Source of the DNA: Podarcis melisellensis
Lineage: Eukaryota
Length of the DNA stretch: 64,000 bases
NCBI GenBank assembly: GCA_964234715.1
Contig: OZ174281.1
Direction: 5' to 3' (one strand)
The notes beneath the pieces are model-generated. The model had not been told where the DNA came from and made no database searches. It saw nothing but the letters and a program-made list of their open reading frames with translations. Shown in pieces: positions 1 to 64,000 of this stretch (position 1 is its first letter; the number at the start of each line of letters is the position of its first letter). The position numbers and the translations under genes were made by a program.

Positions 1-1548
1 GATAGTGCCAGTCTCAGAATTAATGGAGAGGAAGGATGAGAGGGGCAGCCCCTCAGTGATGCTGCTGCGAATGGAGTAGGTGATTTGAGCATTCTGATCC
101 ACATCTGGGTCAGAGGCTTTGACCCTGAAAATGGAGGAGCCTGAAGGATTGTTCTCTGGGACATAGGCAGTATAATAGGGTTTCTCAAAGGCAGGGCGGT
201 TGTCATTGATGTCAGAGATCTGCAGTGTGATGGCTTTGTATGTGGAAAGAGGGGGGTTGCCTTTGTCTGTGGCTGTGACTGTGATATTGTACTCTGGAGT
301 TCTTTCTCTGTCCAAGGGGGCATCTGTGAGAAGCTTATAATAATTATTGGAGGCTGATACCATCTTGAATGGCAAATTGTGTTGTAAATCACAAGCAATC
401 TTCCCATTATCTCCAGAGTCTCTATCATTTACATTGATAAGGGCTACCAGGGTTCCTACTGCAGAGTCTTCAAGGATGGGGCTGGATAAAGAGGCAAGAA
501 TCACTTCTGGGGCATTGTCATTCTCATCTAGAAGTATTATTTCAACTTTACAGTGAGCCACTAATCCACCTCCATCTCTTGCTTCCACTGCCATCACATA
601 TCCTTCTGTTTCCTCAAAGTCCAGAACCTCCTTAACTATAATTGTTCCATCTTGTGAACCCAAGTGGAACTTTTGACGAGCACTTTCAGGGATGTTACTA
701 AAACTATAGTTTATCTGGGCATTTGAACCATCATCTCTATCTGTGGCTTTCACCTGGACCACCAATGACCCTTTGGGGGCATTTTCTTTCAGCTTGACCG
801 CGTATATTTTTTGAGTGAAGACTGGTGGGTTGTCATTTGCATCAATGACGGTGATCCATATTTTGGCTGTTCCAGATTTGGCAGGCTTCCCTCCATCCAG
901 TGCCGTAAGGATTAATTGGAAACTGCTTTCACTTTCCCGATCCAACTGTTTATTCAACACTAATTCTGCATATTTCTTTCCGCCTTCTATTTCTCTCACT
1001 TCCAGAATAAAGTATGGATTTGTGCTAAGGTTGTAATCCTGGAGAGAATTCACCCCAAGATCAGGATCTTCAGCTTGTCCAAGGAGAAATGTGGTGCCTT
1101 GTAAAGACAATTCACTTGTCTCCAGCTTGATATCCCCATTTACAAAAAGTGGTGCATTATCATTAATGTCTTGGATCTCTACAGTTATATGAAAAATATT
1201 CATAGGACTTCCAACCACCACTTCAAAATTGATGGAGCAGATTGCAGTTTGACCACATAATTCCTCTCTATCAATCCTTTCCCTTACATACAGATTTCCA
1301 TTTTCTGCACTGAGAGTAAAGTATTGCTTTTTACCTAGGGAAAGGATATGCAGATTGTAATTTCCTATTTCTCCATTATTCAGGCTCAGGTCTTTAGCTA
1401 GGTTTCCCACAATGGAGCCCTTTTCCATTTCCTCAGGGATGGAATAATGAATGTGCTCTGAGCCAATCTGACCACACAGAGAGAATAATAAGAGGAGAGG
1501 TACTTGCCTTCTTAGGGATCTGCTGCTATCTTTCTGTCTGCCGGCCAT
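1..1548 (-). CDS. PCDHGB: Protocadherin gammaB-like variable exon A1 (5' part: signal peptide to EC5; continues past the left window edge)
   Basis: Absent from the ORF track. Hand translation from ATG 1548 gives 516 open codons (MAGRQKDSSRSLRRQVPLLLLF...DINDNAP...LDRE...SINSETGTI). Paralogue of 23309-25711 at offset 24163. Symbol is family-level only. Confidence 0.93.
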   Translation of the reverse strand, partial: MAGRQKDSSRSLRRQVPLLLLFSLCGQIGSEHIHYSIPEEMEKGSIVGNLAKDLSLNNGEIGNYNLHILSLGKKQYFTLSAENGNLYVRERIDREELCGQTAICSINFEVVVGSPMNIFHITVEIQDINDNAPLFVNGDIKLETSELSLQGTTFLLGQAEDPDLGVNSLQDYNLSTNPYFILEVREIEGGKKYAELVLNKQLDRESESSFQLILTALDGGKPAKSGTAKIWITVIDANDNPPVFTQKIYAVKLKENAPKGSLVVQVKATDRDDGSNAQINYSFSNIPESARQKFHLGSQDGTIIVKEVLDFEETEGYVMAVEARDGGGLVAHCKVEIILLDENDNAPEVILASLSSPILEDSAVGTLVALINVNDRDSGDNGKIACDLQHNLPFKMVSASNNYYKLLTDAPLDRERTPEYNITVTATDKGNPPLSTYKAITLQISDINDNRPAFEKPYYTAYVPENNPSGSSIFRVKASDPDVDQNAQITYSIRSSITEGLPLSSFLSINSETGTI

Positions 1549-1802
1549 CCCTCTTGCAGAGAAATGTGTTTTATCCTTTCTTTCTGTGATTAGTTAAATT
1601 GAGGCGTATTAAATCCCATTCACTCTGTAGAAGTGTTCAATAAAGAATCATGAACGAAGTCAGTAGCTGCTGCTGGATTTCTATACTTTGCAGTGGCTTT
1701 GTTCCTGTGTTCTGCTGTTTCCCAGCTCTGTAGTTTGTTCATGAGCAATCAAATTGCAAAAGCATCTGGTAGTGGATTCTCCACTCCTCCATGAGAACTA
1801 TA

Positions 1803-1846
1803 TTGGCCAACAGTGACACTCTGAGTCTTAGATGGGGAACTGCAAG
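1803..1846 (-). promoter_or_regulatory. CSE (CTCF-type promoter element) of A1, CACT variant
   Basis: Minus strand TGCAGTTCCCCATCTAAGACTCAGAGTGTCACTGTTGGCCAA. The same motif recurs at similar distance before all 11 ATGs. Confidence 0.8.
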
Positions 1847-3607
1847 ACGTCTCTTCTCTTTTAAGTAAATAACATACAAGGGATTTCTTGCCATTTTCAA
1901 TCTTACGTACAATAATTCTCAGGTAGAGAATCTTTTGTGGTATGGTAAAAAAATTAGAGTTTGGTCCCTGTGTTTTACATTAGGATAAGCAACAACTCAC
2001 TTTCGTAGCAGCACATTTGGCATTGCTCATGGGGGTGCACTTCAGAGAAACTGAACTGACTGATTAGTGTCCCTGTCTGATAGTACAGTTCTGCAATCAT
2101 ATTTTTCTGACAGTTAGAAACTGTTCATCCATATAGGTACGTGTCAACATATTTAATCACAGGAAGTGGTTCTCAGACCTAATGAATTCTGAGTTTAAAA
2201 GTTATTTTCCCAAAATGTGCAATAAGGCCTTTGGAATCTTTGTGTCACACAAAATTTCCCCTCTAAAGTAACACAGTTCTACTTTCTATTGTACCAACTG
2301 TCTTGCGGGCAATCGTCTCCTCACCTACTTGCCAGTTGATGCACTTAATCAGTTATGTATGTAGCTGTGTTAGTTGACAGTGATTTGGGATACCTGGATA
2401 AATTCCTAATGTTTGGCAAGTTCTTTTTCTTCTCTTAAGGCATTACTTGACTTATGCAACTCAGTCATACAATGAGAACAGCACTAAAAGTACAATGCTT
2501 ACTCAAGATCATGCTACAGTTTTTCTTGGGAACTTGAGTCCTCTCTCCCCACCCCTCAGGCTTTCCGTAGGCTTCCCTCCCTTCCCAGATCACACCCCTC
2601 AACCCCTCACTGGCCTTTTTCATTGCCCTCTTCAGGAGCCTTACTGGCTGCAATGTGTCCTTGAACTAGGATATTGCTGCTTGCCTGGCTGGAGGAGTCA
2701 AAGATCTATAGAAGTGGAGATATTAAAACCTCTGAATTTTGCATGGTTGAAATGTGGTCTATTGTACAAAGGTAAGAGTCACATCAATAAAATATCACGG
2801 TTAGAATGCTAAATAGTGGAATGCTAGATTACGTTGTGGAATACTAAAGCAGCACTTGACAAGGCATCATCTAGCACTGCTATGGCTACCTACATGTCTC
2901 ATAAAATCACTTACTATACTCTTCCCATGATGTAGAGAGAAGGAAAATGTAGTCTAGAAGATTTGGCTCCAATGTGAACACATTATTATGAGTAGAAGAG
3001 GAAAGCATGCAATATATGTTTTAATCCCTTGCATTGTAAATTGGTACACTCAGAGGAGGACTAGAAGATCCGTGTTTATTTTCTGAACTTCCAGATCAGT
3101 ATTGTATTCTTTTGATGAAATTCTGAACAATATGGTGACAGAGTTCAAGTGTGTGTGTCTTCTTCAGAAGTAGAACCTTTACAGTGCGTGCGCATATTGC
3201 TTCGTTCAGTGAATGGGACCTTCATTTAAAAGCTTTCTCAGGATAGAGAGCTGAGCAATATAATACAGCTACTTCTACACTGGAAGAAAGATTAAACACA
3301 AAAGTAACTATTATGGAACAGCTCCTAGTCTTCACCAAAATCACAGGTGTTTGGGACGATAAATGTGCATGCTTGTGTGTGCAGGTGCACACACAAGTGC
3401 CATCCTCAACATTTCTGTGTGTGCACATTCATTTCAGACCTCCTGCATTTGGCACACCTCCTTGGCTGAATTCAGCCCCAAACTATTAGCCTCAGTAACT
3501 TGACATCTACACAAAACATAGCTATGACATAAAATTCAGACAAATCCACAGTCTCTTCATTTGCTAACAGAACTTCTGTAGATAGAATAAATTAGAAGCA
3601 CATGATT

Positions 3608-4640
3608 AACATAAAAATATAAAAAGAGCATGTTGGATCAGGCCAGTGTCCTATTTAGCTCAGAATATTATTTTCCTTGCAGTCAACTGGTTGCCTACAG
3701 GAAGCCCAAAAGTGGGGCCTGAGTGCAACAGCACTCTCCTCACTTCTGATTCCCCACAACTGGTATTCAGAGACATACTATCTCTAACTATGGAGATAGA
3801 ACCTAGACACCATTGCTAGCAGGCCATGAAATAATGTTGTACATGAATGTGTCCATTTCTCTTTTAAAACCAGGTTAGTGGGCATCACTACCTCTCATGG
3901 GAACAAACTCCACAGTTTAACTCAGTGCTGTGTGAAGAAGTATTTTCTGCTGTCTGTCCTGAATCTTCCAACATTCAGTTTCATTGGATGTGTCTTAGTT
4001 TTAGTGTTATGTGGGGAAGGGGACACTTATCCATCCACACTTTCCATACAACGCATAATTATATACACCAATACCGTGTCTTCACTTACTTGCCTTTTCT
4101 GTAAGCTGTATCTAAGTAAACTAAAAGGGTGAATGGCTCCATCCCCTTGCCAATTTGGGTTCATATTTTCCAGCTCCACCTTACCTGTTTTTAGGTAAGT
4201 TGACCAGAACTATACACAGTATTCCAAAATTTATTTTCTTTTTTTCCACAGCTGTCTCATGCTATGTCAACATCTTCATCAAACTGTTCGCTATGACCCC
4301 AAGGTCTCATTCCTGTTTAGTCCCCATAAGCATATAACTGAAACAACAGTTCTTTTAGCCCACTTTACACTTGTTCACATTAAATTGCATTTGCCATTTT
4401 ACTGCCCATTCACTCGGTATGGTTTGGAGAGATCCTTTGCGAGCTCTTTGCAACCCCTTCTTGTTTTAACCACTCTGAACTATTTGGGATTAGCAAACTT
4501 GGCTACATCATGGCTCGCTCCTAATTTTAGATCATTTATGAACAAGTTTAAAAGCTCAATACTGATTCTTGGAGGATCATGCCTTCTACATCTTTCCATA
4601 AGGAGAATCGTCACTTTATTCCTACTCTCCACTTACCAAT
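3608..4640 (-). mobile_element. Degraded CR1-type LINE 3' fragment (duplicate at ~27771-28800)
   Basis: Begins with a reversed squamate CR1-like tail (aacataaaaatataaaaagagcatgttggatcaggccagtg) followed by decayed RT-region sequence. Recognised from memory; boundaries approximate. Confidence 0.6.
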
Positions 4641-4745
4641 CTCCTCTTATTCCATAACTGCTAAAAATAGAATAAAAAATTCTGCAGAAATGTGGGGAAG
4701 GGTTTCAAAGGTGCAATACAAAGAATTCCTAACCATAAAGCTTAC

Positions 4746-7166
4746 CTCTTCATCCTTAGCCTTTTCAGACTGAAAATTGTTTCCACTGTTGCCTGTAAAA
4801 GGCACATCAGGTTTCTCACTGCCAAGAATATTGTCTACCATCTGAACATTGGGTGTCAGGAAGGCAAACTCATTCTTCCTGGTCTCAGAAGACAGACAGA
4901 GCTGGTAGGAATAGGGCAAAGTCCCATCTTCAAAGTTGGGTGGGAAGATGGCACCATTCTTGGAATGGGGAACAGGACCAAAGCACTGTAGGAACCTGGG
5001 ATGCCCTGACTGACGGAGCTTCATTGTAACGGCCAGAATCACAGTCAAGAGGAACAAGAAGGAGATCACAGCTAAGGCCAGCACCAAGTAGAACTGCAGG
5101 TCAGACTGATACTCCGAGCTGTTGGCTTGGCTCTTCATTTCCGGAAGGGCCTCCTGAAAGTTCTCAGCAAACACCAGGTTCAGAGTCATGGTGGCCGAGA
5201 GAGACGGCTGCCCGTTATCCTTCACCATAATGACCAGTCTCTGTTTCACAGCGTCTCTCTCCACAAAGGCCCTGGCGGTCCTGATCTCTCCAGTATGAGA
5301 ACCAACCGTGAAGAGTGCCGGCTCAGTGGCCTGAGTCAGGTGGTAGGAGAGCCAGGCGTTGTGTCCAGAATCTGCATCCACGGCCACCACCTTGGTGACA
5401 AGATAATCTGCCTCGGCCGAACGAGGCACCATCTCAAACAAGGCTGAGCCCTTGGCTTCTTGTGAGGGGGACAGGATACGAGGGCTGTTATCATTCCTGT
5501 CAAACACAAACACCCTGACGGTCACATTGCTGCTGAGAGGGGGAGAACCCCCATCTTGGGCCTTCACTTGCACCCGAAACTCTCTGAATTGTTCATAGTC
5601 AAAGGATCTCTGGGCATAGATGGTGCCGGTCTCTGAATTAATGGAGATATAGGAGGAGATGGGAAGCTCCTCGATGTTGCTGTTGAGTATGGAGTATGTG
5701 ATCCGTGAGTTCTGGTCCATGTCGGAATCAGAGGCTTTGATGGTGAAAATGGAGGCACCTGAAGGATTGTTTTCTGGCACGTAGATGTTGTAGGATGGCT
5801 TCTGAAATGTAGGGGCATTATCATTGATATCTGAGATCTGTAGAGAGATTGTTTTGTGTGTGGAAAGAGGTGGAGTTCCTCTGTCAGTGGCTGTGATTGT
5901 AATATTGTATGCAGGAGCTATTTCTCTGTCCAAAGGACTGTCTGTCTGGAGCTTGAAGTAATTGTTTGATGAGGGAAGAACTTTGAAAGGTAAATCATCT
6001 TGTAAGTAGCAAGTAACTTTTCCATTATCTCCACTATCTTTGTCATTTACATTGATCAGAGCAATGACAGTTCCTGGCAGAGAATCCTCAGGAACAGGGC
6101 TGGACATGGAGGCTAACGTCACTTCTGGGGCATTATCATTCCCATCAAGAACATTTATTTCAATGTTGCAGTGTGTCACTAATCCACCTCCATCCTTTGC
6201 TGCTGCTGTCATAGTATATCTTCTTGTTTCCTCAAAATCCAACATCTGCAGAAGAGAGATTATGCCATCAACTGGATCCAGGCCAAATTTCTTTTGTCCA
6301 TTCACGGGAATGTTGCTGAATTCATATCTGATCTGGGCGTTTAAACCATCATCTTTGTCAGAGGCTACAACTTGGAGCACAAAGGACCCAACAGGAGCTT
6401 CTTCATGCACACTGACCTTGTACACCTCTTGAGTGAAAACAGGTGGGTTGTCATTGGCATCTGTGACATTAATCCATATCTGGGCAGTCCCAGTTTTTCT
6501 GGGTTCACCCCCATCCAAGGCTGTAAGGATCAAGTGAAAAGAGTACTCGCTTTCCCGATCCAAAGATTTCTGCAGCACCAATTCTGCATTTTTATTTCCA
6601 TCTTCCATTTCTCTAACTTCCAAAGTGAAGTACTGATTGGAGCTTAACTGGTAATTCTGGAGGGAATTCATTCCAATGTCAGGATCTTCAGCTTTCCCAA
6701 GGAGAAAGCGGGCCCCAGGTAAAGTGGATTCAATTATATCCAAGTTGATGTTATCATTGGGAAACAGTGGTGCATTATCATTAATGTCCTGAATTGCTAT
6801 AGTTAAATGGAAGATATTTAGGGGATTTTCAACCACCACTTCAAAATTTACTACGCAAATGGGAGTTATGTCACATAGCTGCTCCCTATCTATTCTGTCA
6901 CTTACATAGAGGTTTCCATTCTCTGCATTAATACTGAAATACTGCATTTTCTTCAAAGAGACAGCATGCAGATTGCGCTTTGCAAGATCTCTTGTATTCA
7001 ATCCCAAATCCTTGGCAATATTCCCCACAATCGAACCCTTTGCCATCTCCTCAGGGATAGAATAACGAATCTGCTCTGAGGCAGCCCAGCAGGAAGGCGA
7101 CAAAAGTAAGAGAAGCAGTACTTGCCTTCTGAGCGCTCTGCCATTGTCTTTGTGCCTTCTGTCCAT
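4746..7166 (-). CDS. PCDHGB: Protocadherin gammaB-like variable exon B1 (807 codons)
   Basis: Six cadherin repeats (PE, LDRE, DxNDNxP), TM, cytoplasmic [11 protein letters not shown]. True ATG at 7166 (track starts at an upstream TTG). Donor GAG|GTAAG at 4746/4745, phase 0; unspliced ORF runs to 4647. Confidence 0.95.
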
Positions 7167-7414
7167 CTGGCTGTACAACAAATTAGCTGCTTCCTTTTGC
7201 AGATCAGATCAAAGGCCCACCAAGGTGCAGGATCACCATAAGGAAAAATAAGCTGCCTTTCTTCTTAATGTTTATAGAAAGTAGCTGAATTTTCTTTTCC
7301 TTTCTAGCAGGATTGCTCTGTCTTTGTGATGTGCTGCTTGTCCAACTTACACAGCAATGATTAAACAGTTGCTCCTTAGGAAACACTTTTCTCTTATCAG
7401 TCTGGCTGCCACAC

Positions 7415-7457
7415 TGGCCAACAGTGACACCCTGAGGCTCAGATGGAGAACTACAAG
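7415..7457 (-). promoter_or_regulatory. CSE of B1, CACT variant
   Basis: TGTAGTTCTCCATCTGAGCCTCAGGGTGTCACTGTTGGCCA, about 255 bp upstream of ATG. Confidence 0.8.
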
Positions 7458-8299
7458 GGCTTTTGTTCTCATTTACTGTAGTTGAAAATAGAACAGCAGT
7501 TTGGGTATTAGATTTTGGAATGTGAAGGAGAAACATCCCAGTGCTAAGAGCTGTTCAGCAATGGAGCTGCTTTGCTGCAGTTATTCAAGCAGAGCCTGGA
7601 CAGTCATATATTGGGGATTCTCTCTTTCCTGCAGGGCTTGGCACTGGGGTGGGAATCTCCTCTGATATGATTCTGTGTTTCTCCAAGTGCGATTTTCCTG
7701 GTATACAAGGATCTGCTTCCACAATTTATGCTCCAGCATTTCTTTTTTCCTTTCTCTTTTTGAATTACCTCTTCAGCGGCTTTTACTTTAAGGGGTTTTA
7801 CTACAGTGACTGTTGCACTGTTTTGTCTGGAAATAATTTGTACTAAAAGAGAAACTTGAATAAGCTTCATAGAATGGAAACCAGAACTACGGCACTGATA
7901 TCCCAGCATTGATGTACCACTGATCTTATTTTGCATTTCCCTGATAGAAACACTGATATCTGTGATTTCTGCTTTGATGCCAAAGATATAATCTCAAAAT
8001 GTAACAGATAATTTTACCCAACCACAGATCTCTTGCTTTTTTCAGTTTTATTAGAAGGGATATTTCCCCCAAATAATTCAGAATAAACCTATGAGTTGAC
8101 AGTGATCTCAGCTGTCCTATAGAACACAAACATAAACCAAAGTGTGTCAAACGAAAACAAAACAAACACAGATAGGGTTTTTTAGTGTTTGATTAGAAAC
8201 CAGAGCTTTTGCTCTCCTATTCTTGTTAGTTTCTTCCTTCCTCCTAAAAAACAACATTGGCTTTGAGAAAGAAAAGGTGTTAGCAGGTGACAGGAGGAT

Positions 8300-8980
8300 T
8301 CCTTGACTGTGGAATTCTGGTCACCTGGGCCTCTAGTGACAAATATTGATATAGTAGCACCCCCAGACTATGAACCTGCTCTTTCAGGAGGACCCCAGTT
8401 ATCCAGCCTCAGGGACAGCCACTCAAAGCTCCTCTGTCTTGCCAGGATTCAGAGTTTTGTTGGCCATCATTCAGGTGAACACTAAGCCTAGGCACTAGTC
8501 TAGGGCTTGCACAACCGCTTCTGATTTAGAAGTTACAGAGAAGTAGAGCTTAGCATCATCAGCATGCTGATGACACATTGCCCCAAATTTCTCAATGACT
8601 GTCTCCAGAGGCTTCATATATAGATGTCAAACAGCACTGAAGACAAAATGGTACCCTGTGGCACCCACCAGCTCAACTGCCAGCGGGCTCAAAGACAATC
8701 ACCCAAGGCTGTTTTCAGAAACCAACTCTGTTTAACCATTGTTAAACAGTGTCTCCAGTACCCATCCCATTAAGTCAGTTCAGAAAGATATAAAGGTAAT
8801 TGTGTCAAAAGCCACTGAGAAATCAGGTAAGGTTAACAGGATCATATTTCCTCTGTACTTCCCCTAGTAAAGATCACCCATCAGAGTGACAAAGGTCAAT
8901 TCAGACCCACAACCAAGGCCTGAAAGCAGATTGAAATGGGTCAAGATGATCTGTTTTGTTCAAGAGTACTTGTACTGTAT
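8300..8980 (-). mobile_element. Degraded L2-clade LINE reverse-transcriptase fragment (duplicate at ~32470-33140)
   Basis: Minus strand reads VPQGTILSSVLFDIY/MKPLETVIEKFGAMCHQHADDAKLY, matching the non-LTR RT PQG...YADD motifs, with a frameshift. Confidence 0.75.
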
Positions 8981-9658
8981 CGTCACTTCTGACATTGTGG
9001 CTCCTTGTGATATTCAAGTCAACTAGCATTTACAATGTTATCCTAAAGCAAATCTTTGAAAGATAGGTATGTATCCCTCAGTCAGCATTCCTCCTCCCCT
9101 TTCCCTACTCCATCCCAACACCAAAGCACATTAGTCCCCCCCCCACCTATATTTTATGGATAAGAACAAATCAGTGTGCCTTCTTGACATCATTTCCAGG
9201 ATTTAATGATCCCCCGTAGCATTATTTCATGGGCAATATTAGATTCACTTACTGTGCGCTACAAAGGTTTCCCCTTCTCAAACACTAGATACCATGGGTG
9301 GTATCCAGTGCTCTAGACCCAAGTAGAGCTAAATAGTATCTACATTATTCAATTCCACATATTATACAAAATCTATATGCTACACCATGTTAAACAGAGA
9401 ATTATGTAGATCCTATGGGAAGCAAATTTGCTATAAAGGACATATCAAAATTGCACCTATTGCACAACTATTTCGGAAGAAATAATACTGAACTAATCCC
9501 AGGATTTGTACCCCAAAATGAGTAAATAGTGGGGATAATTCTTGATTCATCAAAGATAGATCTATCAGTCCCGACATTCTTTGGTTTTTGTCTTTATCTG
9601 TGATTGAGTCCCCTGAACTTCAAAAAGCATGTCACATTTATACCAGCTGTAGAAATTA

Positions 9659-9899
9659 CAGTGGTACCTCAGGTTACAGATGCTTCAGGTTACATACACT
9701 TCAGGTTACAGACTCTGCTAACCCAGAAATATTACTTCGGGTTAAGAACCTTGCTTCAGGATGAGAACAGAAATCTTGCAGCGGCGGCACACGGCAGCAG
9801 GATGCCCTATTAGCTAAAGTGGTGCTTCAGGTTAAGAACAGTTTCAGGTTAGGAACAGACCTCCGGAACGAATTATGTTCTCAACCTGAGGTACCACTG
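9659..9899. mobile_element. Tc1/mariner(pogo)-type MITE
   Basis: Perfect 17-bp TIRs CAGTGGTACCTCAGGTT / AACCTGAGGTACCACTG flanked by TA duplications; internal repeats of TTCAGGTTA. Confidence 0.88.
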
Positions 9900-10262
9900 T
9901 ACGGCACAAAAGAAGACATTAGTTGGAAAAGGGAATAATTACACTTATTTGACTGACTGGATTTTAATTTATAGTCCAATGCTCTAGATTATTAATCTTG
10001 TATGATTAATTTTGTTGTACTGGTATGTCTTATGTTTAAGATTATTTAAATTTCCTTATTGTTTTGTACCATTTCCTATGTCAACTTGGGCTATGTGGAT
10101 TTTATATGGAAGTGGTAATTCACTTTGCCTTTCCTTATATTAAAAGTTTCCTTTCATTACTCTCAATACATTGCCATGGTCTGTGACTATAACAATGCAT
10201 TCATTCATGACAGGCCAAGGAGTGAGCTTAGGACTAGTGATGTTCCAGTTCAAAAAGCAGAA

Positions 10263-10435
10263 AGGTCATAGCTCAGTGGTAGAGAATCTGCTTTTCCTTC
10301 AAAAGGTTCAAAGTTCAATCCTCAGAATCTTGAGGTAGGAAAGCGAAGGTCTTCTGTTTGAAGACCTGGAGAGCTGTTGCTAGTTAGTGTGGACAGTACT
10401 GAGCTTGATGGACCAAGAGTGTCAGTAATCTCGAG
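10263..10435 (+). mobile_element. Old tRNA-derived SINE, Squam3-like (duplicate at ~34437-34610)
   Basis: A-box TAGCTCAGTGG, B-box GTTCAATCC, then body CCTGGAGAGCTGTTGCTAGTTAGTGTGGACAGTACTGAGC. Confidence 0.7.
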
Positions 10436-11106
10436 GGAACCTCCAGTTTTACAGAAGTACAAAAAAACAAAAGAAGGCAAAACCCAAACTGACCAAAGAC
10501 AGCAAAGCATGCTCAGTAGAAACACAATGCTCAGTGCCTGTTGGAGCAGAAAAATATAAAACAGGGGAGGAGGAGGAATGGGATATTATGGAAAAAGCTC
10601 GCTGAAACCAGACCCCACTTGTTACTCTGTAACATTAAAAGCACAAAAAATATTCAGTAAAGAGCTCCAAAATTTCAGCTAAAGTTCTGAAGCAAGTTTG
10701 CAAACTTACAAATTGCATACACCTCGTCCCTTACATATGCCAAGAGACCCCACAATTTGCAGCATTGTGTTGGTTCTATAGGGACATTCAGCTGAATTCA
10801 TGAAGATCAAGATTAGGAAAAGAGGGTAAAGGGAATACAAATATCCAAAAGGGAATCAGAGGGAATGAAATAATTAATTAAACTATATTACCTGTATATA
10901 TACGAAGATGAAAGAGTAAACAGATTATTATAATATACTTTCAAATATTCAATCTCAGTAAAAAAAATTGCACCAATTGTGTAGTAGCAAATACTGCTCA
11001 AAAGAAAACTCTCTGAGATGAGTGAGCTTAAAATATATTAGTACTCTATTGATATGCAGGGAATGCAGAATCTGTTCACCATGTTCTGTTGAAAAAAACA
11101 ACTCAC

Positions 11107-13521
11107 CATATCAGCTCTATCCATCTCAAAAATTAGGATATTGCCTCCATTGGCAGTCAAAGGTGTATCAGTGTTGCTTGAAATATTCTCTGCGGTTTGA
11201 ACATTGGGTGTTGGAAAGGTGAACTCCTGTACCCTGGACTCAGAAGATAAGCACAGCTGATAGGAATACGGCAATGTTCCTTCTTCATAGTTTGGTGGGA
11301 AAATGACTGTGTTGTTTGAATGGGGAACAGGAGCAAAACACTGCAGGAATTTGGGATTCCCTGATCGCCGAATCTTCATGAGAATGGCCAGAATCACTGT
11401 CAGGAGGAATAAGAAGGAGATCAAAGCTAAGGCCAGCACCAAGAAGAACTGTAGATCCGATTGATACTCGGAGTCACTGGGCTGGTGGCTAATTTCTGGA
11501 AGTGCCTCCTGGAAGTTCTCAGCAAACACCAGGTTGAGACTCACGGTAGCAGATAGTGGTGGCTGCCCATTATCCTTGACTAAGATGATGAGCTTCTGCT
11601 TCACAGCATCTCTTTCCAGAAAAGCCCGTGAGGTCCTGATCTCCCCAGTATGGGAACCAATTGAGAACAGCCCAGGTTCTGTTGCCTGGAGCAGATAGTA
11701 GGAGAGCCAAGCGTTGTGTCCAGAGTCAGCATCCACAGCCACCACCTTGGTCACCAGATAACCCTCCTCTGCTGAGCGAGGCACCATCTCAAACAAGGAG
11801 GAGCCCTCTACTCCTTGAGAAGGATAAAGAATCTGAGGGCTTTGGTCATTCTGGTCCAGAATACACAGTCTCACGGTGGCATTGCTGCTGAGGCGGGGGG
11901 AGCCTCCATCTTCGGCCCTCACCTCCACTTGAAACTCCCTGACTTGCTCATAGTCAAAGGAGCGCTGAGCATAGATAGTGCCAGTCTCAGAATTAATGGA
12001 GAGGAAGGACGAGAGAGGCAGCCCCTCAGTGATGCTGCTGCGAATGGAGTAGGTGATTTGAGCATTCTGGTCCACATCTGGGTCGGAGGCTTTGACCCTA
12101 AAAATGGAGGAGCCTGAAGGATTGTTCTCTGGGACATAGGCAGTATAATAGGGTTTCTCAAAGGCAGGGCAGTTGTCATTGATGTCAGAGATCTGCAGTG
12201 TGATGGTTTTGTATGTGGAAAGAGGGGGGTTGCCTTTGTCTGTGGCTGTGACTGTGATATTGTACTCTGGAGTTCTTTCTCTGTCCAAGGGGGCGTCTGT
12301 GAGAAGCTTATAATAATTATTGGAGGCTGATACCATTTTGAATGGCAAAGTGTGTTGTATGTCACAAGCAATCTTCCCATTATCTCCAGAGTCTCTATCA
12401 TTTACATTGATAAGGGCTACCAGGGTTCCTACTGCAGAGTCTTCAGGGATGGGGCTGGATAAAGAGGCAAGAATCACTTCTGGAGCATTGTCATTCTCAT
12501 CTAGGAGTGTTATTTCAACATTGCAGTGAGCGGCTAATCCTCCCCCATCTCTTGCTTCCACTGCAATTGCATATTCTTCTATTTCCTCAAAGTCCAGAGC
12601 CTCTTTAAGTGTTATTGTCCCATCTTGTGGATCCAGGTAGAATTTCTGGCGAGCACTTTCAGGGTTGTTACTAAAACTATAGTTTATCTGGGCATTTGAA
12701 CCATCATCTCTATCTGTGGCTTTCACCTGGACCACTGAAGACCCTTTGGGGGTATTTTCTTTCAGCTTGACTGTGTATACTTTTTGCGTGAAGACTGGTG
12801 GGTTGTCATTTGCATCAATGACAGTGATCCATATTTTGGCTGTTCCAGTTTTGGCAGGCTTCCCTCCATCCAGCGCCGTAAGGATTAATTGGAAACTGCC
12901 TTCACTTTCCCGATCCAACTGTTTATTCAATACTAATTCTGCATATTTCTTTCCATCCTTTCTTTCTCTCACTTCCAGAATAAAGTATGGATTTGTGCTA
13001 AGGTTGTAATCCTGGAGAGAATTCACCCCAAGATCAGGATCTTCAGCTTGTCCAAGGAGAAATGTGGTGCCTTTTAAAGACAATTCACTTGTCTCCAGCT
13101 TGATATCCCCGTTTACAAAATGTGGTGCATGATCATTTATGTCTTGGATCTCTACAGTTATATGAAAAATATTCATAGGGCTGTCAAGCACCACTTCAAA
13201 ATTGATGGAGCAGAATGCAGTTTGACCACATAATTCCTCTCTATCAATCCTCTCCCTTACATACAAATTCCCATTTTCTGCACTGAGAGTAAAGTATTGC
13301 TTTTTACCTAGGGAAAGGATATGCATATTGCCATTTCCTATTTCTCTGTTATTCAATCTCAGGTCTTTGGCTAGGTTTCCCACAATGGATCCCTTTTCCA
13401 TTTCTTCAGGGATGGAATAATGAATGTGCTCTGAGGCAATCTGACCACACAGAGAGAATAGTAAGAGGAGAGGTACTTGCCTTCTTACTGATCTGCTGTT
13501 TTTCTTCTGCCTATCTTCCAT
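11107..13521 (-). CDS. PCDHGB: Protocadherin gammaB-like variable exon C1 (805 codons)
   Basis: Six EC repeats, TM, GTLPYSY. Donor ATG|GTGAGT at 11107/11106, phase 0; unspliced ORF to 11038. Confidence 0.95.
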
Positions 13522-13800
13522 TCCTCTTGCAGGGATATGTGCTTTATCCTTGTTTTCTGTGATCCGTTGAGCTGATGAGGAGTTTCACATTCCCATTAGG
13601 ATGCAGAAGAGCTCAATGAGGGATGATAAACAAGGCTACTGGTTGCTGTTGAATTTCTGTACTTTGCAGCGGTTTTTGTTTCTCAGCAAAACACTTTGGA
13701 AGTCCCTGTGTTCTGCTGTTTCCCAGCTCTGTGTGACTGAACAATCACACTGCAGAAGCAGCAAATCACTGGATTTTCAGCTCCACTGTGAGAACTATGT

Positions 13801-13843
13801 TGGTCAACAGTGGCACTCTGAGTCTCAGATGAGGAACTGCAAG
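13801..13843 (-). promoter_or_regulatory. CSE of C1, CACT variant
   Basis: TGCAGTTCCTCATCTGAGACTCAGAGTGCCACTGTTGACCA. Confidence 0.8.
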
Positions 13844-14429
13844 AGGTTTGGTCACAGATAACATGGAAGAGATTTGTTTTGTCATTTACATATTGATGTG
13901 TATCCATTTTCAGGAATATTTGGGTTTTATCTGTAGCATAGGCTACAACTCACTGCCATCCAAAAAGTAGTAGAAAATAAGCAACACTACACTACACCCT
14001 CCCCAAAATGTGGAATTTATCCCACCTCCACCCCCCATTTTATTTTATTTTTTTAGAAAGATCAGGTAGGATATAAATGGAGAGAATAAAAGAATTACAG
14101 CACTCACCACATTTTCAAAGTGAAATCTGTAACTTTCTCATCTCCTTGAGAAATGATACCATTTGTGTAATAAAAACATGTGTCTAGAAATTTATTTTTT
14201 ATGTTCCTAGAATAGTTACACATTAAGAGTAGAAAACCTGCATTTGATGATAAAGTGCACTTCACAGAAATTTGCAGCTCAAATCTGACATCTGCCTTGA
14301 AATTGAAATATGACTAATTTATGACCATTATTTACAATTTGTGTAGTCTGAGTAGAACATAATCTTCATAAACCTCATAAATGTCCATTTACGGTGCTTT
14401 CCACTTTACAACAAGTTTGTCTATCAGGA

Positions 14430-14678
14430 ACTCCACAGTTTAGCATTCTGACCATTGTCTATTCAGCTTATGAAATTGCAGTTTTCAGTATTTTAAAAGG
14501 GGATCAAGGATGAAATCTAATTCTTTCAGTGATATGTTTTCTGGTATTTTACATTTAGTTTAATCAGAAAACATATCACTGAAAGAATTAGATTTCACCC
14601 TTGATCCCCCTTTAAAATACTAATAAGTGCAACTTCATAAGTTGAATAGACAATGGTCAGAATGCTAAACTGTGGAGT
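14430..14678. repeat. Long inverted repeat, two 114-bp arms with a 21-nt spacer
   Basis: 14430-14543 is the reverse complement of 14565-14678 with roughly ten mismatches. Confidence 0.92.
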
Positions 14679-15189
14679 GCTGGATAAAGTAGGGTGATAT
14701 TGAAGTAGTAATTGTCAAGACATCATACCCTGCCACTATGACAATCTACATGTTTAGAAAAAGCAAATACTATGTAGGGATCAACAGTTCATTTTTAAAA
14801 GGAAGTAGTTCTAGTTCATCCTGTCCAAAGAAGTTTGTAATTTTACAAAAGAGTTCAGTTCAAGTTCATCCAAATAGTAACTTTTTAGTTCATAAAATAA
14901 TCAGCTTGGCATTTCCCTCCACCCCTAGCATGCAGAATTCTACAAGCTGCTTTGCTTGCGTGTATCCTAAAAGTAAACCAGCACCACACACAAATAATAT
15001 GTAAAAGCCATCAGATAGCAACAGAGCTTGGACAGCCTCTCCTAGTCAGGCTTGAGAACACTGGGCTGGATTCATAATTGACCCTTCCAACTCTACAATT
15101 CTACAGTTCTCTTAAATAGCTCCTTATATAGAGGAAAGAATAATGCAGACACAAAAGCAATGCTCACATTTGGGAAAGCCCTTAGCTTT

Positions 15190-15528
15190 CCACGGGTGGT
15201 GCTGTGGGTTAAACCACAGAGCCTAGGGCTTGCTGATCAGAAGGTCGGCAGTTCAGATCCCCGCGACGGGGTGAGCTCCCGTTGCTCGGTCCCTGCTCCT
15301 GCCAACCTAGCAGTTCAAAAGCACATCAACGTGCCAGTTGATAAATAGGTACTGCTCTGGTGGGAAAGTAAACAGCATTACTGTGCGCTGCTCTGGTTCG
15401 CCAGAAGCGGCTTAGTCATGCTGGCCACAACTGTACGCCGGCTCCTTCGGCCAATAAAGCGAGATGAGCACCACAACCCCAGAGTCATCCGCGACTGGAC
15501 CTAATGGTCAGGGGTCCCTTTACCTTTA
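15190..15528 (+). mobile_element. Sauria (Squam1) SINE
   Basis: Head GGTGGTGCTGTGGGTTAAACCACAGAGCC, tail GGTCCCTTTACCTTTA, TSD CCTTAGCTT. Confidence 0.9.
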
Positions 15529-15609
15529 CCTTAGCTTCCTACAGATATGTTGACATCCAGGCACACCACAGTCTGGGGCACATTTAGATAAAGTGTGCAT
15601 AGGACTGGA

Positions 15610-15835
15610 GTCAGAATTTGCTGAATTCTACTCCAACCTATACACTTCCCACAACCCAACCCAGCAGGGAATCAAGAACCACCTGACAGGACTGCCCATG
15701 AAACCATAACAGAAGACGAACAAGAGTTCATTGGACAGTCCTATCATCCCAGTGGAAATAGAGACTGTCCTCAAAAACAAAAAATACATAAAGCCCCAGG
15801 CCCAGATGGTTTCACAACAAAATTCCAAAATTATG
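15610..15835 (+). mobile_element. L1-clade ORF2 remnant (duplicate at ~39750-39975)
   Basis: Encodes EFYSNLYTS...KAPGPDGFTTKF, resembling the L1 ORF2 motif KSPGPDGFTAEFY. Confidence 0.65.
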
Positions 15836-15981
15836 CTTCCAAAGAGAGGAGTTGGTTACTGACAGTCTAATTGCTTCTCACTGATATTATCATCATAGTC
15901 CTAAAAACACATGACTCATACACTTTATTTCTGAAGCTTCACTTCAGAGACACAAGAATAATTCAGCTGGTCACCACAAGC

Positions 15982-15984
15982 TGT

Positions 15985-16050
<66 letters not shown>
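15982..16050. repeat. Compound (TG)n(AG)n microsatellite (duplicate at 40119-40181; also (CA)n at 40280-40320)
   Basis: Directly visible. Confidence 0.97.
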
Positions 16051-16052
<2 letters not shown>

Positions 16053-16124
16053 AAAGACTCCTGCTCTAAGTAATATTATATACATCAATTAAAACGGAGA
16101 GAACTGATACAAATAAAGGCCAAT

Positions 16125-16253
16125 NNNNNNNNNNNNNNNNNNNNNNNNNNNNNNNNNNNNNNNNNNNNNNNNNNNNNNNNNNNNNNNNNNNNNNNNNNNN
16201 NNNNNNNNNNNNNNNNNNNNNNNNNNNNNNNNNNNNNNNNNNNNNNNNNNNNN
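16125..16253. other. Assembly gap (129 N)
   Basis: N run; the paralogous interval 40260-40361 contains (CA)n and (GA)n tracts. Confidence 0.99.
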
Positions 16254-16463
16254 GCTATTTTTCTAAAAAAGAATTGTTAGCCTTCCATCCATAAGAAAAG
16301 GTGGAAAAGGTGTTACTGATTTTGTAACAGTATTGTGTGAATGCTGAGTAAAAAGAAGACAAACTATGGCAATTTCCACAAAAGTATGGAGGCATTCTGT
16401 CTGGATTTTGCTCATTGAAAAACACCATGGCTTACACAAATAATTCTGGATAACAATTCTTAC

Positions 16464-18884
16464 CTCTTCATCTTTATTCATCTCAGCTTGACAATTATTT
16501 TCTCGGTTGCCTGTAAATGGCACAGCAGGATTCCCACTGCCAAGAATATTGTCTGCAATCTGAACATTGGGTGTCAGGAAGGCAAACTCATTCTTCCTGG
16601 TCTCAGAAGATAGACACAGCTGGTAGGAATAGGGCAAAGTCCCATCTTCAAAGTTGGGTGGGAAGATGGCACCATTCTTGGAATGGGGAACAGGACCAAA
16701 GCACTGTAGGAACCTGGGATGCCCTGACTGACGGAGCTTCATTGTAACGGCCAGAATCACAGTCAAGAGGAACAAGAAGGAGATCACAGCTAAGGCCAGC
16801 ACCAAGTAGAACTGCAGGTCAGACTGATACTCCGAGCTGTTGGCTTGGCTCTTCATTTCCGGAAGGGCCTCCTGAAAGTTCTCAGCAAACACCAGGTTCA
16901 GAGTCATGGTGGCCGAGAGAGACGGCTGCCCGTTATCCTTCACCATAATGACCAGTCTCTGTTTCACAGCGTCTCTCTCCACAAAGGCCCTGGCGGTCCT
17001 GATCTCTCCAGTATGAGAACCAACCATGAAGAGTGCCGGCTCAGTGGCCTGAGTCAGGTGGTAGGAGAGCCAGGCGTTGTGTCCAGAATCTGCATCCACG
17101 GCCACCACCTTGGTGACAAGATAATCTGCCTCGGCCGAACGAGGCACCATCTCAAACAAGGCTGAGCCCTTGGCTTCTTGTGAGGGGGACAGGATACGAG
17201 GGCTGTTATCATTCCTGTCAAGAACAAACACCCTGACGCTCACATTGCTGCTGAGAGGGGGAGAACCCCCATCTTGGGCCTTCACTTGCACCCGAAACTC
17301 TCTGAATTGTTCATAGTCAAAGGATCTCTGGGCATAGATGGTGCCAGTCTCAGAATTAATGGAGATATAGGAGGAGATGGGAAGCTCCTCGATGTTGCTG
17401 TTGAGGATGGAGTATGTGATCCGTGAGTTCTGATCCGTATCTGGATCAGAAGCTTTGATGGTGAAAATGGAGGCACCTGAAGGATTGTTTTCTGGCACGT
17501 AGATGTTGTAGGATGGTTTCTGAAATGTAGGGGCATTATCATTGATATCTGAGATCTGTAGAGAGATTGTTTTGTGTGTGGAAAGAGGTGGAGTTCCTTT
17601 ATCAATTGCTGTGATTGTAATATTATATGCAGGAGTTCTTTCTCTGTCCAGGAGACTGTCTGTCTGGAGCTTGAAGTAATTGTTAGATGACGGAAGAACT
17701 TTGAAGGGTAAATCATCTTGTAGGTAGCAAGTAACCTTTCCATTATCTCCACTATCTCTGTCATTTACATTGATCAGAGCAATGACTGTTCCTGACATAG
17801 AATCTTCCGGAACTGGGCTAAACATGGAGGCTAAAGTAACCTCTGGGGCATTATCATTCTCATCACGAACGCTTATTTCAACTTTGCAATGTGTCACTAA
17901 TCCACCACCATCTTTGGCTGCTACTGATATAGTATATTCACTGATATCCTCAAAGTCCAATAACCCTATAAGTAGGATTGAGCCATTCAATGGATCTAGA
18001 CTGAATTTCTTGTTGGCATTCTGTGGTATATTACTAAAATAATACCTGATTTGGGCGTATGAACCTTCATCATTATCAGATGCTGTAACCTGGAGCACAA
18101 GCGATCCAACTGCAACACTTTCCCTCAAACTGACCTTGTAAACCTCTTGTGTGAAAACTGGGGGGTTGTCATTGGCATCTGTGACATTAATCCATATCTG
18201 GGCAGTCCCAGTTTTTCTAGGTTCACCCCCATCCAACGCTGTGAGAATCAAGTGAAGGGTCTGTTCGGTCTCTCGGTCTAGTGCTTTCTGCAGCACTAAA
18301 TCTGCAAATTTATTTCCATCATGAGTCTCTTTAACATCCAGAGTAAAATACTGATTCGAGCTAAGGTGGTAATTCTGGAGAGCATTCATCCCAATGTCAG
18401 GATCTTCAGCTTTCCCAAGGAAAAACCGTGTTCCTAACAAAGTTAGTTCACTTGTTTCTAAGTTGATATTGCCACTGAGAAAGAATGGCGCATTGTCATT
18501 TATATCTTGAATTGTAATAGTCACATGAAAAATATTAAGGGGATTTTCCATTACCACCTCAAAATTAACAAGACAGAGTGGAGTTGTGCCACATATTTCC
18601 TCTCTGTCAATCCTGTCATTTACATAGAGATTTCCATTTTCTGCATTGATACTGAAATACTGCATTTTGTTCACAGAGACAGCATGCAGATTGCGCCTTC
18701 CTAGATCTCTGGCATTCAGTCCCAAATCCTCAGCAAGATTCCCCACAATTGAACCCTTTGGCTTCTCCTCAAGGATAGAATAACGAATCTGCTCTGAGGC
18801 AGCCCAGCCGGAGAAAGGCAAAAATAAGAGAAGCAGTACTTGCCTTCTGAGTGCCATTCCATTGTTTTTGTTTCTTCTATCCAT
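16464..18884 (-). CDS. PCDHGB: Protocadherin gammaB-like variable exon D1 (807 codons)
   Basis: Six EC repeats, TM, GTLPYSY. Donor GAG|GTAAG at 16464/16463; unspliced ORF to 16263. Confidence 0.95.
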
Positions 18885-19142
18885 ACAGATCCCTGAGAAA
18901 CAGCTGTCTCCTTTTTTCAGCTTGTAATGATCAGATTGTCATCTGATCACAAGGAATCTCCACAACAAAAACTAAGCTGGATTTCTGCCTAGGTAAATCA
19001 GTTCCTTCTTAAATTTTTACTGTCCTTTCCAGCAAGATTGCTTGGTTGTTGTGATCTGCTGTTACTGTACAGAAATGGTGAAACAATCCCTTTCTAGAAA
19101 ACTATCCAGGGGTCTCCTGCATTTTCTCTGTGGGTTCCACAC

Positions 19143-19185
19143 TGGCTGACACTGACATCGTGAGGCTCAGACAGAGAACTGCAAG
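19143..19185 (-). promoter_or_regulatory. CSE of D1, degenerate CAGT variant
   Basis: TGCAGTTCTCTGTCTGAGCCTCACGATGTCAGTGTCAGCCA. Confidence 0.7.
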
Positions 19186-19549
19186 GGATTCTTTCTTATT
19201 CAACTTATAATTGAAAAGCAACCTGGGTGTGTTCATATTTTGGAGTATCCAGGACGACCACAAATTGGAAGCATCCAGGAGAGTTGTCTTTGGTCCTCCA
19301 CCGTTTATGTTGTCAAATTACAGCTGCATGTCAACATCCTTTTATCCATGTTATCAACTTTCAAAATAAAAACAGAATTGTCTTGTGGTGTCTTAAAGCA
19401 AATGTGGCACACGTTTTCATGGACTAAAATAATGACTGTGATATTGCTGTTAGTACTGGCAGCCAAACAAAATCCTGAGCTTGGCAGAGCAGAAATCAGA
19501 ATGCAAGCATTATCATCCCACTTTTTTATTTTGAATTATGATTATGATT

Positions 19550-19958
19550 ATTTCAACAAATAAGGTTTAAAGACTCTCTCAAGGTAAATATTTAAAAATG
19601 TAGTATAAGCACCAATAGGAAACACTGGCCTGCGAGTGCTTCAATTGGAGAACAGCCTTTACCAAAGGTGTCATGGGCTTTGAAGACACTTGAACACAGG
19701 GCGAAAAGGAGAAATGAGCTAAGAGGAAGGCATACTTGGCAAACCCTCACCATGATCAACTCCCACCCAGAAACCTGTGTCCCCACTGTGGAAGGATGTG
19801 TGGATCCAGAATTGGCCTCCACAGTGACCTACGGACTCACTGCTAAAACTATGTTTTGGAAGACAATCTAACTCAGCTACGAGTGATCGCCAAAGAAGAA
19901 GAAGAAGAAGAAGAAGAAGAAGAAGAAGAAGAAGAAGAAGAAGAAGAAGAAGAAAGAA
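19550..19958 (+). mobile_element. RTE-clade LINE 3' end with (GAA)n tail
   Basis: Decayed ORF end (KDSLK...ETLACECFNWRTAFTKGVMGFEDT) followed by a long (GAA)n run at 19893-19958. Confidence 0.65.
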
Positions 19959-19959
19959 G

Positions 19960-20347
19960 ATTATTATTATTATTATTATTCCACTCACTTGACTAGGTTG
20001 CCCCAGCCACTCTGGGTGACTTCTAACAAGTTAAAACACAGTAAGACATCAAACATTAAAACATTCCCTATACAGGGCTACCTCCAGATGTCTTCTAAAA
20101 GTTGTTTATTTGTTTGACATCTGATGGGAGGGCATTCCACAGGGCAGGCATAACTACCGAGAAGGACTTCTGCCTAGTTCCCTGTAATTCCATTTCTTGC
20201 AGCAAGGGAACTGCCAGAAGGCCCTTGGAGCTGTATCTATGTCTCGACTGAATGATAGGGGTGGAGACGCTACTTCAGGTATGCAGGGCCAAAGCTTTAG
20301 GGCTTTAAAGGTCAGCACCACACTTTGAATTGTGCTCGGAAACGTAA
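19960..20347 (-). mobile_element. L2-like LINE 3' fragment with (TAA)n tail
   Basis: (TTA)n then ...ccccagccactctgggtgacttc...ggagggcattccacagggc...gctttaaaggtcagcacc; resembles a common lizard LINE 3' end (from memory). Confidence 0.6.
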
Positions 20348-21020
20348 CAATAACATGCACATTTTTACTTATGTCTTATCAAAATGGCTTCAATTTCACT
20401 TGGATCCCAGATGCAATTTCAAAACATTTCCAGTAATTTTTACCTACTCATAAATCTCCCACTCACCACTGCTTCTTTCTATGTTACACAAATAGCCTTT
20501 CTAAGATATCAGAATAATCTTATCCGAAGGCAAATGACTTCCCACCCCAAATCAATATATTTGTTCCAATGAAACAAGTGCAAAAATTCAAATGTTTTCT
20601 TCTTCTTTTCGATGTTCAATGGCACTCAAACATTTCATTTATCTACTGCTCTCCTTATGCAGGAAAAGGCTGTACTAGGTGGCAGTGAGCTTGTTTGCAG
20701 GCTGCTAGTTCAAGAGCCTGGGAGACACACCTATGTTGACTATGATTTTTAAAAAATTGCTTCAGTGTGGTTCACTTTGCAACAAAAGCAAGGAAGCTCC
20801 TGGAAGCCTTCCTGATGGAAATAGGACACCTCAAGTCATTTGCACAGCTCACAGCTTGGGCAATGCAATGCCATCAAGCCAACATTTCAGTAGGGTGCTC
20901 CTGAGGATATGGGTCCATTACTCAAGAGACTAACTTTAAACATGTTAACTGAAGAGTGACTACTGCTCTCCACAAAGGACAAACCTGGACCTGCCGCCAT
21001 CCTGCTATGAACTGCAGAGC

Positions 21021-21207
21021 CATAGCTGTCAACTTTCAGATTTGAAAATAAGGGATCAGCAGCCCCAAAAATACGGGATCACCAGCAGACTGTCCCAGGG
21101 ACAGTCTATGGGATATCTAACAATCCGGGATAGCAGCGGGAAGCAGTGGGAAACGGCACTGGAATAAGGGAATTTCCCCACAAAAAAAGGGAAGGTTGAC
21201 AGTTATG
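21021..21207. mobile_element. hAT-type MITE
   Basis: TIRs CATAGCTGTCAAC / GTTGACAGTTATG (12 of 13 match); perfect 8-bp TSD TGCAGAGC. Confidence 0.88.
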
Positions 21208-21488
21208 TGCAGAGCTACACTTGGTATAGGAAAGGAAAGGCTGTTCAGAGATGCCACCTTCCTACATACAATCAATTTTGGAATTTGCTGTGAAGCTTTT
21301 GTCCAGAAAGGAATAAAACCAGGCTTCTGAGGGCCCAGTGTGCAGTAAGGTGGATTTTGAGAAGGTAGCAGGAGAACCTATTGCTTCAAAGGTAGTGGGG
21401 GTGTCTTTCCTTGGAGGAGACCCAAGTGAGTGATGGACTGCCTCTGCTTTACTGCAATGGCTAATTGTTATCTTCTAGATTTAGTTAA

Positions 21489-21840
21489 GGGACACGGGTG
21501 GCGCTGTGGGTTAAACCACAGAGCCTAGGACTTGCCGATCAGAAGGCCGGCTGTTCGAATCCCTGCGATGGGGTGAGCTCCCGTTGCTCGGTCCCTGCTC
21601 CTGCCCACCTAGCAGTTCAAAAGCACATCAAAGTGTAAGTAGATAAATAGGTACTGCTCCTGCGGGAAGGTAAACGGCGTTTCCGTGCGCTGCTCTGGTT
21701 CACCAGAAGCGGCTTAGTCATGCTGGCCACATGACCCGGAAGCTGTACGCCTGCTCCCTTGGCCAGTAAAGTGAGATGAGCGCCACAACCCCAGAGTCGG
21801 TCACGACTGGACCTAATGGTCATGGGTCCCTTTACCTTCA
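21489..21840 (+). mobile_element. Full-length Sauria (Squam1) SINE
   Basis: GGGACACGGGTGGCGCTGTGGGTTAAA head, CCTTTACCTT tail, 14-bp TSD CTAGATTTAGTTAA. Confidence 0.93.
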
Positions 21841-22250
21841 CTAGATTTAGTTAAAAGTTTAAAAGAAGTAGTGATTCAGGTATATTCCCGGGCTATCTTG
21901 CTCAGAGTGAGGCAGTTCACCTTCCTCATAGGGAGGCATGGTGATGGGGTGGTTGCTCCAGAAAGCCCAACAAGAGCCAGGTGGTGGGTGGCATAGGCAG
22001 TGAGACAAGTGTGTGCAAGTTGGCAGTACTAATCTGGCCCTCATTTGGCTGACAAAATACATTTGTTTAAACACCTCAAATGCAACCTCAGCCATATTTG
22101 CTACCGTTATTTCTCCAATCACAATCTGAGATATAGTGATTATATGAGGAAGTACCTTGGGGGGTATTCAGAAGCAAGGGGAAATAATACTGAGTTACTA
22201 TTAAAACGTTTGTGATGCATTTTTCACATTTAAAATGAACTAGAAACATA

Positions 22251-22589
22251 GGGACGCGGGTGGTGCTGTGGGTTAAACCACAGAGCCCAGGGCTTCCTGA
22301 TCAGAAGGGCGGCGGTTTGAATCCCCACGACGGGGTGAGCTCCCATTGTTCAGTCCCTGCTCCTGCCAACCTAGCAGTTCAAAAGCACATCAAAGTGCAA
22401 GTAGATAAATAGGCGAGAAGGTAAATGGTGTTTCGGTGTGCTGCTCTGCTTTGCCAGAAGCAGCTTAGTCACGCTGGCCACATGACCCGGAAGCTGTACG
22501 CCAGCTCCCTCGGCCAATAAAGTGAGATGAGCGCCACAATCCCCGAGTCATCTGCAACTGGACCTAATGGTCAGGGGTCCCTTTACCTT
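22251..22589 (+). mobile_element. Sauria (Squam1) SINE
   Basis: GGGACGCGGGTGGTGCTGTGGG head, CTTTACCTT tail, 10-bp TSD TAGAAACATA. Confidence 0.93.
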
Positions 22590-23308
22590 TAGAAACATAA
22601 AAGTACTATTAAAGCAGGTTCTACCTTTGGTGAATCATTTTAGGTATTTCCTGAAACATTTCATTCTAAAATAAAGCCATGTAGTTCGGACCCTTCCCTC
22701 TAATTTTCACTGCCCTAAAGCAGAACAAAATATACAGCTTTCTGATGGTATAAGGTACATCTCTCTCTCTGTCTCTCTCTCTCCCCCTCCCATTCCTTCC
22801 CCTCTCTCATCCCACTGCTTATCTCTATCAAACACATTTTTCATTAAAGGTATGAAGTGGAAGAACAGAAGTTCATCAGTAAAATGAAGTAATGATAAAT
22901 TAGATAAAGGTTAGATGGCATACATAGCATTTTCTTTATGCCACATCCACATCCGATGAGTGTGTTGAGGGGATGAAGAAAGATCATACTCATCTCCACA
23001 ATTTCAGTTGAAGATCTGAACATCTACAAATAGGCCTGTACACATACCAATAGACCCTTCCATTTGCAAGATTTCTGATGACAAAGAAAAGGCCTATTTG
23101 AGAACACCTGTACAGCATGTTCTGTACAGACATTCAGCTTCAAGTACACCTGTGAGGTTCAAGCAGAGGGGGTAGCTGCCCCATCTTCATGTGAACTGAA
23201 TGTTTATATGAAAAAACTCAGATAAATCAGCTTAAAATATACTAGTTGCCTATAGACATAAAGAGAATGCTTAAAATGTTAACCATGTACCGCTGAAAAT
23301 AAACTCAC

Positions 23309-25711
23309 CATATCAGCATTATCCATCTCAGAATTTAGGATATTGCCTCCATTGGCAGTCAAAGTCACATTAGACTTATCTGCGATTTGAACATTGGGTG
23401 TTGGAAAGGTGAACTCCTGTACCCTGGACTCAGAAGATAAGCACAGCTGATACGAATATGGCAATGTTCCTTCTTCATAGTTTGGTGGGAAAATGACTGT
23501 GTTGTTTGAATGGGGAACAGGAGCAAAACACTGCAGGAATTTGGGGTTCCCTGATCGCCGAATCTTCATGAGAATGGCCAGAATTACTGTCAGGAGGAAT
23601 AAGAAGGAGATCAAAGCTAAGGCCAGCACCAAGAAGAATTGTAGATCCGATTGATACTTGGAGTCACTGGGCTGGTGGCTAATTTCCGGAAGTGCCTCCT
23701 GGAAGTTCTCAGCAAACACCAGGTTGAGACTCACGGTAGCAGACAGTGGTGGCTGCCCATTATCCTTGACTAAGATGATGAGCTTCTGCTTCACAGCATC
23801 TCTTTCCAGAAAAGCCCGTGAGGTCCTGATCTCCCCAGTATGGGAGCCAATTGAGAACAGCCCAGGTTCTGTTGCCTGGAGCAGATAGTAGGAGAGCCAA
23901 GCGTTGTGTCCAGAGTCAGCATCCACAGCCACCACCTTGGTCACCAGATAACCCTCCTCTGCTGAGCGAGGCACCATCTCAAACAAGGAGGAGCCCTCTA
24001 CTCCTTGAGAAGGGTAAAGAATCTGAGGGCTTTGGTCATTCTGGTCCAGAATACACACTCTCACGGTGGCATTGCTGCTGAGGCGGGGGGAGCCTCCATC
24101 TTCGGCCCTCACCTCCACTTGAAACTCCCTGACTTGCTCATAGTCAAAGGAGCGCTGAGCATAGATAGTGCCAGTCTCAGAATTAATGGAGAGGAAGGAC
24201 GAGAGAGGCAGCCCCTCAGTGATGCTGCTGCGAATGGAGTAGGTGATTTGAGCATTCTGGTCCACATCTGGGTCGGAGGCTTTGACCCTGAAAATGGAGG
24301 AGCCTGAAGGATTGTTCTCTGGGACATAGGCAGTATAATAGGGTTTCTCAAAGGCAGGGCAGTTGTCATTGATGTCAGAGATCTGCAGTGTGATGGTTTT
24401 GTATGTGGAAAGAGGGGGGTTGCCTTTGTCTGTGGCTGTGACTGTGATATTGTACTCTGGAGTTCTTTCTCTGTCCAAGGGGGCATCTGTGAGAAGCTTA
24501 TAATAATTATTGGAGGCTGATACCATTTTGAATGGCAAAGTGTGTTGTATGTCGCAAGTAATCTTCCCATTATCTCCAGAGTCTCTATCATTTACATTGA
24601 TAAGGGCTACCAGGGTTCCTACTGCAGAGTCTTCAGGGATTGGGCTGGACAAAGAGGCCAGAATCACTTCTGGCGCATTGTCATTCTCATCTAGGAGTGT
24701 TATTTGAACTTTACAGTGAGCCACCAATCCACCTCCATCTCTTGCTTCCACTGCCATCACATATCCTTCTGTTTCCTCAAAGTCCAGAACCTCCTTAACT
24801 ATAATTGTTCCATCTTGTGAACCCAGGTAGAATTTCTGGCGAGCAATTTCAGGGATGTTACTAAAACTATAGTTGATCTGGGCATTTGAACCATCATCTC
24901 TATCTGTGGCTTTCACCTGGACCACTGATGATCCTTTGGGGGTATTTTCTTTCAGATTGACTGTGTATACTTTTTGTGTGAAGACTGGTGGGTTGTCATT
25001 TGCATCAATGACGGTGATCCATATTTTGGCTGTTCCAGTTTTGGCAGGCTTCCCTCCATCCAGCGCCGTTAGGATTAATTGGAAACTGCTCTCACTTTCC
25101 CGATCCAACTGTTTATTCAACACTAATTCTGCATATTTCTTTCCGCCTTCTATTTCTCTCACTTCCAGAATAAAGTATGGATTTGTGCTAAGGTTGTAAT
25201 CCTGGAGAGAATTCACCCCAAGATCAGGATCTTCAGCTTCTCCAATAAGAAATGTGGTGCCTGGTAAGGAGGATTCAATTATTCCCAGTTTTATATCCCC
25301 ATTTACAAAACGTGGTGCATGATCATTTATGTCTTGAATCTCTACAGTTATATGAAAAATATTCATAGGACTTCCAACCACCACTTCAAAATTGATGGAG
25401 CAGAATGCAGTTTGACCACATAATTCCTCTCTATCAATCCTTTCCCTTACATACAGATTTCCATTTTCTGCACTGAGAGTAAAGTATTGCTTTTTACCTA
25501 GGGAAAGGATATGCAGATTGTAATTTCCTATTTCTCCATTATTCAGGCTCAGGTCTTTAGCTAGGTTTCCCACAATGGAGCCCTTTTCCATTTCCTCAGG
25601 GATGGAATAATGAATGTTCTCTGAGGCAATCTGACCACACAGAGAAAATAGTAAGAGGAGAGGTACTTGCCTTCTTAGGGATCTGCTGCTATCTTTCTGT
25701 CTGCCGGCCAT
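23309..25711 (-). CDS. PCDHGB: Protocadherin gammaB-like variable exon A2 (801 codons)
   Basis: Six EC repeats, TM, GTLPYSY. Donor ATG|GTGAGT at 23309/23308; unspliced ORF to 23279. Confidence 0.95.
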
Positions 25712-25965
25712 CCCTCTTGCAGAGAAATGTGCTTTATCCTTTCTTTCTGTGATTAGTTAAATTGAGTAGTGTTAAATCCCATTCACTCTGTAGAAGTGTT
25801 CAATAAAGAATCATGAACGAAGTCAGTAGCTGCTGCTGGATTTCTATACTTTGCAGTGGTTTTGTTCCTGTGTTCTGCTGTTTCCCAGCTCTGTAGTTTG
25901 TTCATGAGCAATCAAATTGCAAAAGCATCTGGTAGTGGATTCTCCACTCCTCCATGAGAACTATA

Positions 25966-26009
25966 TTGGCCAACAGTGACACTCTGAGTCTTAGATGGGG
26001 AACTGCAAG
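25966..26009 (-). promoter_or_regulatory. CSE of A2, CACT variant
   Basis: Identical to the A1 element. Confidence 0.8.
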
Positions 26010-28908
26010 ACGTCTCTTCTCTTTTAAGTAAATAACATACAAGGGATTTCTTGCCATTTTCAATCTTACGTACAATAATTCTCAGGTAGAGAATCTTTTG
26101 TGGTATGGTAAAAAAATTAGAGTTTGGTCCCTGTGTTTTACATTAGGATAAGCAACAACTCACTTTCGTAGCAGCACATTTGGCATTGCTCATGGGGGTG
26201 CACTTCAGAGAAACTGAACTGACTGATTAGTGTCCCTGTCTGATAGTACAGTTCTGCAATCATATTTTTCTGACAGTTAGAAACTGTTCATCCATATAGG
26301 TACGTGTCAACATATTTAATCACAGGAAGTGGTTCTCAGACCTAATGAATTCTGAGTTTAAAAGTTATTTTCCCAAAATGTGCAATAAGGCCTTTGGAAT
26401 CTTTGTGTCACACAAAATTTCCCCTCTAAAGTAACACAGTTCTACTTTCTATTGTACCAACTGTCTTGCGGGCAATCGTCTCCTCACCTACTTGCCAGTT
26501 GATGCACTTAATCAGTTATGTATGTAGCTGTGTTAGTTGACAGTGATTTGGGATACCTGGATAAATTCCTAATGTTTGGCAAGTTCTTTTTCTTCTCTTA
26601 AGGCATTACTTGACTTATGCAACTCAGTCATACAATGAGAACAGCACTAAAAGTACAATGCTTACTCAAGATCATGCTACAGTTTTTCTTGGGAACTTGA
26701 GTCCTCTCTCCCCACCCCTCAGGCTTTCCGTAGGCTTCCCTCCCTTCCCAGATCACACCCCTCAACCCCTCACTGGCCTTTTTCATTGCCCTCTTCAGGA
26801 GCCTTACTGGCTGCAATGTGTCCTTGAACTAGGATATTGCTGCTTGCCTGGCTGGAGGAGTCAAAGATCTATAGAAGTGGAGATATTAAAACCTCTGAAT
26901 TTTGCATGGTTGAAATGTGGTCTATTGTACAAAGGTAAGAGTCACATCAATAAAATATCACGGTTAGAATGCTAAACAGTGGAATGCTAGATTACGTTGT
27001 GGAATACTAAAGCAGCACTTGACAAGGCATCATCTAGCACTGCTATGGCTACCTACATGTCTCATAAAATCACTTACTATACTCTTCCCATGATGTAGAG
27101 AGAAGGAAAATGTAGTCTAGAAGATTTGGCTCCAATGTGAACACATTATTATGAGTAGAAGAGGAAAGCATGCAATATATGTTTTAATCCCTTGCATTGT
27201 AAATTGGTACACTCAGAGGAGGACTAGAAGATCCGTGTTTATTTTCTGAACTTCCAGATCAGTATTGTATTCTTTTGATGAAATTCTGAACAATATGGTG
27301 ACATAGTTCAAGTGTGTGTGTCTTCTTCAGAAGTAGAACCTTTACAGTGCATGCGCATATTGCTTCATTCAGTGAATGGGACCTTCATTTAAAAGCTTTC
27401 TCAGGATAGAGAGCTGAGCAATATAATGCAGCTACTTCTACACTGGAAGAAAGATTAAACACAAAAGTAACTATTTTGGAACAGCTCCTAGTCTTCACCA
27501 AAATCACAGGTGTTTGGGACGATAAATGTGCATGCTTGTGTGTGCAGGTGCACACACAAGTGCCATCCTCAACATTTCTGTGTGTGCACATTCATTTCAG
27601 ACCTCCTGCATTTGGCACACCTCCTTGGCTGAATTCAGCCCCAAACTATTAGCCTCAGTAACTTGACATCTACACAAAACATAGCTATGACATAAAATTC
27701 AGACAAATCCACAGTCTCTTCATTTGCTAACAGAACTTCTGTAGATAGAATAAATTAGAAGCACATGATTAACATAAAAATATAAAAAGAGCATGTTGGA
27801 TCAGGCCAGTGTCCTATTTAGCTCAGAATATTATTTTCCTTGCAGTCAACTGGTTGCCTACAGGAAGCCCAAAAGTGGGGCCTGAGTGCAACAGCACTCT
27901 CCTCACTTCTGATTCCCCACAACTGGTATTCAGAGACATACTATCTCTAACTATGGAGATAGAACCTAGACACCATTGCTAGCAGGCCATGAAATAATGT
28001 TGTACATGAATGTGTCCATTTCTCTTTTAAAACCAGGTTAGTGGGCATCACTACCTCTCATGGGAACAAACTCCACAGTTTAACTCAGTGCTGTGTGAAG
28101 AAGTATTTTCTGCTGTCTGTCCTGAATCTTCCAACATTCAGTTTCATTGGATGTGTCTTAGTTTTAGTGTTATGTGGGGAAGGGGGCACTTATCCATCCA
28201 CACTTTCCATACAACGCATAATTATATACACCAATACCGTGTCTTCACTTACTTGCCTTTTCTGTAAGCTGTATCTAAGTAAACTAAAAGGGTGAATGGC
28301 TCCATCCCCTTGCCAATTTGGGTTCATATTTTCCAGCTCCACCTTACCTGTTTTTAGGTAAGTTGACCAGAACTATACACAGTATTCCAAAATTTATTTT
28401 CTTTTTTTCCACAGCTGTCTCATGCTATGTCAACATCTTCATCAAACTGTTTGCTATGACCCCAAGATCTCATTCCTGTTTAATCCCCATAAGCATATAA
28501 ATGAAACAACAGTTCTTTTAGCCCACTTTACACTTGTTCACATTAAATTGCATTTGCCATTTTACTGCCCATTCACTCGGCATGGTTTGGAGAGATCCTT
28601 TGCGAGCTCTTTGCAACCCCTTCTTGTTTTAACCACTCTGAACTATTTGGGATTAGCAAACTTGGCTACATCATGGCTCGCTCCTAATTTTAGATCATTT
28701 ATGAACAAGTTTAAAAGCTCAATACTGATTCTTGGAGGATCATGCCTTCTACATCTTTCCATAAGGAGAATCGTCACTTTATTCCTACTCTCCACTTACC
28801 AATCTCCTCTTATTCCATAACTGCTAAAAATAGAATAAAAAATTCTGCAGAAATGTGGGGAAGAGTATCAAAGGTGCAATACAAAGTATTCCTAACCATA
28901 AAGCTTAC

Positions 28909-31329
28909 CTCTTCATCCTTAGCCTTTTCAGACAGAAAATCGTTTCCACTGTTGCCTGTAAATGGCGCAGCAGGTTTTTCACTGCCAATAATATTGTCTA
29001 CCATCTGAACACTGGGTGTCAGGAAGGCAAACTCATTCTTCCTGGTCTCAGAAGACAGACACAGCTGGTAGGAATAGGGCAAAGTCCCATCTTCAAAGTT
29101 GGGTGGGAAGATGGCACCATTCTTGGAATGGGGAACAGGGCCAAAGCACTGTAGGAACCTGGGATGCCCTGATTGACGGAGCTTCATTGTAACGGCCAGA
29201 ATCACAGTCAAGAGGAACAAGAAGGAGATCACAGCTAAGGCCAGCACCAAGTAGAACTGCAGGTCAGACTGATACTCCGAGCTGTTGGCTTGGCTCTTCA
29301 TTTCCGGAAGGGCCTCCTGAAAGTTCTCAGCAAACACCAGGTTCAGAGTCATGGTGGCCGAGAGAGACGGCTGCCCGTTATCCTTCACCATAATGACCAG
29401 TCTCTGTTTCACAGCATCTTTCTCCACAAAGGCCCTGGCTGTCCTGATCTCTCCAGTATGAGAACCAACCGTGAAGAGTGCCGGCTCAGTGGCCTGAGTC
29501 AGGTGGTAGGAGAGCCAGGCGTTGTGTCCAGAATCTGCATCCACGGCCACCACCTTGGTGACAAGATAATCTGCCTCGGCCGAACGAGGCACCATCTCAA
29601 ACAAGGCTGAGCCCTTGGCTTCTTGTGAGGGGGACAGGATACGAGGGCTGTTATCATTCCTGTCAAGAACAAACACCCTGACGCTCACATTGCTGCTGAG
29701 AGGGGGAGAACCCCCATCTTGGGCCTTCACTTGCACCCGAAACTCTCTGAATTGTTCATAGTCAAAGGATCTCTGGGCATAGATGGTGCCGGTCTCTGAA
29801 TTAATGGAGATATAGGAGGAGATGGGAAGCTCCTCGATGTTGCTGTTGAGTATGGAGTATGTGATCCGTGAGTTCTGGTCCATGTCGGGATCAGAGGCTT
29901 TGATGGTGAAAATGGAGGCACCTGAAGGATTGTTTTCTGGCACATAGATGTTGTAGGATGGCTTCTGAAAGGTAGGGGCATTATCATTGATATCTGAGAT
30001 CTGGAGAGAGATTGTTTTGTGTGTGGAAAGAGGCGGAGTTCCTCTGTCAGTGGCTGTGATTGTAATATTATATGCAGGAACTATTTCTCTGTCCAATGGA
30101 CTGTCTGTCTGGAGTTTGAAGTAATTATTAGATGAGGGAAGAATTTTGAAGGGTAAACCATCTTGTAAGTAGCAAGTAACCTTTCCATTATCACCACTAT
30201 CTTTGTCATTTACATTGATCAGAGCAATGACAGTTCCTGGCAGAGAATCCTCAGGAACTGGGCTGAACATGGAGGCTAACGTCACTTCTGGGGCATTATC
30301 ATTCCCATCAAGAACATTTATTTCAATGTTGCAGTGTGTCACCAATCCACCTCCATCCTTTGCTGCTGCTGTCATAGTATATCTTCTTGTTTCCTCAAAA
30401 TCCAACATCTGCAGAAGGGAGATTATGCCATCAACTGGATCCAGGCCAAATTTCTTTTGTCCATTCACTGGAATGTTGCTGAATTCATATCTGATCTGGG
30501 CGTTTAAACCATCATCTTTGTCAGAGGCTACAACTTGGAGCACAAAGGACCCAACAGGAGCTTCTTCATGCACACTGACCTTGTACACCTCTTGAGTGAA
30601 GACTGGTGGGTTGTCATTGGCATCTGTGACATTAATCCATATCTGGGCAGTCCCCGTTTTTCTGGGTTCCCCCCCATCCAAGGCTGTAAGGGACAAGTGA
30701 AGAGCGTGCTCACTTTCCCGATCCAAAGATTTCTGCAACACCAGTTCTGCATTTTTACTTCCATCTTCCATTTCTCTAACTTCCAAAGTGAAGTACCGAT
30801 TGGTGCTCAACTGGTAATTCTGGAGGGAATTCATCCCAATGTCAGGATCTTCAGCTTTCCCAAGGAGAAATCGTGCGCCTGGTACAGTAAGTTCACTTGT
30901 CTCCAAGTTGATGTTGCCATTGGGAAACAGTGGTGCATTATCATTAATGTCCTGAATTGCTATAGTTAAATGGAAGATATTGAGGGGATTTTCAACTACC
31001 ACTTCAAAATTTACTACGCAAATGGGAGTTATGTCACATAGCTGCTCCCTATCTATTCTGTCACTTACATAGAGGTTTCCATTCTCTGCATTAATACTGA
31101 AAAACTGCATTTTGTTCACAAAGACAGCATGCAGATTGCGCTTTGCAAGATCTCTTGTATTCAGTCCCAAATCCTTGGCCAGATTCCCCACAATCGAACC
31201 CTTTGCCATCTCTTCAGGGATAGAATAACGAATCTGCTCTGAGGCAGCCCAGCAGGAAGGCGACAAAAGTAAGAGAAGCAGTACTTGCCTTCTGAGTGCT
31301 CTGCCATTGTCGTCGTGTCTTCTGTCCAT
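28909..31329 (-). CDS. PCDHGB: Protocadherin gammaB-like variable exon B2 (807 codons)
   Basis: Duplicate of B1 (offset 24163). Donor GAG|GTAAG at 28909/28908; unspliced ORF to 28810. Confidence 0.95.
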
Positions 31330-31577
31330 CTGGCTTTACAACAAATTAGCTGCTTCCTTTTGCAAATCAGATCAAAGGCCCATCAAGGTGCAGGATCACC
31401 ATAAGGAAAAATAAGCTGCCTTTCTTCTTAATCTTTATAGAAAGTAGCTGAATTTTCTTTTCCTTTCTAGCAGGATTGCTCTGTCTTTGTGATGTGCTGC
31501 TTGTCCAACTTACACAGCAATGATTAAACAGTTGCTCCTTAGGAAACACTTTTCTCTTATCAGTCTGGCTGCCACAC

Positions 31578-31620
31578 TGGTCAACAGTGACACCCTGAGG
31601 CTCAGATGGAGAACTACAAG
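31578..31620 (-). promoter_or_regulatory. CSE of B2, CACT variant
   Basis: Matches the B1 element with one substitution. Confidence 0.8.
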
Positions 31621-33832
31621 GGCTTTTGTTCTCATTTACTGTAGTTGAAAATAGAACAGCAGTTTGGGTATTAGATTTTGGAATGTGAAGGAGAAACATC
31701 CCAGTGCTAAGAGCTGTTCAGCAATGGAGCTGCTTTGCTGCAGTTATTCAAGCAGAGCCTGGACAGTCATATATTGGGGATTCTCTCTTTCCTGCAGGGC
31801 TTGGCACTGGGGTGGGAATCTCCTCTGATATGATTCTGTGTTTCTCCAAGTGCGATTTTCCTGGCATACAAGGATCTGCTTCCACAATTTATGCTCCAGC
31901 ATTTCTTTTTTCCTTTCTCTTTTTGAATTACCTCTTCAGCGGCTTTTACTTTAAGGGGTTTTACTACAGTGACTGTTGCACTGTTTTGTCTGGAAATAAT
32001 TTGTACTAAAAGAGAAACTTGAATAAGCTTCATAGAATGGAAACCAGAACTACGGCACTGATATCCCAGCATTGATGTACCAATGATCTTATTTTGCATT
32101 TCCCTGATAGAAACACTGATATCTATGATTTCTGCTTTGATGCCAAAGATATAATCTCAAAATGTAACAGATAATTTTACCCAACCACAGATCTCTTGCT
32201 TTTTTTCAGTTTTATTAGAAGGGATATTTCCCCCAAATAATTCAGAATAAACCTATGAGTTGACAGTGATCTCAGCTGTCCTATAGAACACAAACATAAA
32301 CCAAAGTGTGTCAAACGAAAACAAAACAAACACAGATAGGGTTTTTTAGTGTTTGATTAGAAACCAGAGCTTTTGCTCTCCTATTCTTGTTAGTTTCTTC
32401 CTTCCTCCTAAAAAACAACATTGGCTTTGAGAAAGAAAAGGTGTTAGCAGGTGACAGGAGGATTCCTTGACTGTGGAATTCTGGTCACCTGGGCCTCTAG
32501 TGACAAATATTGATATAGTAGCACCCCCAGACTATGAACCTGCTCTTTCAGGAGGACCCTAGTTATCCAGCCTCAGGGACAGCCACTCAAAGCTCCTCTG
32601 TCTTGCCAGGATTCAGAGTTTTGTTGGCCATCATTCAGGTGAACACTAAGCCTAGGCACTAGTCCAGGGCTTGCACAACCGCTTCTGATTCAGAAGTTAC
32701 AGAGAAGTAGAGCTCAGCATCATCAGCATGCTGATGACGCATTGCCCCAAATTTCTCAATGACTGTCTCCAGAGGCTTCATATATAGATGTCAAACAGCA
32801 CTGAAGACAAAATGGTACCCCGTGGCACCCACCAGCACAACTGCCAGAGGGCTCAAAGACAATCACCCAAGGCTGTTTTCAGAAACCAACTCTGTTTAAC
32901 CATTGTTAAACAGTGTCTCCAGTACCCATCCCATTAAGTCAGTTCAGAAAGATATAAAGGTAATTGTGTCAAAAGCCACTGAGAAATCAGGTAAGGTTAA
33001 CAGGATCATACTTCCTCTGTACTTCTCCTAGTAAATATCACCCATCAGAGTTACAAAGGTCAATTCAGACCCATAACCAAGGCCTGAAAGCAGATTGAAA
33101 TGGGTCAAGATAATCTGTTTTGTTCAAGAGTACTTGTATCGTCACTTCTGACATTGTGGTCTGACATTGTGGCTCCTTGTGATATTCAAGTCAACTAGCA
33201 TTTACAATGTTATCCTAAAGCAAATCTTTGAAAGATAGGTATGTATCCCTCAGTCAGCATTCCTCCTCCCCTTTCCCTACTCCATCCCAACACCAGAGCA
33301 CATTAGTTCCCCCCCCCACCTATATTTTATGGATAAGAACAAATCAGTGTGCCTTCTTGACATCATTTCCAGGATTTAATGATCCCCCGTAGCATTATTT
33401 CATGGGCAATATTAGATTCACTTACTGTGCGCTACAAAGGTTTCCCCTTCTCAAACACTAGATACCATGGGTGGTATCCAGTGCTCTAGACCCAAGTAGA
33501 GCTAAATAGTATCTACATTATTCAATTCCACATATTATACAAAATCTATATGCTACACCATGTTAAACAGAGAATTATGTAGATCCTATGGGAAGCAAAT
33601 TTGCTATAAAGGACATATCAAGAATTGCACCTATTGCACAACTATTTCGGAAGAAATAATACTGAACTAATCCCAGGATTTGTACCCCAAAATGAGTAAA
33701 TAGTGGGGATAATTCTTGATTCATCAAAGATAGATCTATCAGTCCCAACATTCTTTGGTTTTTGTCTTTATCTGTGATTGAGTCCCCTGAACTTCAAAAA
33801 GCATGTCACATTTATACCAGCTGTAGAAATTA

Positions 33833-34073
33833 CAGTGGTACCTCAGGTTACAGATGCTTCAGGTTACATACGCTTCAGGTTACAGACTCTGCTAACCCAG
33901 AAATATTACTTCGGGTTAAGAACCTTGCTTCAGGATGAGAACAGAAATCTTGCAGCGGCGGCACACGGCAGCAGGATGCCCTATTAGCTAAAGTGGTGCT
34001 TCAGGTTAAGAACAGTTTCAGGTTAGGAACAGACCTCCGGAACGAATTATGTTCTCAACCTGAGGTACCACTG
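33833..34073. mobile_element. Tc1/mariner-type MITE (segmental duplicate of 9659-9899)
   Basis: Same TIRs, TA TSD and flanks. Confidence 0.88.
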
Positions 34074-35279
34074 TACGGCACAAAAGAAGACATTAGTTGG
34101 AAAAGGGAATAATTACACTTATTTGACTGACTGGATTTTAATTTATAGTCCAATGCTCTAGATTATTAATCTTGTATGATTAATTTTGTTGTACTGGTAT
34201 GTCTTATGTTTAAGATTATTTAAATTTCCTTATTGTTTTGTACCATTTCCTATGTCAACTTGGGCTATGTGGATTTTATATGGAAGTGGTAATTCACTTT
34301 GCCTTTCCTTATATTAAAAGTTTCCTTTCATTACTCTCAATACATTGCCATGGTCTGTGACTATAACAATGCATTCATTCATGACAGGCCAAGGAGTGAG
34401 CTTAGGACTAGTGATGTTCCAGTTCAAAAAGCAGAAAGGTCATAGCTCAGTGGTAGAGAATCTGCTTTTCCTTCAAAAGGTTCAAAGTTCAATCCTCAGA
34501 ATCTTGAGGTAGGAAAGCGAAGGTCTTCTGTTTGAAGACCTGGAGAGCTGTTGCTAGTTAGTGTGGACAGTACTGAGCTTGATGGACCAAGAGGGTCAGT
34601 AGTCTCGAGGGAACCTCCAGTTTTACAGAAGTACAAAAAAAAAAGAAGGCAAAACCCAAACTGACCAAAGACAGCAAAGCATGCTCAGTAGAAACACAAT
34701 GCTCAGTGCCTGTTGGAGCAGAAAAATATAAAACAGGGGAGGAGAAGGAATGGGATATTATGGAAAAAGCTCGCTGAAACCAGACCCCACTTGTTACTCT
34801 GTAACATTAAAAGCACAAAAAATATTCAGTAAAGACCTCCAAAATTTCAGCTAAAGTTCTGAAGCAAGTTTGCAAACTTACAAATTGCATACACCTCGTC
34901 CCTTACATATGCCAAGAGACCCCACCATTTGCAGCATTGTGTTGGTTCTATAGGGACATTCAGCTGAATTCATGAAGATCAAGATTAGGAAAAGAGGGTA
35001 AAGGGAATACAAATATCCAAAAGGGAATCAGAGGGAATGAAATAATTAATTAAACTATATTACCTGTATATATACGAAGATGAAAGAGTAAACAGATTAT
35101 TATAATATACTTTCAAATATTCAATCTCAGTAAAAAAAAATTGCACCAATTGTGTAGCAGCAAATACTGCTCAAAAGAAAACTCTCTGAGATGAGTGAGC
35201 TTAAAATATATTAGTACTCTATTGATATGCAGGGAATGCAGAATCTGTTCACCATGTTCTGTTGAAAAAAACAACTCAC

Positions 35280-37700
35280 CATATCAGCTCTATCCATCTC
35301 AGAAATTAGGATATTGCCTCCATTGGCAGTCAAAGGTGCATCAGACTGAGTGTTGCATGAAACATTCCCTGCAGTTTGAAGATTGGGTGTTGGAAAGGTG
35401 AACTCCTGTACCCTGGACTCAGAAGATAAGCACAGCTGATAGGAATACGGCAATGTTCCTTCTTCATAGTTTGGTGGGAAAATGACTGTGTTGTTTGAAT
35501 GGGGAACAGGAGCAAAACACTGCAGGAATTTGGGGTTTCCTGATCGCCGAATCTTCATGAGAATGGCCAGAATCACTGTCAGGAGGAATAAGAAGGAGAT
35601 CAAAGCTAAGGCCAGCACCAAGAAGAATTGTAGATCCGATTGATACTCAGAGTCACTGGGCTGGTGGCTAATTTCTGGAAGTGCCTCCTGGAAGTTCTCA
35701 GCAAACACCAGGTTGAGACTCACGGTAGCAGATAGTGGTAGCTGCCCATTATCCTTGACTAAGATGATGAGCTTCTGCTTCACGGCATCTCTTTCCAGAA
35801 AAGCCCGTGAGGTCCTGATCTCCCCAGTATGGGAACCAATTGAGAACAGCCCAGGTTCTGTTGCCTGGAGCAGATAGTAGGAGAGCCAAGCGTTGTGTCC
35901 AGAGTCAGCATCTACAGCCACCACCTTGGTCACCAGATAACCCTCCTCTGCTGAGCGAGGCACCATCTCAAACAAGGAGGAGCCCTCTACTCCTTGAGAA
36001 GGGTAAAGAATCTGAGGGCTTTGGTCATTCTGATCCAGAATACACAGTCTCACGGTGGCATTGCTGCTGAGGCGGGGGGAGCCTCCATCTTCGGCCCTCA
36101 CCTCCACTTGAAACTCCCTGACTTGCTCATAGTCAAAGGAGCGCTGAGCATAGATAGTGCCAGTCTCAGAATTAATGGAGAGGAAGGATGAGAGAGGCAG
36201 CCCCTCAGTGATGCTGTTGCGAATGGAGTAGGTGATTTGAGCATTCTGGTCCACATCTGGGTCGGAGGCTCTGACCCTGAAAATGGAGGAGCCTGAAGGA
36301 TTGTTCTCTGGGACATAGGCAGTATAATAGGGTTTCTCAAAGGCAGGGCAGTTGTCATTGATGTCAGAGATCTGCAGTGTGATGGTTTTGTATGTGGAAA
36401 GAGGGGGGTTGCCTTTGTCTGTGGCTGTGACTGTGATATTGTACTCTGGAGTTCTTTCTCTGTCCAAGGGGGCGTCTGTAAGAAGCTTATAATAATTATT
36501 GGAGGCTGATACCATCTTGAATGGCAAATTGTGTTGTAAATCACAAGCAATCTTCCCATTGTCTCCAGAGTCTCTATCATTTACATTGATAAGGGCTACC
36601 AGGGTTCCTACTGCAGAGTCTTCAGGGATTGGGCTGGATAAAGACGCCAGAATCACTTCTGGGGCATTGTCATTCTCATCTAGGAGTGAAATTTCAACTT
36701 TACAGTGAGCCACTAATCCACCTCCATCTCTTGCTTCTACTGCCATCACATATCCTTCTGTTTCCTCAAAGTCCAGAGCCTCCTTAAGTGTTATTGTCCC
36801 TTCTTGTGGATCCAAGTAGAATTTCTGGTGAGCAATTTCAGGGATGTTACTAAAATTATAGTTGATGTGAGCATAAGAACCGTCATCTCTATCTGTGGCT
36901 TTCACCTGGACCACTGAAGACCCTTTGGGGGCATTTTCTTTCAGCTTGACTGAGTATACTTTTTGAGTGAAGACTGGTGGGTTGTCATTTGCATCAATGA
37001 CGGTGATCCATATTTTGGCTGTTCCAGTTTTGGCAGGCTTCCCTCCATCCAGCGCCGTTAGGGTTAATTGGAAATTGCTTTCACTTTCCCGATCCAACTG
37101 TTTATTCAATACTAATTCTGCATATTTCTTTCCATCTTCTATTTCTCTCACTTCCAGAATAAAATACTGATTTGAGCTAAGGTGGTAATTCTGGAGAGAA
37201 TTCACCCCAAGATCAGGATCTTCAGCTTGTCCAAGGAGAAATGTGGTGCCTTTTAAAGAGGATTCACTTATCTCCAGCTTTATATCCCCTTTTACAAAAT
37301 ATGGTGCATTATCGTTAATGTCTTGGATCTCTACAGTTATATGAAAAATATTCATAGGGCTGTCAAGCACCACTTCAAAATTGATGGAGCAGATTGCAGT
37401 TTGACCACATAATTCCTCTCTATCAATCCTCTCCCTTACATACAAATTCCCATTTTCTGCACTGAGAGTGAAATATTGTTTTTTACCTAGGGAAAGGATA
37501 TGCAGATTGCCATTTCCTATTTCTCCATTATTCAATCTCAGGTCTTTGGCTAGGTTTCCTACAATGGATCCCTTTTCCATTTCTTCAGGGATGGAATAAT
37601 GAATGTGCTCTGAGACAATCTGACCACACAGAGAGAATAATAGGAGGAGAGGTACTTGCCTTCTGAGGGATCTGCTGTTTTCCTTCTGCCTATCTTCCAT
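35280..37700 (-). CDS. PCDHGB: Protocadherin gammaB-like variable exon C2 (807 codons)
   Basis: Duplicate of C1. Donor ATG|GTGAGT at 35280/35279; unspliced ORF to 35211. Confidence 0.95.
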
Positions 37701-37980
37701 TCCTCCTGCAGGGATATGTGCTTTATTCTTGTTTTCTGTAATCAGCTGAGCTGATGAGGAGTTTCACATTCCCATTTGGATGCAGAAGTGCTCAATAAAA
37801 GATGATAGAACAAAGCTACTGGTTGCTGCCGAATTTCTGTATTTTGCAGTGGTTTTTGTTTCTCAGCAAAACACTTTGGAAGTCCCTGTGTTCTGCTGTT
37901 TCCCAGCTCTGTGTGACTGAACAATCACATTGCAGAAGCAGAAAATCACTGGATTTTCAGCTCCACTGTGAGAACTATGT

Positions 37981-38023
37981 TGGCCAACAGCGGCACTCTG
38001 AGTCTCAGATGTGGAACTGCAAG
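37981..38023 (-). promoter_or_regulatory. CSE of C2 with canonical CGCT box
   Basis: TGCAGTTCCACATCTGAGACTCAGAGTGCCGCTGTTGGCCA. Confidence 0.85.
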
Positions 38024-38623
38024 AGGTTTTGTCACAGATAACATGGAAGAGATTTGTTTTGTCATTTACATATTGATGTGTATCCATTTTCAGGAATATT
38101 TGGGTAAATAACATAGCTTTACAAATTTGTTGATGTGTTTTATCTGTAGGATAGGCCACAACTCACCGGCATCCAAAAAGTAGTAGTAGAAAATAACCAG
38201 CAACAATACACTACACTCACTCACACCCCCACCACACACACCCTTAATGTGGAATTTATCCCACCTCCTCCCCCCATTTTCTTTACTTTTTTAAGAAAGA
38301 TCAGGTAGGATATAAATGGGGAGAATAAAAGAATTGTAGCATTCACCGCATTTTCAAATTGAAATCTGTAACTTTCTCATCTCCTTGAGAAATGTTACCA
38401 TTTGTGTAGTAAAAAAATGTGCCTAGAATTTTATTTTTTTATGTTCCTAGAATAGTTACACATTAAGAGTAGAAAACCTGGATTTGCTGATAAAGTGCGC
38501 TTCACAGAAATTTGCAGCTCAAATCTGACATCTGCCTTGAAATTGAAGTATGACTAACTTACTACCAATATTTACCGTTTGTGTAGTCTGAGTAGAACAT
38601 AGTCTTCAAAAAGCTCATAAATA

Positions 38624-38719
38624 TCCATTTACTGAGCTTTCCACTTTACAACAAGTTTGTCTATAAGGAACTCCATTTACTGAGCTTTCCACTTTACAAC
38701 AATTTTGTCTATTTGGAAC
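38624..38719. repeat. 48-bp direct tandem duplication, present only in block 2
   Basis: TCCATTTACTGAGCTTTCCACTTTACAACAA...GGAAC occurs twice; single copy at ~14385-14431 in block 1. Confidence 0.9.
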
Positions 38720-39323
38720 TCCACAGTTTAGCATTCTGACCATTGTCTATTCAGCTTATGAAATTGCACTTGTCAGTATTTTAAAGGGGGATCAAGGATG
38801 AAATCTAATTCTGTGGAGTGCTGTAGGGCGATATTGAAGTAGTAATTGTCAAGACATCATACCCTGCCCCAAGACAATCTACATGTTTAGAAAAAGCAAA
38901 TACTATGTGGGGGGTCAACAGTTAATTTTTAAAAGGAAGTAGTTCTAGTTCATACTGTCCAAAGAAGTTTGTAATTTTACAAAATAGTTCAGTTAAAGTT
39001 CATCCAAATAGTAACTTTTTAGTTCATAAAATAATCACCTTGGCATTTCCCCCCACCCCTAGTATGCAGAATTCTACAAGCTGCTTTGCTTGCATGTATC
39101 CTAAAAGTAAACCAGCACCACACACAAATAATATGTAAAAGCCATCAGATAGTAACAGAGCTTGGACAGCCTCTCCTAGTCAGGCTTGAGAACACTGGGC
39201 TGGATTCATAATTGACCCTTCCAACTCTACAATTCTACAATTCTCTTAAATAGCTCCTTATATAGAGGAAAGATTAATGCAGACACAAAAGCAATGCTCA
39301 TATTTGGGAAAGCCCTTAGCTTT

Positions 39324-39670
39324 CCATGGGTAGCACTGGGTTAAATCACAGAGCCTAGGGCTTGCTGATCAGAAGGTCAGCAGTTTGAATCCCCACGACG
39401 GGATGAGCTCCCATTGCTAGGTCCCTGCTCCTGCCAACCTAGCAGTTCGAAAGCACGTAAAAGTGCCAGTAGATAAATAGGTACCACTCTGGTGGGAAGG
39501 TAAACGGCGTTTCCGTGTGCTGCTCTGGTTCACCAGAAGCGGCTTAGTCATGCTGGCCACATGACCCAGAAGCTGTATGCCGGCTCCTTCGGCCAATAAA
39601 GCAAGATGAGCACTGCAACCCCAGAGTCATCTGCCACTGGACCTAATGGTCAGGGGTCCCTTTACCTTTA
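39324..39670 (+). mobile_element. Sauria (Squam1) SINE, same insertion as 15190-15528 in the duplicate block
   Basis: Same flanks and TSD. Confidence 0.9.
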
Positions 39671-40118
39671 CCTTAGCTTCCTACAGAAATGTTGACATCT
39701 AGGCACACCACAGCCTGGGGCACATTTAGATAAAGTGTGCATAGGACTGGAGTCAGAATTCGCTGAATTCTACTCCAACCTATACACTTCCCACAACCCA
39801 ACCCGGAATCAAGAACCACCTGACAGGACTGCCCATGAAACCATAACAGAAGACGAACAAGAGTTCATTGGACAGTCCTATCATCCCAGTGGAAATAGAG
39901 ACTGTCCTCAAAAACAAAAAATACATAAAGCCCCAGGCCCAGATGGTTTCACAACAAAATTCCAAAAATATGCTTCCAAAGAGAGGAGTTGGTTACTGCC
40001 AGTCAAATTGCTTCTCACTGATATTATCATCATAGTCTTAAAAACACATGACTCATACACTTTATTTCTGAAGCTTCACTTCAGAGACACAAGAATAATT
40101 CAGCTGGTCACCACAAGC

Positions 40119-40184
<66 letters not shown>

Positions 40185-40278
40185 ACTAAAGACTCCTGCT
40201 CTAAGTAATATTATATACATCAATTAAAAAGGAGAGAACTGATACAAATAAAGGCCAATTTACCATCTCTATTTCCCT

Positions 40279-40324
<46 letters not shown>

Positions 40325-40571
40325 CAGGAGAGAGAGAGAGAAGAATTGCCATGGAGCTTGTGCTATTTTTCTAAAAAAGAATTGTTAGCCTTCCATCCAT
40401 AAGAAAAGGTGGAAAAGGTGTTACTGATTTTGTAACAGTATTGTGTGAATGCTGAGTAAAAAGAAGACAAACTATGGCAATTTCCACAAAAGTATGGAGG
40501 CATTCTGTCTGGATTTTGCTCATTGAAAAACACCATGGCTTACACAAATAATTCTGGATAACAATTCTTAC

Positions 40572-42992
40572 CTCTTCATCTTTATTCATCTCAGCTTGAC
40601 AATTATTTTCTCGGTTGCCTGTAAATGGCACAGCAGGATTCCCACTGCCAAGAATATTGTCTGCAATCTGAACATTGGGTGTCAGGAAGGCAAACTCATT
40701 CTTCCTGGTCTCAGAAGATAGACACAGCTGGTAGGAATAGGGCAAAGTCCCATCTTCAAAGTTGGGTGGGAAGATGGCACCATTCTTGGAATGGGGAACA
40801 GGACCAAAGCACTGTAGGAACCTGGGATGCCCTGATTGACGGAGCTTCATTGTAACGGCCAGAATCACAGTCAAGAGGAACAAGAAGGAGATCACAGCTA
40901 AGGCCAGCACTAAGTAGAACTGCAGGTCAGACTGATACTCCGAGCTGCTGGGTTGGCTCTTCATTTCCGGAAGGGCCTCCTGAAAGTTCTCAGCAAACAC
41001 CAGGTTCAGAGTCATGGTGGCTGAGAGAGACGGCTGCCCGTTATCCTTCACCATAATGACCAGTCTCTGTTTCACAGCGTCTCTCTCCACAAAGGCCCTG
41101 GCTGTCCTGATCTCTCCAGTATGAGAACCAACCGTGAAGAGTGCCGGCTCAGTGGCCTGAGTCAGGTGGTAGGAGAGCCAGGCGTTGTGTCCAGAATCTG
41201 CATCCACGGCCACCACCTTGGTGACAAGATAATCTGCCTCGGCCGAACGAGGCACCATCTCAAACAAGGCTGAGCCCTTGGCTTCTTGTGAGGGGGACAG
41301 GATACGAGGGCTGTTATCATTCCTATTGAGAACAAACACCCTGACGGTCACATTGCTGCTGAGAGGGGGAGAACCCCCATCTTGGGCCTTCACTTGCAGC
41401 CGGAACTCTCTGAATTGTTCATAGTCAAAGGATCTCTGGGCATAGATGGTGCCGGTCTCAGAATTTATGGAGATATAGGAGGAGATGGGAAGCTCCTCGA
41501 TGTTGCTGCTGAGGATGGAGTATGTGATCCGTGAGTTCTGGTCCATGTCGGGATCAGAAGCTTTGATGGTGAAAATGGAGGCACCTGAAGGATTGTTTTC
41601 TGGCACGTAGCTGTTGTAGGATGGCTTCTGAAAGGTAGGGGCATTATCATTGATATCAGCAATCAAAAGTGTGATAGATTTATGTGAGGAGAGAGGGGGA
41701 GTACCATTGTCAGAGGCTGTTACTGAGATATTGTACTCTAGAGCTATTTCTCTGTCCAGGAGACTATCTGTCAGGAGCTTGTAGTAATTGTTAGATGAGG
41801 GAAGAATTCTGAAGGGCAGATCATCCTGTAAATAGCAAGTGACCTTTCCATTATCTCCATTATCTTTGTCATTCAAATTGATCAGAGCTATTAAGGTACC
41901 AGGCAGAGAATCTTCAGAGACTGGGCTAAACAAGGAAACCAGGGTTACCTCGGGGTAATTGTCATTCTCATCAATAACTCTTATTTCAACTTTACAATGT
42001 GTCTCTAACCCACCCCCATCTTTTGCTGCAACTGTCAAAGTGTATTCTTTGGTTTCTTCAAAATCCAGTAGCCCTATAAGTAGGATTGAGCCATTCAAAG
42101 GATCTAGACTGAATTTCTTGTTGGCATTCAGTGGTATATTGCTAAAATGATACCTGATTTGGGCATTTGAACCTTCATCATTATCAGAAGCTGTAACCTG
42201 GAGCACAACTGATCCAACTGCAACACTTTCCCTCAAACTGACCTTGTACACCTCTTGAGTGAAAACAGGTGGGTTGTCATTGGCATCTGTGACATTAATC
42301 CATATCTGGGCAGTCCCAGTTTTTCTAGGTTCACCCCCATCCAACGCTGTGAGGATCAAGTGAAGGGTCTGTTCGGTCTCTCGATCTAATGGTTTCTGCA
42401 GCACTAAATCTGCAAATTTATTTCCATCATAAGTCTCCTTAACATCCAAAGTCAAATATTTATTAGAGCTCAGCTGGTAATTCTGGAGTGAATTCATCCC
42501 TATGTCAGGATCTTCAGCTTTCCCAAGAAGAAATCTGGTGCCTGGCAAAGTGGATTCCACAATCTCTAAGTTGATATTAATTTTCAAAAAATGTGGCGTA
42601 TTGTCATTAATATCCTGAATTTCCACAGTTATATGGAAAACATTTAAGGGATTTTCAATCACCACCTCAAAATTAACCAGGCAGAGTGGAGTTGTGCCAC
42701 ATATTTCCTCTCTATCAATCCTATCATTTACATAGAGGTTTCCATTTTCTGCATTGATATTGAAATACTGCATTTTATTCACAGAGACAGCATGCAGATT
42801 GCGCCTTCCTAGATCTCTGGCATTCAGTCCCAAATCCTTGGCGAGATTCCCCACAATCGAACCCTTTGCCATCTCCTCAGGGATAGAATAGCGAATCTGT
42901 TCTGAGGCAGCCCAGCAGGAGAAAGGCAAAAATAAGAGAAGCAGTACTTGCCTTCTGAGTGCCATTCCATCTTCTTTCTGCCTTCTGTCCAT
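40572..42992 (-). CDS. PCDHGB: Protocadherin gammaB-like variable exon D2 (807 codons)
   Basis: ATG (MDRRQKEDG) at 42992; the track's 43058 start is a TTG. Donor GAG|GTAAG at 40572/40571; unspliced ORF to 40371. Confidence 0.95.
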
Positions 42993-43224
42993 TCTGTTTT
43001 CTGATAAAATACTATTCCAGCTTGTTTTGAACAGGTTTCTCAGCAGAACAAGAGACAAACCCGTTAGATAGAATAATCTCGCTTTTTCTTAGTGTATTTA
43101 AACCAGTAGTATTTTCAGCTTCTCAGCTAGACTGTCCTTCCTTTGTGCTCTGCTGTTTCCATTATCTGTGCAGTTGCTTTGAGGTATCACAGTATAGGAA
43201 GTATCTGTGGATCTGCATCTAGAT

Positions 43225-43267
43225 TGGCTAACAGTGACACTACGAGGTTTAGACAGAGAACTGCATG
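43225..43267 (-). promoter_or_regulatory. CSE of D2, CACT variant
   Basis: TGCAGTTCTCTGTCTAAACCTCGTAGTGTCACTGTTAGCCA, followed by a CCAAT. Confidence 0.78.
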
Positions 43268-43647
43268 AGATGCAGTCCCAGTTAATGTGAATGAATAGAG
43301 ATTTTGATTTGGATTGCATACCAATATAAGCCATAGTTTATTTTAAGTTAACTGAACAAGGCACCCCCTGAAGTGTGACCTAGTGGTTTTATTCAATATT
43401 AATTGTACAAGTGTAGAAATCTTTTGACTATTGTTTTTGGAGTCTCTTAAACTTTGTGTTTTTTTCTTTCCTTTTTTAAAATACCAGTTCAATGGCGTCA
43501 GGCTGGGACAGTGTTTACAAATCTGTAAATTAAATAAATAAAACAAATGAACATGCCTCCTAGCTCTACTGCAGTTTTCCCATGTCCTTGCAGGTGGCAC
43601 ACATGGCACAAAGAAGCCATTCTGTGGCATGTTGTGTTGTATGGATC

Positions 43648-43791
43648 TGGGATAGCTCAGTTAGTAGAGCCTAAGACTCTTAATCTTAGGGTCATGGATT
43701 TGAGCCCCACATTGGGCAAAAAAACCTGCATTGCAGGTGGTTGGACTAGATGACCCTCATGGTCCCTTCCAACTCAACAATTATATGATTC
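43648..43791 (+). mobile_element. tRNA-Lys(CTT)-derived SINE with CR1-like 3' tail
   Basis: Head GATAGCTCAGTTAGTAGAGCCTAAGACTCTTAATCTTAGGGTC...GAGCCCCACATTGGGC resembles tRNA-Lys(CUU); tail GGTCCCTTCCAACTC...GATTCTATG; TSD TATGGATC. Confidence 0.8.
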
Positions 43792-45572
43792 TATGGATCA
43801 TGGTTTGCTTGTTTCACAGAAGCCATGAGTGGTAAGACAATAACAAATCTAGAAGATATGTTGGCTTCACACAACAAGTCTTACTATGGCTTGCTTGTGC
43901 TGCACATAGTGCCCACAGCGGCGGGAGAAAGCCATGATTTAAAACAAACTATGGCTTAGCATGATGTGCAAAGCAGCATATTATGTAGATATGTATATTT
44001 TAGGTCTGGATCAATGGGACGCAAAACAGGGGACTGCCTAGGGCAGTTTGCAATCTAAGATATCTCCTCAACTATCTTCTGAACAGATGAAACAAATAGT
44101 ACAAGATGTTTGTCACTTTAAAACCTGGCAACGTTGACCTGTGTGCTCAGTATTGTATTAACACTCCTATTGTTGTTGTGTGTTTTTAATTCACATGAAA
44201 ACTATATAACATATGTGCCCATTCAACTAATGTTTTAGATGCAAATGATTGTGATTTCAGTCAAATCCATGCATGCATATTTGTTGTTTTATATGAAAGC
44301 AATGAATCTTGCATCCAACCCTTGCATCAAAGTTCTGAGATGGACTACAAATGCAATAAATATACTCAACGACTGAATAAAAGAATAAACAAGACCTGGA
44401 AGTGTAAATGTGTTTCCATAGTGAAATATGAAGATGACACAATTTGATTAGAAGCAGATCAAATGAAGACTAGAAATCACATAATAATGTGGTAAAATAA
44501 GGACCGTATGTTTTTCCTGTTTGTATGCAAGAAGTTTCCTGCTTATATGGAAGAACTACATGTCACTGTGGAGGGTGGTACATGCACTTTCATCATACCC
44601 TTTATTCTACACAATGTCTCCCACCAACATTTCCTAGTTGTCTAAAGTAAAGTTTTGATGCACATTGGCACTGTCTATAAAACTTCCAAAAACAAATTTG
44701 GATACGCTTTCTCATCTTTACAGCCACATTTTTCTTAGAACATCTCTCCTCCACCTAAGACAACAACAAAAATATAGTAAGGGGAAGGGCAAATCACATT
44801 ACCCTGGTATCTCCCTAATTACAGAACTCTTGTTTTATTCTGAAGATCTTTTGGTCTCATGGCATTGAACGTCTAAATGTCCCTACATTGCATGGTCACA
44901 TAATAATGCTTCATAGGGCTTATAGAGCCCAGAGGTAAAGAAAGATGAAGCAACTATTTTGTGAAGAGTTGTAAGATTTGAAGATAACAGCAGAGAAGCT
45001 GAACATGCCCCAGCATTGTTACTACTGCTACTGTTAATGTACAATTAGATGACACAGGCGCCAACAAAAAGCAGCAGTCCCCCCGCCAAATATATTGTTA
45101 TGAGTTTGTGGGTGCCAGACTCCCCTAAATTTCTGGACCCAACACAGGTTAAAATGTAAGACAGGTGAGCTTCCTTATGAAGAAATCACCTGGGAGATGA
45201 GCCATTAAGAGAGAACGAAGGAACAACAGTGGGCCGTTAAGAAAGCAAAAGCTGTGGGCTAGACGGCAATTGGGTGGGCACCTCCGCGCCCTCAACTCAG
45301 ATTTAAAAGACAAAGCCAGAGTTTTACAGTAGAGTTTAGGATTGGAGAGGAATGAAACAAGGCAGGACTATTGCATGGGAGGCTGGTATGCATCTTCCCT
45401 ATTCCATCTAGTTTTGATAGTCTTAAAAAGATTAAAAACCACCTCCTCAGTCAATGTTCAAAATCTGAAAGGAAAGGGGGCCCTTAATTAATCACATGTC
45501 ACCACTCCTTCACTCCCAGAAAAATTAGTCAGATAACACCCACACCCATAGAACTAAAACAGTACTAACAGA

Positions 45573-45709
45573 ATATCTGAAGAAGTGTGTGCATGCACAC
45601 GAAAGCTCATACCAATAACAAACTTAGTTGGTCTCTAAGGTGCTACTGGAAGGATTTTTTTTATTTTGTTTTGACTACGGCGGACCAACACAGCTACCTA
45701 ACTGTAACT
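45573..45709 (+). mobile_element. Short Penelope-like element remnant containing a minimal hammerhead ribozyme core
   Basis: 12-bp flanking duplication AGTACTAACAGA; CTGAAGA, palindromic stem, GAAAGCTC; then TTAGTTGGTCTCTAAGGTGCTAC typical of vertebrate Penelope terminal repeats. Confidence 0.75.
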
Positions 45710-45781
45710 AGTACTAACAGAGCCATCACAAAAGGTAAGAAACCTAAATGCAAAATCAGATGCTCAATAAAGAGACATTGT

Positions 45782-46035
45782 TAGGCATGGCCAATGTATT
45801 GATACATCGCCCAGGACAGGTTTGAGAGCCAGAGCACAAAGGTACCTTCACCTAGTGGTATATATGGCACCTTCACCATATATACGGAGGCAGTTTCACC
45901 TCAGTGCCTCACATGGCTAGACCTAATGCAGCTCGTTCCTCGCTCCGCTTTTTGAACATTGCAATGTATCACTATATTGCAATGTCTGGTTGGTGATACA
46001 TTGCTATATTGAAAAGCTGGTAACGCCCAACCCTA
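45782..46035. mobile_element. hAT-type MITE
   Basis: Imperfect TIRs TAGGCATGGCC / CGCCCAACCCTA; perfect 8-bp TSD GACATTGT. Confidence 0.75.
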
Positions 46036-46141
46036 GACATTGTATGACCTCCACGTAAGCTTTGTACAAGCAAATCAGACTGAAGAAAGGCATGGATTTT
46101 TAATCTTTATTGGAAGCCGCCCAGAGTGGCTGGGAAAACCC

Positions 46142-46269
46142 NNNNNNNNNNNNNNNNNNNNNNNNNNNNNNNNNNNNNNNNNNNNNNNNNNNNNNNNNNN
46201 NNNNNNNNNNNNNNNNNNNNNNNNNNNNNNNNNNNNNNNNNNNNNNNNNNNNNNNNNNNNNNNNNNNNN
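46142..46269. other. Assembly gap (128 N)
   Basis: N run between a LINE-tail-like sequence (GCCGCCCAGAGTGGCTGGG) and the gammaA pseudo-fragment. Confidence 0.99.
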
Positions 46270-46472
46270 GAATTTCTGCAGATGTGAACCTTGAGTGCAA
46301 ATAACACAAGAGGAAAGTTAAGAACATGAAACAAAGCCCATTCCAATAACCAGGTAGGATAAGGATCAGAAGGAGCTAAGGTGCTGCTCAGATCTGAAAG
46401 GGTGGCAGGGATAGTGTCAGCCAGCAACATAGTCACAGTGGCTGAAACAGAGAGAGGTGGTTGCCAGTAGTC
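46270..46472 (-). pseudogene. Decayed protocadherin gammaA-like fragment (end of EC6 through TM)
   Basis: Minus strand reads QPPLSVSATVTMLLADTIPATLSDLSSTLAPSDP, then with frameshifts YLVIGMGFVSC and LVLFALKVHICRN. Aligns to exon G ([34 protein letters not shown]...[12 protein letters not shown]...[11 protein letters not shown]). Runs into the N gap. Confidence 0.85.
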
Positions 46473-46697
46473 TTATCCTAAGATGATTTATTTAAAATAT
46501 GTCCTAGATTTAAATACAGTATTTATTTGAAACAATAAAGTAATTACTTCATTATGTATGGACCCCAAAATACCATATCTCTTTCAATATTTGTTATAAA
46601 AAGGATAAACAGGCTTTCTCTAGGTTTTGTCATGCAATAATAGAATATTGAATATGGAATAAAGGAATCCAAAGTCTTGACAAAGTCTTGTACTCAC

Positions 46698-49121
46698 CTG
46701 ATGAATTGCTGCCTCCTCCGTAACTGTGTTAGAATCACCTATAACTAACAAAGGGCCTGGCTTATTAGGAGCCTGTTGTGGTGTCAGAGTATTGGTACAA
46801 CTTCCGATTGGAAAAAGAATCTGACTTTTCCGAGAGCCTGAAGTCAGTGAAACCTCATGGCAATAAGACTGAAGAAATGCCCGGACACCGTCAATCCCCA
46901 CAAACTGAGAGATGGGAGCACCATCAAAATGCACACTTCCATTATCACACAGCTGAGAATTTTTCCACCTGCGAAGTTTGAGTGCCAATAACACAAGGAG
47001 GAAGGCAAGGAATAAGCAGGAGACAAAGGCCACTGCAGTCACCAAGTAGAAGGTGAGATCTGACTGTGGGTCTTCAGATACTGGGACACTGCTCAGATCA
47101 GTCAGCATGTCAGGGATGCTGTCAGCCAAGACCACAGTGACAGTGACTGATGCCGACATTGGAGGCTGCCCATTGTCCTTGACTAAAACCACCAGGCTTT
47201 GCTTGAGGGCATCTTTCTCCAGAAAGAAGCGGGCCGTCCTGATCTCTCCCGTGTGGAGCCCGAGAGTGAAGAGCCCTGGCTCAGTGGCCTTGATCAGCTG
47301 GTAGGAGAGCCAGGCATTCTGGCCAGAGTCTGCATCCACGGCCACCACCTTAGTGACCAGGTAGCCTGGCTCAGAGGAGCGAGGGGCCAGCTCTATCCCT
47401 GTGGAGCCGTCAGTGGGAGGGGAAGGGTAAAGGATTTGGGGAGCGTTGTCATTCTGGTCCAGGATGAAGAGCGTCACTGAGACGTTGGAGCTGAGTGGTG
47501 GAGAGCCTCCATCCTGGGCCTTGACTAGGAACTTAATTTCCTGAAACTCTTCATAATCAAAGGAGCTCAAGGCATAAACAACCCCCGTTTCAGAGTTAAT
47601 GGAGAGATATGAGGAGAGAGGGGGTGTACTGATCTTACTTTCAGTGATGGAATATACTATTCTGGAATTCTCTTCCCAGTCTGGATCACTTGCTTTCAGA
47701 GAAAAGACTGAGGCTCCTCTTGGATTATTTTCTAGGAGATAAGAGGTGTAGGCTGACTGTACAAAGAGTGGGGGGTTGTCATTTGTGTCTAACAGCTGCA
47801 GTGAAATAATTGCAGAGGTTGATAATGTTGGAGTCCCATTATCAATTGCTGTAATAGTGATATCATAGGTCGCCACTTGTTCCCTGTCAAGGGCTCTGTC
47901 TGTCACTAAAGTGTAAAAGTTGTCCATTGTTTTCTTTAGTTGGAAAGGAAGGCTATTGGGAATTGAGCACATAACCTCCCCATTGACTCCTGAATCTCTG
48001 TCTTGGACATTTAAAATGGCAATGACAGTTCCAGTTCGTGAATTCTCAAGGACAGAGTTGAGTTCAAAAGTTATTGTTATTTCAGGTGCATTGTCATTCA
48101 AGTCTGTAACAAATATCACAACCTTTGATCTGCCACTTAGACCACCCCCATCCATGGCTTGCACCTCAAATTCATACAAGGATGATTCCTCAAAATCAAG
48201 ATTCCCAATAAGTATGATTTCGCCAGTTGTGGAATTTAACAGAAACATTTGGGAGTCCTTTTTTGTGATTTTTTGGATAGAGTATTTTATGTCTCCATTG
48301 ATTCCTTCATCCATATCAGTTGCTCTCACTGTAGAAAGTGTGGACCCCTTGGGAATATTCTCATTAACACTCACTTCATAAAGAGGTTGACTGAAAACAG
48401 GTGCATTGTCATTTGCATCAAGAACAATGATATGTATTTGTACTGTGCCAGACCTGATGGGATCACCTCCATCAGAAGCTGTGAGGAGTAGATCATAATC
48501 TGGTTGCTCTTCCCTGTCCAGAGGCTTTTCCAATACCAGCTCTGCATGTCTTGCCCCATTTTCTCCTGTTTGCACATCCAGAGAAAAATGGCTACTGCCT
48601 GTGAGTTGGTAGCTCTGTATAGAATTTATCCCCAGATCTGGATCCTGAGCTTCAGGAAGAGGGAAGTGTGATCCAGGTGTAGACATTTCACTGATTTTTA
48701 GTTCCCATCCCTTCAGCAGAAAGAAGGGAGCATTATCATTTATATCCATGATTTCTACTTCAACAACATAAAGCTTTAAGTTGCTCTCAGCAATAACTTG
48801 AAACTTTAAGATGCACATTTCTGCCCTTCCACAGATTTTCTCTCTGTCTATTCTCTCAGAGGTTTGTAAATGGCCAGTATTGAAATTCAGTTCAAAATAC
48901 TGAATCATACCTGTACTAGTTACAATGCGGAGTCCATGGTCCAAAAGCTGCTTCCGATCTATCCCCAGGTCCTTTGCAATATTCCCCACAAATGAGCTTT
49001 TCTGCATCTCCTCTGGAATGGAGTAGTGGATCTGTCCAGAAACTGCCTTCCAAATATTCACAATTACAAGGCATTGTATGATTATTTCTTTGTAACTCCA
49101 AGGCCTCTGTTTTCCTTCCAT
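46698..49121 (-). CDS. PCDHGA: Protocadherin gammaA-like variable exon E (808 codons)
   Basis: Six EC repeats, TM, gammaA-type cytoplasmic motif [21 protein letters not shown]. Donor CAG|GTGAGT at 46698/46697; unspliced ORF to 46620. Confidence 0.95.
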
Positions 49122-49292
49122 TTCCTTCCACGAAAAGGAATATTACTAGTTCTTGTTCAAATAGCTTTTATCTGTCCTTTTTTATTTTTAAAGCAAAACC
49201 TGCATCATTTTGTTCCCTGAACTGTCAGTTCCATTCCAGCCTATCTGCAAGAATGGGCAGGCTGGATCACTCCATGTGTTAGTCTGCTGGAT

Positions 49293-49334
49293 TGGTGAAC
49301 AGCGACACCCAGAGTCACAGTGACAAAATGCAGG
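49293..49334 (-). promoter_or_regulatory. CSE of E with canonical CGCT box
   Basis: TGCATTTTGTCACTGTGACTCTGGGTGTCGCTGTTCACCA, followed by a CCAAT. Confidence 0.85.
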
Positions 49335-52300
49335 TGCTTCACACTAGAGTTGCAATCATTCTGCTTTTCATCATGATTTTTTTTCCTGCTGCTTATGCAG
49401 AGGTTATTTGATTCAACATTACAGGACTATATCGCTGCTATTCAATTACCATTATTTTCCAGTACAAACAGCTCTGTGTGCAAGGTGTACAGTAATATAG
49501 CTATGATCCATATATATAAATGGTGATGTTGTTTTTAAGGTTCAGGTGTCCTCAGATGTTGCCAACATTATAGCGCACTAACAAATTAGTGTCTGTTCCT
49601 ATATTAAAAATGGGGGGAAATTGTTTGCATTTTTTAATGGGGGAAGGGGATTGCTGATTATCTTACACTTAGGAGGCCTAGGGTTTTCTCTTTTTATTCT
49701 TGTTTTTGAACTTAAAACAACAACCCCACACTGGGCACAGCAGTGTTGAGGCTCTCTCTCCACAGGTTCTCAGCGGCTGCACTTTTTGGGAGTGATGGAA
49801 TGCGTTGTGCCATTCCCAAGGCATTCCAAGAAGTGCCTCCTACAAGAAACGGGAGAGTGCATTGTGACAATTCCCTCCGGCCATACTTCCTGCAGTGCCA
49901 TAGGTGATACATGACATGATGTAGCATGACCTCCCCAAGGCATCCCAGGAAATGCAGCTGATGGGAAGTGGCAAAGAGAGCCTTGCACTACTGCTAGCGG
50001 TGTGCAATTTAAAAAAAAAAAATGTGAAAAAGCAAGAAAAAAGGGGGCAAGAACCTTCAAGCACCTCATAAAGTAAAGTAATGTAAATGAAAACTCCCCT
50101 AAACACTTTGGTGAAATTTCCATTCCCTCTACCTAAACAAGAGCAATTTTTCTTTTTCTTGGGTGGGGGCGTTGCAGTAATTAAAAGTGGTGAGCAGTTA
50201 AAGAAAAAGCTTCATAAAATTAAGACTTAATTTGGCATTATATATATAAGCAAGTCTTCAAAGATTTGTGCCTCTCCTAAAAGCCTTTCTCTTCTGTCAC
50301 AGCTCACCTGTTCTCTGAAGATGAGGGCATCCAGAGGCGAGCCTCAGAAGCAGATATCAGTGCTCAGGTAGGATCATATAGGATTCCTCTAGACTCCTTT
50401 CTCTCTCCAACTTGCGTCTGTTTCTCGGATACCTCTGCATTCCCATTTGGTGCCCCAGGTTCTTAAGTCTTCACACTGAAGTGTCTTCATTATTTTCAGA
50501 GAAGTGGAATTGTTGTGTCTTATTACTGACAGCTGATATTCATTAACCAATTTAAGTTGTCCCTCTTCAACCAAGAAAGTAAATGTAAAGAATCAAATGT
50601 CGATTTAAAGAAAGGCCACAACTGTATGTCACATTCATCCCAGCAGTGTAGGTACCTTCTTCTAAACTGAAAGGAGAGTCCATCTTGCCTTGTCTGCCTC
50701 CTTTAGGCAGCTCCACTCCAACTTGGATCTTTGGTTTGGTCCTAAGGCTGATCCATTTGCTGCCCATTTGTGGACCAGAAGAGGCTCCTCTTGCCATTGG
50801 TTGTCACAGGCCATTAAACATCTGGGATCAATACCCCCTCCCCTCAGGGCCCACGGTTCCTCCATTTCCTTAGTGAGTGTCTCCAGTAAGCTTTCTTTCA
50901 TGGAACACTTCAGTTTCTTCCCTCCCTTATCCTGTAGTTGCATATTAGAACTCGTTATAATCAGTTCAGTATACCACACTACCAAGCATCTGCCCCACCA
51001 TTAAGGCAGTGCCATGCAGGTAACAAAATCCTTCCACTACAATCAATCTGATCAAACGATTACGTACCTTCCAACATTTCTCCAATGAAAATAGGGACCT
51101 GCCTCCTGGCCACCCAAAACACTTACCAGCTAATCCTAGGTGGATGGAGTCTCTGATGGGACAGGGAGGAAGTCGGTCCAACAGCCTACTTCAGCCAGAT
51201 CCAAAGAAGGCTTCCCCACAAGACAGAGCTTGGGCCTAGTCTAAACCGTCTCATCTTCATTTACATGTGGGCAAAGATGCCCTTCCCTTCAGCAAGAGGG
51301 GGAATTCAACGGGCCTTGCTCCTAGGTTAGTGTGAATAATCTTTCATTTATTTAGGGTGCTTCTCAAAGCCGCATTCCAAAAACAAACTGAAGTTGGCTG
51401 AGCATTTTCTTGAGCTTTAAGTTTGACCTCCTCAGAGTGGCTGTTGGGAGGCCCAAACTCCAAACGGTGTTAACGGCAGATCTCAAGCAAGAAGTTAAAA
51501 ACATATAATAATCTAGTCATTATAAGTTATTATGGGGGGAAAGGTGTTGGTACTCACCATGAAGTTGTTACAATAAGTGCCACACTTTTAACATTTGACA
51601 ATAAAAAGGTGCCGGTGCTGCATACACTTGAGTATCCCCAGAAAAAAAGAACTGCCTTTATATATAACAAATTGTCATCAGTGGGCATGCATCTTGGCTA
51701 CAATTCTAAGAGCAATTTTAAGTGTTTCCAAAGGCACATCCAACAGAAAGTTTGACCTTTTTTTAGCTGAACGGTCATTCCAGTCCATGTCTACCCCACC
51801 TCTTGCTCATGCCATATCATAAACTGTTTATGATACTCCTATCAGGTTTTTTTAAAAAAAGAAAGCTTGTCATGTGAGTGACGGGGTGCATCAGAAGCAC
51901 TGATCCAAACCTCCTTTGGATGGGCAGAACTACCCATGCTCTTACAAAATAAATTAAAATATATAGAACAGAGTGCATTAGACCCATTCACAATCCACAG
52001 AACAAAAAATTAAATGATACATATCTAAAGGAAGACATCAAAAACTGTCAAGACTTGCGTGAATAGCACTGGTTAGATTCATTCCATCTTACACTGCAGA
52101 ATCAATTCACAAGTATTCAAATGTGTCTACTTCAGAAGTGTGTTAAATTCTGTCCTCCAGTTTGATGGAACAATGAAAGTTAATTGCCCACTTTTCTTAT
52201 TTCAAATTAGGTTTCGTTTTCAACTTTACAAGCCTATTGCTTACATAAAATGCAATCCTTTTATCTGATATTGGTACCTGATTTTATTGAGTTTTCCATA

Positions 52301-53277
52301 TGGCACCTGTCATACCTTTTGTTTGTAAAGTGTCATACACATGTTTTACATTTATTCTTATTTTGCAGGATTTATATACCACTTAATTGTGAAAATTTCT
52401 AAGCAGTTCACAAAAACATAGATAGCACTATATAAAAAGAGAAAATAATTTATATTTTCTATAAATACAGTCAGCCTGAAATTTCTTCATTTTAATGAAA
52501 TAGTTTCACCACACACACACACCCCATTCCTCAAGTTAGAAGTTATTGAGAGATTGACTGCTGCCTGGCTTTAAAACTGCTCACAATACCAACCGCATCA
52601 TAGTACATTAAATCACAGCATGTGGCCAAACAGTAACTAAGAGGACAATCTTATGCTCCCCTAGGAGGGAGGTTGAGGAGCTTTAGGATTCTGTGAAACT
52701 TTCTGGGTTGGCAGAGAGGGAGGTCCACTGCCAAAGATCCCCTTGTGCAGTTGGAGACCTGCCAGAGATGCTCTGTGCACAGTGTAGGAAAAAATAATCA
52801 TTCCTACATGTTCTGTGTGACAGGGCCCACAATGATAATTAAAATTTGAATTATTTCTATTGGAAGTGAATTCATATGAACATATGTACCACTTACAGCA
52901 TATATTAAATATAAATATTAAATATTAAATATAAAAAGGATATGTAAACACTATATTTTCTAAATAAAGAATATTCATTCTGTTATCTGGTAATCACTCA
53001 CCTTTACTTCTTCTAAATATATGAGCCACAAAAGGCTACTCAAACAGAGCAGAGTAAACCAACAGACGTGAATAGAAAAACTCAACAACAAAAAAACACC
53101 CCACAGGTGTATGACACTCTAAGTCATACTGTGATTTGACAGCATCTGTTATTATAGAATGATGCTTGCTTGAAATATAATATTCTTAAACTCGCAATAA
53201 CAGCAAGTTATTTTATTTAATAAAATAAACTTATTGGATAGGTCAGCTTACTATATAGTGCAGAAAAAAGAACTCAC

Positions 53278-55707
53278 CATGTCAGCATTTTCCTTTTCAG
53301 AAATTAAATTACCTCCACTGACCATCAAAGAAATGTCAGAGTTGCCATTGCAAAGGATGTTCTCTGCTATTTGGACAGTGGGCTGCAGGAATGTCAGCTC
53401 ATTCCTCCTGGATTCAGAGGACAGACAGACCTGGTAGGAATAAGGCAAAGTTCCGTCCTCATAATTGGGTGGGAATATCGCACCAGCCTTTGAGTGGGGG
53501 TCAGGAACAAAGCACTGAAGGAAAGTGGGGTTCCTTGACCTTCGAAGCTTCACCAGAATGGTCAGAATCACCGTCACCAGGAACAGGAAGGACACCAAGG
53601 TCAAGGCCAATACCAAATAAAACTGTAGATCAGACTGATATTCTGAGTCATTTGGTTGGGAGTTCATTTCTGGAAGAGCCTCCTGGAAGTTCTCAGCAAA
53701 CACCAGGCTCAAAGTTGTGGTGGCTGAGAGAGGAGGATGCCCATTGTCCTTCACCAGGATGACCAGCCTCTGCTTCACAGCATCTCTCTCAAGTAATGCT
53801 CGGACTGTTTGCACCTCTCCTGTGTGGGAGCCAATGCTGAAGAGTGAGGGCTCTGTGGCCTGCAGGAGATGGAAGGAGAGCCAGGCATTGTGTCCCGAAT
53901 CAGAGTCCACGGCCACCACCTTTGTCACCAGATAACCCGACTCAGCTGACCGAGGCACCATCTCAAAGAAAGGTGAGCCCTCTGTTGATTGTGAGGGGTA
54001 CAGGATCTGCGGAGCGTTATCATTTCGATCCAAAACACATATTGTCACTGTGGCACTGCTATTGAGTGGTGGAGAACCTCCATCTTGGGCCTTCACTTGA
54101 ATCTGAAACTCCCTGAATTGCTCATAGTCAAAGGAGTGTTGGGCATAGATGATCCCGGTCTCAGAGTTAATGGAGACATAGGAGGAGAGAGGCAGGTCCT
54201 TGATGTTGCTGTTAAGGATGGAGTAAGTGATTCTGGCATTGCGATCCAGATCTGGGTCAGAGGCCTTGACGTGGAAAATTGAAGCTCCAGATGGGTTGTT
54301 CTCTGGAATGTAGGCAGTGTAGGAAGATTTTGCAAAGGCTGGTGGGTTATCATTGATATCTGAGATCTGTATGGATATGGTTTTGTGTGTGGAGAGTGGA
54401 GGTGTGCCTTTGTCTGTGGCTGTGATTGTAATATTATACTCGGGAGTCCTTTCTCTGTCAAGGGCACCATCTATGAGGAGCTTGAAGTAATTATCTGAAG
54501 ATGAGACTATCAGGAAAGGTACAAGTTCCTTCAGGTGACAGGTGACTTCTCCGTTATCCCCAGAATCCCTGTCCTGAACTTTAATGAGAGCAATCACAGC
54601 TCCAGAAGTGACATCTTCAGGAACTGGACTGGACACGGATGTAAGGATCACATCTGGAGCATTGTCATTCTCATCAAGAACCTCAATCTCCACATTGCAA
54701 TGTGCCGCCAAGCCTCCTCCATCACTTGCCTGAATTATCATCACATAATATTGACTTTCTTCAAAATCCACACTTTCTATAAGTGTAATTGTTCCGTCTC
54801 TGGGATCCAGATGAAACTTCTGTTTGGCTGTTTTTGGGATGTCACTGAAAGTGTAAGTGATCTCAGCATTTGACCCTTCATCACTGTCAGATGCTTTGAC
54901 TTGAAGCACAGAGGTTCCTTTGGGTGCACTCTCCTTCAGGCTCACTTTATATGTTGCCTGGGTGAAAACAGGGGCATTGTCATTAATATCAATAACTGTC
55001 ACCAATATTTTGGCTGTTCCGGTTTTTGGAGGTTCTCCACCATCCATGGCTGTAAGGACCATGTGATGCATCTGTTCCTTTTCCCTGTCCAGTTGTTTCT
55101 GCAATATTAAGTCTGCATATTTGCCACCATCATTGCCAGCTTTAACTTCTAGTTTGAAATATGGAGTTGAGCTCAGCTGATAATTCTGGAGGGAGTTCAT
55201 TCCAATATCATCATCTTCAGCATTTCCAAGAGCAAATCGAGTTCCTGGCAGAGTAGATTCACTAAATTTAAGCTCAATATTTTCATTCTGAAAATGTGGA
55301 GCATTATCATTAATGTCCTGGATAAAAATATTTACGTGGAAAATATTCAAAGGATTGTGTGCCACAACTTCTAATTTGAGGACACAAGTAGATGATTTGC
55401 CACAAATCTCTTCCCGATCTATCCTCTCATTCACATACAGGTTGCCATTTTGTTCATTCAAATCAAAGAATTGCTTTTCTGAAGAAATACCAAGCTTGCG
55501 CTTTGACAGCTCTCTGACATCCAACCCCAGATCTTTAACAAGGTTCCCCACAAAGGAGCCCTGCTCTGCTTCCTCTGAAACCGAATACTGAACCTTCTCA
55601 GACACTACCTGGCAGCAGAACACAGACCAGAATATGAACAGAAACAGTACTTGCCTCTTGGTGATCTCCCTTGTTCTCTGTGCCTGCTTTTCTTCCATCA
55701 CATCCAT
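53278..55707 (-). CDS. PCDHGB: Protocadherin gammaB-like variable exon F (810 codons; more divergent lineage)
   Basis: First in-frame ATG at 55707 (gcaATGg; alternative at 55698). Six EC repeats, [13 protein letters not shown]. Donor ATG|GTGAGT at 53278/53277. Confidence 0.93.
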
Positions 55708-55937
55708 TGCATTTCCTGAGTTCTTCCTTCTTTCAGTATAGTTTGCAAGACTCACAGTACACTAATGTGAGATAATACCAATATTGTTCTTTTGAGCTGA
55801 TTCTTGGGAAACTGAGAGCTTTCCTTTCTTGCACAGCTTTTAAAATAAAAGCTTTTCCTTTCTGCTCCACTGATGTGTTAAGAGAGAGAGACTGCTCCAA
55901 GAGTCTCAGAAATGCTGAGCCATGGCTGCTCCCAAGT

Positions 55938-55978
55938 TGTCCAACAGTGACACTCTGAGTCCACATGGGGAACTGTAT
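55938..55978 (-). promoter_or_regulatory. CSE of F, CACT variant
   Basis: TACAGTTCCCCATGTGGACTCAGAGTGTCACTGTTGGACA. Confidence 0.78.
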
Positions 55979-57859
55979 TTGCCATTTCAATAATGGTACA
56001 TAGTATATAATTTCTAATAGAACTGCTTTTAATTTACCCTTTACCATTGCTTTCTAAGTTGTACCCCCCCTCCCAATGGATTGTTGATCAGACCTCATAG
56101 TTATTCACTCCATTAAGAACTCTTTTCAGTATGCAGGTCAATGAGACCAGAGTTCCAAAGTTCTTTCTTACATGTTTAATGTGCATTAAAACAATCTAAA
56201 TAATATTAGGAAATTATCACAAGTGAATTTTTAATATGTATTCCCGTCAGAGGTTCAGCTTGTGATAATTTTAGGTTGACCCACACAGTGATGTGTGCAT
56301 TTCATTAATGTGATCAAGAGGATTTGCCACTTGTATTTACAATAAGGGAAAGCAACTTTTTTTAGCACTATTTTTGTCTGGTGTTCAAATACTGTAATCC
56401 CTAAATAATTCCCACTTTCTCTTAAACATCAAACAATTTTGTGGGAATCCAAGCATCCTCCCAGTATACTTTGCATTGTCCAATTCACACATTAGTAGAG
56501 CTTCAGGATAGTCCTTCAAGGACATTGCCAGATATGGTCACCCAAACAACTCCCCCAAATTTCAGCACGTTACCATTCATTGTTTCCTTACAGGAACAAA
56601 AAAAACCCCACATGCCTCATAAACTGCACCAATTTTTGCCATTGTAGGGTGTTTACAACTCCAGCAATTACAGCATTTTTTAAAATACAAAAATGCCAGC
56701 AAAATTTCACCAAAGAGCTCTGGAATCAAACCAGCTTACAGTTACATTACAAAGGAGTAAATAAACTTGCAGTCACATTTCCATTGATGTACCCATTGTA
56801 GGAGTGTGGAACTACCTAGAAGAACACACTGTCGGCTGAAGCTGTTTTCATTCATTTTACAGAGAGAAGGCAACACATGACACCTTCTCTGGGGTTCAAA
56901 ATTCCAACTCTACCTTACACTAGAAATCTCAATAGAGTAGAAAATACAACCCCCCCCCCCAAACCATTTGTTTGTTGCTGCTGTAGTTCAATAGCGGGTG
57001 AAGGTTGCAAGTTACAAAGGAGCATTATGCAACCAATCTTACAATACAATTGCTTGTAAATATATTTCCAGAGTCCCCTCACCATTGAATCTCCTCATTT
57101 TATCATACTAAAATATACAAACAGCCAAAATATCTCAGCCAATAAAAGAGTTAAGTAAATTCATTATTACTTTTCTTAAAAAAAATATGTCTTGTGGCAA
57201 TGAGAATATCAGTATCAGCTTATTGGTGGGCAGTTGGGTATGTAGTGGAAAGAAGTTATTGGTGGAAAGATGGGAATGAGAACTTGTCAGAGAATACTAG
57301 GCCCTAATTTTCATTGAGGCGGCATGACTAAAACTTATCAGTAGCAAGGCAGGTGAGGGCTCCCATTTATATACTTATTTATTGATAGAGGTTTTTTAAA
57401 CCACCCAATATTTGGAAGTGTAATAAAAATATGAAATAAAAGCCAAATACAACATTCAAAGCTAAAACAATTTAGAATCAATCTCACAGGAACTCACCTG
57501 ATGCACATGAAAATAGGATGAGCCTAGCTTTCTCCTATACATCTCCTATACATGATGGTTTCAATATGTAGGGAACTATGTTTTTTATAGATGTCCACAA
57601 GGTTTTGTGAGCCTCCACCAGCAGTCCAAAGTAAGAGACAAAGACAGATAATCTGATGCATCAATATGAAGATTTGTTGAAAGAAGTTACTTCACAGAAG
57701 GATCTCATATAAAGTAATAATTAAAAGAAGGGGGAGCTGAAAATAATAGAAAGAAGACTGACATAGTTCTGAATATAATGAGAAAGCAGAGGCAGACAGG
57801 AAATATATTCTAATATTAAGAAAACCAAAAATCATGTTAATCTAAAATTATTTGCTCAC

Positions 57860-60262
57860 CTGGACTACGATTAAGCCTTCATTGTTCAAGTTTAAATCTT
57901 CACCAGGTAGGATCGGATCCTTTGCCTCACAAGCTTCTTTATTGCTCAGAGTATTGGAATAATTTGCCTTTCTAGAGTCTGTAGTGAGAGAAACCTCCTG
58001 GCAGTAGGAGTGCAGAAATGCTCGGACTCCATCAATCCCCACAAACTGTGAGATGGGAGCGCCACTGAAATTCACACTCCCCGTCTCAAGCAGCTGAGAA
58101 TTTCTCCACCTGTGCAACTTGATGGCCAGCAACACAAGGAGGAAGATGAGGAACAAGCAGGAGACAAAAGCCACTGCAAGGACCAGGTAGAAGGTGAGGT
58201 CAGATGGAGGCTCTACAGGAGCTGAGATGCTGCTCAGGTCTGAGAGGATTGCAGGGATGGTGTCAGCCAGCACCACAGTCAGAGTGGCTGAAGCAGAGAG
58301 AGGTGGCTGCCCATTGTCCTTGACTAAAACCACCAGGCTTTGCTTGAGGGCATCTTTCTCCAGAAAGAAGCGGGCTGTCCTGATCTCTCCCGTGTGGAGC
58401 CCCAGAGTGAAGAGCCCTGGCTCGGTGGCCTTGATCAGCTGGTAGGAGAGCCAGGCATTCTGGCCAGAGTCTGCATCCACGGCCACCACCTTAGTGACCA
58501 GGTAGCCTGGCTCAGAGGAGTGAGGGGCCAGCTCTATCCCTGTGGAGCCATCAGTGGGAGGGGAGGGGTACAGGATTTGGGGAGCATTGTCATTCTGGTC
58601 CAGGATGAAGAGAGTCACTGAGACGTTGGAGCTGAGTGGTGGAGAACCTCCATCCTGAGCCATTACATAGAACCGAATGTCTCGAAACGCTTCATAATCA
58701 AAGGAGGTCAGAGCATATATAACCCCCGTCTCAGAGTTAATGGAGAGGTAGGAGGAGAGGCGGGAGTCACTTCTTTGGTCATCAGTGATGGAATATGTTA
58801 TTCTGGCATTTTCTTCCCAGTCAAGATCATTTGCTCTTATGGAAGAGACCATGGCTCCTCTTTGGTTATTCTCAAGAAAATAGAAAGTATAGTCTGTTTT
58901 TTCAAAGAGGGGTGGGTTGTCATTTGTGTCTAAAACATGAAGTGTGATAACTGTGACTGTAGAAAGAGGGGGGACTCCATGGTCAGTAACAGTGACAGTA
59001 ATATTGAAGACTGACACCTGTTCCCTGTCAAGGGCACCATCAGTCATCAAACTGTAAAAGTTATCCATGGACTTCTTTAGCTGGAAAGGGAGGTTGCTGG
59101 GGATTGAACATGTGATTTCCCCATTGATTCCTGAATCTCGGTCTTGGACATTTAAAATAGCAATTACCGTTTGGGCTGGTGAACTTTCAAGTACGGTGTT
59201 GGTGGCAAAGGTAACTGATAATTGAGGTGCATTGTCATTCAGATCCGTAACTGATATCACAACCTTTGATCTGTCACTCAGGCCTCCTCCATCTTTTGCT
59301 TGTATCTCAAATGCATATAAAGATGATTCCTCATAATCAAGATTCCCAATAAGGATGATTTCACCTGTTGTGGAATTTAACAGAAACATTTGGGTGTCTC
59401 GCTTTGTAATTTCTTGGAAAGAGTATTTAATGTCTCCATTGATTCCTTCATCCATATCAGTGGCTCTCGCTGTCAAAACTGTGGACCACTTGGGAATATT
59501 CTCACTGATAGTCACTTCATAGAGAGGTTGGCTGAAAACTGGTGCATTGTCATTTGCATCAATAACAACAATGTGGATTTGTAATGTGCCAGACCTGATA
59601 GGATCACCTCCATCAGTAGCTGTGAGAAGCAAATTGTAAGCTGATTGTTCCTCTCTGTCCAGTGACTTTTCCAACACAAGCTCAACAAGTCTGGCACCAT
59701 TTTCTTCTGTTTGCACATGCAAAGCAAAATGGCTACTGCCTGTGAGTTGGTAGGTCTGCACCGAATTTATCCCCCAATCTGGATCTTGAGCTTTGGGTAG
59801 AGGGATCTGGAATCCAGGCATAGATGCCTCACTGATTTCCAGCTCCTGTTCCCATAGAGGGAAGTGGGGAGCATTATCATTTATATCCGTAATTTCCACT
59901 TCAATTCCATAAAGCTTCAGTTTGCTTTCAACAAGAACCTGAAACTTCAACATACATTTCTCTGCCTCTCTGCAGATTTCCTCTCTATCTATTCTCTCAG
60001 ATATCTGCAAATGGCCATTGTTGGCATTCAAAGAAAAGTACTGAATCATACCTACAGGAGAAACAATGCGGAGTCCATGGTTTGGGAGCTGTTTGCCATC
60101 CATTCCCAGGTCTTTTGCAATATTCCCCACGGAAGAGCCTTTGTGCATCTCTTCGGGAATGGAGTAGTGGATCTGCCCAGAAACTGCCTTCCAAGAAAAC
60201 ATCATGAAAAGGCACTGGAAGATTCCCTTTCTGCAGTTCCACAGCCTCTGAATTCCTTCCAT
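57860..60262 (-). CDS. PCDHGA: Protocadherin gammaA-like variable exon G (801 codons)
   Basis: Six EC repeats, [23 protein letters not shown]. Donor CAG|GTGAGC at 57860/57859. Confidence 0.95.
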
Positions 60263-60449
60263 CCTTGCAGCAGGTTAAAGACCCTTAGATTCTGGTTCAA
60301 AAGATGCTGTATCTAATTTTTTTCTAAGGAAAATGCACTTCCATTTCTTCTTTGCACTGATAAACAGCTTGTTCCTTCAGATATTTTGTGCTTGTGTTTA
60401 ATGGAAAGGCAACTTCAATTGGGCAGGATTTCACATTTTTGCTCCATTC

Positions 60450-60490
60450 TGGTCAACAGTGACACCCAGAGGATCAAGCCCAAACTGCAA
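60450..60490 (-). promoter_or_regulatory. CSE of G, CACT variant
   Basis: TGCAGTTTGGGCTTGATCCTCTGGGTGTCACTGTTGACCA. Confidence 0.78.
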
Positions 60491-63454
60491 AACCTTCAGA
60501 TATAGCTAGGATTACTATTCTTTTTCCTTAGAATTTACCCACTAAGGATAAATAAGAGTGACAACTTTTGTTGCTGTAATCAAATTCAAAAGGAGCAGGA
60601 AAGACAAGTATGTTTAGAATTCCTGCCCTACCCCGTTACTGGAAATTCTGGAATTAATGTTATGGATCTTTCTCAGCAATGTTTTCTGCTGGCTTTTCTA
60701 AGGGAATATCCAATAGATTTTTTTCTTGAGGGATAAACAACACTAATAACCACCAGTACATCTTTGTTACCTCTGGCACTTCACCCCTCTCAGCTCCTAT
60801 TTGTTCATTCACATCTCTAGGCTGTTCATCTTCAAACTGAATTTTTATTTTTAGGTACGTGTTACATAAGCCCTATTTGGGCATACACTGTCCATACCTG
60901 AGGAGAAATATGGAGTGCTTCTTAGTCCTTTCCTGTCCTGCATTTCATCTGTACACAATCTAGATCCTTCCATGAATTTGAGGTTTGAGGTGGGGAGCTA
61001 CTTGTAGGGGCCCCACACATGATTTAGAACTTTGCACCATCATGTTTTCTTTGCTTGCACTTGAGGAGATGGTTCAAATAGGGCTGTACTGGGTAGGAGA
61101 TGTACATCATGAATGCCCCAGTTCAAATCAAACTTCAAGTCCTTGGGCAAGACTTCCTTCCTCCTCTCTCTGGTTGAGTTCACACAACAGTTTCCTCCAT
61201 TTCCCTGATGTTTCCCTAACTATTAACTTCTGCATTATATTCAAGTTTTAACATGGCATGAAATCCACTTCATTTCCATGTTATTTAATTGCAGGAAAAA
61301 ATCCATTTGCTGCTCCCTTAAACTGGAAAATCGCAGGAGTAAAGTGATGAAATTTGGGGCTGTATACATGGGGGAATGAATACATGCACAGCTATGGGTG
61401 GAATAGTGGCAATGTTATCCAATGATGTTCATTGTTGCGTCACACCACACACACTGGTGTGAATGAAATTTAGTGGAACATGATATATTGCTCATATATT
61501 GATATGCTGATATATTGGTAAAAAATATACACATAACACAACTGGTACTGCAGTGTGAAAGGATCATTGGAAAACAGAACAGAAGCACTAGTGTTCTAGT
61601 CAGGAAAACTAATGCAATACTTGCCACATCTAAATGCATGCTCTCTCCATCTCATCCACAACATGAGGGAAATAATGCTGATCTATCTTTCTGGGTTATT
61701 GAAGAGTTACAAGGGAATGTATATCAACCATTTTCTACACTAAAGTGCTCTATAAACACCAAGGATGACTGTACAGTGAAAAGAAGGCCATGTCCTCCTT
61801 AATTTATTGCTCACATTGTGCCTAGAAGAAAATAAAGCCAAGATGAATGCTATTAAAGCCAATTATTATTACTACACCACATCACATTACAGAGATAAAA
61901 AGAAGCAGGAAGAGATTGGTGGCACACGCAATGGGGTGGAGCTGTGGAGTGACCCTCCAACACTAGTGTTGTTGATGGGGCTTACCTGGTCAGGGCTGGG
62001 CTGACACAACTGTGTGGTTGGGGCTGTGCAGGTGCACCAGCAGCCGTGCTAGATGTTCCCACAGTTAAAATCACATGACTCCAGCCTCACTGCTGCCCCA
62101 TCCAGGTAGGCAACAGTGTATGGGGGTGAGGGGTGGATTCACCAGCTGCCCACCACCATGCATGTCACTACTACAGGTGGATAACTTTCAATGTCAGCTT
62201 ATGAGCTCATGTATGACAATCAGTTGTCAAGCTCAGAGCCAGCATTATTAAAAACTAGCCGGTGATGACCTGTTAAACCTCCAGTCATCTTTCTTGGAGA
62301 TCTTGATCCTCTTCTGCTTCTTGTTGCACAAAATCAGCAGGACTACTAAAACTGCTATACTGAATTTGCTGAATGCTTTCCCCCAGAAGACAGAAAATCA
62401 AGCATCCGATCCACTAAGCAATGCCATAAAAGTTTCTTTCAAAATTAGTCTTCATCTCTCACTACAGAATATGCACTGGCAACAAACATTTCAACACATT
62501 AGGCATGATCCAGCATTAATGTATATGAAGCAGCAAACACAGGGGTGTGCAGCTTGTATGTCCTTGAAAGATTGACTTTCCATGTGAAAGCATTCCAAGC
62601 CAAAGAAGTGAGAGGGCATCTAACATTGTTATGACTCAATAATCATTAGTCACCTATGTTACTACAGCATGGAAGAGTGACTGGCGATGGTATAGATAGA
62701 AATACTAGCCACATGCACACTCACCTACATACATACTGTTGGCCACAACTGTTCCAAGTGGTCATAATTTCTAATCATACATTGCAAATGCTCTTAGCTG
62801 TTCTGACTGTTAAGGAAAGGAGGAAAGAGAAAGAGATTTTGGATTCATGATGCACACATATTTGGGTCGGCATATCGGACAATACAGGGACCACTGTTTT
62901 TCCCTATTGCTCATTGCCTGTGTTTTGTCTTTCTAGTATATGGTTTTTGGAGGTGGGGAATTGATGCATTTTATATATTTATTTAAAATAATTATATAGT
63001 CCCTGTCCCACACTCAAAGAGTACCTAGGTTGTGTATAATATTAATTTAAGACCATATAAGCACTAGTTCAATGCAATAAAATGCATAATAAAGTACAGT
63101 ATATAATACTGTTGTCAGGAACTTAGTGGAGTTGAACACCGATGGCCAGCAAATACTTGGTCACATAGATACGTCTTTAAATGTTGTAATGTACTGCACC
63201 GTACATTATTATTGAATTCAAAAGGGAAGACTGTTCCACCACAGAGTAGGCCATCCTCATGGTTGCCAGAACATGTACTGATGCAGGTAATAAGACGACC
63301 AGGAATGTCTCCACTGAAGATCTTGGTGGACAGATGAAATGATATGAGAACAATCATTATCTTGAATAAACTTGTGTTAAGTTTTTTTTAGAAAGGATGT
63401 GGAAAAATGTAGAGAATTTAGGAGTGCTTCATTAATCTTTTGTGATATATCAGG

Positions 63455-63613
63455 ACAGTTTCCTTTGGGAGGTTGTGGACTCCCCTTCCTTGGAGGTTTT
63501 TTTTAGCAGAGGTTGTATGGCCATCTGCCATTGATGCTCTAACTGAGATTCCTGCATTGCAGGGGGTTGGACCAGACGACCCTTGGGTCCCTTGCAACTC
63601 TATGACTCCATGA
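63455..63613 (+). mobile_element. CR1 LINE 3' end
   Basis: GGACTCCCCTTCCTTGGAGGTTTT...CCTGCATTGCAGGGGGTTGGACCAGACGACC...CAACTCTATGACTCCATGA. Confidence 0.75.
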
Positions 63614-64000
63614 CAGAAAGTCTAATTGCACCACTCATTGATGAGATACAGGCTGTGTACGAGCTCTTTTCATTCTGCAACCAGCATGCAGTCACTGGAC
63701 CTGAGGGGTTCTTGTACTATTGACAGCTTCCACCAATACTTCAACATATCATACACTGTGCTTTTCCAATCAGACCCAACTTTGTATGAGCTTTAATTTG
63801 TTTTAATCTATTCTGTTGTGATTTTAACTTTCTGTGTGCTTTAAATTATGGTTGTCATTTAAAAATATTATTTTATTCATTTTTACTAATATAAAAGTTT
63901 AACAATGTAGAACATTTCTATACTCTCAATCTGAAAAATACAAAAATATAGATCTCCATTGTTAAAACTGGACAAATCTCCCTCAGTTATAAATTATAAC

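Follow-up and report, generated by a model that had tools for sequence, protein, structure and literature searches.

Regional gene conversion among the variable exons of clustered protocadherins has been described in fugu (Yu et al., 2007; PMC1852091), in Xenopus (Etlioglu et al., 2016; PMC4978886), and, as cited in this literature, by Noonan et al. (2004; Genome Res 14:354). The locus analyzed here resembles these systems in that tandem single-exon paralogues exchange sequence and the half running from EC5-EC6 to the cytoplasmic end is near-identical within a subgroup. As in fugu, where the signature was put to the same use, GC3 is raised in the homogenized half (~62% in EC5-6 vs ~38% in EC1-3). 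Those papers present conversion as a homogenizer from which EC2-EC3 are largely exempt. In contrast, a dated young duplicate is found here in which conversion appears to make the twins differ, and EC2 itself contains tracts and a swapped motif; the non-coding spacer provides an internal clock that is absent from those analyses.

In the anole cluster, gene conversion was reported to be infrequent, with a dS ratio across ectodomains of 2.25 for gamma-b (Jiang et al., 2009; PMC2764143). The present cluster is likewise that of a squamate with a large gamma-b type expansion through lineage-specific tandem duplication. Unlike those of the anole, however, its lacertid B-type exons are homogenized in EC6 (dS 0.000-0.025), whereas in these pairs dS climbs to 0.2-0.7 in EC2-EC3. 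In mouse, tandem duplications of Pcdh clusters, both natural and engineered ones, were used to study how duplicated exons are expressed (Kaneko et al., 2014; PMC4151104). Similarly, the segmental duplication described here, known from sequence alone, would add variable exons to the stochastic-choice repertoire.

In the snake-venom PLA2 genes, exons are more diverged than introns, dN equals or exceeds dS, and selection has been invoked. The lizard locus is similar in that recent tandem duplicates have diverged more in their coding parts than in the non-coding DNA beside them, but dN/dS is ~0.23 and the alleles appear to be borrowed from paralogues. Diversifying gene conversion also occurs in immune families, such as the MHC and the chicken Ig V genes with their pseudogene donors, and in chicken Ig it can be somatic and programmed. 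Here, short patches from paralogous donors would likewise give new mosaic combinations in recognition domains, but the exchange is an evolutionary process in the germline, and nothing points to a dedicated mechanism.

The window, a 64,000-nucleotide stretch of DNA from the lacertid lizard Podarcis melisellensis, holds a portion of its array of protocadherin-gamma variable exons (Table 1). All 11 long open reading frames in the ORF listing are on the minus strand, and a spacing of 5-7 kb in a single orientation (n = 11) is the clustered protocadherin gamma arrangement. The exons also fit the layout of this family, in which one large exon codes for six cadherin repeats preceded by a signal peptide and followed by a transmembrane segment and a short cytoplasmic portion. 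Residues 31-672 of e5 matched EC1-6 of mouse Pcdh gamma-B4 (6e6b) with E = 7.9e-231, and the closest database proteins carry the name "protocadherin gamma-B5-like" (Podarcis raffonei, 96%). The splice donor GAG/GTAAGC follows codon 807 in four of four B exons, the A-exon donor is ATG/GTGAGT, and the P. raffonei isoform P0012 changes to constant-region sequence precisely at the B donor position; the constant exons themselves lie beyond the window. The ~320 bp preceding each ATG are kept within the subfamily (self-BLAST), in keeping with one promoter per exon. The 3' end and 3' flank of e4 are orthologous to those of the single P. raffonei exon (L001:3386), and the e3/e7 pair is a mosaic in which mismatches range from 0/150 to 31/150. 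High-copy repeats are carried by the spacer between e1 and e0, near 3900-4100 and 4290-4490.

Table 1. Features of the protocadherin-gamma window, in positions of the whole stretch
Feature	Position	Strand	Remarks
e0 (A1), gamma A-type variable exon, 5' 516 codons	1..1548	(-)	ATG at 1548, truncated by window edge; young twin of e4
Promoter-proximal block of e0	1549..1850	(-)	Paralogous to other A-type exon promoters; twin divergence raised
Unique spacer e1/e0	1851..4717	.	Sole other copy in window is the twin 26014-28880; ~0.5% divergence
e1 (B1), complete gamma B-type variable exon	4746..7166	(-)	807 codons, donor GAG/GTAAGC; young twin of e5; E = 8e-231 to mouse Pcdh gamma-B4 EC1-6
Promoter-proximal block of e1	7167..7488	(-)	Paralogous to remaining B-type promoters
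Unique spacer e2/e1	7489..11012	.	~0.7% twin divergence; 26 mismatches, hand-counted; 7489-9904 measured in pooled test
e2, A-type exon	11107..13521	(-)	3' part (to ~12337) young twin of e6; 5' part older paralogue of e6
Spacer e3/e2	13522..16124	.	5.5% from 37701-40259, many indels; older duplication layer
N run (gap or mask)	16125..16253	.	Intronic, ~210 bp 3' of e3 donor (16464)
e3, B-type exon	16464..18884	(-)	Older twin of e7; putative partner for e1 and e5 in conversion across EC4-EC6
e4 (A2), A-type exon	23309..25711	(-)	Body is young twin of e0
e5 (B2), B-type exon	28909..31329	(-)	Young twin of e1
e6, A-type exon	35280..37700	(-)	3' part young twin of e2; 5' part older
e7, B-type exon	40572..42992	(-)	Older twin of e3; has e1's derived EC2 states
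EC2 motif cassette in e0, ETSEL form	1100..1129	(-)	Derived nucleotides identical to those of e2
EC2 tract of e1	6441..6834	(-)	~30 derived sites in e1 vs ~6 in e5; ~20 e1 sites in the e7 or e3 state
DIIES/ETSEL motif inside e1 EC2 tract	6708-6754	(-)	Lies within 6441..6834

Positions 1-14524 match 24164-38812 at a constant offset of 24163 (self-BLAST), and the young twins within this match are 1-12337 and 24164-36500. The duplication is not uniformly young: twin divergence has a change point at 12337, below which it is 0.97% and above which it is 6.9%. Aligned to the matching stretch of the other copy, 12337-16124 shows 5.5-6.9% divergence and about 280 gapped columns. In global alignments of the twins, the intergenic region 1549-4646 contained 17 mismatches in 3098 bp (0.55%) and zero indels, within the ~15-20 differences over ~3 kb estimated in the initial annotation, and 7167-11037 contained 31 in 3864 (0.80%). 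The coding parts of A1 and A2 (1-1548 vs 24164-25711) differed at 63 nucleotides (4.07%) and at 28 amino acids, exactly the number first counted. The B1 and B2 ORFs differed at 85 nucleotides (3.37%) and 35 amino acids, 33 of which fall inside the true exon ending after codon 807, as estimated before.

When the sequence was regrouped by the presence or absence of another paralogue inside the window, the paralogous blocks (exons plus ~320 bp of promoter) differed at 156 of 4621 sites (3.38%) and the unique flanks at 34 of 5278 (0.64%), with an odds ratio of 5.4 (Fisher P = 3e-24). The earlier observation that exons are more diverged than their own flanks was hence borne out, while the strict coding limit placed on it was not, as the two non-coding promoter-proximal blocks (pooled, ~320 bp each) also diverged by 1.6% vs 0.64% in the flanks (P = 0.02). 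Five twin differences lie within the first 150 bp of the block of e0. The excess also covers the largely homogenized EC5-to-cytoplasmic part; it tracks the extent of paralogy and not coding status.

The dS of the twin exons was 0.087-0.106 overall (A1/A2: dN 0.024, dS 0.106), with a dN/dS of 0.23 in both pairs, and the flank divergence was 0.006. Flanks as diverged as exon synonymous sites, together with a lack of clustering, had been named as grounds against the initial reading. Instead, exon synonymous divergence was 15-35 times that of the flanks, and the derived alleles of the B pair run along one twin (28 runs vs 40.8 expected, P = 0.002); the same test gave no significant clustering in the A pair (P = 0.11). 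Since dS itself is raised to this degree, the reversed coding/non-coding conservation is a mutational-input effect and not a protein-level one. The amino-acid differences of the B pair cluster as first described, with 13 in EC2, none in EC3 (dN = 0), and 22 in EC1-4 in total, and those of the A pair include 10 in EC2 and nine in EC3. Nevertheless, dN/dS was at most 0.35 in every EC domain of both pairs, such as 0.060/0.209 (0.29) in B EC2, 0.042/0.125 in A EC2, and 0.038/0.178 in A EC3. Positive diversifying selection on EC2/EC3 was not supported, as dN/dS is never above 1 and the excess is mainly synonymous.

Gene conversion, the other process initially proposed, fared better. Derived alleles were polarized with the P. 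raffonei orthologue (L001) as the outgroup and compared with the neighboring exons of the window and the P. raffonei paralogues. Another compared paralogue carried the derived allele in 37/82 cases in the B pair (45%) and 33/63 in the A pair (52%), where chance would give 6.0% for B (binomial P = 1e-23) and 2.2% for A (binomial P = 1e-37). The other 45/82 and 30/63 had no carrier among the readable exons, and unsampled donors would account for this rough half. Permutation tests identified fragments shared between non-twins, namely e1-e3 at 5808-5880 (P = 0.0005), e5-e3 (P = 0.003), and e0-e2 (P = 0.0045). Exon e5 is identical to e3 (0/150 mismatches) where e1-e5 show 3/150, and EC6 dS is 0.000 for e1/e3 vs 0.025 for e1/e5. 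Among the A exons, a non-twin pair equals or is closer than the twins in several 150-bp windows, and across the full exon dS is just marginally lower for the twins than for non-twins (0.106 vs 0.12-0.15). The exon excess is thus best explained, as these comparisons support, by gene conversion from neighboring paralogous exons.

The donor matches found are all short, namely the e0 cassette, equal to that of e2, and the 150 bp of e5 and e3. The nucleotides of this ETSEL cassette are common to e0 and e2 alone, against their own twins and orthologues, whereas the IIES form is present in e4, the twin of e0, as GIIES and in the P. raffonei orthologue of e0 as EIIES. The dimorphic EC2 motif (ETSEL or EIIES) is exchanged between the twins in both pairs. 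A donor identical across the e1 EC2 tract was found neither in the window, nor in L001, nor among 120 database proteins; e1 and e7 still differ at 13-20% of the sites of the tract, which suggests that the donor is unsampled or that conversion was patchy. A GC-biased outcome was not significant among the twin differences, for which W>S : S>W was 59:67 in the paralogous blocks against 9:19 in the flanks (P = 0.21).

The comparison with P. raffonei separated the exons from their flanks (L001 three-way). In the flanks, the twins are 0.5-0.9% from each other and 2.75-4.1% from P. raffonei, while in the exons they are 3.4-4.1% from each other and 3.3-3.9% from P. raffonei. The exon trees, (e1,(e5,PrB1)) at 94/94 and (e0,(e4,PrA0)) at 88/93, contradict the flanks, where the twins are sisters. 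They also contradict positional orthology, since P. raffonei has its one copy downstream of e3, in the position of copy 1. Only six derived sites are shared by the twins against the outgroup, and 23 are private to P. raffonei; the exon history therefore looks star-like, as an older exon divergence would also make it.

Taken together, we consider it probable that a recent 13-kb copy arose and that its exons were diversified by repeated short-patch exchange with sister exons. About 13 kb, comprising the 3' part of e2, a spacer, e1, a spacer, and most of e0, would have been copied into another A-type exon, presumably through ectopic recombination for which A-exon homology served as the anchor at either end, giving e6(3')-e5-e4. 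As a single event would span both spacers, the enclosed exons must have started identical. The unique spacers would since have gained point mutations only (~0.6%). The exons and the ~320 bp promoter blocks, which alone have further homologues in the cluster, would have undergone repeated interlocus gene conversion, swapping short patches with sister exons. Several pre-existing, mostly synonymous differences would arrive together with each patch, and the outcome would be 3.4-4.1% twin divergence under ordinary purifying selection. The same process may homogenize the EC5-to-cytoplasmic half of all B-type exons while yielding mosaics in EC1-EC4, including swaps of the dimorphic EC2 motif.

A different history, in which the duplication is old, the exon dS of ~0.1 is its true age, the spacers were later homogenized twin-to-twin, and selection for distinct isoforms purged homogenization of the exons, seems unlikely. 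The star-like exons, with twin divergence about equal to orthologue divergence and few twin-shared derived sites, would fit it, as would the grouping of e5 and e4 with P. raffonei exons and the older layer (5.5-6.9%) beyond 12337. It is also favored by a Logan contig of the related organism B that is identical to e1 across 6509-6702, so that this species is not alone in having an EC2 tract of the e1 type. However, at least two spacers (3-3.5 kb) would have to be homogenized separately, since one event across both would reset the enclosed exon, and each event would have to halt at the exon/promoter borders. The raised, mostly synonymous differences of the EC5-to-cytoplasmic part, which is uniform in function, and of the promoter blocks would be left unexplained, as would alleles common to one non-twin neighbor only (the e0-e2 cassette and e5-e3). 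Moreover, neither copy has flanks closer to P. raffonei than the other, and both have the same number of derived flank sites. The P. raffonei exons group with copy 2 even though the single P. raffonei copy is positionally orthologous to copy 1.

It is similarly improbable that the twins are an assembly artefact, either haplotypes of one locus placed in tandem or an exon consensus made chimeric by paralogue reads. Heterozygosity can reach the 0.5-0.6% by which the flanks differ, and the N run separates the two young copies. In addition, every flank contig of both organism-A runs carries the copy 2 letters at the twin-different sites, so the private flank letters of copy 1 were not reproduced. 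Near-identical 3' regions also led to misassembly of the Pcdh cluster in the fugu draft genome (PMC1852091). Against an artefact, homology is collinear through the N run (16124 with 40259, 16254 with 40362), both N runs are ~128 letters and may be masks instead of contig breaks, and the sequence is unbroken at e3 and e7 and through e4-e5-e6, which are upstream of e3. The run is intronic, and none of the findings rests on it. An e1/e0-like unit is found downstream of e3 in P. raffonei as well, as independent evidence, and synteny with that species supports the positions of both copies. In addition, the divergence and gapped columns of 12337-16124 are too large for alleles, and the e1-specific haplotype is recovered by Logan de Bruijn contigs of a second individual (X1), which show 0-1 differences across 6112-6363, 6678-7090, 7061-7400, and 4386-4801, and in part by contigs of another species. 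That new exon substitutions arose after duplication by positive selection or by exon-targeted point hypermutation, such as CpG deamination, is very improbable, despite the concentration of amino-acid differences in the reported specificity domains, EC2 (B) and EC2-EC3 (A). Besides the low dN/dS and the mainly synonymous excess, about half of the derived alleles pre-exist in paralogues, against the 2-6% expected for new mutations. The CpG share of differences is 14-18% in exons, not above the 19-21% of the flanks, and ts/tv is lower in the paralogous blocks, not higher (1.5 vs 3.4, P = 0.07).

Conversion in protocadherin clusters is already known; what is new under the conversion reading is that it is seen diversifying fresh duplicates, EC2 included. 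With 22 amino-acid differences in EC1-4, a changed binding specificity of the B pair is plausible, and the adhesion specificity of the duplicated isoforms may have been altered.

Eleven open reading frames (ORFs) of about 800 codons, designated e0 to e10 in window order, were identified in the protocadherin-gamma variable-exon array, all on the minus strand and with two subfamilies, A and B, in alternation. Across EC1-EC6, the B-type exon e5 aligned with mouse protocadherin gamma-B4 (6e6b; E=7.9e-231), and the closest database proteins were lacertid gamma-B-like sequences, with an identity of 96% to Podarcis raffonei and, for other exons, of 92-95% to Zootoca vivipara. These matches point to a lacertid near Podarcis, with no sign of human DNA. 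B-type exons end at the splice donor GAG/GTAAGC after codon 807 and A-type exons at ATG/GTGAGT; in the P. raffonei isoform P0012, the constant region begins exactly at the B-type donor point. The exons e8 and e10, which are 81% identical to each other, had Zootoca gamma-A6-like proteins as top matches, and e9 shares 94% identity with a Zootoca gamma-B6 isoform.

Variable exons and spacers of the window, with differences between the young twin copies and the motif at the start of EC2
Feature	Position	Strand	Remark	Twin mismatches	EC2-start motif
e0	1-1548	-	partial		ETSEL
e1	4746-7166	-			DIIES
e2	11107-13521	-			
e3	16464-18884	-			
e4	23309-25711	-			GIIES
e5	28909-31329	-			ETSEL
e6	35280-37700	-			
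e7	40572-42992	-			
e8	46620-49121	-	third subfamily		
e9	53251-55755	-	separate lineage		
e10	57848-60262	-	third subfamily		
Spacer	1549-4646			17/3098 (0.55%)	
Spacer	7167-11037			31/3864 (0.80%)	
e0/e4 coding (A pair)			28 amino acid differences	63/1548 (4.07%)	
e1/e5 ORF (B pair)			35 amino acid differences (33 in true exon)	85/2520 (3.37%)	
P. raffonei B orthologue					ETSEL
P. raffonei A orthologue					EIIES

Self-BLAST and global alignment matched positions 1-14524 to 24164-38812, the offset being 24163 throughout. The initial annotation had described near-identical spacers beside far more diverged exons, and the alignment agreed with high significance. Its domain counts for the B pair, with EC2 at 13 amino acid differences and EC3 at none, were reproduced by a recount; the A pair carries 10 differences in EC2 and nine in EC3. 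When the sequence was regrouped by the presence or absence of another homologue in the window, the exons with about 320 bp upstream differed between twins at 156/4621 positions (3.38%) and the unique spacer at 34/5278 (0.64%), an odds ratio of 5.4 (P = 3e-24). The proposed reversal of coding and non-coding conservation was thus retained in part: the exon excess is present, but the non-coding promoter-proximal blocks alone, at 1.6%, also exceed the unique spacer (P=0.02), so that the excess tracks paralogy rather than coding status.

Twin differences were polarised with the P. raffonei orthologues. The twin flanks were sisters, with a mutual distance of 0.5-0.9% against 2.75-4.1% to the outgroup and equal counts of derived sites, whereas the mutual distance of the twin exons equals their distance to the outgroup. 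Among the derived alleles, 37/82 in the B pair and 33/63 in the A pair matched another compared paralogue (neighbouring window exons and P. raffonei paralogues), where chance predicts 6.0% and 2.2%, respectively (P ~1e-23 and 1e-37). Derived alleles also tended to run on one twin, forming 28 runs in the B pair against 40.8 expected (P=0.002), with P=0.11 in the A pair. A GENECONV-like permutation identified significant shared fragments between non-twins. Some non-twin exons were also closer to each other than the twins: e5 and e3 have 0/150 mismatches where e1 and e5 have 3/150, and the EC6 dS is 0.000 for e1/e3 versus 0.025 for the twins e1/e5. Among the A exons, several 150-bp windows had a non-twin pair whose distance was no greater than that of the twins, and across the entire exon the twins were nearer only by a small margin (dS 0.106 vs 0.12-0.15).

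Exon trees placed each copy 2 exon with the P. raffonei orthologue (PrB1 or PrA0): (e1,(e5,PrB1)) had a support of 94/94 and (e0,(e4,PrA0)) of 88/93, the topology of the latter being subject to the caveat that more columns entered the A-exon tree than intended, since e0 is partial. Positional orthology contradicts these trees, as the only P. raffonei unit is located downstream of e3, like copy 1 (1-12337) and not copy 2 (24164-36500); the flank relationships contradict them as well. GC content at third positions (GC3) is about 62% in EC5-6 and 38% in EC1-3, and raised GC3 was the signature used for conversion in fugu by Yu et al. (PMC1852091). Within every exon GC3 steps sharply, from 36-42% in EC1-3 to 59-64% in EC5-6, and CpG observed/expected ratios are low everywhere (exons, 0.19-0.31; spacers, 0.17-0.18). 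The exon gene conversion suggested in the initial annotation was supported by paralogue-shared alleles, runs, tree conflict, and shared fragments, and interlocus conversion among paralogous exons and promoters, following a recent 13-kb copying, is the best explanation and a likely one.

Positive selection, which had been offered as an alternative or additional cause, was rejected from dN/dS values, both for whole exons and for single domains. The ratio was 0.23 in both twin pairs and at most 0.35 in every domain, among them EC2 in the B pair (0.060/0.209) and EC2-EC3 in the A pair; selection on point mutations as the driver of exon divergence is accordingly highly improbable. Synonymous divergence reached 0.087-0.106, which is 15-20 times the spacer divergence. 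CpG or transcription-linked hypermutation was likewise rejected, as the CpG share of differences was no higher in exons (14-18%) than in spacers (19-21%). The transition/transversion ratio was 3.4 in spacers vs 1.5 in exons (P=0.07), and a lower exon ratio is expected from imported old differences, not from fresh mutations. An older duplication with later-homogenised spacers would also leave exons more diverged than spacers, and appears improbable. One copying event across both spacers must have reset the exon that they enclose, which places the exon differences after that event.

An assembly artefact is about as improbable as such an older duplication, if not slightly more so. A false duplication would fit the position of the young copies on opposite sides of a run of Ns (16125-16253), but collinearity is kept across this run, the neighbouring 5.5-6.9% layer contains indels, e7 through e3 lie in uninterrupted sequence, and synteny with P. 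raffonei is retained. The run lies in the intron, on the 3' side of the e3 donor at a distance of about 210 bp, its borders are collinear with the other copy (16124 with 40259 and 16254 with 40362), and the claims made here are independent of it. A second run (46142-46269) follows the end of the e8 ORF in the 3' direction, at about 350 bp. Both are 128-129 letters long, which may indicate masks rather than contig breaks.

Logan contigs were compared with positions 1549-7400 for two sequencing runs of organism A, presumed to be the same species. Over 4386-4801, 6112-6363, 6678-7090, and 7061-7400, those of X1, an independent individual, departed from e1-specific sequence at 0-1 positions, and a contig of the related organism B showed no difference from e1 across 6509-6702. 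Contigs covering 4850-5630 were 4-10x deeper than their neighbours, which fits a 3' half common to many exons; the stretch compared contains no single-copy control for counting copies by depth. In both organism-A runs, every flank contig had the letter of copy 2 at twin-different sites (1549-4406 and 7061-7400; ~13 independent bubbles), and the private flank letters of copy 1 occurred in 0 contigs. As Logan contigs drop minority paths, this is no evidence against those letters, nor does it lend them independent confirmation. The pattern may stem from such dropping, from another copy elsewhere, or from differences that are individual-specific or due to the consensus. The 95% likeness threshold excluded e5-type contigs of the 10%-diverged tract, making their absence uninformative. 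The exact e1 and e5 ORF products had no record in public assemblies.

The duplication comprises two layers. A change-point analysis located a jump in divergence from 0.97% to 6.9% at ~12337, inside e2/e6, beyond which the e3-e2 spacer is 5.5% diverged with many indels. The pair e3/e7 is a mosaic, ranging from 0/150 to 31/150 mismatches. The two exons are identical over the last ~330 bp (16254 to ~16590, including the intronic ORF tail), yet their dS climbs to 0.88 in EC4 and to 0.37-0.40 in EC2-EC3. A donor absent from the window must have passed a large foreign segment to one of the two. In the P. raffonei locus stretch L001 (23.5 kb around the protein P0025), a single copy was found, matching both young copies equally (94.4% and 94.7%). 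At the e4 position, L001 carries one A exon (L001:3386) with a promoter and 5' part of the e2/e6 type (5/194 mismatches to e2) and a 3' end and flank of the e4 type (2-3 mismatches per 200). The P. raffonei e3 orthologue (P0025, 783 aa, L001:10001-12315) ends about 35 codons short of the splice donor and is joined at 12315 straight to the equivalent of window position 9904, with ~6.7 kb, including the e2 orthologue, absent at this junction.

From these relationships we infer an ancestral order e7-A°-e3-e2-e1-e0, in which A° would be an A exon that received a copy of ~13 kb (the 3' part of e2, a spacer, e1, a spacer, and most of e0). The copying would have occurred by ectopic recombination, with homology between A exons as its anchor on either side, turning one exon into three (e6, e5, and e4), and a further loss in P. 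raffonei would have removed e2 together with the e3 3' end. The 3' junction of the copy is masked within the homogenised A-exon part and lies partly beyond the window.

Repeats were also observed in the array. A dispersed ~340-bp repeat, probably a SINE-like element, has four copies (15191-15529, 21493-21841, 22250-22589, and 39337-39671) with a mutual identity of 83-87%. Two of them lie 760 bp apart within the e4-e3 spacer, and those at the twin positions 15191 and 39337 are 87% identical, in keeping with the older layer of duplication. High-copy repeats are present at 3900-4100 and 4290-4490, inside the otherwise unique e1-e0 spacer, where contig depth was very high in all four runs (up to ~23,000 in the run X15 vs ~129 beside); the second of these repeats contains a cluster of twin differences (4289-4418).

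At the first strand of EC2 (1100-1129, 6708-6754, and the matching sites of e2-e7), two forms occur, ETSEL-like and EI[ILSV]ES-like. Each recurs in both the A and the B subfamily, as well as among database gamma proteins of squamates. Among 130 squamate matches, ~60 were EI.E[ST]-like and ~30 ETSE.-like. Copy 1 switched the form in both e0 and e1, and the e0 cassette is identical in nucleotides to that of e2, from which e2's own twin and P. raffonei counterpart differ. Since both classes recur across squamates, the twins differ by a reshuffle of pre-existing variants. In e1, the tract 6441-6834 has ~30 derived sites, ~20 of which equal the e7 or e3 state, while e1 and e7 still differ by 13-20% there. 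No better donor for the EC2 of e1 was found in L001, and none among 120 database proteins was closer than the orthologue P0012 (90.8%); either the donor lay outside the sampled exons or conversion was patchy. It is possible, though doubtful, that short-tract germline conversion generates new adhesion codes by shuffling a few pre-existing EC2 segments between neighbouring gamma exons, possibly across A and B, which would give a fresh duplicate a distinct homophilic specificity much faster than point mutation. The dimorphic ETSEL/EIIES strand would be the clearest case of such shuffling.

Clustered protocadherins serve as self-recognition barcodes of neurons, and new isoform specificities after exon duplication are usually ascribed to slow point mutation under diversifying selection. 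Conversion in these clusters is established, mainly homogenising EC4-6 and the cytoplasmic part and largely exempting EC2-3 (PMC1852091 and PMC4978886, both citing Noonan et al. 2004). In contrast to the little conversion reported for a lizard in the anole study (PMC2764143), the lacertid locus here demonstrated strong 3' homogenisation. It also differs from published clusters in that, measured against a spacer clock, conversion makes fresh duplicates differ, EC2 included. As the mechanism is well known in protocadherins and other gene families, the finding is incremental rather than surprising; the locus is a variant of a known process, and the diversified fresh duplicates, EC2 included, are its new part.

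The unique spacer dates the duplication to about one fifth of the divergence from P. raffonei, making the locus an internally dated example in which the change brought in by patch exchange with sister exons, 13 amino acid replacements in the EC2 of one pair among it, exceeded that from point mutation several-fold. In clusters of this kind, orthology calls, exon trees, and dates based on dS can mislead. Conversion, usually viewed here as homogenising only, also produces mosaics on this reading, and, if true, the shuffling of EC2 would affect a domain held by the literature to be shielded from conversion.

What the first reader, a model, noticed from the sequence alone, without database searches (positions are those of the whole stretch)
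1085..42580. A two-state micro-cassette at the start of EC2 (ETSEL vs I-x-ES) differs in all four duplicate pairs and crosses subfamily lines
Seen: A1 KLETSELSLQG vs A2 KLGIIESSLPG; B1 [11 protein letters not shown] vs B2 [11 protein letters not shown]; C1 KLETSELSLKG vs C2 KLEISESSLKG; D1 [11 protein letters not shown] vs D2 [11 protein letters not shown]. The nucleotide tract TTCACTTGTCTCCA (plus strand) is shared by A1 (~1111), C1 (~13084) and B2 (~30892), and GGATTCAATTAT by B1 (~6726) and A2 (~25271), although A/C and B/D are different subfamilies. Established: the N-terminal strands of EC2 contribute to the EC2:EC3 trans interface. Inference: a very short specificity switch moved by micro-conversion, so that each twin carries the opposite state.
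Basis: partly seen in the sequence, partly recalled or inferred. Interest (0 to 1): 0.8.

Follow-up and report, generated by a model that had tools for sequence, protein, structure and literature searches.

The report
Protocadherin twin genes differ at interface patch
In a wall-lizard-type genome, a recently duplicated block of four neuronal "barcode" (protocadherin) genes differs in every copy pair at the same two residues. One of the two is a residue known in mouse to sit in the cell-cell recognition surface. The differences were copied in as short stretches from related genes, not passed between the two gene subfamilies.

Summary
Eight gammaB-like clustered-protocadherin variable exons form two tandem D-C-B-A blocks. 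All four twin pairs differ at two codons (T/I and L/S) in the first strand of EC2. These are the only 2 of 516 comparable codons that differ in all four pairs.

Lacerta agilis has one D-C-B-A block. The single Podarcis lilfordi block recovered is equally distant from both window blocks. The window blocks differ by 0.4-0.7% in A-B-C intergenic DNA, against 3.4-4.5% to Podarcis.

Twin exons are 3.4-4.1% diverged, with synonymous divergence of 8-30%. Of the twin-specific derived bases, 48-80% already exist in same-subfamily paralogs, against 7-10% expected by chance. The differences were therefore copied from other genes in short conversion tracts of 11-236 nt.

Transfer across subfamilies is not supported. 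The Leu codons differ (TTG, CTT, CTA), subfamily-specific silent sites interleave with the patch, and identical runs of 14 nt or more are commonplace. Both states are old: LETSEL occurs across squamates, and family-wide the patch has many states.

The S/L site aligns with mouse beta6/beta8 S117I and gammaA8 I116, known trans-interface residues.

It is a real hotspot of diversifying short-tract conversion. A specificity switch is plausible but untested.

The parts
1..1548 (-). A1, K-type gammaB-like protocadherin variable exon (first 516 codons; cut by the window start); patch KLETSELSLQG at 1093-1128
   Evidence: 96% identical to P. muralis P0180, which carries the same patch
4746..7166 (-). 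B1, N-type variable exon (ATG 7166, donor GT at 4745); patch [11 protein letters not shown] at 6711-6746
11107..13521 (-). C1, K-type variable exon; patch KLETSELSLKG at 13066-13101
   Evidence: Pfam Cadherin_2 + 5 Cadherin + Cadherin_C_2; E=1.9e-161 to gammaB4 structure 6e6b
16464..18884 (-). D1, N-type variable exon; patch [11 protein letters not shown] at 18429-18464
   Evidence: mosaic of a D backbone, a B-like EC4 and a patch tract of unknown source
23309..25711 (-). A2, twin of A1; patch KLGIIESSLPG at 25256-25291
28909..31329 (-). B2, twin of B1; patch [11 protein letters not shown] at 30874-30909, identical in all 30 bases to the P. lilfordi B exon
35280..37700 (-). C2, twin of C1; patch KLEISESSLKG at 37245-37280, identical in all 30 bases to the P. 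lilfordi C exon
40572..42992 (-). D2, twin of D1; patch [11 protein letters not shown] at 42537-42572, one base different from the L. agilis D exon
25240..25292 (-). Conversion tract in A2: 11 derived bases in 53 nt (upper bound 25092-25327). At protein level it matches the IIESSLPGTTFLIGE haplotype of another K-type paralog (P. muralis P0013)
6708..6738 (-). Conversion tract in B1: 11 derived bases in 31 nt (upper bound 6673-6818). N-type donor; the state resembles the L. agilis B exon
13081..13091 (-). Micro-tract in C1: I to T (ATA to ACA) and S to L (TCC to TTG), 3 bases in 11 nt. C1 is identical to A1 over at most 36 nt here
1108..1109 (-). A1 Ser-to-Leu change (TCC to TTG) relative to the A exons of P. 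lilfordi and L. agilis. The same codon is present in C1 and in the L. agilis K5 exon
18422..18552 (-). Conversion tract in D1: 40 derived bases in 131 nt (30% divergence), covering the patch. The donor is not in the sample
16125..16253 (.). Assembly gap, in the intron 210 nt downstream of the D1 splice donor. It does not affect any exon or patch

Best explanation
The window holds part of the gammaB-like protocadherin cluster of a lacertid lizard close to Podarcis. A four-gene unit D-C-B-A is present twice in tandem here. It is present once in Lacerta agilis, and the one Podarcis lilfordi block recovered is equally distant from both window copies.

The A-B-C part of the two copies became identical recently. 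Since then the exons, but not the DNA between them, have picked up many short stretches copied from other protocadherin exons of the same subfamily. This is ectopic gene conversion with tracts of about 11 to a few hundred nt.

At the start of EC2 these imports replaced one old allele of a five-residue patch by another in one twin of each pair: C1, B1, A2 and D1, plus a Ser-to-Leu change in A1. As a result every pair now differs at residues 112 and 115 (gammaB numbering).

Both alleles are ancient and exist separately in each subfamily, with their own codons. Nothing was passed between subfamilies.

Residue 115 follows the calcium-binding Glu of the EC2 A strand. It is the column of mouse beta6/beta8 S117I and of gammaA8 I116. 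Residue 111 beside it contacts EC3 residue 294. The patch therefore lies in the EC2:EC3 trans-recognition surface.

Shown: the duplication, the copied origin of the differences, the within-subfamily donors, the age of the alleles, and the structural column.

Inferred: that the flips were kept because they make new twins less alike in homophilic recognition.
For: Gene family:
- Cadherin_2 + 5 Cadherin + Cadherin_C_2.
- Best solved relatives are gammaB4, gammaB2 and gammaB3.
- Best database hits are lacertid 'protocadherin gamma-B5-like' proteins at 92-94% identity.

Duplication:
- 13.9 kb aligns at 97.6% between the blocks.
- Intergenic divergence between blocks is 0.42% and 0.72%. It is 3.4-4.5% to P. 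lilfordi and 7.2-8.8% to L. agilis.
- L. agilis has the order E-D-C-B-A-N5-K5 with one block. P. lilfordi has D-C-B-A-N5.

Excess exon divergence:
- Substitutions are 3.4-4.1% in the twin exons and 1.0% in non-coding DNA.
- Twin pS is 0.08-0.10 overall, 0.12-0.16 in EC2-3, and 0.09-0.33 around the patch in the A, B and C pairs (0.72 in D). pN/pS is 0.2-0.9.

Copied origin:
- 48-80% of twin-specific derived bases are present in a same-subfamily paralog, against 7-10% by chance (p from 4e-9 to 1e-97).
- Bases found only in the other subfamily are at chance level.

Polarity at the patch:
- B2 equals the P. lilfordi B exon and C2 equals the P. lilfordi C exon, base for base. D2 is nearly identical to the L. 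agilis D exon.
- The derived clusters lie in B1, C1, A2 and D1.
- The A2 tract equals the P. muralis P0013 haplotype.

Age of the alleles:
- LETSEL occurs in geckos, skinks, anguids, iguanians, Rhineura and lacertids.

Acceleration:
- The patch state is conserved in 4 of 5 L. agilis / P. lilfordi orthologue pairs but in 0 of 4 twin pairs. By hand, Fisher one-sided p = 0.04, although the twins have had 10-20 times less time.

Interface position:
-.
Against: - The donors of the D1 tract and of the B1 tract are not in the sampled DNA. The A2 donor is known only as a protein from another species.
- The D part of the blocks is 6-12% diverged in its flanks, and D1 has an unrelated upstream region. 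The history is therefore not one clean duplication.
- P. muralis has several A/C-like genes, whose EC2-EC3 regions group one-to-one with A1, A2 and C1. This could mean an older duplication.
- If conversion shuffles a pool in which both states are common, four out of four differing pairs has a probability of about 0.06-0.1 without any selection.
- Family-wide the two sites rank only about 100th of 428 in variability.
- B1 and B2 have identical EC3 domains. On a simple additive view an EC2-only change cannot create homophilic preference.
- The homodimer prediction gave no verdict.
Confidence: 0.7

Rival explanations
1. Old duplication with homogenised flanks. On this view the two blocks predate the split from Podarcis. 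The exon differences, including the patch states, are retained old divergence. Only the DNA between the exons was recently homogenised by exchange between the blocks, and selection removed any event that made the EC1-EC4 parts of twins identical.
For: - In the EC2-EC3 tree, A1 pairs with P. muralis P0180, A2 with P. raffonei P0011 and P. lilfordi A, and C1 with P0190/P0186.
- Twin exon divergence (3.4-4.1%) equals the exon divergence to P. lilfordi (3.2-4.7%).
- The C-D intergenic DNA is 6-12% diverged between blocks.
- Non-coding differences are patchy, with 17 in 600 bp at 8401-9000.
Against: - The P. lilfordi block is no closer to block 1 than to block 2, in exons or in intergenic DNA. Its patch states match B2 and C2 of block 2 but A1 of block 1.
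- L. agilis has a single block.
- Homogenisation would have to stop at exon edges. There are no differences in the 900 bp at 1801-2700, a few hundred bases upstream of the A exon, but 15-20 per 300 bp inside it.
- Twin pS is 2-4 times the non-coding distance to Podarcis.
- The tree rests on a handful of residues that include the conversion tracts themselves.
Confidence: 0.15
2. A cassette of 15 nt or less, with two states (ETSEL or I-x-ES), is moved by micro-conversion between any of the genes, including between the A/C and B/D subfamilies.
For: - The 14-nt and 12-nt tracts are shared across subfamilies at exactly the stated places.
- The T codon is ACA in all four ETSEL genes and the S codon is TCC in all four others.
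- The patch lies between two of the longest cross-subfamily identity runs, a 23-nt run at DINDNAP and a 16-nt run at AEDPD. These could anchor short heteroduplexes.
Against: - The Leu codon, half of the 'cassette', is TTG, CTT or CTA depending on the gene.
- L110 and residue 116 keep subfamily-specific codons directly beside the patch, and twin-pattern sites interleave with it.
- Runs of 14 nt or more occur 5-10 times per cross-subfamily pair.
- Derived bases found only in the other subfamily are at chance level, p = 0.09-0.84.
- The haplotypes of B2 and N5 (CTT, with T116 and V117) and of A1, C1 and K5 (TTG) are each conserved within their own lineage across genera.
- The patch is not two-state family-wide.
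Confidence: 0.05
3. Parallel point mutations under positive selection. Each twin gained its state by new mutations, with no copying from other genes.
For: - I to T needs only one transition.
- The different Leu codons could reflect independent origins.
Against: - Ser TCC to Leu needs 2-3 changes per gene, while neutral divergence is only 0.4-0.7%.
- The changes come with clusters of silent differences: pS is 0.09-0.33 around the patch in the A, B and C pairs, and pN/pS is below 1.
- The derived bases already exist in paralogs far more often than chance allows.
Confidence: 0.03
4. Assembly artefact. The two blocks would be two haplotypes, or a collapsed and then re-expanded repeat, wrongly placed in tandem near the gaps.
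For: - Non-coding divergence of 0.4-0.7% is in the range of heterozygosity in wild lizards (my own knowledge).
- A gap lies at the D1/C1 join (16125-16253) and another at 46142-46269.
Against: - D1, the junction, A2, B2, C2 and D2 lie on one gap-free stretch, 16254-46141, which therefore holds two D genes.
- The gap flanks are collinear with block 2.
- Exon pS of 8-30% between alleles of one locus would be extraordinary.
- Each twin's patch haplotype is found in other species.
Confidence: 0.05

Closest known systems
Mouse Pcdh-beta6 / beta8 specificity residues (R41N, S117I, L125P, E369K, Y371F; Goodman et al. 2016 Neuron, 2022 eLife PMC8901172)
   Same: - The window's S/L site is the same alignment column as beta6 S117 / beta8 I117, the residue after the calcium-binding Glu of the EC2 A strand.
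- The chemistry is the same: a small polar residue against a large aliphatic one.
- Both cases involve very similar paralogs.
   Different: - In mouse, five residues in EC1, EC2 and EC4 were needed together, and most single-residue mutants kept beta6 behaviour.
- The lizard twins differ at 22-68 residues across EC1-EC4.
- Nothing has been assayed here.
Gene conversion in clustered protocadherin genes (Noonan et al. 2004; summarised in PMC4978886 and PMC2764143)
   Same: - Tandem variable exons exchange sequence.
- EC5-EC6-TM are homogenised, at 98-100% within each subfamily here.
- EC2-EC3 hold the diversity.
   Different: - The published picture is of conversion as a homogeniser that spares EC2-EC3. 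The anole gamma-b genes were reported to show little conversion.
- Here short tracts inside EC2 make young duplicates different, and they hit one interface patch in all four pairs.
Trans-interface mutants gammaA8 I116R and gammaC5 S116R (Rubinstein et al. 2015, as cited in PMC8901172)
   Same: gammaA8 I116 aligns to the S/L site. The gammaC5 chain numbering gives the same column by offset. Mutating this residue abolishes trans binding.
   Different: Those are engineered disruptive Arg substitutions. They are not natural alternatives that keep binding.
Diversifying micro-conversion in MHC and other multigene families (my own knowledge)
   Same: Short copied tracts move old polymorphisms between paralogs and raise diversity at recognition residues.
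   Different: Here the exchange is between tandem alternative first exons of one transcription unit. What diversifies is the set of isoforms within one genome, not the alleles in a population.

Membership tests
Clustered protocadherin, gammaB-like variable exon | One large exon encoding a signal peptide, six cadherin repeats, a TM segment and a short cytoplasmic stub | tested here: met
   ORFs of 804-895 aa. Pfam Cadherin_2 + 5 Cadherin + Cadherin_C_2. Aligned over EC1-EC4, and partly EC5-EC6, to gammaB4 6e6b with E=1.9e-161.
Clustered protocadherin, gammaB-like variable exon | Tandem array on one strand, each exon ending in a 5' splice donor for joining to shared constant exons | tested here: met
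   Eleven exons, all on the minus strand. A GTAAG or GTGAG donor sits at the conserved position of each of the ten complete exons. The constant exons lie outside the window. I did not build a spliced model.
Clustered protocadherin, gammaB-like variable exon | Closest relatives are gammaB isoforms rather than alpha, beta, gammaA or C-type | tested here: met
   The top solved relatives are gammaB4, gammaB2, gammaB3 and gammaB7. The database names are 'protocadherin gamma-B5/B1-like'. Exons E and G of the window are gammaA-like.
Clustered protocadherin, gammaB-like variable exon | Conserved sequence element (CSE) promoter upstream of each exon | not tested
Not examined here.
Specificity-determining trans-interface residue (sense of Goodman et al.) | The residue lies in the EC1-EC4 antiparallel trans interface | tested here: met
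   By alignment only. The S/L site is the column of beta6/8 residue 117 and of gammaA8 I116. Residue 111 is reported to contact residue 294. No structure of the lizard protein exists, and the dimer prediction gave no verdict.
Specificity-determining trans-interface residue (sense of Goodman et al.) | Varies between isoforms but is conserved among orthologues of one isoform | tested here: inconclusive
   The state is conserved in 4 of 5 L. agilis / P. lilfordi orthologue pairs. The B locus and the A-like genes of three Podarcis species differ.
Specificity-determining trans-interface residue (sense of Goodman et al.) | Swapping it changes homophilic recognition | not testable with these tools
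   This needs cell-aggregation, SPR or AUC assays.
Ectopic (interparalog) gene conversion | Clustered differences that include silent sites, whose derived states already exist in a paralog, bounded by unchanged flanks | tested here: met

The most novel reading that the evidence does not exclude
After a tandem duplication of protocadherin genes, selection quickly fixes short conversion tracts that flip a two-residue patch of the EC2:EC3 recognition surface. Each new twin thereby gains a homophilic specificity distinct from its sister. On this reading, diversifying micro-conversion of pre-existing alleles, rather than new mutation, is how new neuronal 'barcode' isoforms become functionally distinct.
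Probability: 0.3. Interest if true: 0.7.

Novelty: new variant of a known kind. Interest (0 to 1): 0.5.

Why it matters
How a freshly duplicated protocadherin isoform stops recognising its sister is an open step in explaining how these clusters expand their recognition repertoire.

This locus offers four natural twin pairs only about 0.5% apart in neutral DNA. In each pair the most consistent difference sits on a residue already shown in mouse to help set specificity. In one pair, B1/B2, EC3 is identical.

That makes a small, well-defined set of constructs for aggregation or SPR assays.

It also shows conversion acting inside EC2 as a diversifier. The published view is that conversion homogenises EC4-EC6 and spares EC2-EC3.

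Tried and rejected
- Complex prediction on two copies of C1 EC1-EC4 gave 'no answer' (score 0.00, no contacts listed). It is no evidence either way.
- I tested whether D1 is an unequal-crossover hybrid of N5 and D. It is not: D1 is D-like over its first 1 kb and only 77-86% identical to N5.
- In the first 174 database hits T112 almost never occurred with S115, which suggested the two residues are coupled. ETSES in L. agilis, P. muralis, P. lilfordi and Rhineura genes removed that idea.
- Residue 294, the reported partner of residue 111, is an invariant Gly in all eleven window exons (read by eye). No covariation could be tested.
- The shuffle-based expectation printed by the DNA search is not a valid null for homologous genes. 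I used run lengths between homologues instead.
- Several key papers could not be read: Rubinstein 2015, Goodman 2016 Neuron, Noonan 2004 and Wu 2005. Their content is cited only through papers that were read.
- DNA for the P. muralis gene P0180 could not be fetched because the gene range is 172 kb.
- None of the fetched contigs is human: L001 is P. lilfordi, and L002 and L003 are L. agilis.
- I did not fill the N gaps, and I did not build a joined (spliced) protein model.

Full report
**What is in the window**

The minus strand carries eleven large ORFs of 804-895 aa, plus one cut by the window start. Each has the Pfam architecture Cadherin_2, five Cadherin repeats and Cadherin_C_2. Each of the ten complete exons ends at a conserved GTAAG or GTGAG splice donor.

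The best solved relatives are gammaB4, gammaB2, gammaB3 and gammaB7 protocadherins. The best database hits are 'protocadherin gamma-B5-like' proteins of Zootoca and Podarcis at 92-94% identity.

In the order of transcription the exons are G, F, E, D2, C2, B2, A2, D1, C1, B1, A1. A and C form one subfamily, here called K-type (93-96% nucleotide identity). B and D form another, here called N-type (87-97%). The two subfamilies are about 72% identical to each other. The constant exons are outside the window. I searched exons only by reference and built no spliced model.

**The assembly gap**

The N run at 16125-16253 lies 210 nt beyond the D1 splice donor, whose last exon base is 16464. It lies 10 nt beyond the stop of the read-through ORF. 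The DNA on its two sides is collinear with block 2. It is intronic and irrelevant to the patch. I did not fill it. A second gap at 46142-46269 lies between E and D2.

**The observation**

Window 1-13925 aligns to 24164-38105 at 97.6%, and the alignment continues through D, so the twin pairing is real.

Of 516 codons present in all eight exons, 398 are identical in every pair. Only two differ in all four pairs: the T/I codon and the L/S codon three positions later. The windows covering the patch are the top-ranked hotspot of twin differences.

- Random placement weighted by family-wide variability gives P = 0.004 for two or more such codons, and about 0.1 for one or more.
- Circular shifts that preserve each pair's clustering give 0.017-0.019 for one or more.

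The hotspot is real, but only moderately improbable if the two linked codons count as one locus.

**The duplication is young and lineage-specific**

I fetched 28 kb of Podarcis lilfordi (L001) and 52 kb of Lacerta agilis (L002 plus L003). L. agilis has the order E-D-C-B-A-N5-K5 with a single D-C-B-A unit. P. lilfordi shows D-C-B-A-N5.

Intergenic divergence is as follows:

| Comparison | B-A spacer | C-B spacer |
|---|---|---|
| Window block 1 vs block 2 | 0.42% | 0.72% |
| Window vs P. lilfordi | 3.4-3.5% | 4.4-4.5% |
| Window vs L. agilis | 8.7-8.8% | 7.2-7.4% |

The window species is therefore close to Podarcis. Its A-B-C segments became identical six to eight times more recently than its split from P. 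lilfordi.

**The exons do not fit that age**

Between the blocks, non-coding DNA has 1.0% substitutions, while exons A, B and C have 3.4-4.1%.

Synonymous divergence between twins is 0.08-0.10 overall and 0.12-0.16 in EC2-EC3. Around the patch it is 0.09-0.33 in the A, B and C pairs (0.72 in D). pN/pS is 0.2-0.9. Positive selection on new mutations cannot raise silent divergence, so the differences must be older sequence.

I polarised each twin difference with the P. lilfordi or L. agilis orthologue. Between 48% and 80% of the derived bases already occur in another paralog of the same subfamily. Chance predicts 7-10% (p from 4e-9 to 1e-97). Bases found only in the other subfamily occur at the chance rate, with p = 0.09-0.84.

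The changes were therefore copied from same-subfamily paralogs. This is ectopic gene conversion. It is confined to the exons because only the exons are homologous among paralogs.

**What happened at the patch**

- The B2 patch is identical to the P. lilfordi B exon in all 30 bases, including Leu CTT.
- The C2 patch is identical to the P. lilfordi C exon in all 30 bases.
- The D2 patch differs by one base from the L. agilis D exon.

The changed copies are these:

| Copy | Change | Window position | Source |
|---|---|---|---|
| C1 | 3 bases in 11 nt; at most 36 nt identical to A1 | 13081-13091 | A1-like or K5-like state |
| B1 | 11 bases in 31 nt | 6708-6738 | N-type donor, state as in the L. 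agilis B exon |
| A2 | 11 bases in 53 nt | 25240-25292 | haplotype of a different K-type gene, P. muralis P0013 |
| D1 | 40 bases in 131 nt | 18422-18552 | donor not sampled |
| A1 | Ser TCC to Leu TTG | 1108-1109 | codon shared with C1 and the L. agilis K5 exon |

So short-tract and even micro-conversion is supported, but each event has a different donor from the recipient's own subfamily.

**No transfer between subfamilies**

- The Leu codon is TTG in A1 and C1, CTT in B2 and CTA in D1.
- L110 and residue 116 keep subfamily-specific codons directly beside the patch. In the B/D quartet, sites that follow the twin pairing interleave with sites that follow the ETSEL state.
- Exact runs of 14 nt or more occur 5-10 times per cross-subfamily pair in 1.55 kb, and runs of 23-27 nt exist. 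The shared 14-mer and 12-mer are therefore unremarkable.

One structural point may explain why this spot is exchanged so easily. The patch lies between two of the longest such runs, at the DINDNAP and AEDPD calcium-motif codons. This is an inference.

**The alleles are old and not two-state**

LETSEL occurs in Eublepharis, Gekko, Tiliqua, Elgaria, Pogona, Anolis, Phrynosoma, Rhineura and Podarcis, in both K-like and N-like contexts.

Lacertid K-type genes show ETSEL, ETSES, EISEL, EISES and EIIES. Family-wide, position 112 is I, T, P, A or V, and position 115 is S, L, F or V. Both positions rank only about 100th of 428 in variability.

The three Leu codons are connected by single silent steps. 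This fits one old origin followed by drift within each lineage (inference).

**Where the patch sits in the protein**

In gammaB numbering the patch is L110, E111, T/I112, S113, E114, L/S115.

- Goodman et al. 2016 (PMC5106212) report residue 111 as an EC2:EC3 interface residue that pairs with residue 294 and contributes to gammaB specificity.
- Alignment shows that mouse beta6 S117 / beta8 I117, and gammaA8 I116, are the residue directly after the conserved Glu. This is the window's L/S site.
- S117I is one of the five interfacial differences that together convert beta6 into beta8. I116R in gammaA8 and S116R in gammaC5 abolish trans binding.

The caveats are real:
- Most single-residue beta6 mutants kept beta6 behaviour.
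- B1 and B2 have no amino-acid difference in EC3.
- The residue equivalent to 294 is an invariant Gly here.
- The twins differ at 22-68 positions across EC1-EC4.

**Selection or neutral shuffling?**

The patch state is the same in 4 of 5 L. agilis / P. lilfordi orthologue pairs, which are separated by 7-9% neutral divergence. It is the same in 0 of 4 twin pairs, of which the A, B and C pairs are separated by 0.4-0.7%. By hand, Fisher one-sided p = 0.04, before allowing for the time difference.

This suggests that flips accelerated after the duplication, as expected if twins that differ are favoured. If instead conversion simply re-equilibrates new copies with a pool in which both states are common, four out of four has a probability of about 0.06-0.1. 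The data do not decide between the two.

**Complications**

- The D part has an older-looking or more complex history. Its flanks are 6-12% diverged.
- D1 carries a roughly 400-nt B-like tract in EC4.
- The 4.4 kb between A2 and D1 has no counterpart in the other species.
- An EC2-EC3 protein tree pairs A1, A2 and C1 with separate Podarcis proteins. This could mean an older duplication. However, the tree rests on few residues, which include the tracts themselves.

**Comparison with what is known**

Conversion among clustered protocadherin exons is well known. It is described as homogenising EC4-EC6 while EC2-EC3 escape. The anole gamma-b genes were reported to show little conversion.

Here EC5-EC6-TM are indeed homogenised, at 98-100%. 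In addition, short tracts inside EC2 diversify young duplicates, and they do so at a residue with experimentally known roles in recognition.

I class this as a new variant of a known kind.

Earlier notes of the scan call this a wall-lizard-type genome, which agrees with my distance estimate.

Noticed in passing
window 18885-23300: The 4.4 kb between exon A2 and exon D1 has no homology to the A-N5 or E-D intergenic DNA of L. agilis or P. lilfordi, apart from a dispersed repeat. Homology to P. lilfordi stops at the 3' end of exon A2 (23301), and block homology stops at the D1 ATG (18884). D1 therefore has a different upstream region from D2. Positions 19097-19244 weakly resemble the B promoter region (76%).
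   Followed up: partly
window about 17550-17963 (D1 gene nt 922-1335, end of EC3 and EC4): D1 is 87-98% identical to B1 and the L. agilis B exon here, but only 79-85% identical to its twin D2. This is a conversion tract of about 400 nt from a B-type exon.
   Followed up: partly
window 13922-16124 vs 38134-40259: The DNA upstream of C and downstream of D is 6-12% diverged between the two blocks. The A-B and B-C spacers are 0.4-0.7% diverged. The blocks therefore do not share one simple age.
   Followed up: partly
window 15193-15528, 21488-21838, 22250-22591, 39337-39668: A dispersed repeat of about 340 bp (84-87% between copies). It is also present in the L. agilis and P. lilfordi loci and is probably a transposable-element fragment.
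   Followed up: no
window exons, EC5 to TM (for example 11107-12100 and 35280-36300): EC5, EC6 and the TM region are 98-100% identical within the K-type genes and within the N-type genes. This is strong concerted evolution, in contrast to the 'low frequency of gene conversion' reported for anole gamma-b genes (PMC2764143).
   Followed up: partly
L001:9973-12400 (P. lilfordi B exon): The open frame ends after 611 codons (near L001:11805), although the DNA stays alignable to B1 and B2. This is either a frame break in that species or an assembly error.
   Followed up: no
window 16000-16055: A (TG)n(AG)n microsatellite lies about 70 bases before the assembly gap. It is a likely reason for the break in the assembly.
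   Followed up: no
window codon columns 104, 148, 308 and 361 (mature numbering) of the eight exons: Besides the patch, a few other residues differ in three of the four twin pairs: the x in AP-x-F just before the patch, residue 148 in EC2, residue 308 in EC3 and residue 361 in EC4. These are candidate secondary diversification sites.
   Followed up: no

Follow-up and report, generated by a model that had tools for sequence, protein, structure and literature searches.

Criss-cross sharing of short ectodomain patches among gamma-B-like protocadherin variable exons of Podarcis melisellensis

The window considered here, the whole stretch of 64,000 nucleotides analysed from the lacertid lizard Podarcis melisellensis (GCA_964234715.1, contig OZ174281.1), contains gamma-B-like clustered-protocadherin variable exons arrayed on the minus strand. 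Four of them raise the question of how genes paired by position as A1/A2 and C1/C2 come to share short ectodomain motifs in the opposite combination, A1 with C2 and A2 with C1. A sequence-only reading had proposed repeated non-allelic gene conversion after the duplication, notably involving the inner pair, C1 and A2.

A protocadherin variable exon encodes a signal peptide, six cadherin repeats (EC1-EC6), a transmembrane (TM) segment and a short cytoplasmic segment. The array consists of 11 tandem exons, all on the minus strand and spaced by 5-7 kb, whose open reading frames of 804-895 codons are of a single exon type of about 2.4 kb; Pfam recognises Cadherin_2, Cadherin in 5-6 stretches (E about 1e-79 to 1e-91) and Cadherin_C_2. 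About 300 bases upstream of the exons are conserved among paralogues, and paralogous homology is limited to the exon and this promoter, where the BLAST matches at 12-kb offset stop. A GTAAGT donor follows ...ADM in C1 and C2, as read off the translation. The closest relatives of the exons are lacertid gamma-B5-like isoforms, anole gamma-b isoforms being matched at 72-75%; the annotated orthologues contain Cadherin_tail and span 150-190 kb, and the constant exons lie outside the window. The four exons are members of a fast-turning-over gamma-B-like clustered-protocadherin variable-exon family.

A block of about 24.16 kb is present twice, giving the gene order D2-C2-B2-A2-D1-C1-B1-A1. Self-BLAST and alignment of the units match 1-18900 with 24164-43008 at a 24.16-kb offset, which upholds the synteny pairs A1/A2 and C1/C2 and shows that the D-C-B-A block is, as assembled, tandemly repeated in the P. 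melisellensis lineage. The features concerned are:

1-18900: repeat unit 1 (A1-B1-C1-D1), probably running on to the left of the window
24164-43008: repeat unit 2 (A2-B2-C2-D2); P. lilfordi and L. agilis have one unit each, colinear with this copy
1-1548, minus strand: A1, first 516 codons, signal peptide to EC5 (open reading frame and translation), truncated by the window start; 96% identical to A2, about 91% to C1 and C2
11041-13521, minus strand: C1, complete variable-exon reading frame of 827 codons; Pfam Cadherin_2, Cadherin x5, Cadherin_C_2
23282-25711, minus strand: A2, complete variable-exon reading frame of 810 codons; nearest annotated relative P. raffonei gamma-B5-like X21, 96%
35214-37700, minus strand: C2, complete variable-exon reading frame of 829 codons
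4650-7166, minus strand: B1, of the interleaved B/D quartet
28813-31329, minus strand: B2, of the same quartet
16266-18884, minus strand: D1, of the same quartet, with its stop at 16263-16265
40374-42992, minus strand: D2, of the same quartet
16125-16253: assembly gap (N run), 10 bases 3' of the D1 stop, in intron or spacer

All the motifs on which the criss-cross had been based were found in their places and with the groupings claimed. In EC1, TAIC occurs in A1 (codon start at 1248) and C2 (37400), and TAFC in C1 (13221) and A2 (25411); A1 and C2 likewise share DINDN in the EC1-2 linker, ENAPKG in EC3 and CDLQHNLPF in EC4, against DINDH, ENTPKG and CDIQHTLPF in C1 and A2. The grouping of A1 with C1 at ETSEL also holds, this motif being additionally present in D1 and B2. 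Over 1548 aligned coding columns, 35 sites follow the expected tree (A|C), 11 are criss-cross (A1C2|A2C1) and 9 show the other split (A1C1|A2C2), while the three-versus-one sites among the four exons number 18, 20, 25 and 32. The criss-cross columns are 60, 306, 383, 390, 768, 885, 1160, 1161, 1171, 1184 and 1511, corresponding in A2 to 25651, 25405, 25328, 25321, 24943, 24826, 24551, 24550, 24540, 24527 and 24200. The main patches are:

24527-24551, minus strand: EC4 criss-cross cluster of A2 (CDIQHT type), columns 1160-1184, four sites in 25 bases; counterparts on the minus strand at 364-388 (A1), 12337-12361 (C1) and 36516-36540 (C2)
25321-25328, minus strand: EC1-2 linker criss-cross sites of A2 (DINDH), columns 383 and 390; counterparts on the minus strand at 1158-1165 (A1), 13131-13138 (C1) and 37310-37317 (C2)
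25271-25292, minus strand: start-of-EC2 patch of A2, split A1C1|A2C2; by site comparison of I-x-E-S type, as at 37260-37281 (C2), and of ETSEL type at 1108-1129 (A1) and 13081-13102 (C1)

The B/D quartet has 11 criss-cross sites of its own (B1D2|B2D1), six of them in the start-of-EC2 patch, and thus replicates the A/C pattern. Criss-cross sharing of short patches among the four A/C exons is confirmed, yet it is not privileged over the other split.

A single tree does not fit these sites. Sequences were simulated without recombination on ((A1,A2),(C1,C2)), the branch lengths being generous and the gamma shape ranging between 100 and 0.2. About one site of each incompatible type resulted; criss-cross sites had a mean of 0.4-1.4 and a maximum of 7 in 5000 replicates, so that P(>=11)=0, and about 1-3 sites of both incompatible types together were expected against 20 observed. 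The PHI test gave p=0.0015 for the four genes and p<=0.0005 with orthologues added, and site patterns were clumped along the exon (66 neighbouring pairs of sites had the same pattern, shuffling giving 23.6+/-4.4, p<=1e-4). Because of the excess of incompatible sites, the PHI result, this clustering and the share of transversions (12/20, with 1/20 at CpG), recombination-like exchange is considered real. The discordance between the genealogy of the exon and that of its flanks points the same way, and non-allelic exchange among paralogues is thereby borne out. In a Sawyer-type run test no significant tract was found for the criss-cross pairs (best A2-C1 p=0.19, best A1-C2 p=0.21), and conversion is therefore deduced from the aggregate signal; the best cross-family tract in that test was an identical A1-C1 run at columns 448-558 (p=0.018), and an A-C tract of P. 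lilfordi also stood out (p=0.001).

The variants themselves are old. Five other lacertid gene sets, those of P. raffonei, P. muralis, P. lilfordi, Zootoca and L. agilis, contain paralogues with the same dimorphisms variously combined, all four pairings of TAIC/TAFC with DINDN/DINDH being found among them, and in both P. raffonei and P. lilfordi the A orthologue has DINDH; the variants predate the 24-kb duplication. The tree built on EC1-4 places A1 beside P. muralis X4, and A2 beside P. raffonei X21 and P. lilfordi A, each being closer to a gene of another species than to the other. Both states are present elsewhere in the panel at 33 of the 63 A1/A2 differences. Donors beyond A1, A2, C1 and C2 are needed, an example being the private patch of A2 at columns 419-471, whose type is that of P. 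muralis X5 / P. raffonei X19. The term "post-duplication" is upheld only in part.

Divergence between the units differs sharply between spacer and exon. The spacers differ by 0.44-0.74%, whereas EC1-4 differs by 4.1% in the A pair, 4.75% in the B pair, 6.2% in the C pair and 12.7% in the D pair; since dS in EC1-4 is 0.12-0.40 with dN/dS of 0.19-0.27, selection on point mutations does not account for this discordance. The stretch 12271-16124, comprising the 5' half of C1, its promoter and the C-D spacer, shows 5-6% divergence between units, so that C1 and C2 are not simply young duplicates. The 3' part behaves in the opposite way to EC1-4: A and C of L. agilis differ there by 2.72% against 4.28% between A2 and L. 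agilis A, paralogues within a species being closer than orthologues, and dS in the lacertid subfamily is 0.046-0.054 in the 3' half against 0.16-0.20 in EC1-4. This likeness within species and low dS are those of concerted evolution from EC5 to the cytoplasmic part. In both outgroup species, A and C have species-specific synonymous states in common at columns 1160 and 1184.

The emphasis on C1 and A2, about 12 kb apart, as the main partners of conversion after the duplication does not survive these comparisons and is judged improbable. Of the A and C genes on either side of the unit boundary they lie nearest to each other, and with P. lilfordi and L. agilis orthologues as reference they share derived states at columns 60, 383, 768 and 885. 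However, A1 and C2, about 35 kb apart, share derived states as well (columns 306, 1161 and 1171), the other incompatible split is nearly as frequent, and A2-C1 and A1-C1 both show 89 coding differences (A1-C2 94, A2-C2 98). The best A2-C1 tract is not significant, sites differing between A2 and C1 lie within 10-60 bases of criss-cross sites, and TAFC, DINDH, ENTPKG and CDIQHT already occur in paralogues of other species. From the three-versus-one counts, independent events predict about 18 sites of each incompatible type; with 11 and 9 observed, no special A2-C1 link is needed. Point mutations in parallel, or convergent selection, at identical residues of different paralogues, without transfer of DNA, appear most improbable of all. 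Several criss-cross sites are isolated single changes, and the Leu codons of ETSEL differ (TTG in A1 and C1, CTT in B2, CTA in D1), which hints at convergence or at an old transfer between A/C and B/D; but even under strong rate heterogeneity fewer than 1.5 such sites are expected against the 20 observed, among which transversions predominate and a single one is at CpG. Moreover, 8 of the 20 are at third codon positions, four of these within multi-site clusters, two of the four sites at columns 1160-1184 are synonymous, and dN/dS is about 0.25.

An assembly artefact, whether variants mis-assigned by assembler or polisher or a falsely duplicated haplotype with A1 and A2 as alleles, is also improbable. 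In its favour are two N gaps in the window and a spacer divergence within the range of heterozygosity. Contigs from four runs were compared with A2 at a likeness of at least 99%: the sites 24943, 25321 and 25328 lie in stretches (24906-24959, holding 24943, and 25284-25337) where no such contig was found in any run, and at that cut-off none of the four runs yielded the A2-unique unitigs predicted at 24899-25007 and 25210-25367. These stretches are weak evidence, since the filter discards any short contig with one mismatch. In addition, one contig of the X17 run carries A1-type and C-type letters on an A2 background (24260, 24485), and short-read contigs can thus switch paralogue in A2. Against an artefact, at eight of the 11 criss-cross positions (25651, 25405, 24826, 24551-24527 and 24200) exact contigs of 65-500 bases carry the assembled letter together with neighbours diagnostic of A2, in the probable source sample and a second individual; the EC4 cluster is covered by exact contigs of 479-500 bases in two individuals, and the private patch of A2, 25210-25277, is confirmed by exact contigs. 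The gap at 16125-16253 touches none of A1, C1, A2 and C2, and its flanks are colinear with the D2 copy (14670-16124 with 38811-40259, 16254-18900 with 40362-43008), where the interval is 102 bases. The repeat junction 18900-24164 is without a gap, the promoter and 5' half of D1 are unlike those of D2, as in a paralogue and not an allele, and matching variant combinations occur in independently assembled lacertid genomes. Somewhat less unlikely, although still not favoured, are old units that date from the split from P. lilfordi or earlier, with spacers lately homogenised by long-tract conversion or unequal crossover and EC1-EC4 spared by divergence or selection. The A1-A2 difference in EC1-4 (4.6%) is no smaller than the 3.3% and 4.2% that separate the two copies from P. 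lilfordi A, for both A1 and A2 a gene of another Podarcis species is the nearer relative, 12271-16124 is as divergent as stated, and the number of gene dyads varies among lacertids. Yet P. lilfordi and L. agilis have a single D-C-B-A unit at the syntenic place, homogenisation would have had to halt at the EC1-4 boundaries in two separate exons, A and B, and only the timing would change, exchange between paralogues being still required for the 20 incompatible sites.

The criss-cross is thus probably one facet of a general patch-swapping among many sister genes, which is a known process. We infer that patches of tens to a few hundred bases pass from one family member to another by non-allelic (interlocus) gene conversion in short tracts, and unequal crossovers within the homogenised 3' half may contribute. 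In the DNA for EC5, EC6, TM and cytoplasmic segments conversion would homogenise paralogues, as in classic concerted evolution, and in EC1-EC4 it would re-assort an old shared pool of small variants, making each copy a different mosaic. A criss-cross could arise when two conversions of opposite direction affect one and the same old A/C difference, each in another copy, or when one variant is copied into one A and one C; the donor pool would include genes beyond the four, and probably beyond the window. Further points count against this explanation: 15 differences are private to each of A1 and A2, where roughly 2-3 would be expected from spacer divergence, and the conversion rate implied for a duplication only 0.4-0.7% old is very high. 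Of the original interpretation, exchange among paralogues stands, the stress on C1 and A2 falls and the post-duplication timing holds in part, "combinatorial ectodomains" being a fair description.

The system invites comparison with three known ones. In MHC class I/II, KIR and chicken Ig V pseudogene conversion, micro-conversion shuffles polymorphic motifs among paralogues. The lizard exons resemble them in short tracts re-assorting standing motifs, in reticulate phylogenies and in motifs found across genes and species; they would differ in being a case of germline exchange between genes of neuronal self-recognition. For balancing or diversifying selection the lizard exons gave no evidence (dN/dS about 0.2-0.27). 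As in the anole cluster with its gamma-b subgroup expansion (Jiang et al. 2009, PMC2764143), the squamate family has grown by lineage-specific tandem duplication; unlike it, the lacertid subfamily combines a 3' half dS of 0.05 with 0.16-0.20 in EC1-4, and its recombination tests are positive. Regional gene conversion and concerted evolution of clustered protocadherin variable exons are described by Noonan et al. (2004, Genome Res 14:354), as cited in PMC2764143, PMC1852091 (the fugu study) and PMC4978886, and passages of earlier papers (PMC1852091, PMC4978886) place homogenisation in EC4-EC6 and hold EC1-EC3 exempt (PMC1852091) or apparently exempt (PMC4978886) from gene conversion. In both the known and the present case the exons are in tandem on one strand with exchange confined to exon homology, and the 3' half (EC5-EC6-TM-cytoplasmic) is homogenised within species; here, in contrast, short patches are exchanged inside EC1-EC4, with a diversifying and not a homogenising effect. 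A known process of patch exchange thus reaches, in this lizard, an unusual part of the protein, EC1-EC4.

The window contains 11 long open reading frames, all on the minus strand and 5-7 kb apart, each encoding Cadherin_2, five to six cadherin repeats and Cadherin_C_2. The closest annotated proteins are lacertid protocadherin isoforms of the gamma-B5-like and gamma-B1-like types, from Podarcis raffonei (96%), Zootoca (93-94%) and P. muralis (91-96%); none of the listed protein matches is identical. Clustered protocadherins provide neuronal self-recognition codes, and their homophilic specificity is set by the cadherin ectodomain repeats EC1-EC4. The gene order is A1, B1, C1, D1, A2, B2, C2, D2, followed by three more distant exons. 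Identity is about 91% between A and C, about 86% between B and D, and about 74% between A/C and B/D.

Exons compared
1-1548, minus strand: A1, truncated by the window start
11041-13521, minus strand: C1, long open reading frame
23282-25711, minus strand: A2, long open reading frame
35214-37700, minus strand: C2, long open reading frame

A run of N at 16125-16253 lies past the end of the D1 frame (stop codon 16263-16265), between flanks colinear with the D2 copy, which has 102 bases there; this gap is intron or spacer and falls outside all four genes A1, C1, A2 and C2. A second assembly gap (46142-46269, 128 N), directly 3' of exon E (46623-49121), is outside the finding. Exons E and G (46815-49121 and 57958-60262), which enclose F, are also paralogues of each other (81% identity), and in L. 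agilis an E orthologue is present upstream of D.

The synteny pairing of A1 with A2 and of C1 with C2 is correct: 1-18900 matches 24164-43008 at an offset of 24.16 kb. The sequence-only reading had noticed ectodomain motifs that instead join A1 to C2 and A2 to C1, and all of these motifs and groupings were recovered where it had placed them.

Site patterns in the 1548 codon-aligned columns common to A1, C1, A2 and C2
A1 and A2 against C1 and C2 (tree-consistent): 35 sites
A1 and C2 against A2 and C1 (criss-cross): 11 sites
A1 and C1 against A2 and C2: 9 sites
One gene against the other three: 18, 20, 25 and 32 sites
Multi-state: 6 sites

In a null simulation on the tree ((A1,A2),(C1,C2)), run with lengthened branches and gamma shapes as low as 0.2, each incompatible class averaged 0.4-1.4 sites, and 11 sites in one class or 20 in total were reached in none of 5000 replicates. 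Transversions account for 12 of the 20 incompatible sites and CpG for one. The PHI test gave p=0.0015 for the four genes and p<=0.0005 once P. lilfordi and L. agilis orthologues of A and C were included, and sites of like pattern bunch strongly along the exon (66 same-pattern neighbour pairs against 23.6+/-4.4). On the simulations, transversions, PHI and clustering, recombination-like exchange is therefore well supported, and the non-allelic exchange proposed earlier is borne out. The criss-cross signal is real; general reticulation is expected to produce such a shape in passing, and no special mechanism is required. The B/D quartet likewise shows 11 criss-cross sites (B1=D2, B2=D1), six of them within the start-of-EC2 patch that also holds ETSEL in the A/C genes.

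Start-of-EC2 patch in the B/D quartet, six criss-cross sites B1=D2, B2=D1
6711-6753
30874-30916
18429-18471
42537-42579

The ETSEL motif of B2 and D1 is written with the Leu codons CTT and CTA; A1 and C1 use TTG.

The read contigs placed on the A2 stretch 24150-25750, at a likeness of at least 99%, came from one sample sequenced in three runs (probably the source) and from a second individual labelled as the same organism.

Exact read contigs on A2
25491-25676: site 25651 and A2-specific neighbours
25338-25441 (second individual): TAFC on an A-type background
25210-25277 (second individual): A2 private patch
24796-24870: site 24826, with A-type and C-type letters as assembled
24150-24628/24649 (both samples): CDIQHT cluster and site 24200

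The stretches 24906-24959 and 25284-25337, which hold sites 24943, 25321 and 25328, were uncovered in all runs at >=99%, a filter too strict for contigs of 60-100 bases, which a single mismatch drops, so that the lack of coverage does not count against the assembled letters; both lie exactly at dense-variant patches, and the A2-unique unitigs predicted there measure 109 and 158 bases. Contig depth was discarded as a gauge of the copy number of the 24-kb block, as no simple copy model fits (in run X15, A2-unique contigs reach about 130 and a two-copy spacer contig 129). One contig of run X17 (X15, X16 and X17 share a sample) is A2 sequence except for the A1 letter at 24260 and a C-type letter at 24485; it represents either a paralogue switch or a further copy or allele.

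The emphasis of the sequence-only reading on the inner genes C1 and A2 did not hold. The rival split is equally common (9 against 11 sites), and the cross-pair differences number 89 for A2-C1, 89 for A1-C1, 94 for A1-C2 and 98 for A2-C2. In a Sawyer-type run test neither A2-C1 (p=0.19) nor A1-C2 (p=0.21) had a significant tract; the top cross-family tract in this genome was A1-C1, columns 448-558 (p=0.018), beside the ETSEL patch. Polarisation by orthologue DNA from P. lilfordi (locus L001) and L. agilis (locus L002), taken from mis-fused gene models, showed a derived letter common to A2 and C1 at columns 60, 383, 768 and 885, and one common to A1 and C2 at columns 306, 1161 and 1171. If old A/C differences flipped independently in single copies, at rates taken from the three-versus-one sites, about 18 sites are expected per incompatible type from four-way DNA counts including about 300 bp upstream (88 tree-consistent; 21, 21, 34 and 42 three-versus-one sites), and coding-only counts would give about 28. 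The observed 11 and 9 sites are therefore not in excess, and a special link is not needed.

Divergence between units
A-B spacer: 0.44%
B-C spacer: 0.74%
A, EC1-EC4: 4.1%
B, EC1-EC4: 4.75%
C, EC1-EC4: 6.2%
D, EC1-EC4: 12.7%

The spacers are 3.5-4.6% apart from those of P. lilfordi. The between-unit dS was 0.12 for A, 0.13 for B, 0.15 for C and 0.40 for D. Diversifying selection on point mutations was rejected as the cause of the exon excess, dN/dS being 0.19-0.27 and silent differences abundant. For 33 of the 63 A1/A2 differences both letters are found elsewhere in the panel. The A-C and B-D homology stops at the exon and about 300 bases of promoter; therefore imports are limited to the exons. 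In their 3' halves the exons display concerted evolution of the classic kind.

A/C-like paralogues of P. raffonei, P. muralis, P. lilfordi, Zootoca and L. agilis carry the same dimorphisms in many different combinations, among them all four pairings of TAIC/TAFC with DINDN/DINDH.

Dimorphisms of the pool
TAIC/TAFC; DINDN/DINDH; ENAPKG/ENTPKG; CDLQHN/CDIQHT
ETSEL against I-x-E-S; LPGTTFLIGE against L(K/Q)GTTFLLGQ

The A2 private patch (columns 419-471) is of the type of P. muralis X5 and P. raffonei X19 and is otherwise absent from the window; C1 too has a private patch, at columns 940-1001. In the EC1-4 tree A1 falls with P. muralis X4 (95/90), apart from A2, whose partners are P. raffonei X21 and P. 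lilfordi A (98/92). The variants are therefore older than the duplication, and sequence has also come from genes outside the four. Exchange was thus correctly recognised, but its strictly post-duplication date is doubtful, as the variants predate the repeat and recur in other lacertids.

The repeat itself has two layers and is young leftwards from the middle of the C exon. The interval 12271-16124, which runs from the 5' half of C through its promoter to the C-D spacer, is 5-6% apart from 36430-40259, unit 1 being the aberrant one relative to P. lilfordi; the two layers meet within the C exon, near 12270-12345. Because of these two layers (5-6% against 0.4-0.7%), C1 and C2 are not simply young duplicates. 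D1 (16266-19217) is a chimera. Over its 3' 1.1 kb it matches D2 at 98.7% identity; the 5' 1.5 kb (17351-18884) reaches only about 87% with D2 and with L. agilis D, and the promoter (18885-19217) resembles the B promoters, unlike that of D2. Neither the 5' 1.5 kb nor the promoter is orthologous to D. An origin of D1 by fusion with gene Y, which lies downstream in other lacertids, was rejected, the 5' half being only 81-87% identical to Y. The two-layer repeat and the D1 5' end suggest unequal crossovers inside the homogenised exon part.

P. lilfordi and L. agilis each have one D-C-B-A unit, and P. raffonei, compared by gene order only, has a different number of such dyads. The history may be one of a young duplication followed by a conversion burst, or of old copies whose spacers were homogenised. 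Downstream of A, the match to P. lilfordi ends at about 23301, and the D1-A2 spacer (18900-23281), a dispersed repeat aside, is unmatched in the spacer between A and the next gene in P. lilfordi or L. agilis. This repeat of about 340 bases occurs in the spacers at 15191-15529, 21488-21841, 22250-22591 and 39337-39671 (copies 83-87% alike) and recurs at the loci of both P. lilfordi and L. agilis. In the P. lilfordi assembly used, the orthologue of B (L001:9973-11805) stays open for only 611 codons, which may reflect a pseudogene or a sequence error.

Gene conversion is established in protocadherin clusters, where the literature has it homogenising EC4-EC6 and sparing EC1-EC3 (PMC1852091, PMC4978886), and EC1-EC3 have been used as a conversion-free phylogeny marker (PMC1852091, PMC2764143, PMC4978886); in the anole gamma-b family conversion was reported to be rare (PMC2764143). 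The 3' half of the present locus fits this pattern, and inside EC1-EC4 the locus adds a short-tract, diversity-preserving exchange. Overall, this is a variant of a known process, and the earlier interpretation is partly supported. It may be proposed, tentatively and with considerable doubt, that short-tract germline conversion acts as a diversity generator in EC1-EC4 of the lacertid gamma-B-like genes, re-assorting an ancient pool of micro-patches at some 20-30 times the point substitution rate (dS judged against spacer divergence), by which the ectodomains of new duplicates would become distinct almost at once. This proposal, in which the pool is common to several genes and species, would go against the usual view that EC1-EC3 escape. 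If exchange in EC1-EC4 has the frequency that this locus points to, EC1-3 trees of recent paralogues can mislead, A1 and A2 each grouping with another species' gene, and new isoform specificities could come from re-assortment rather than from slow point mutation.
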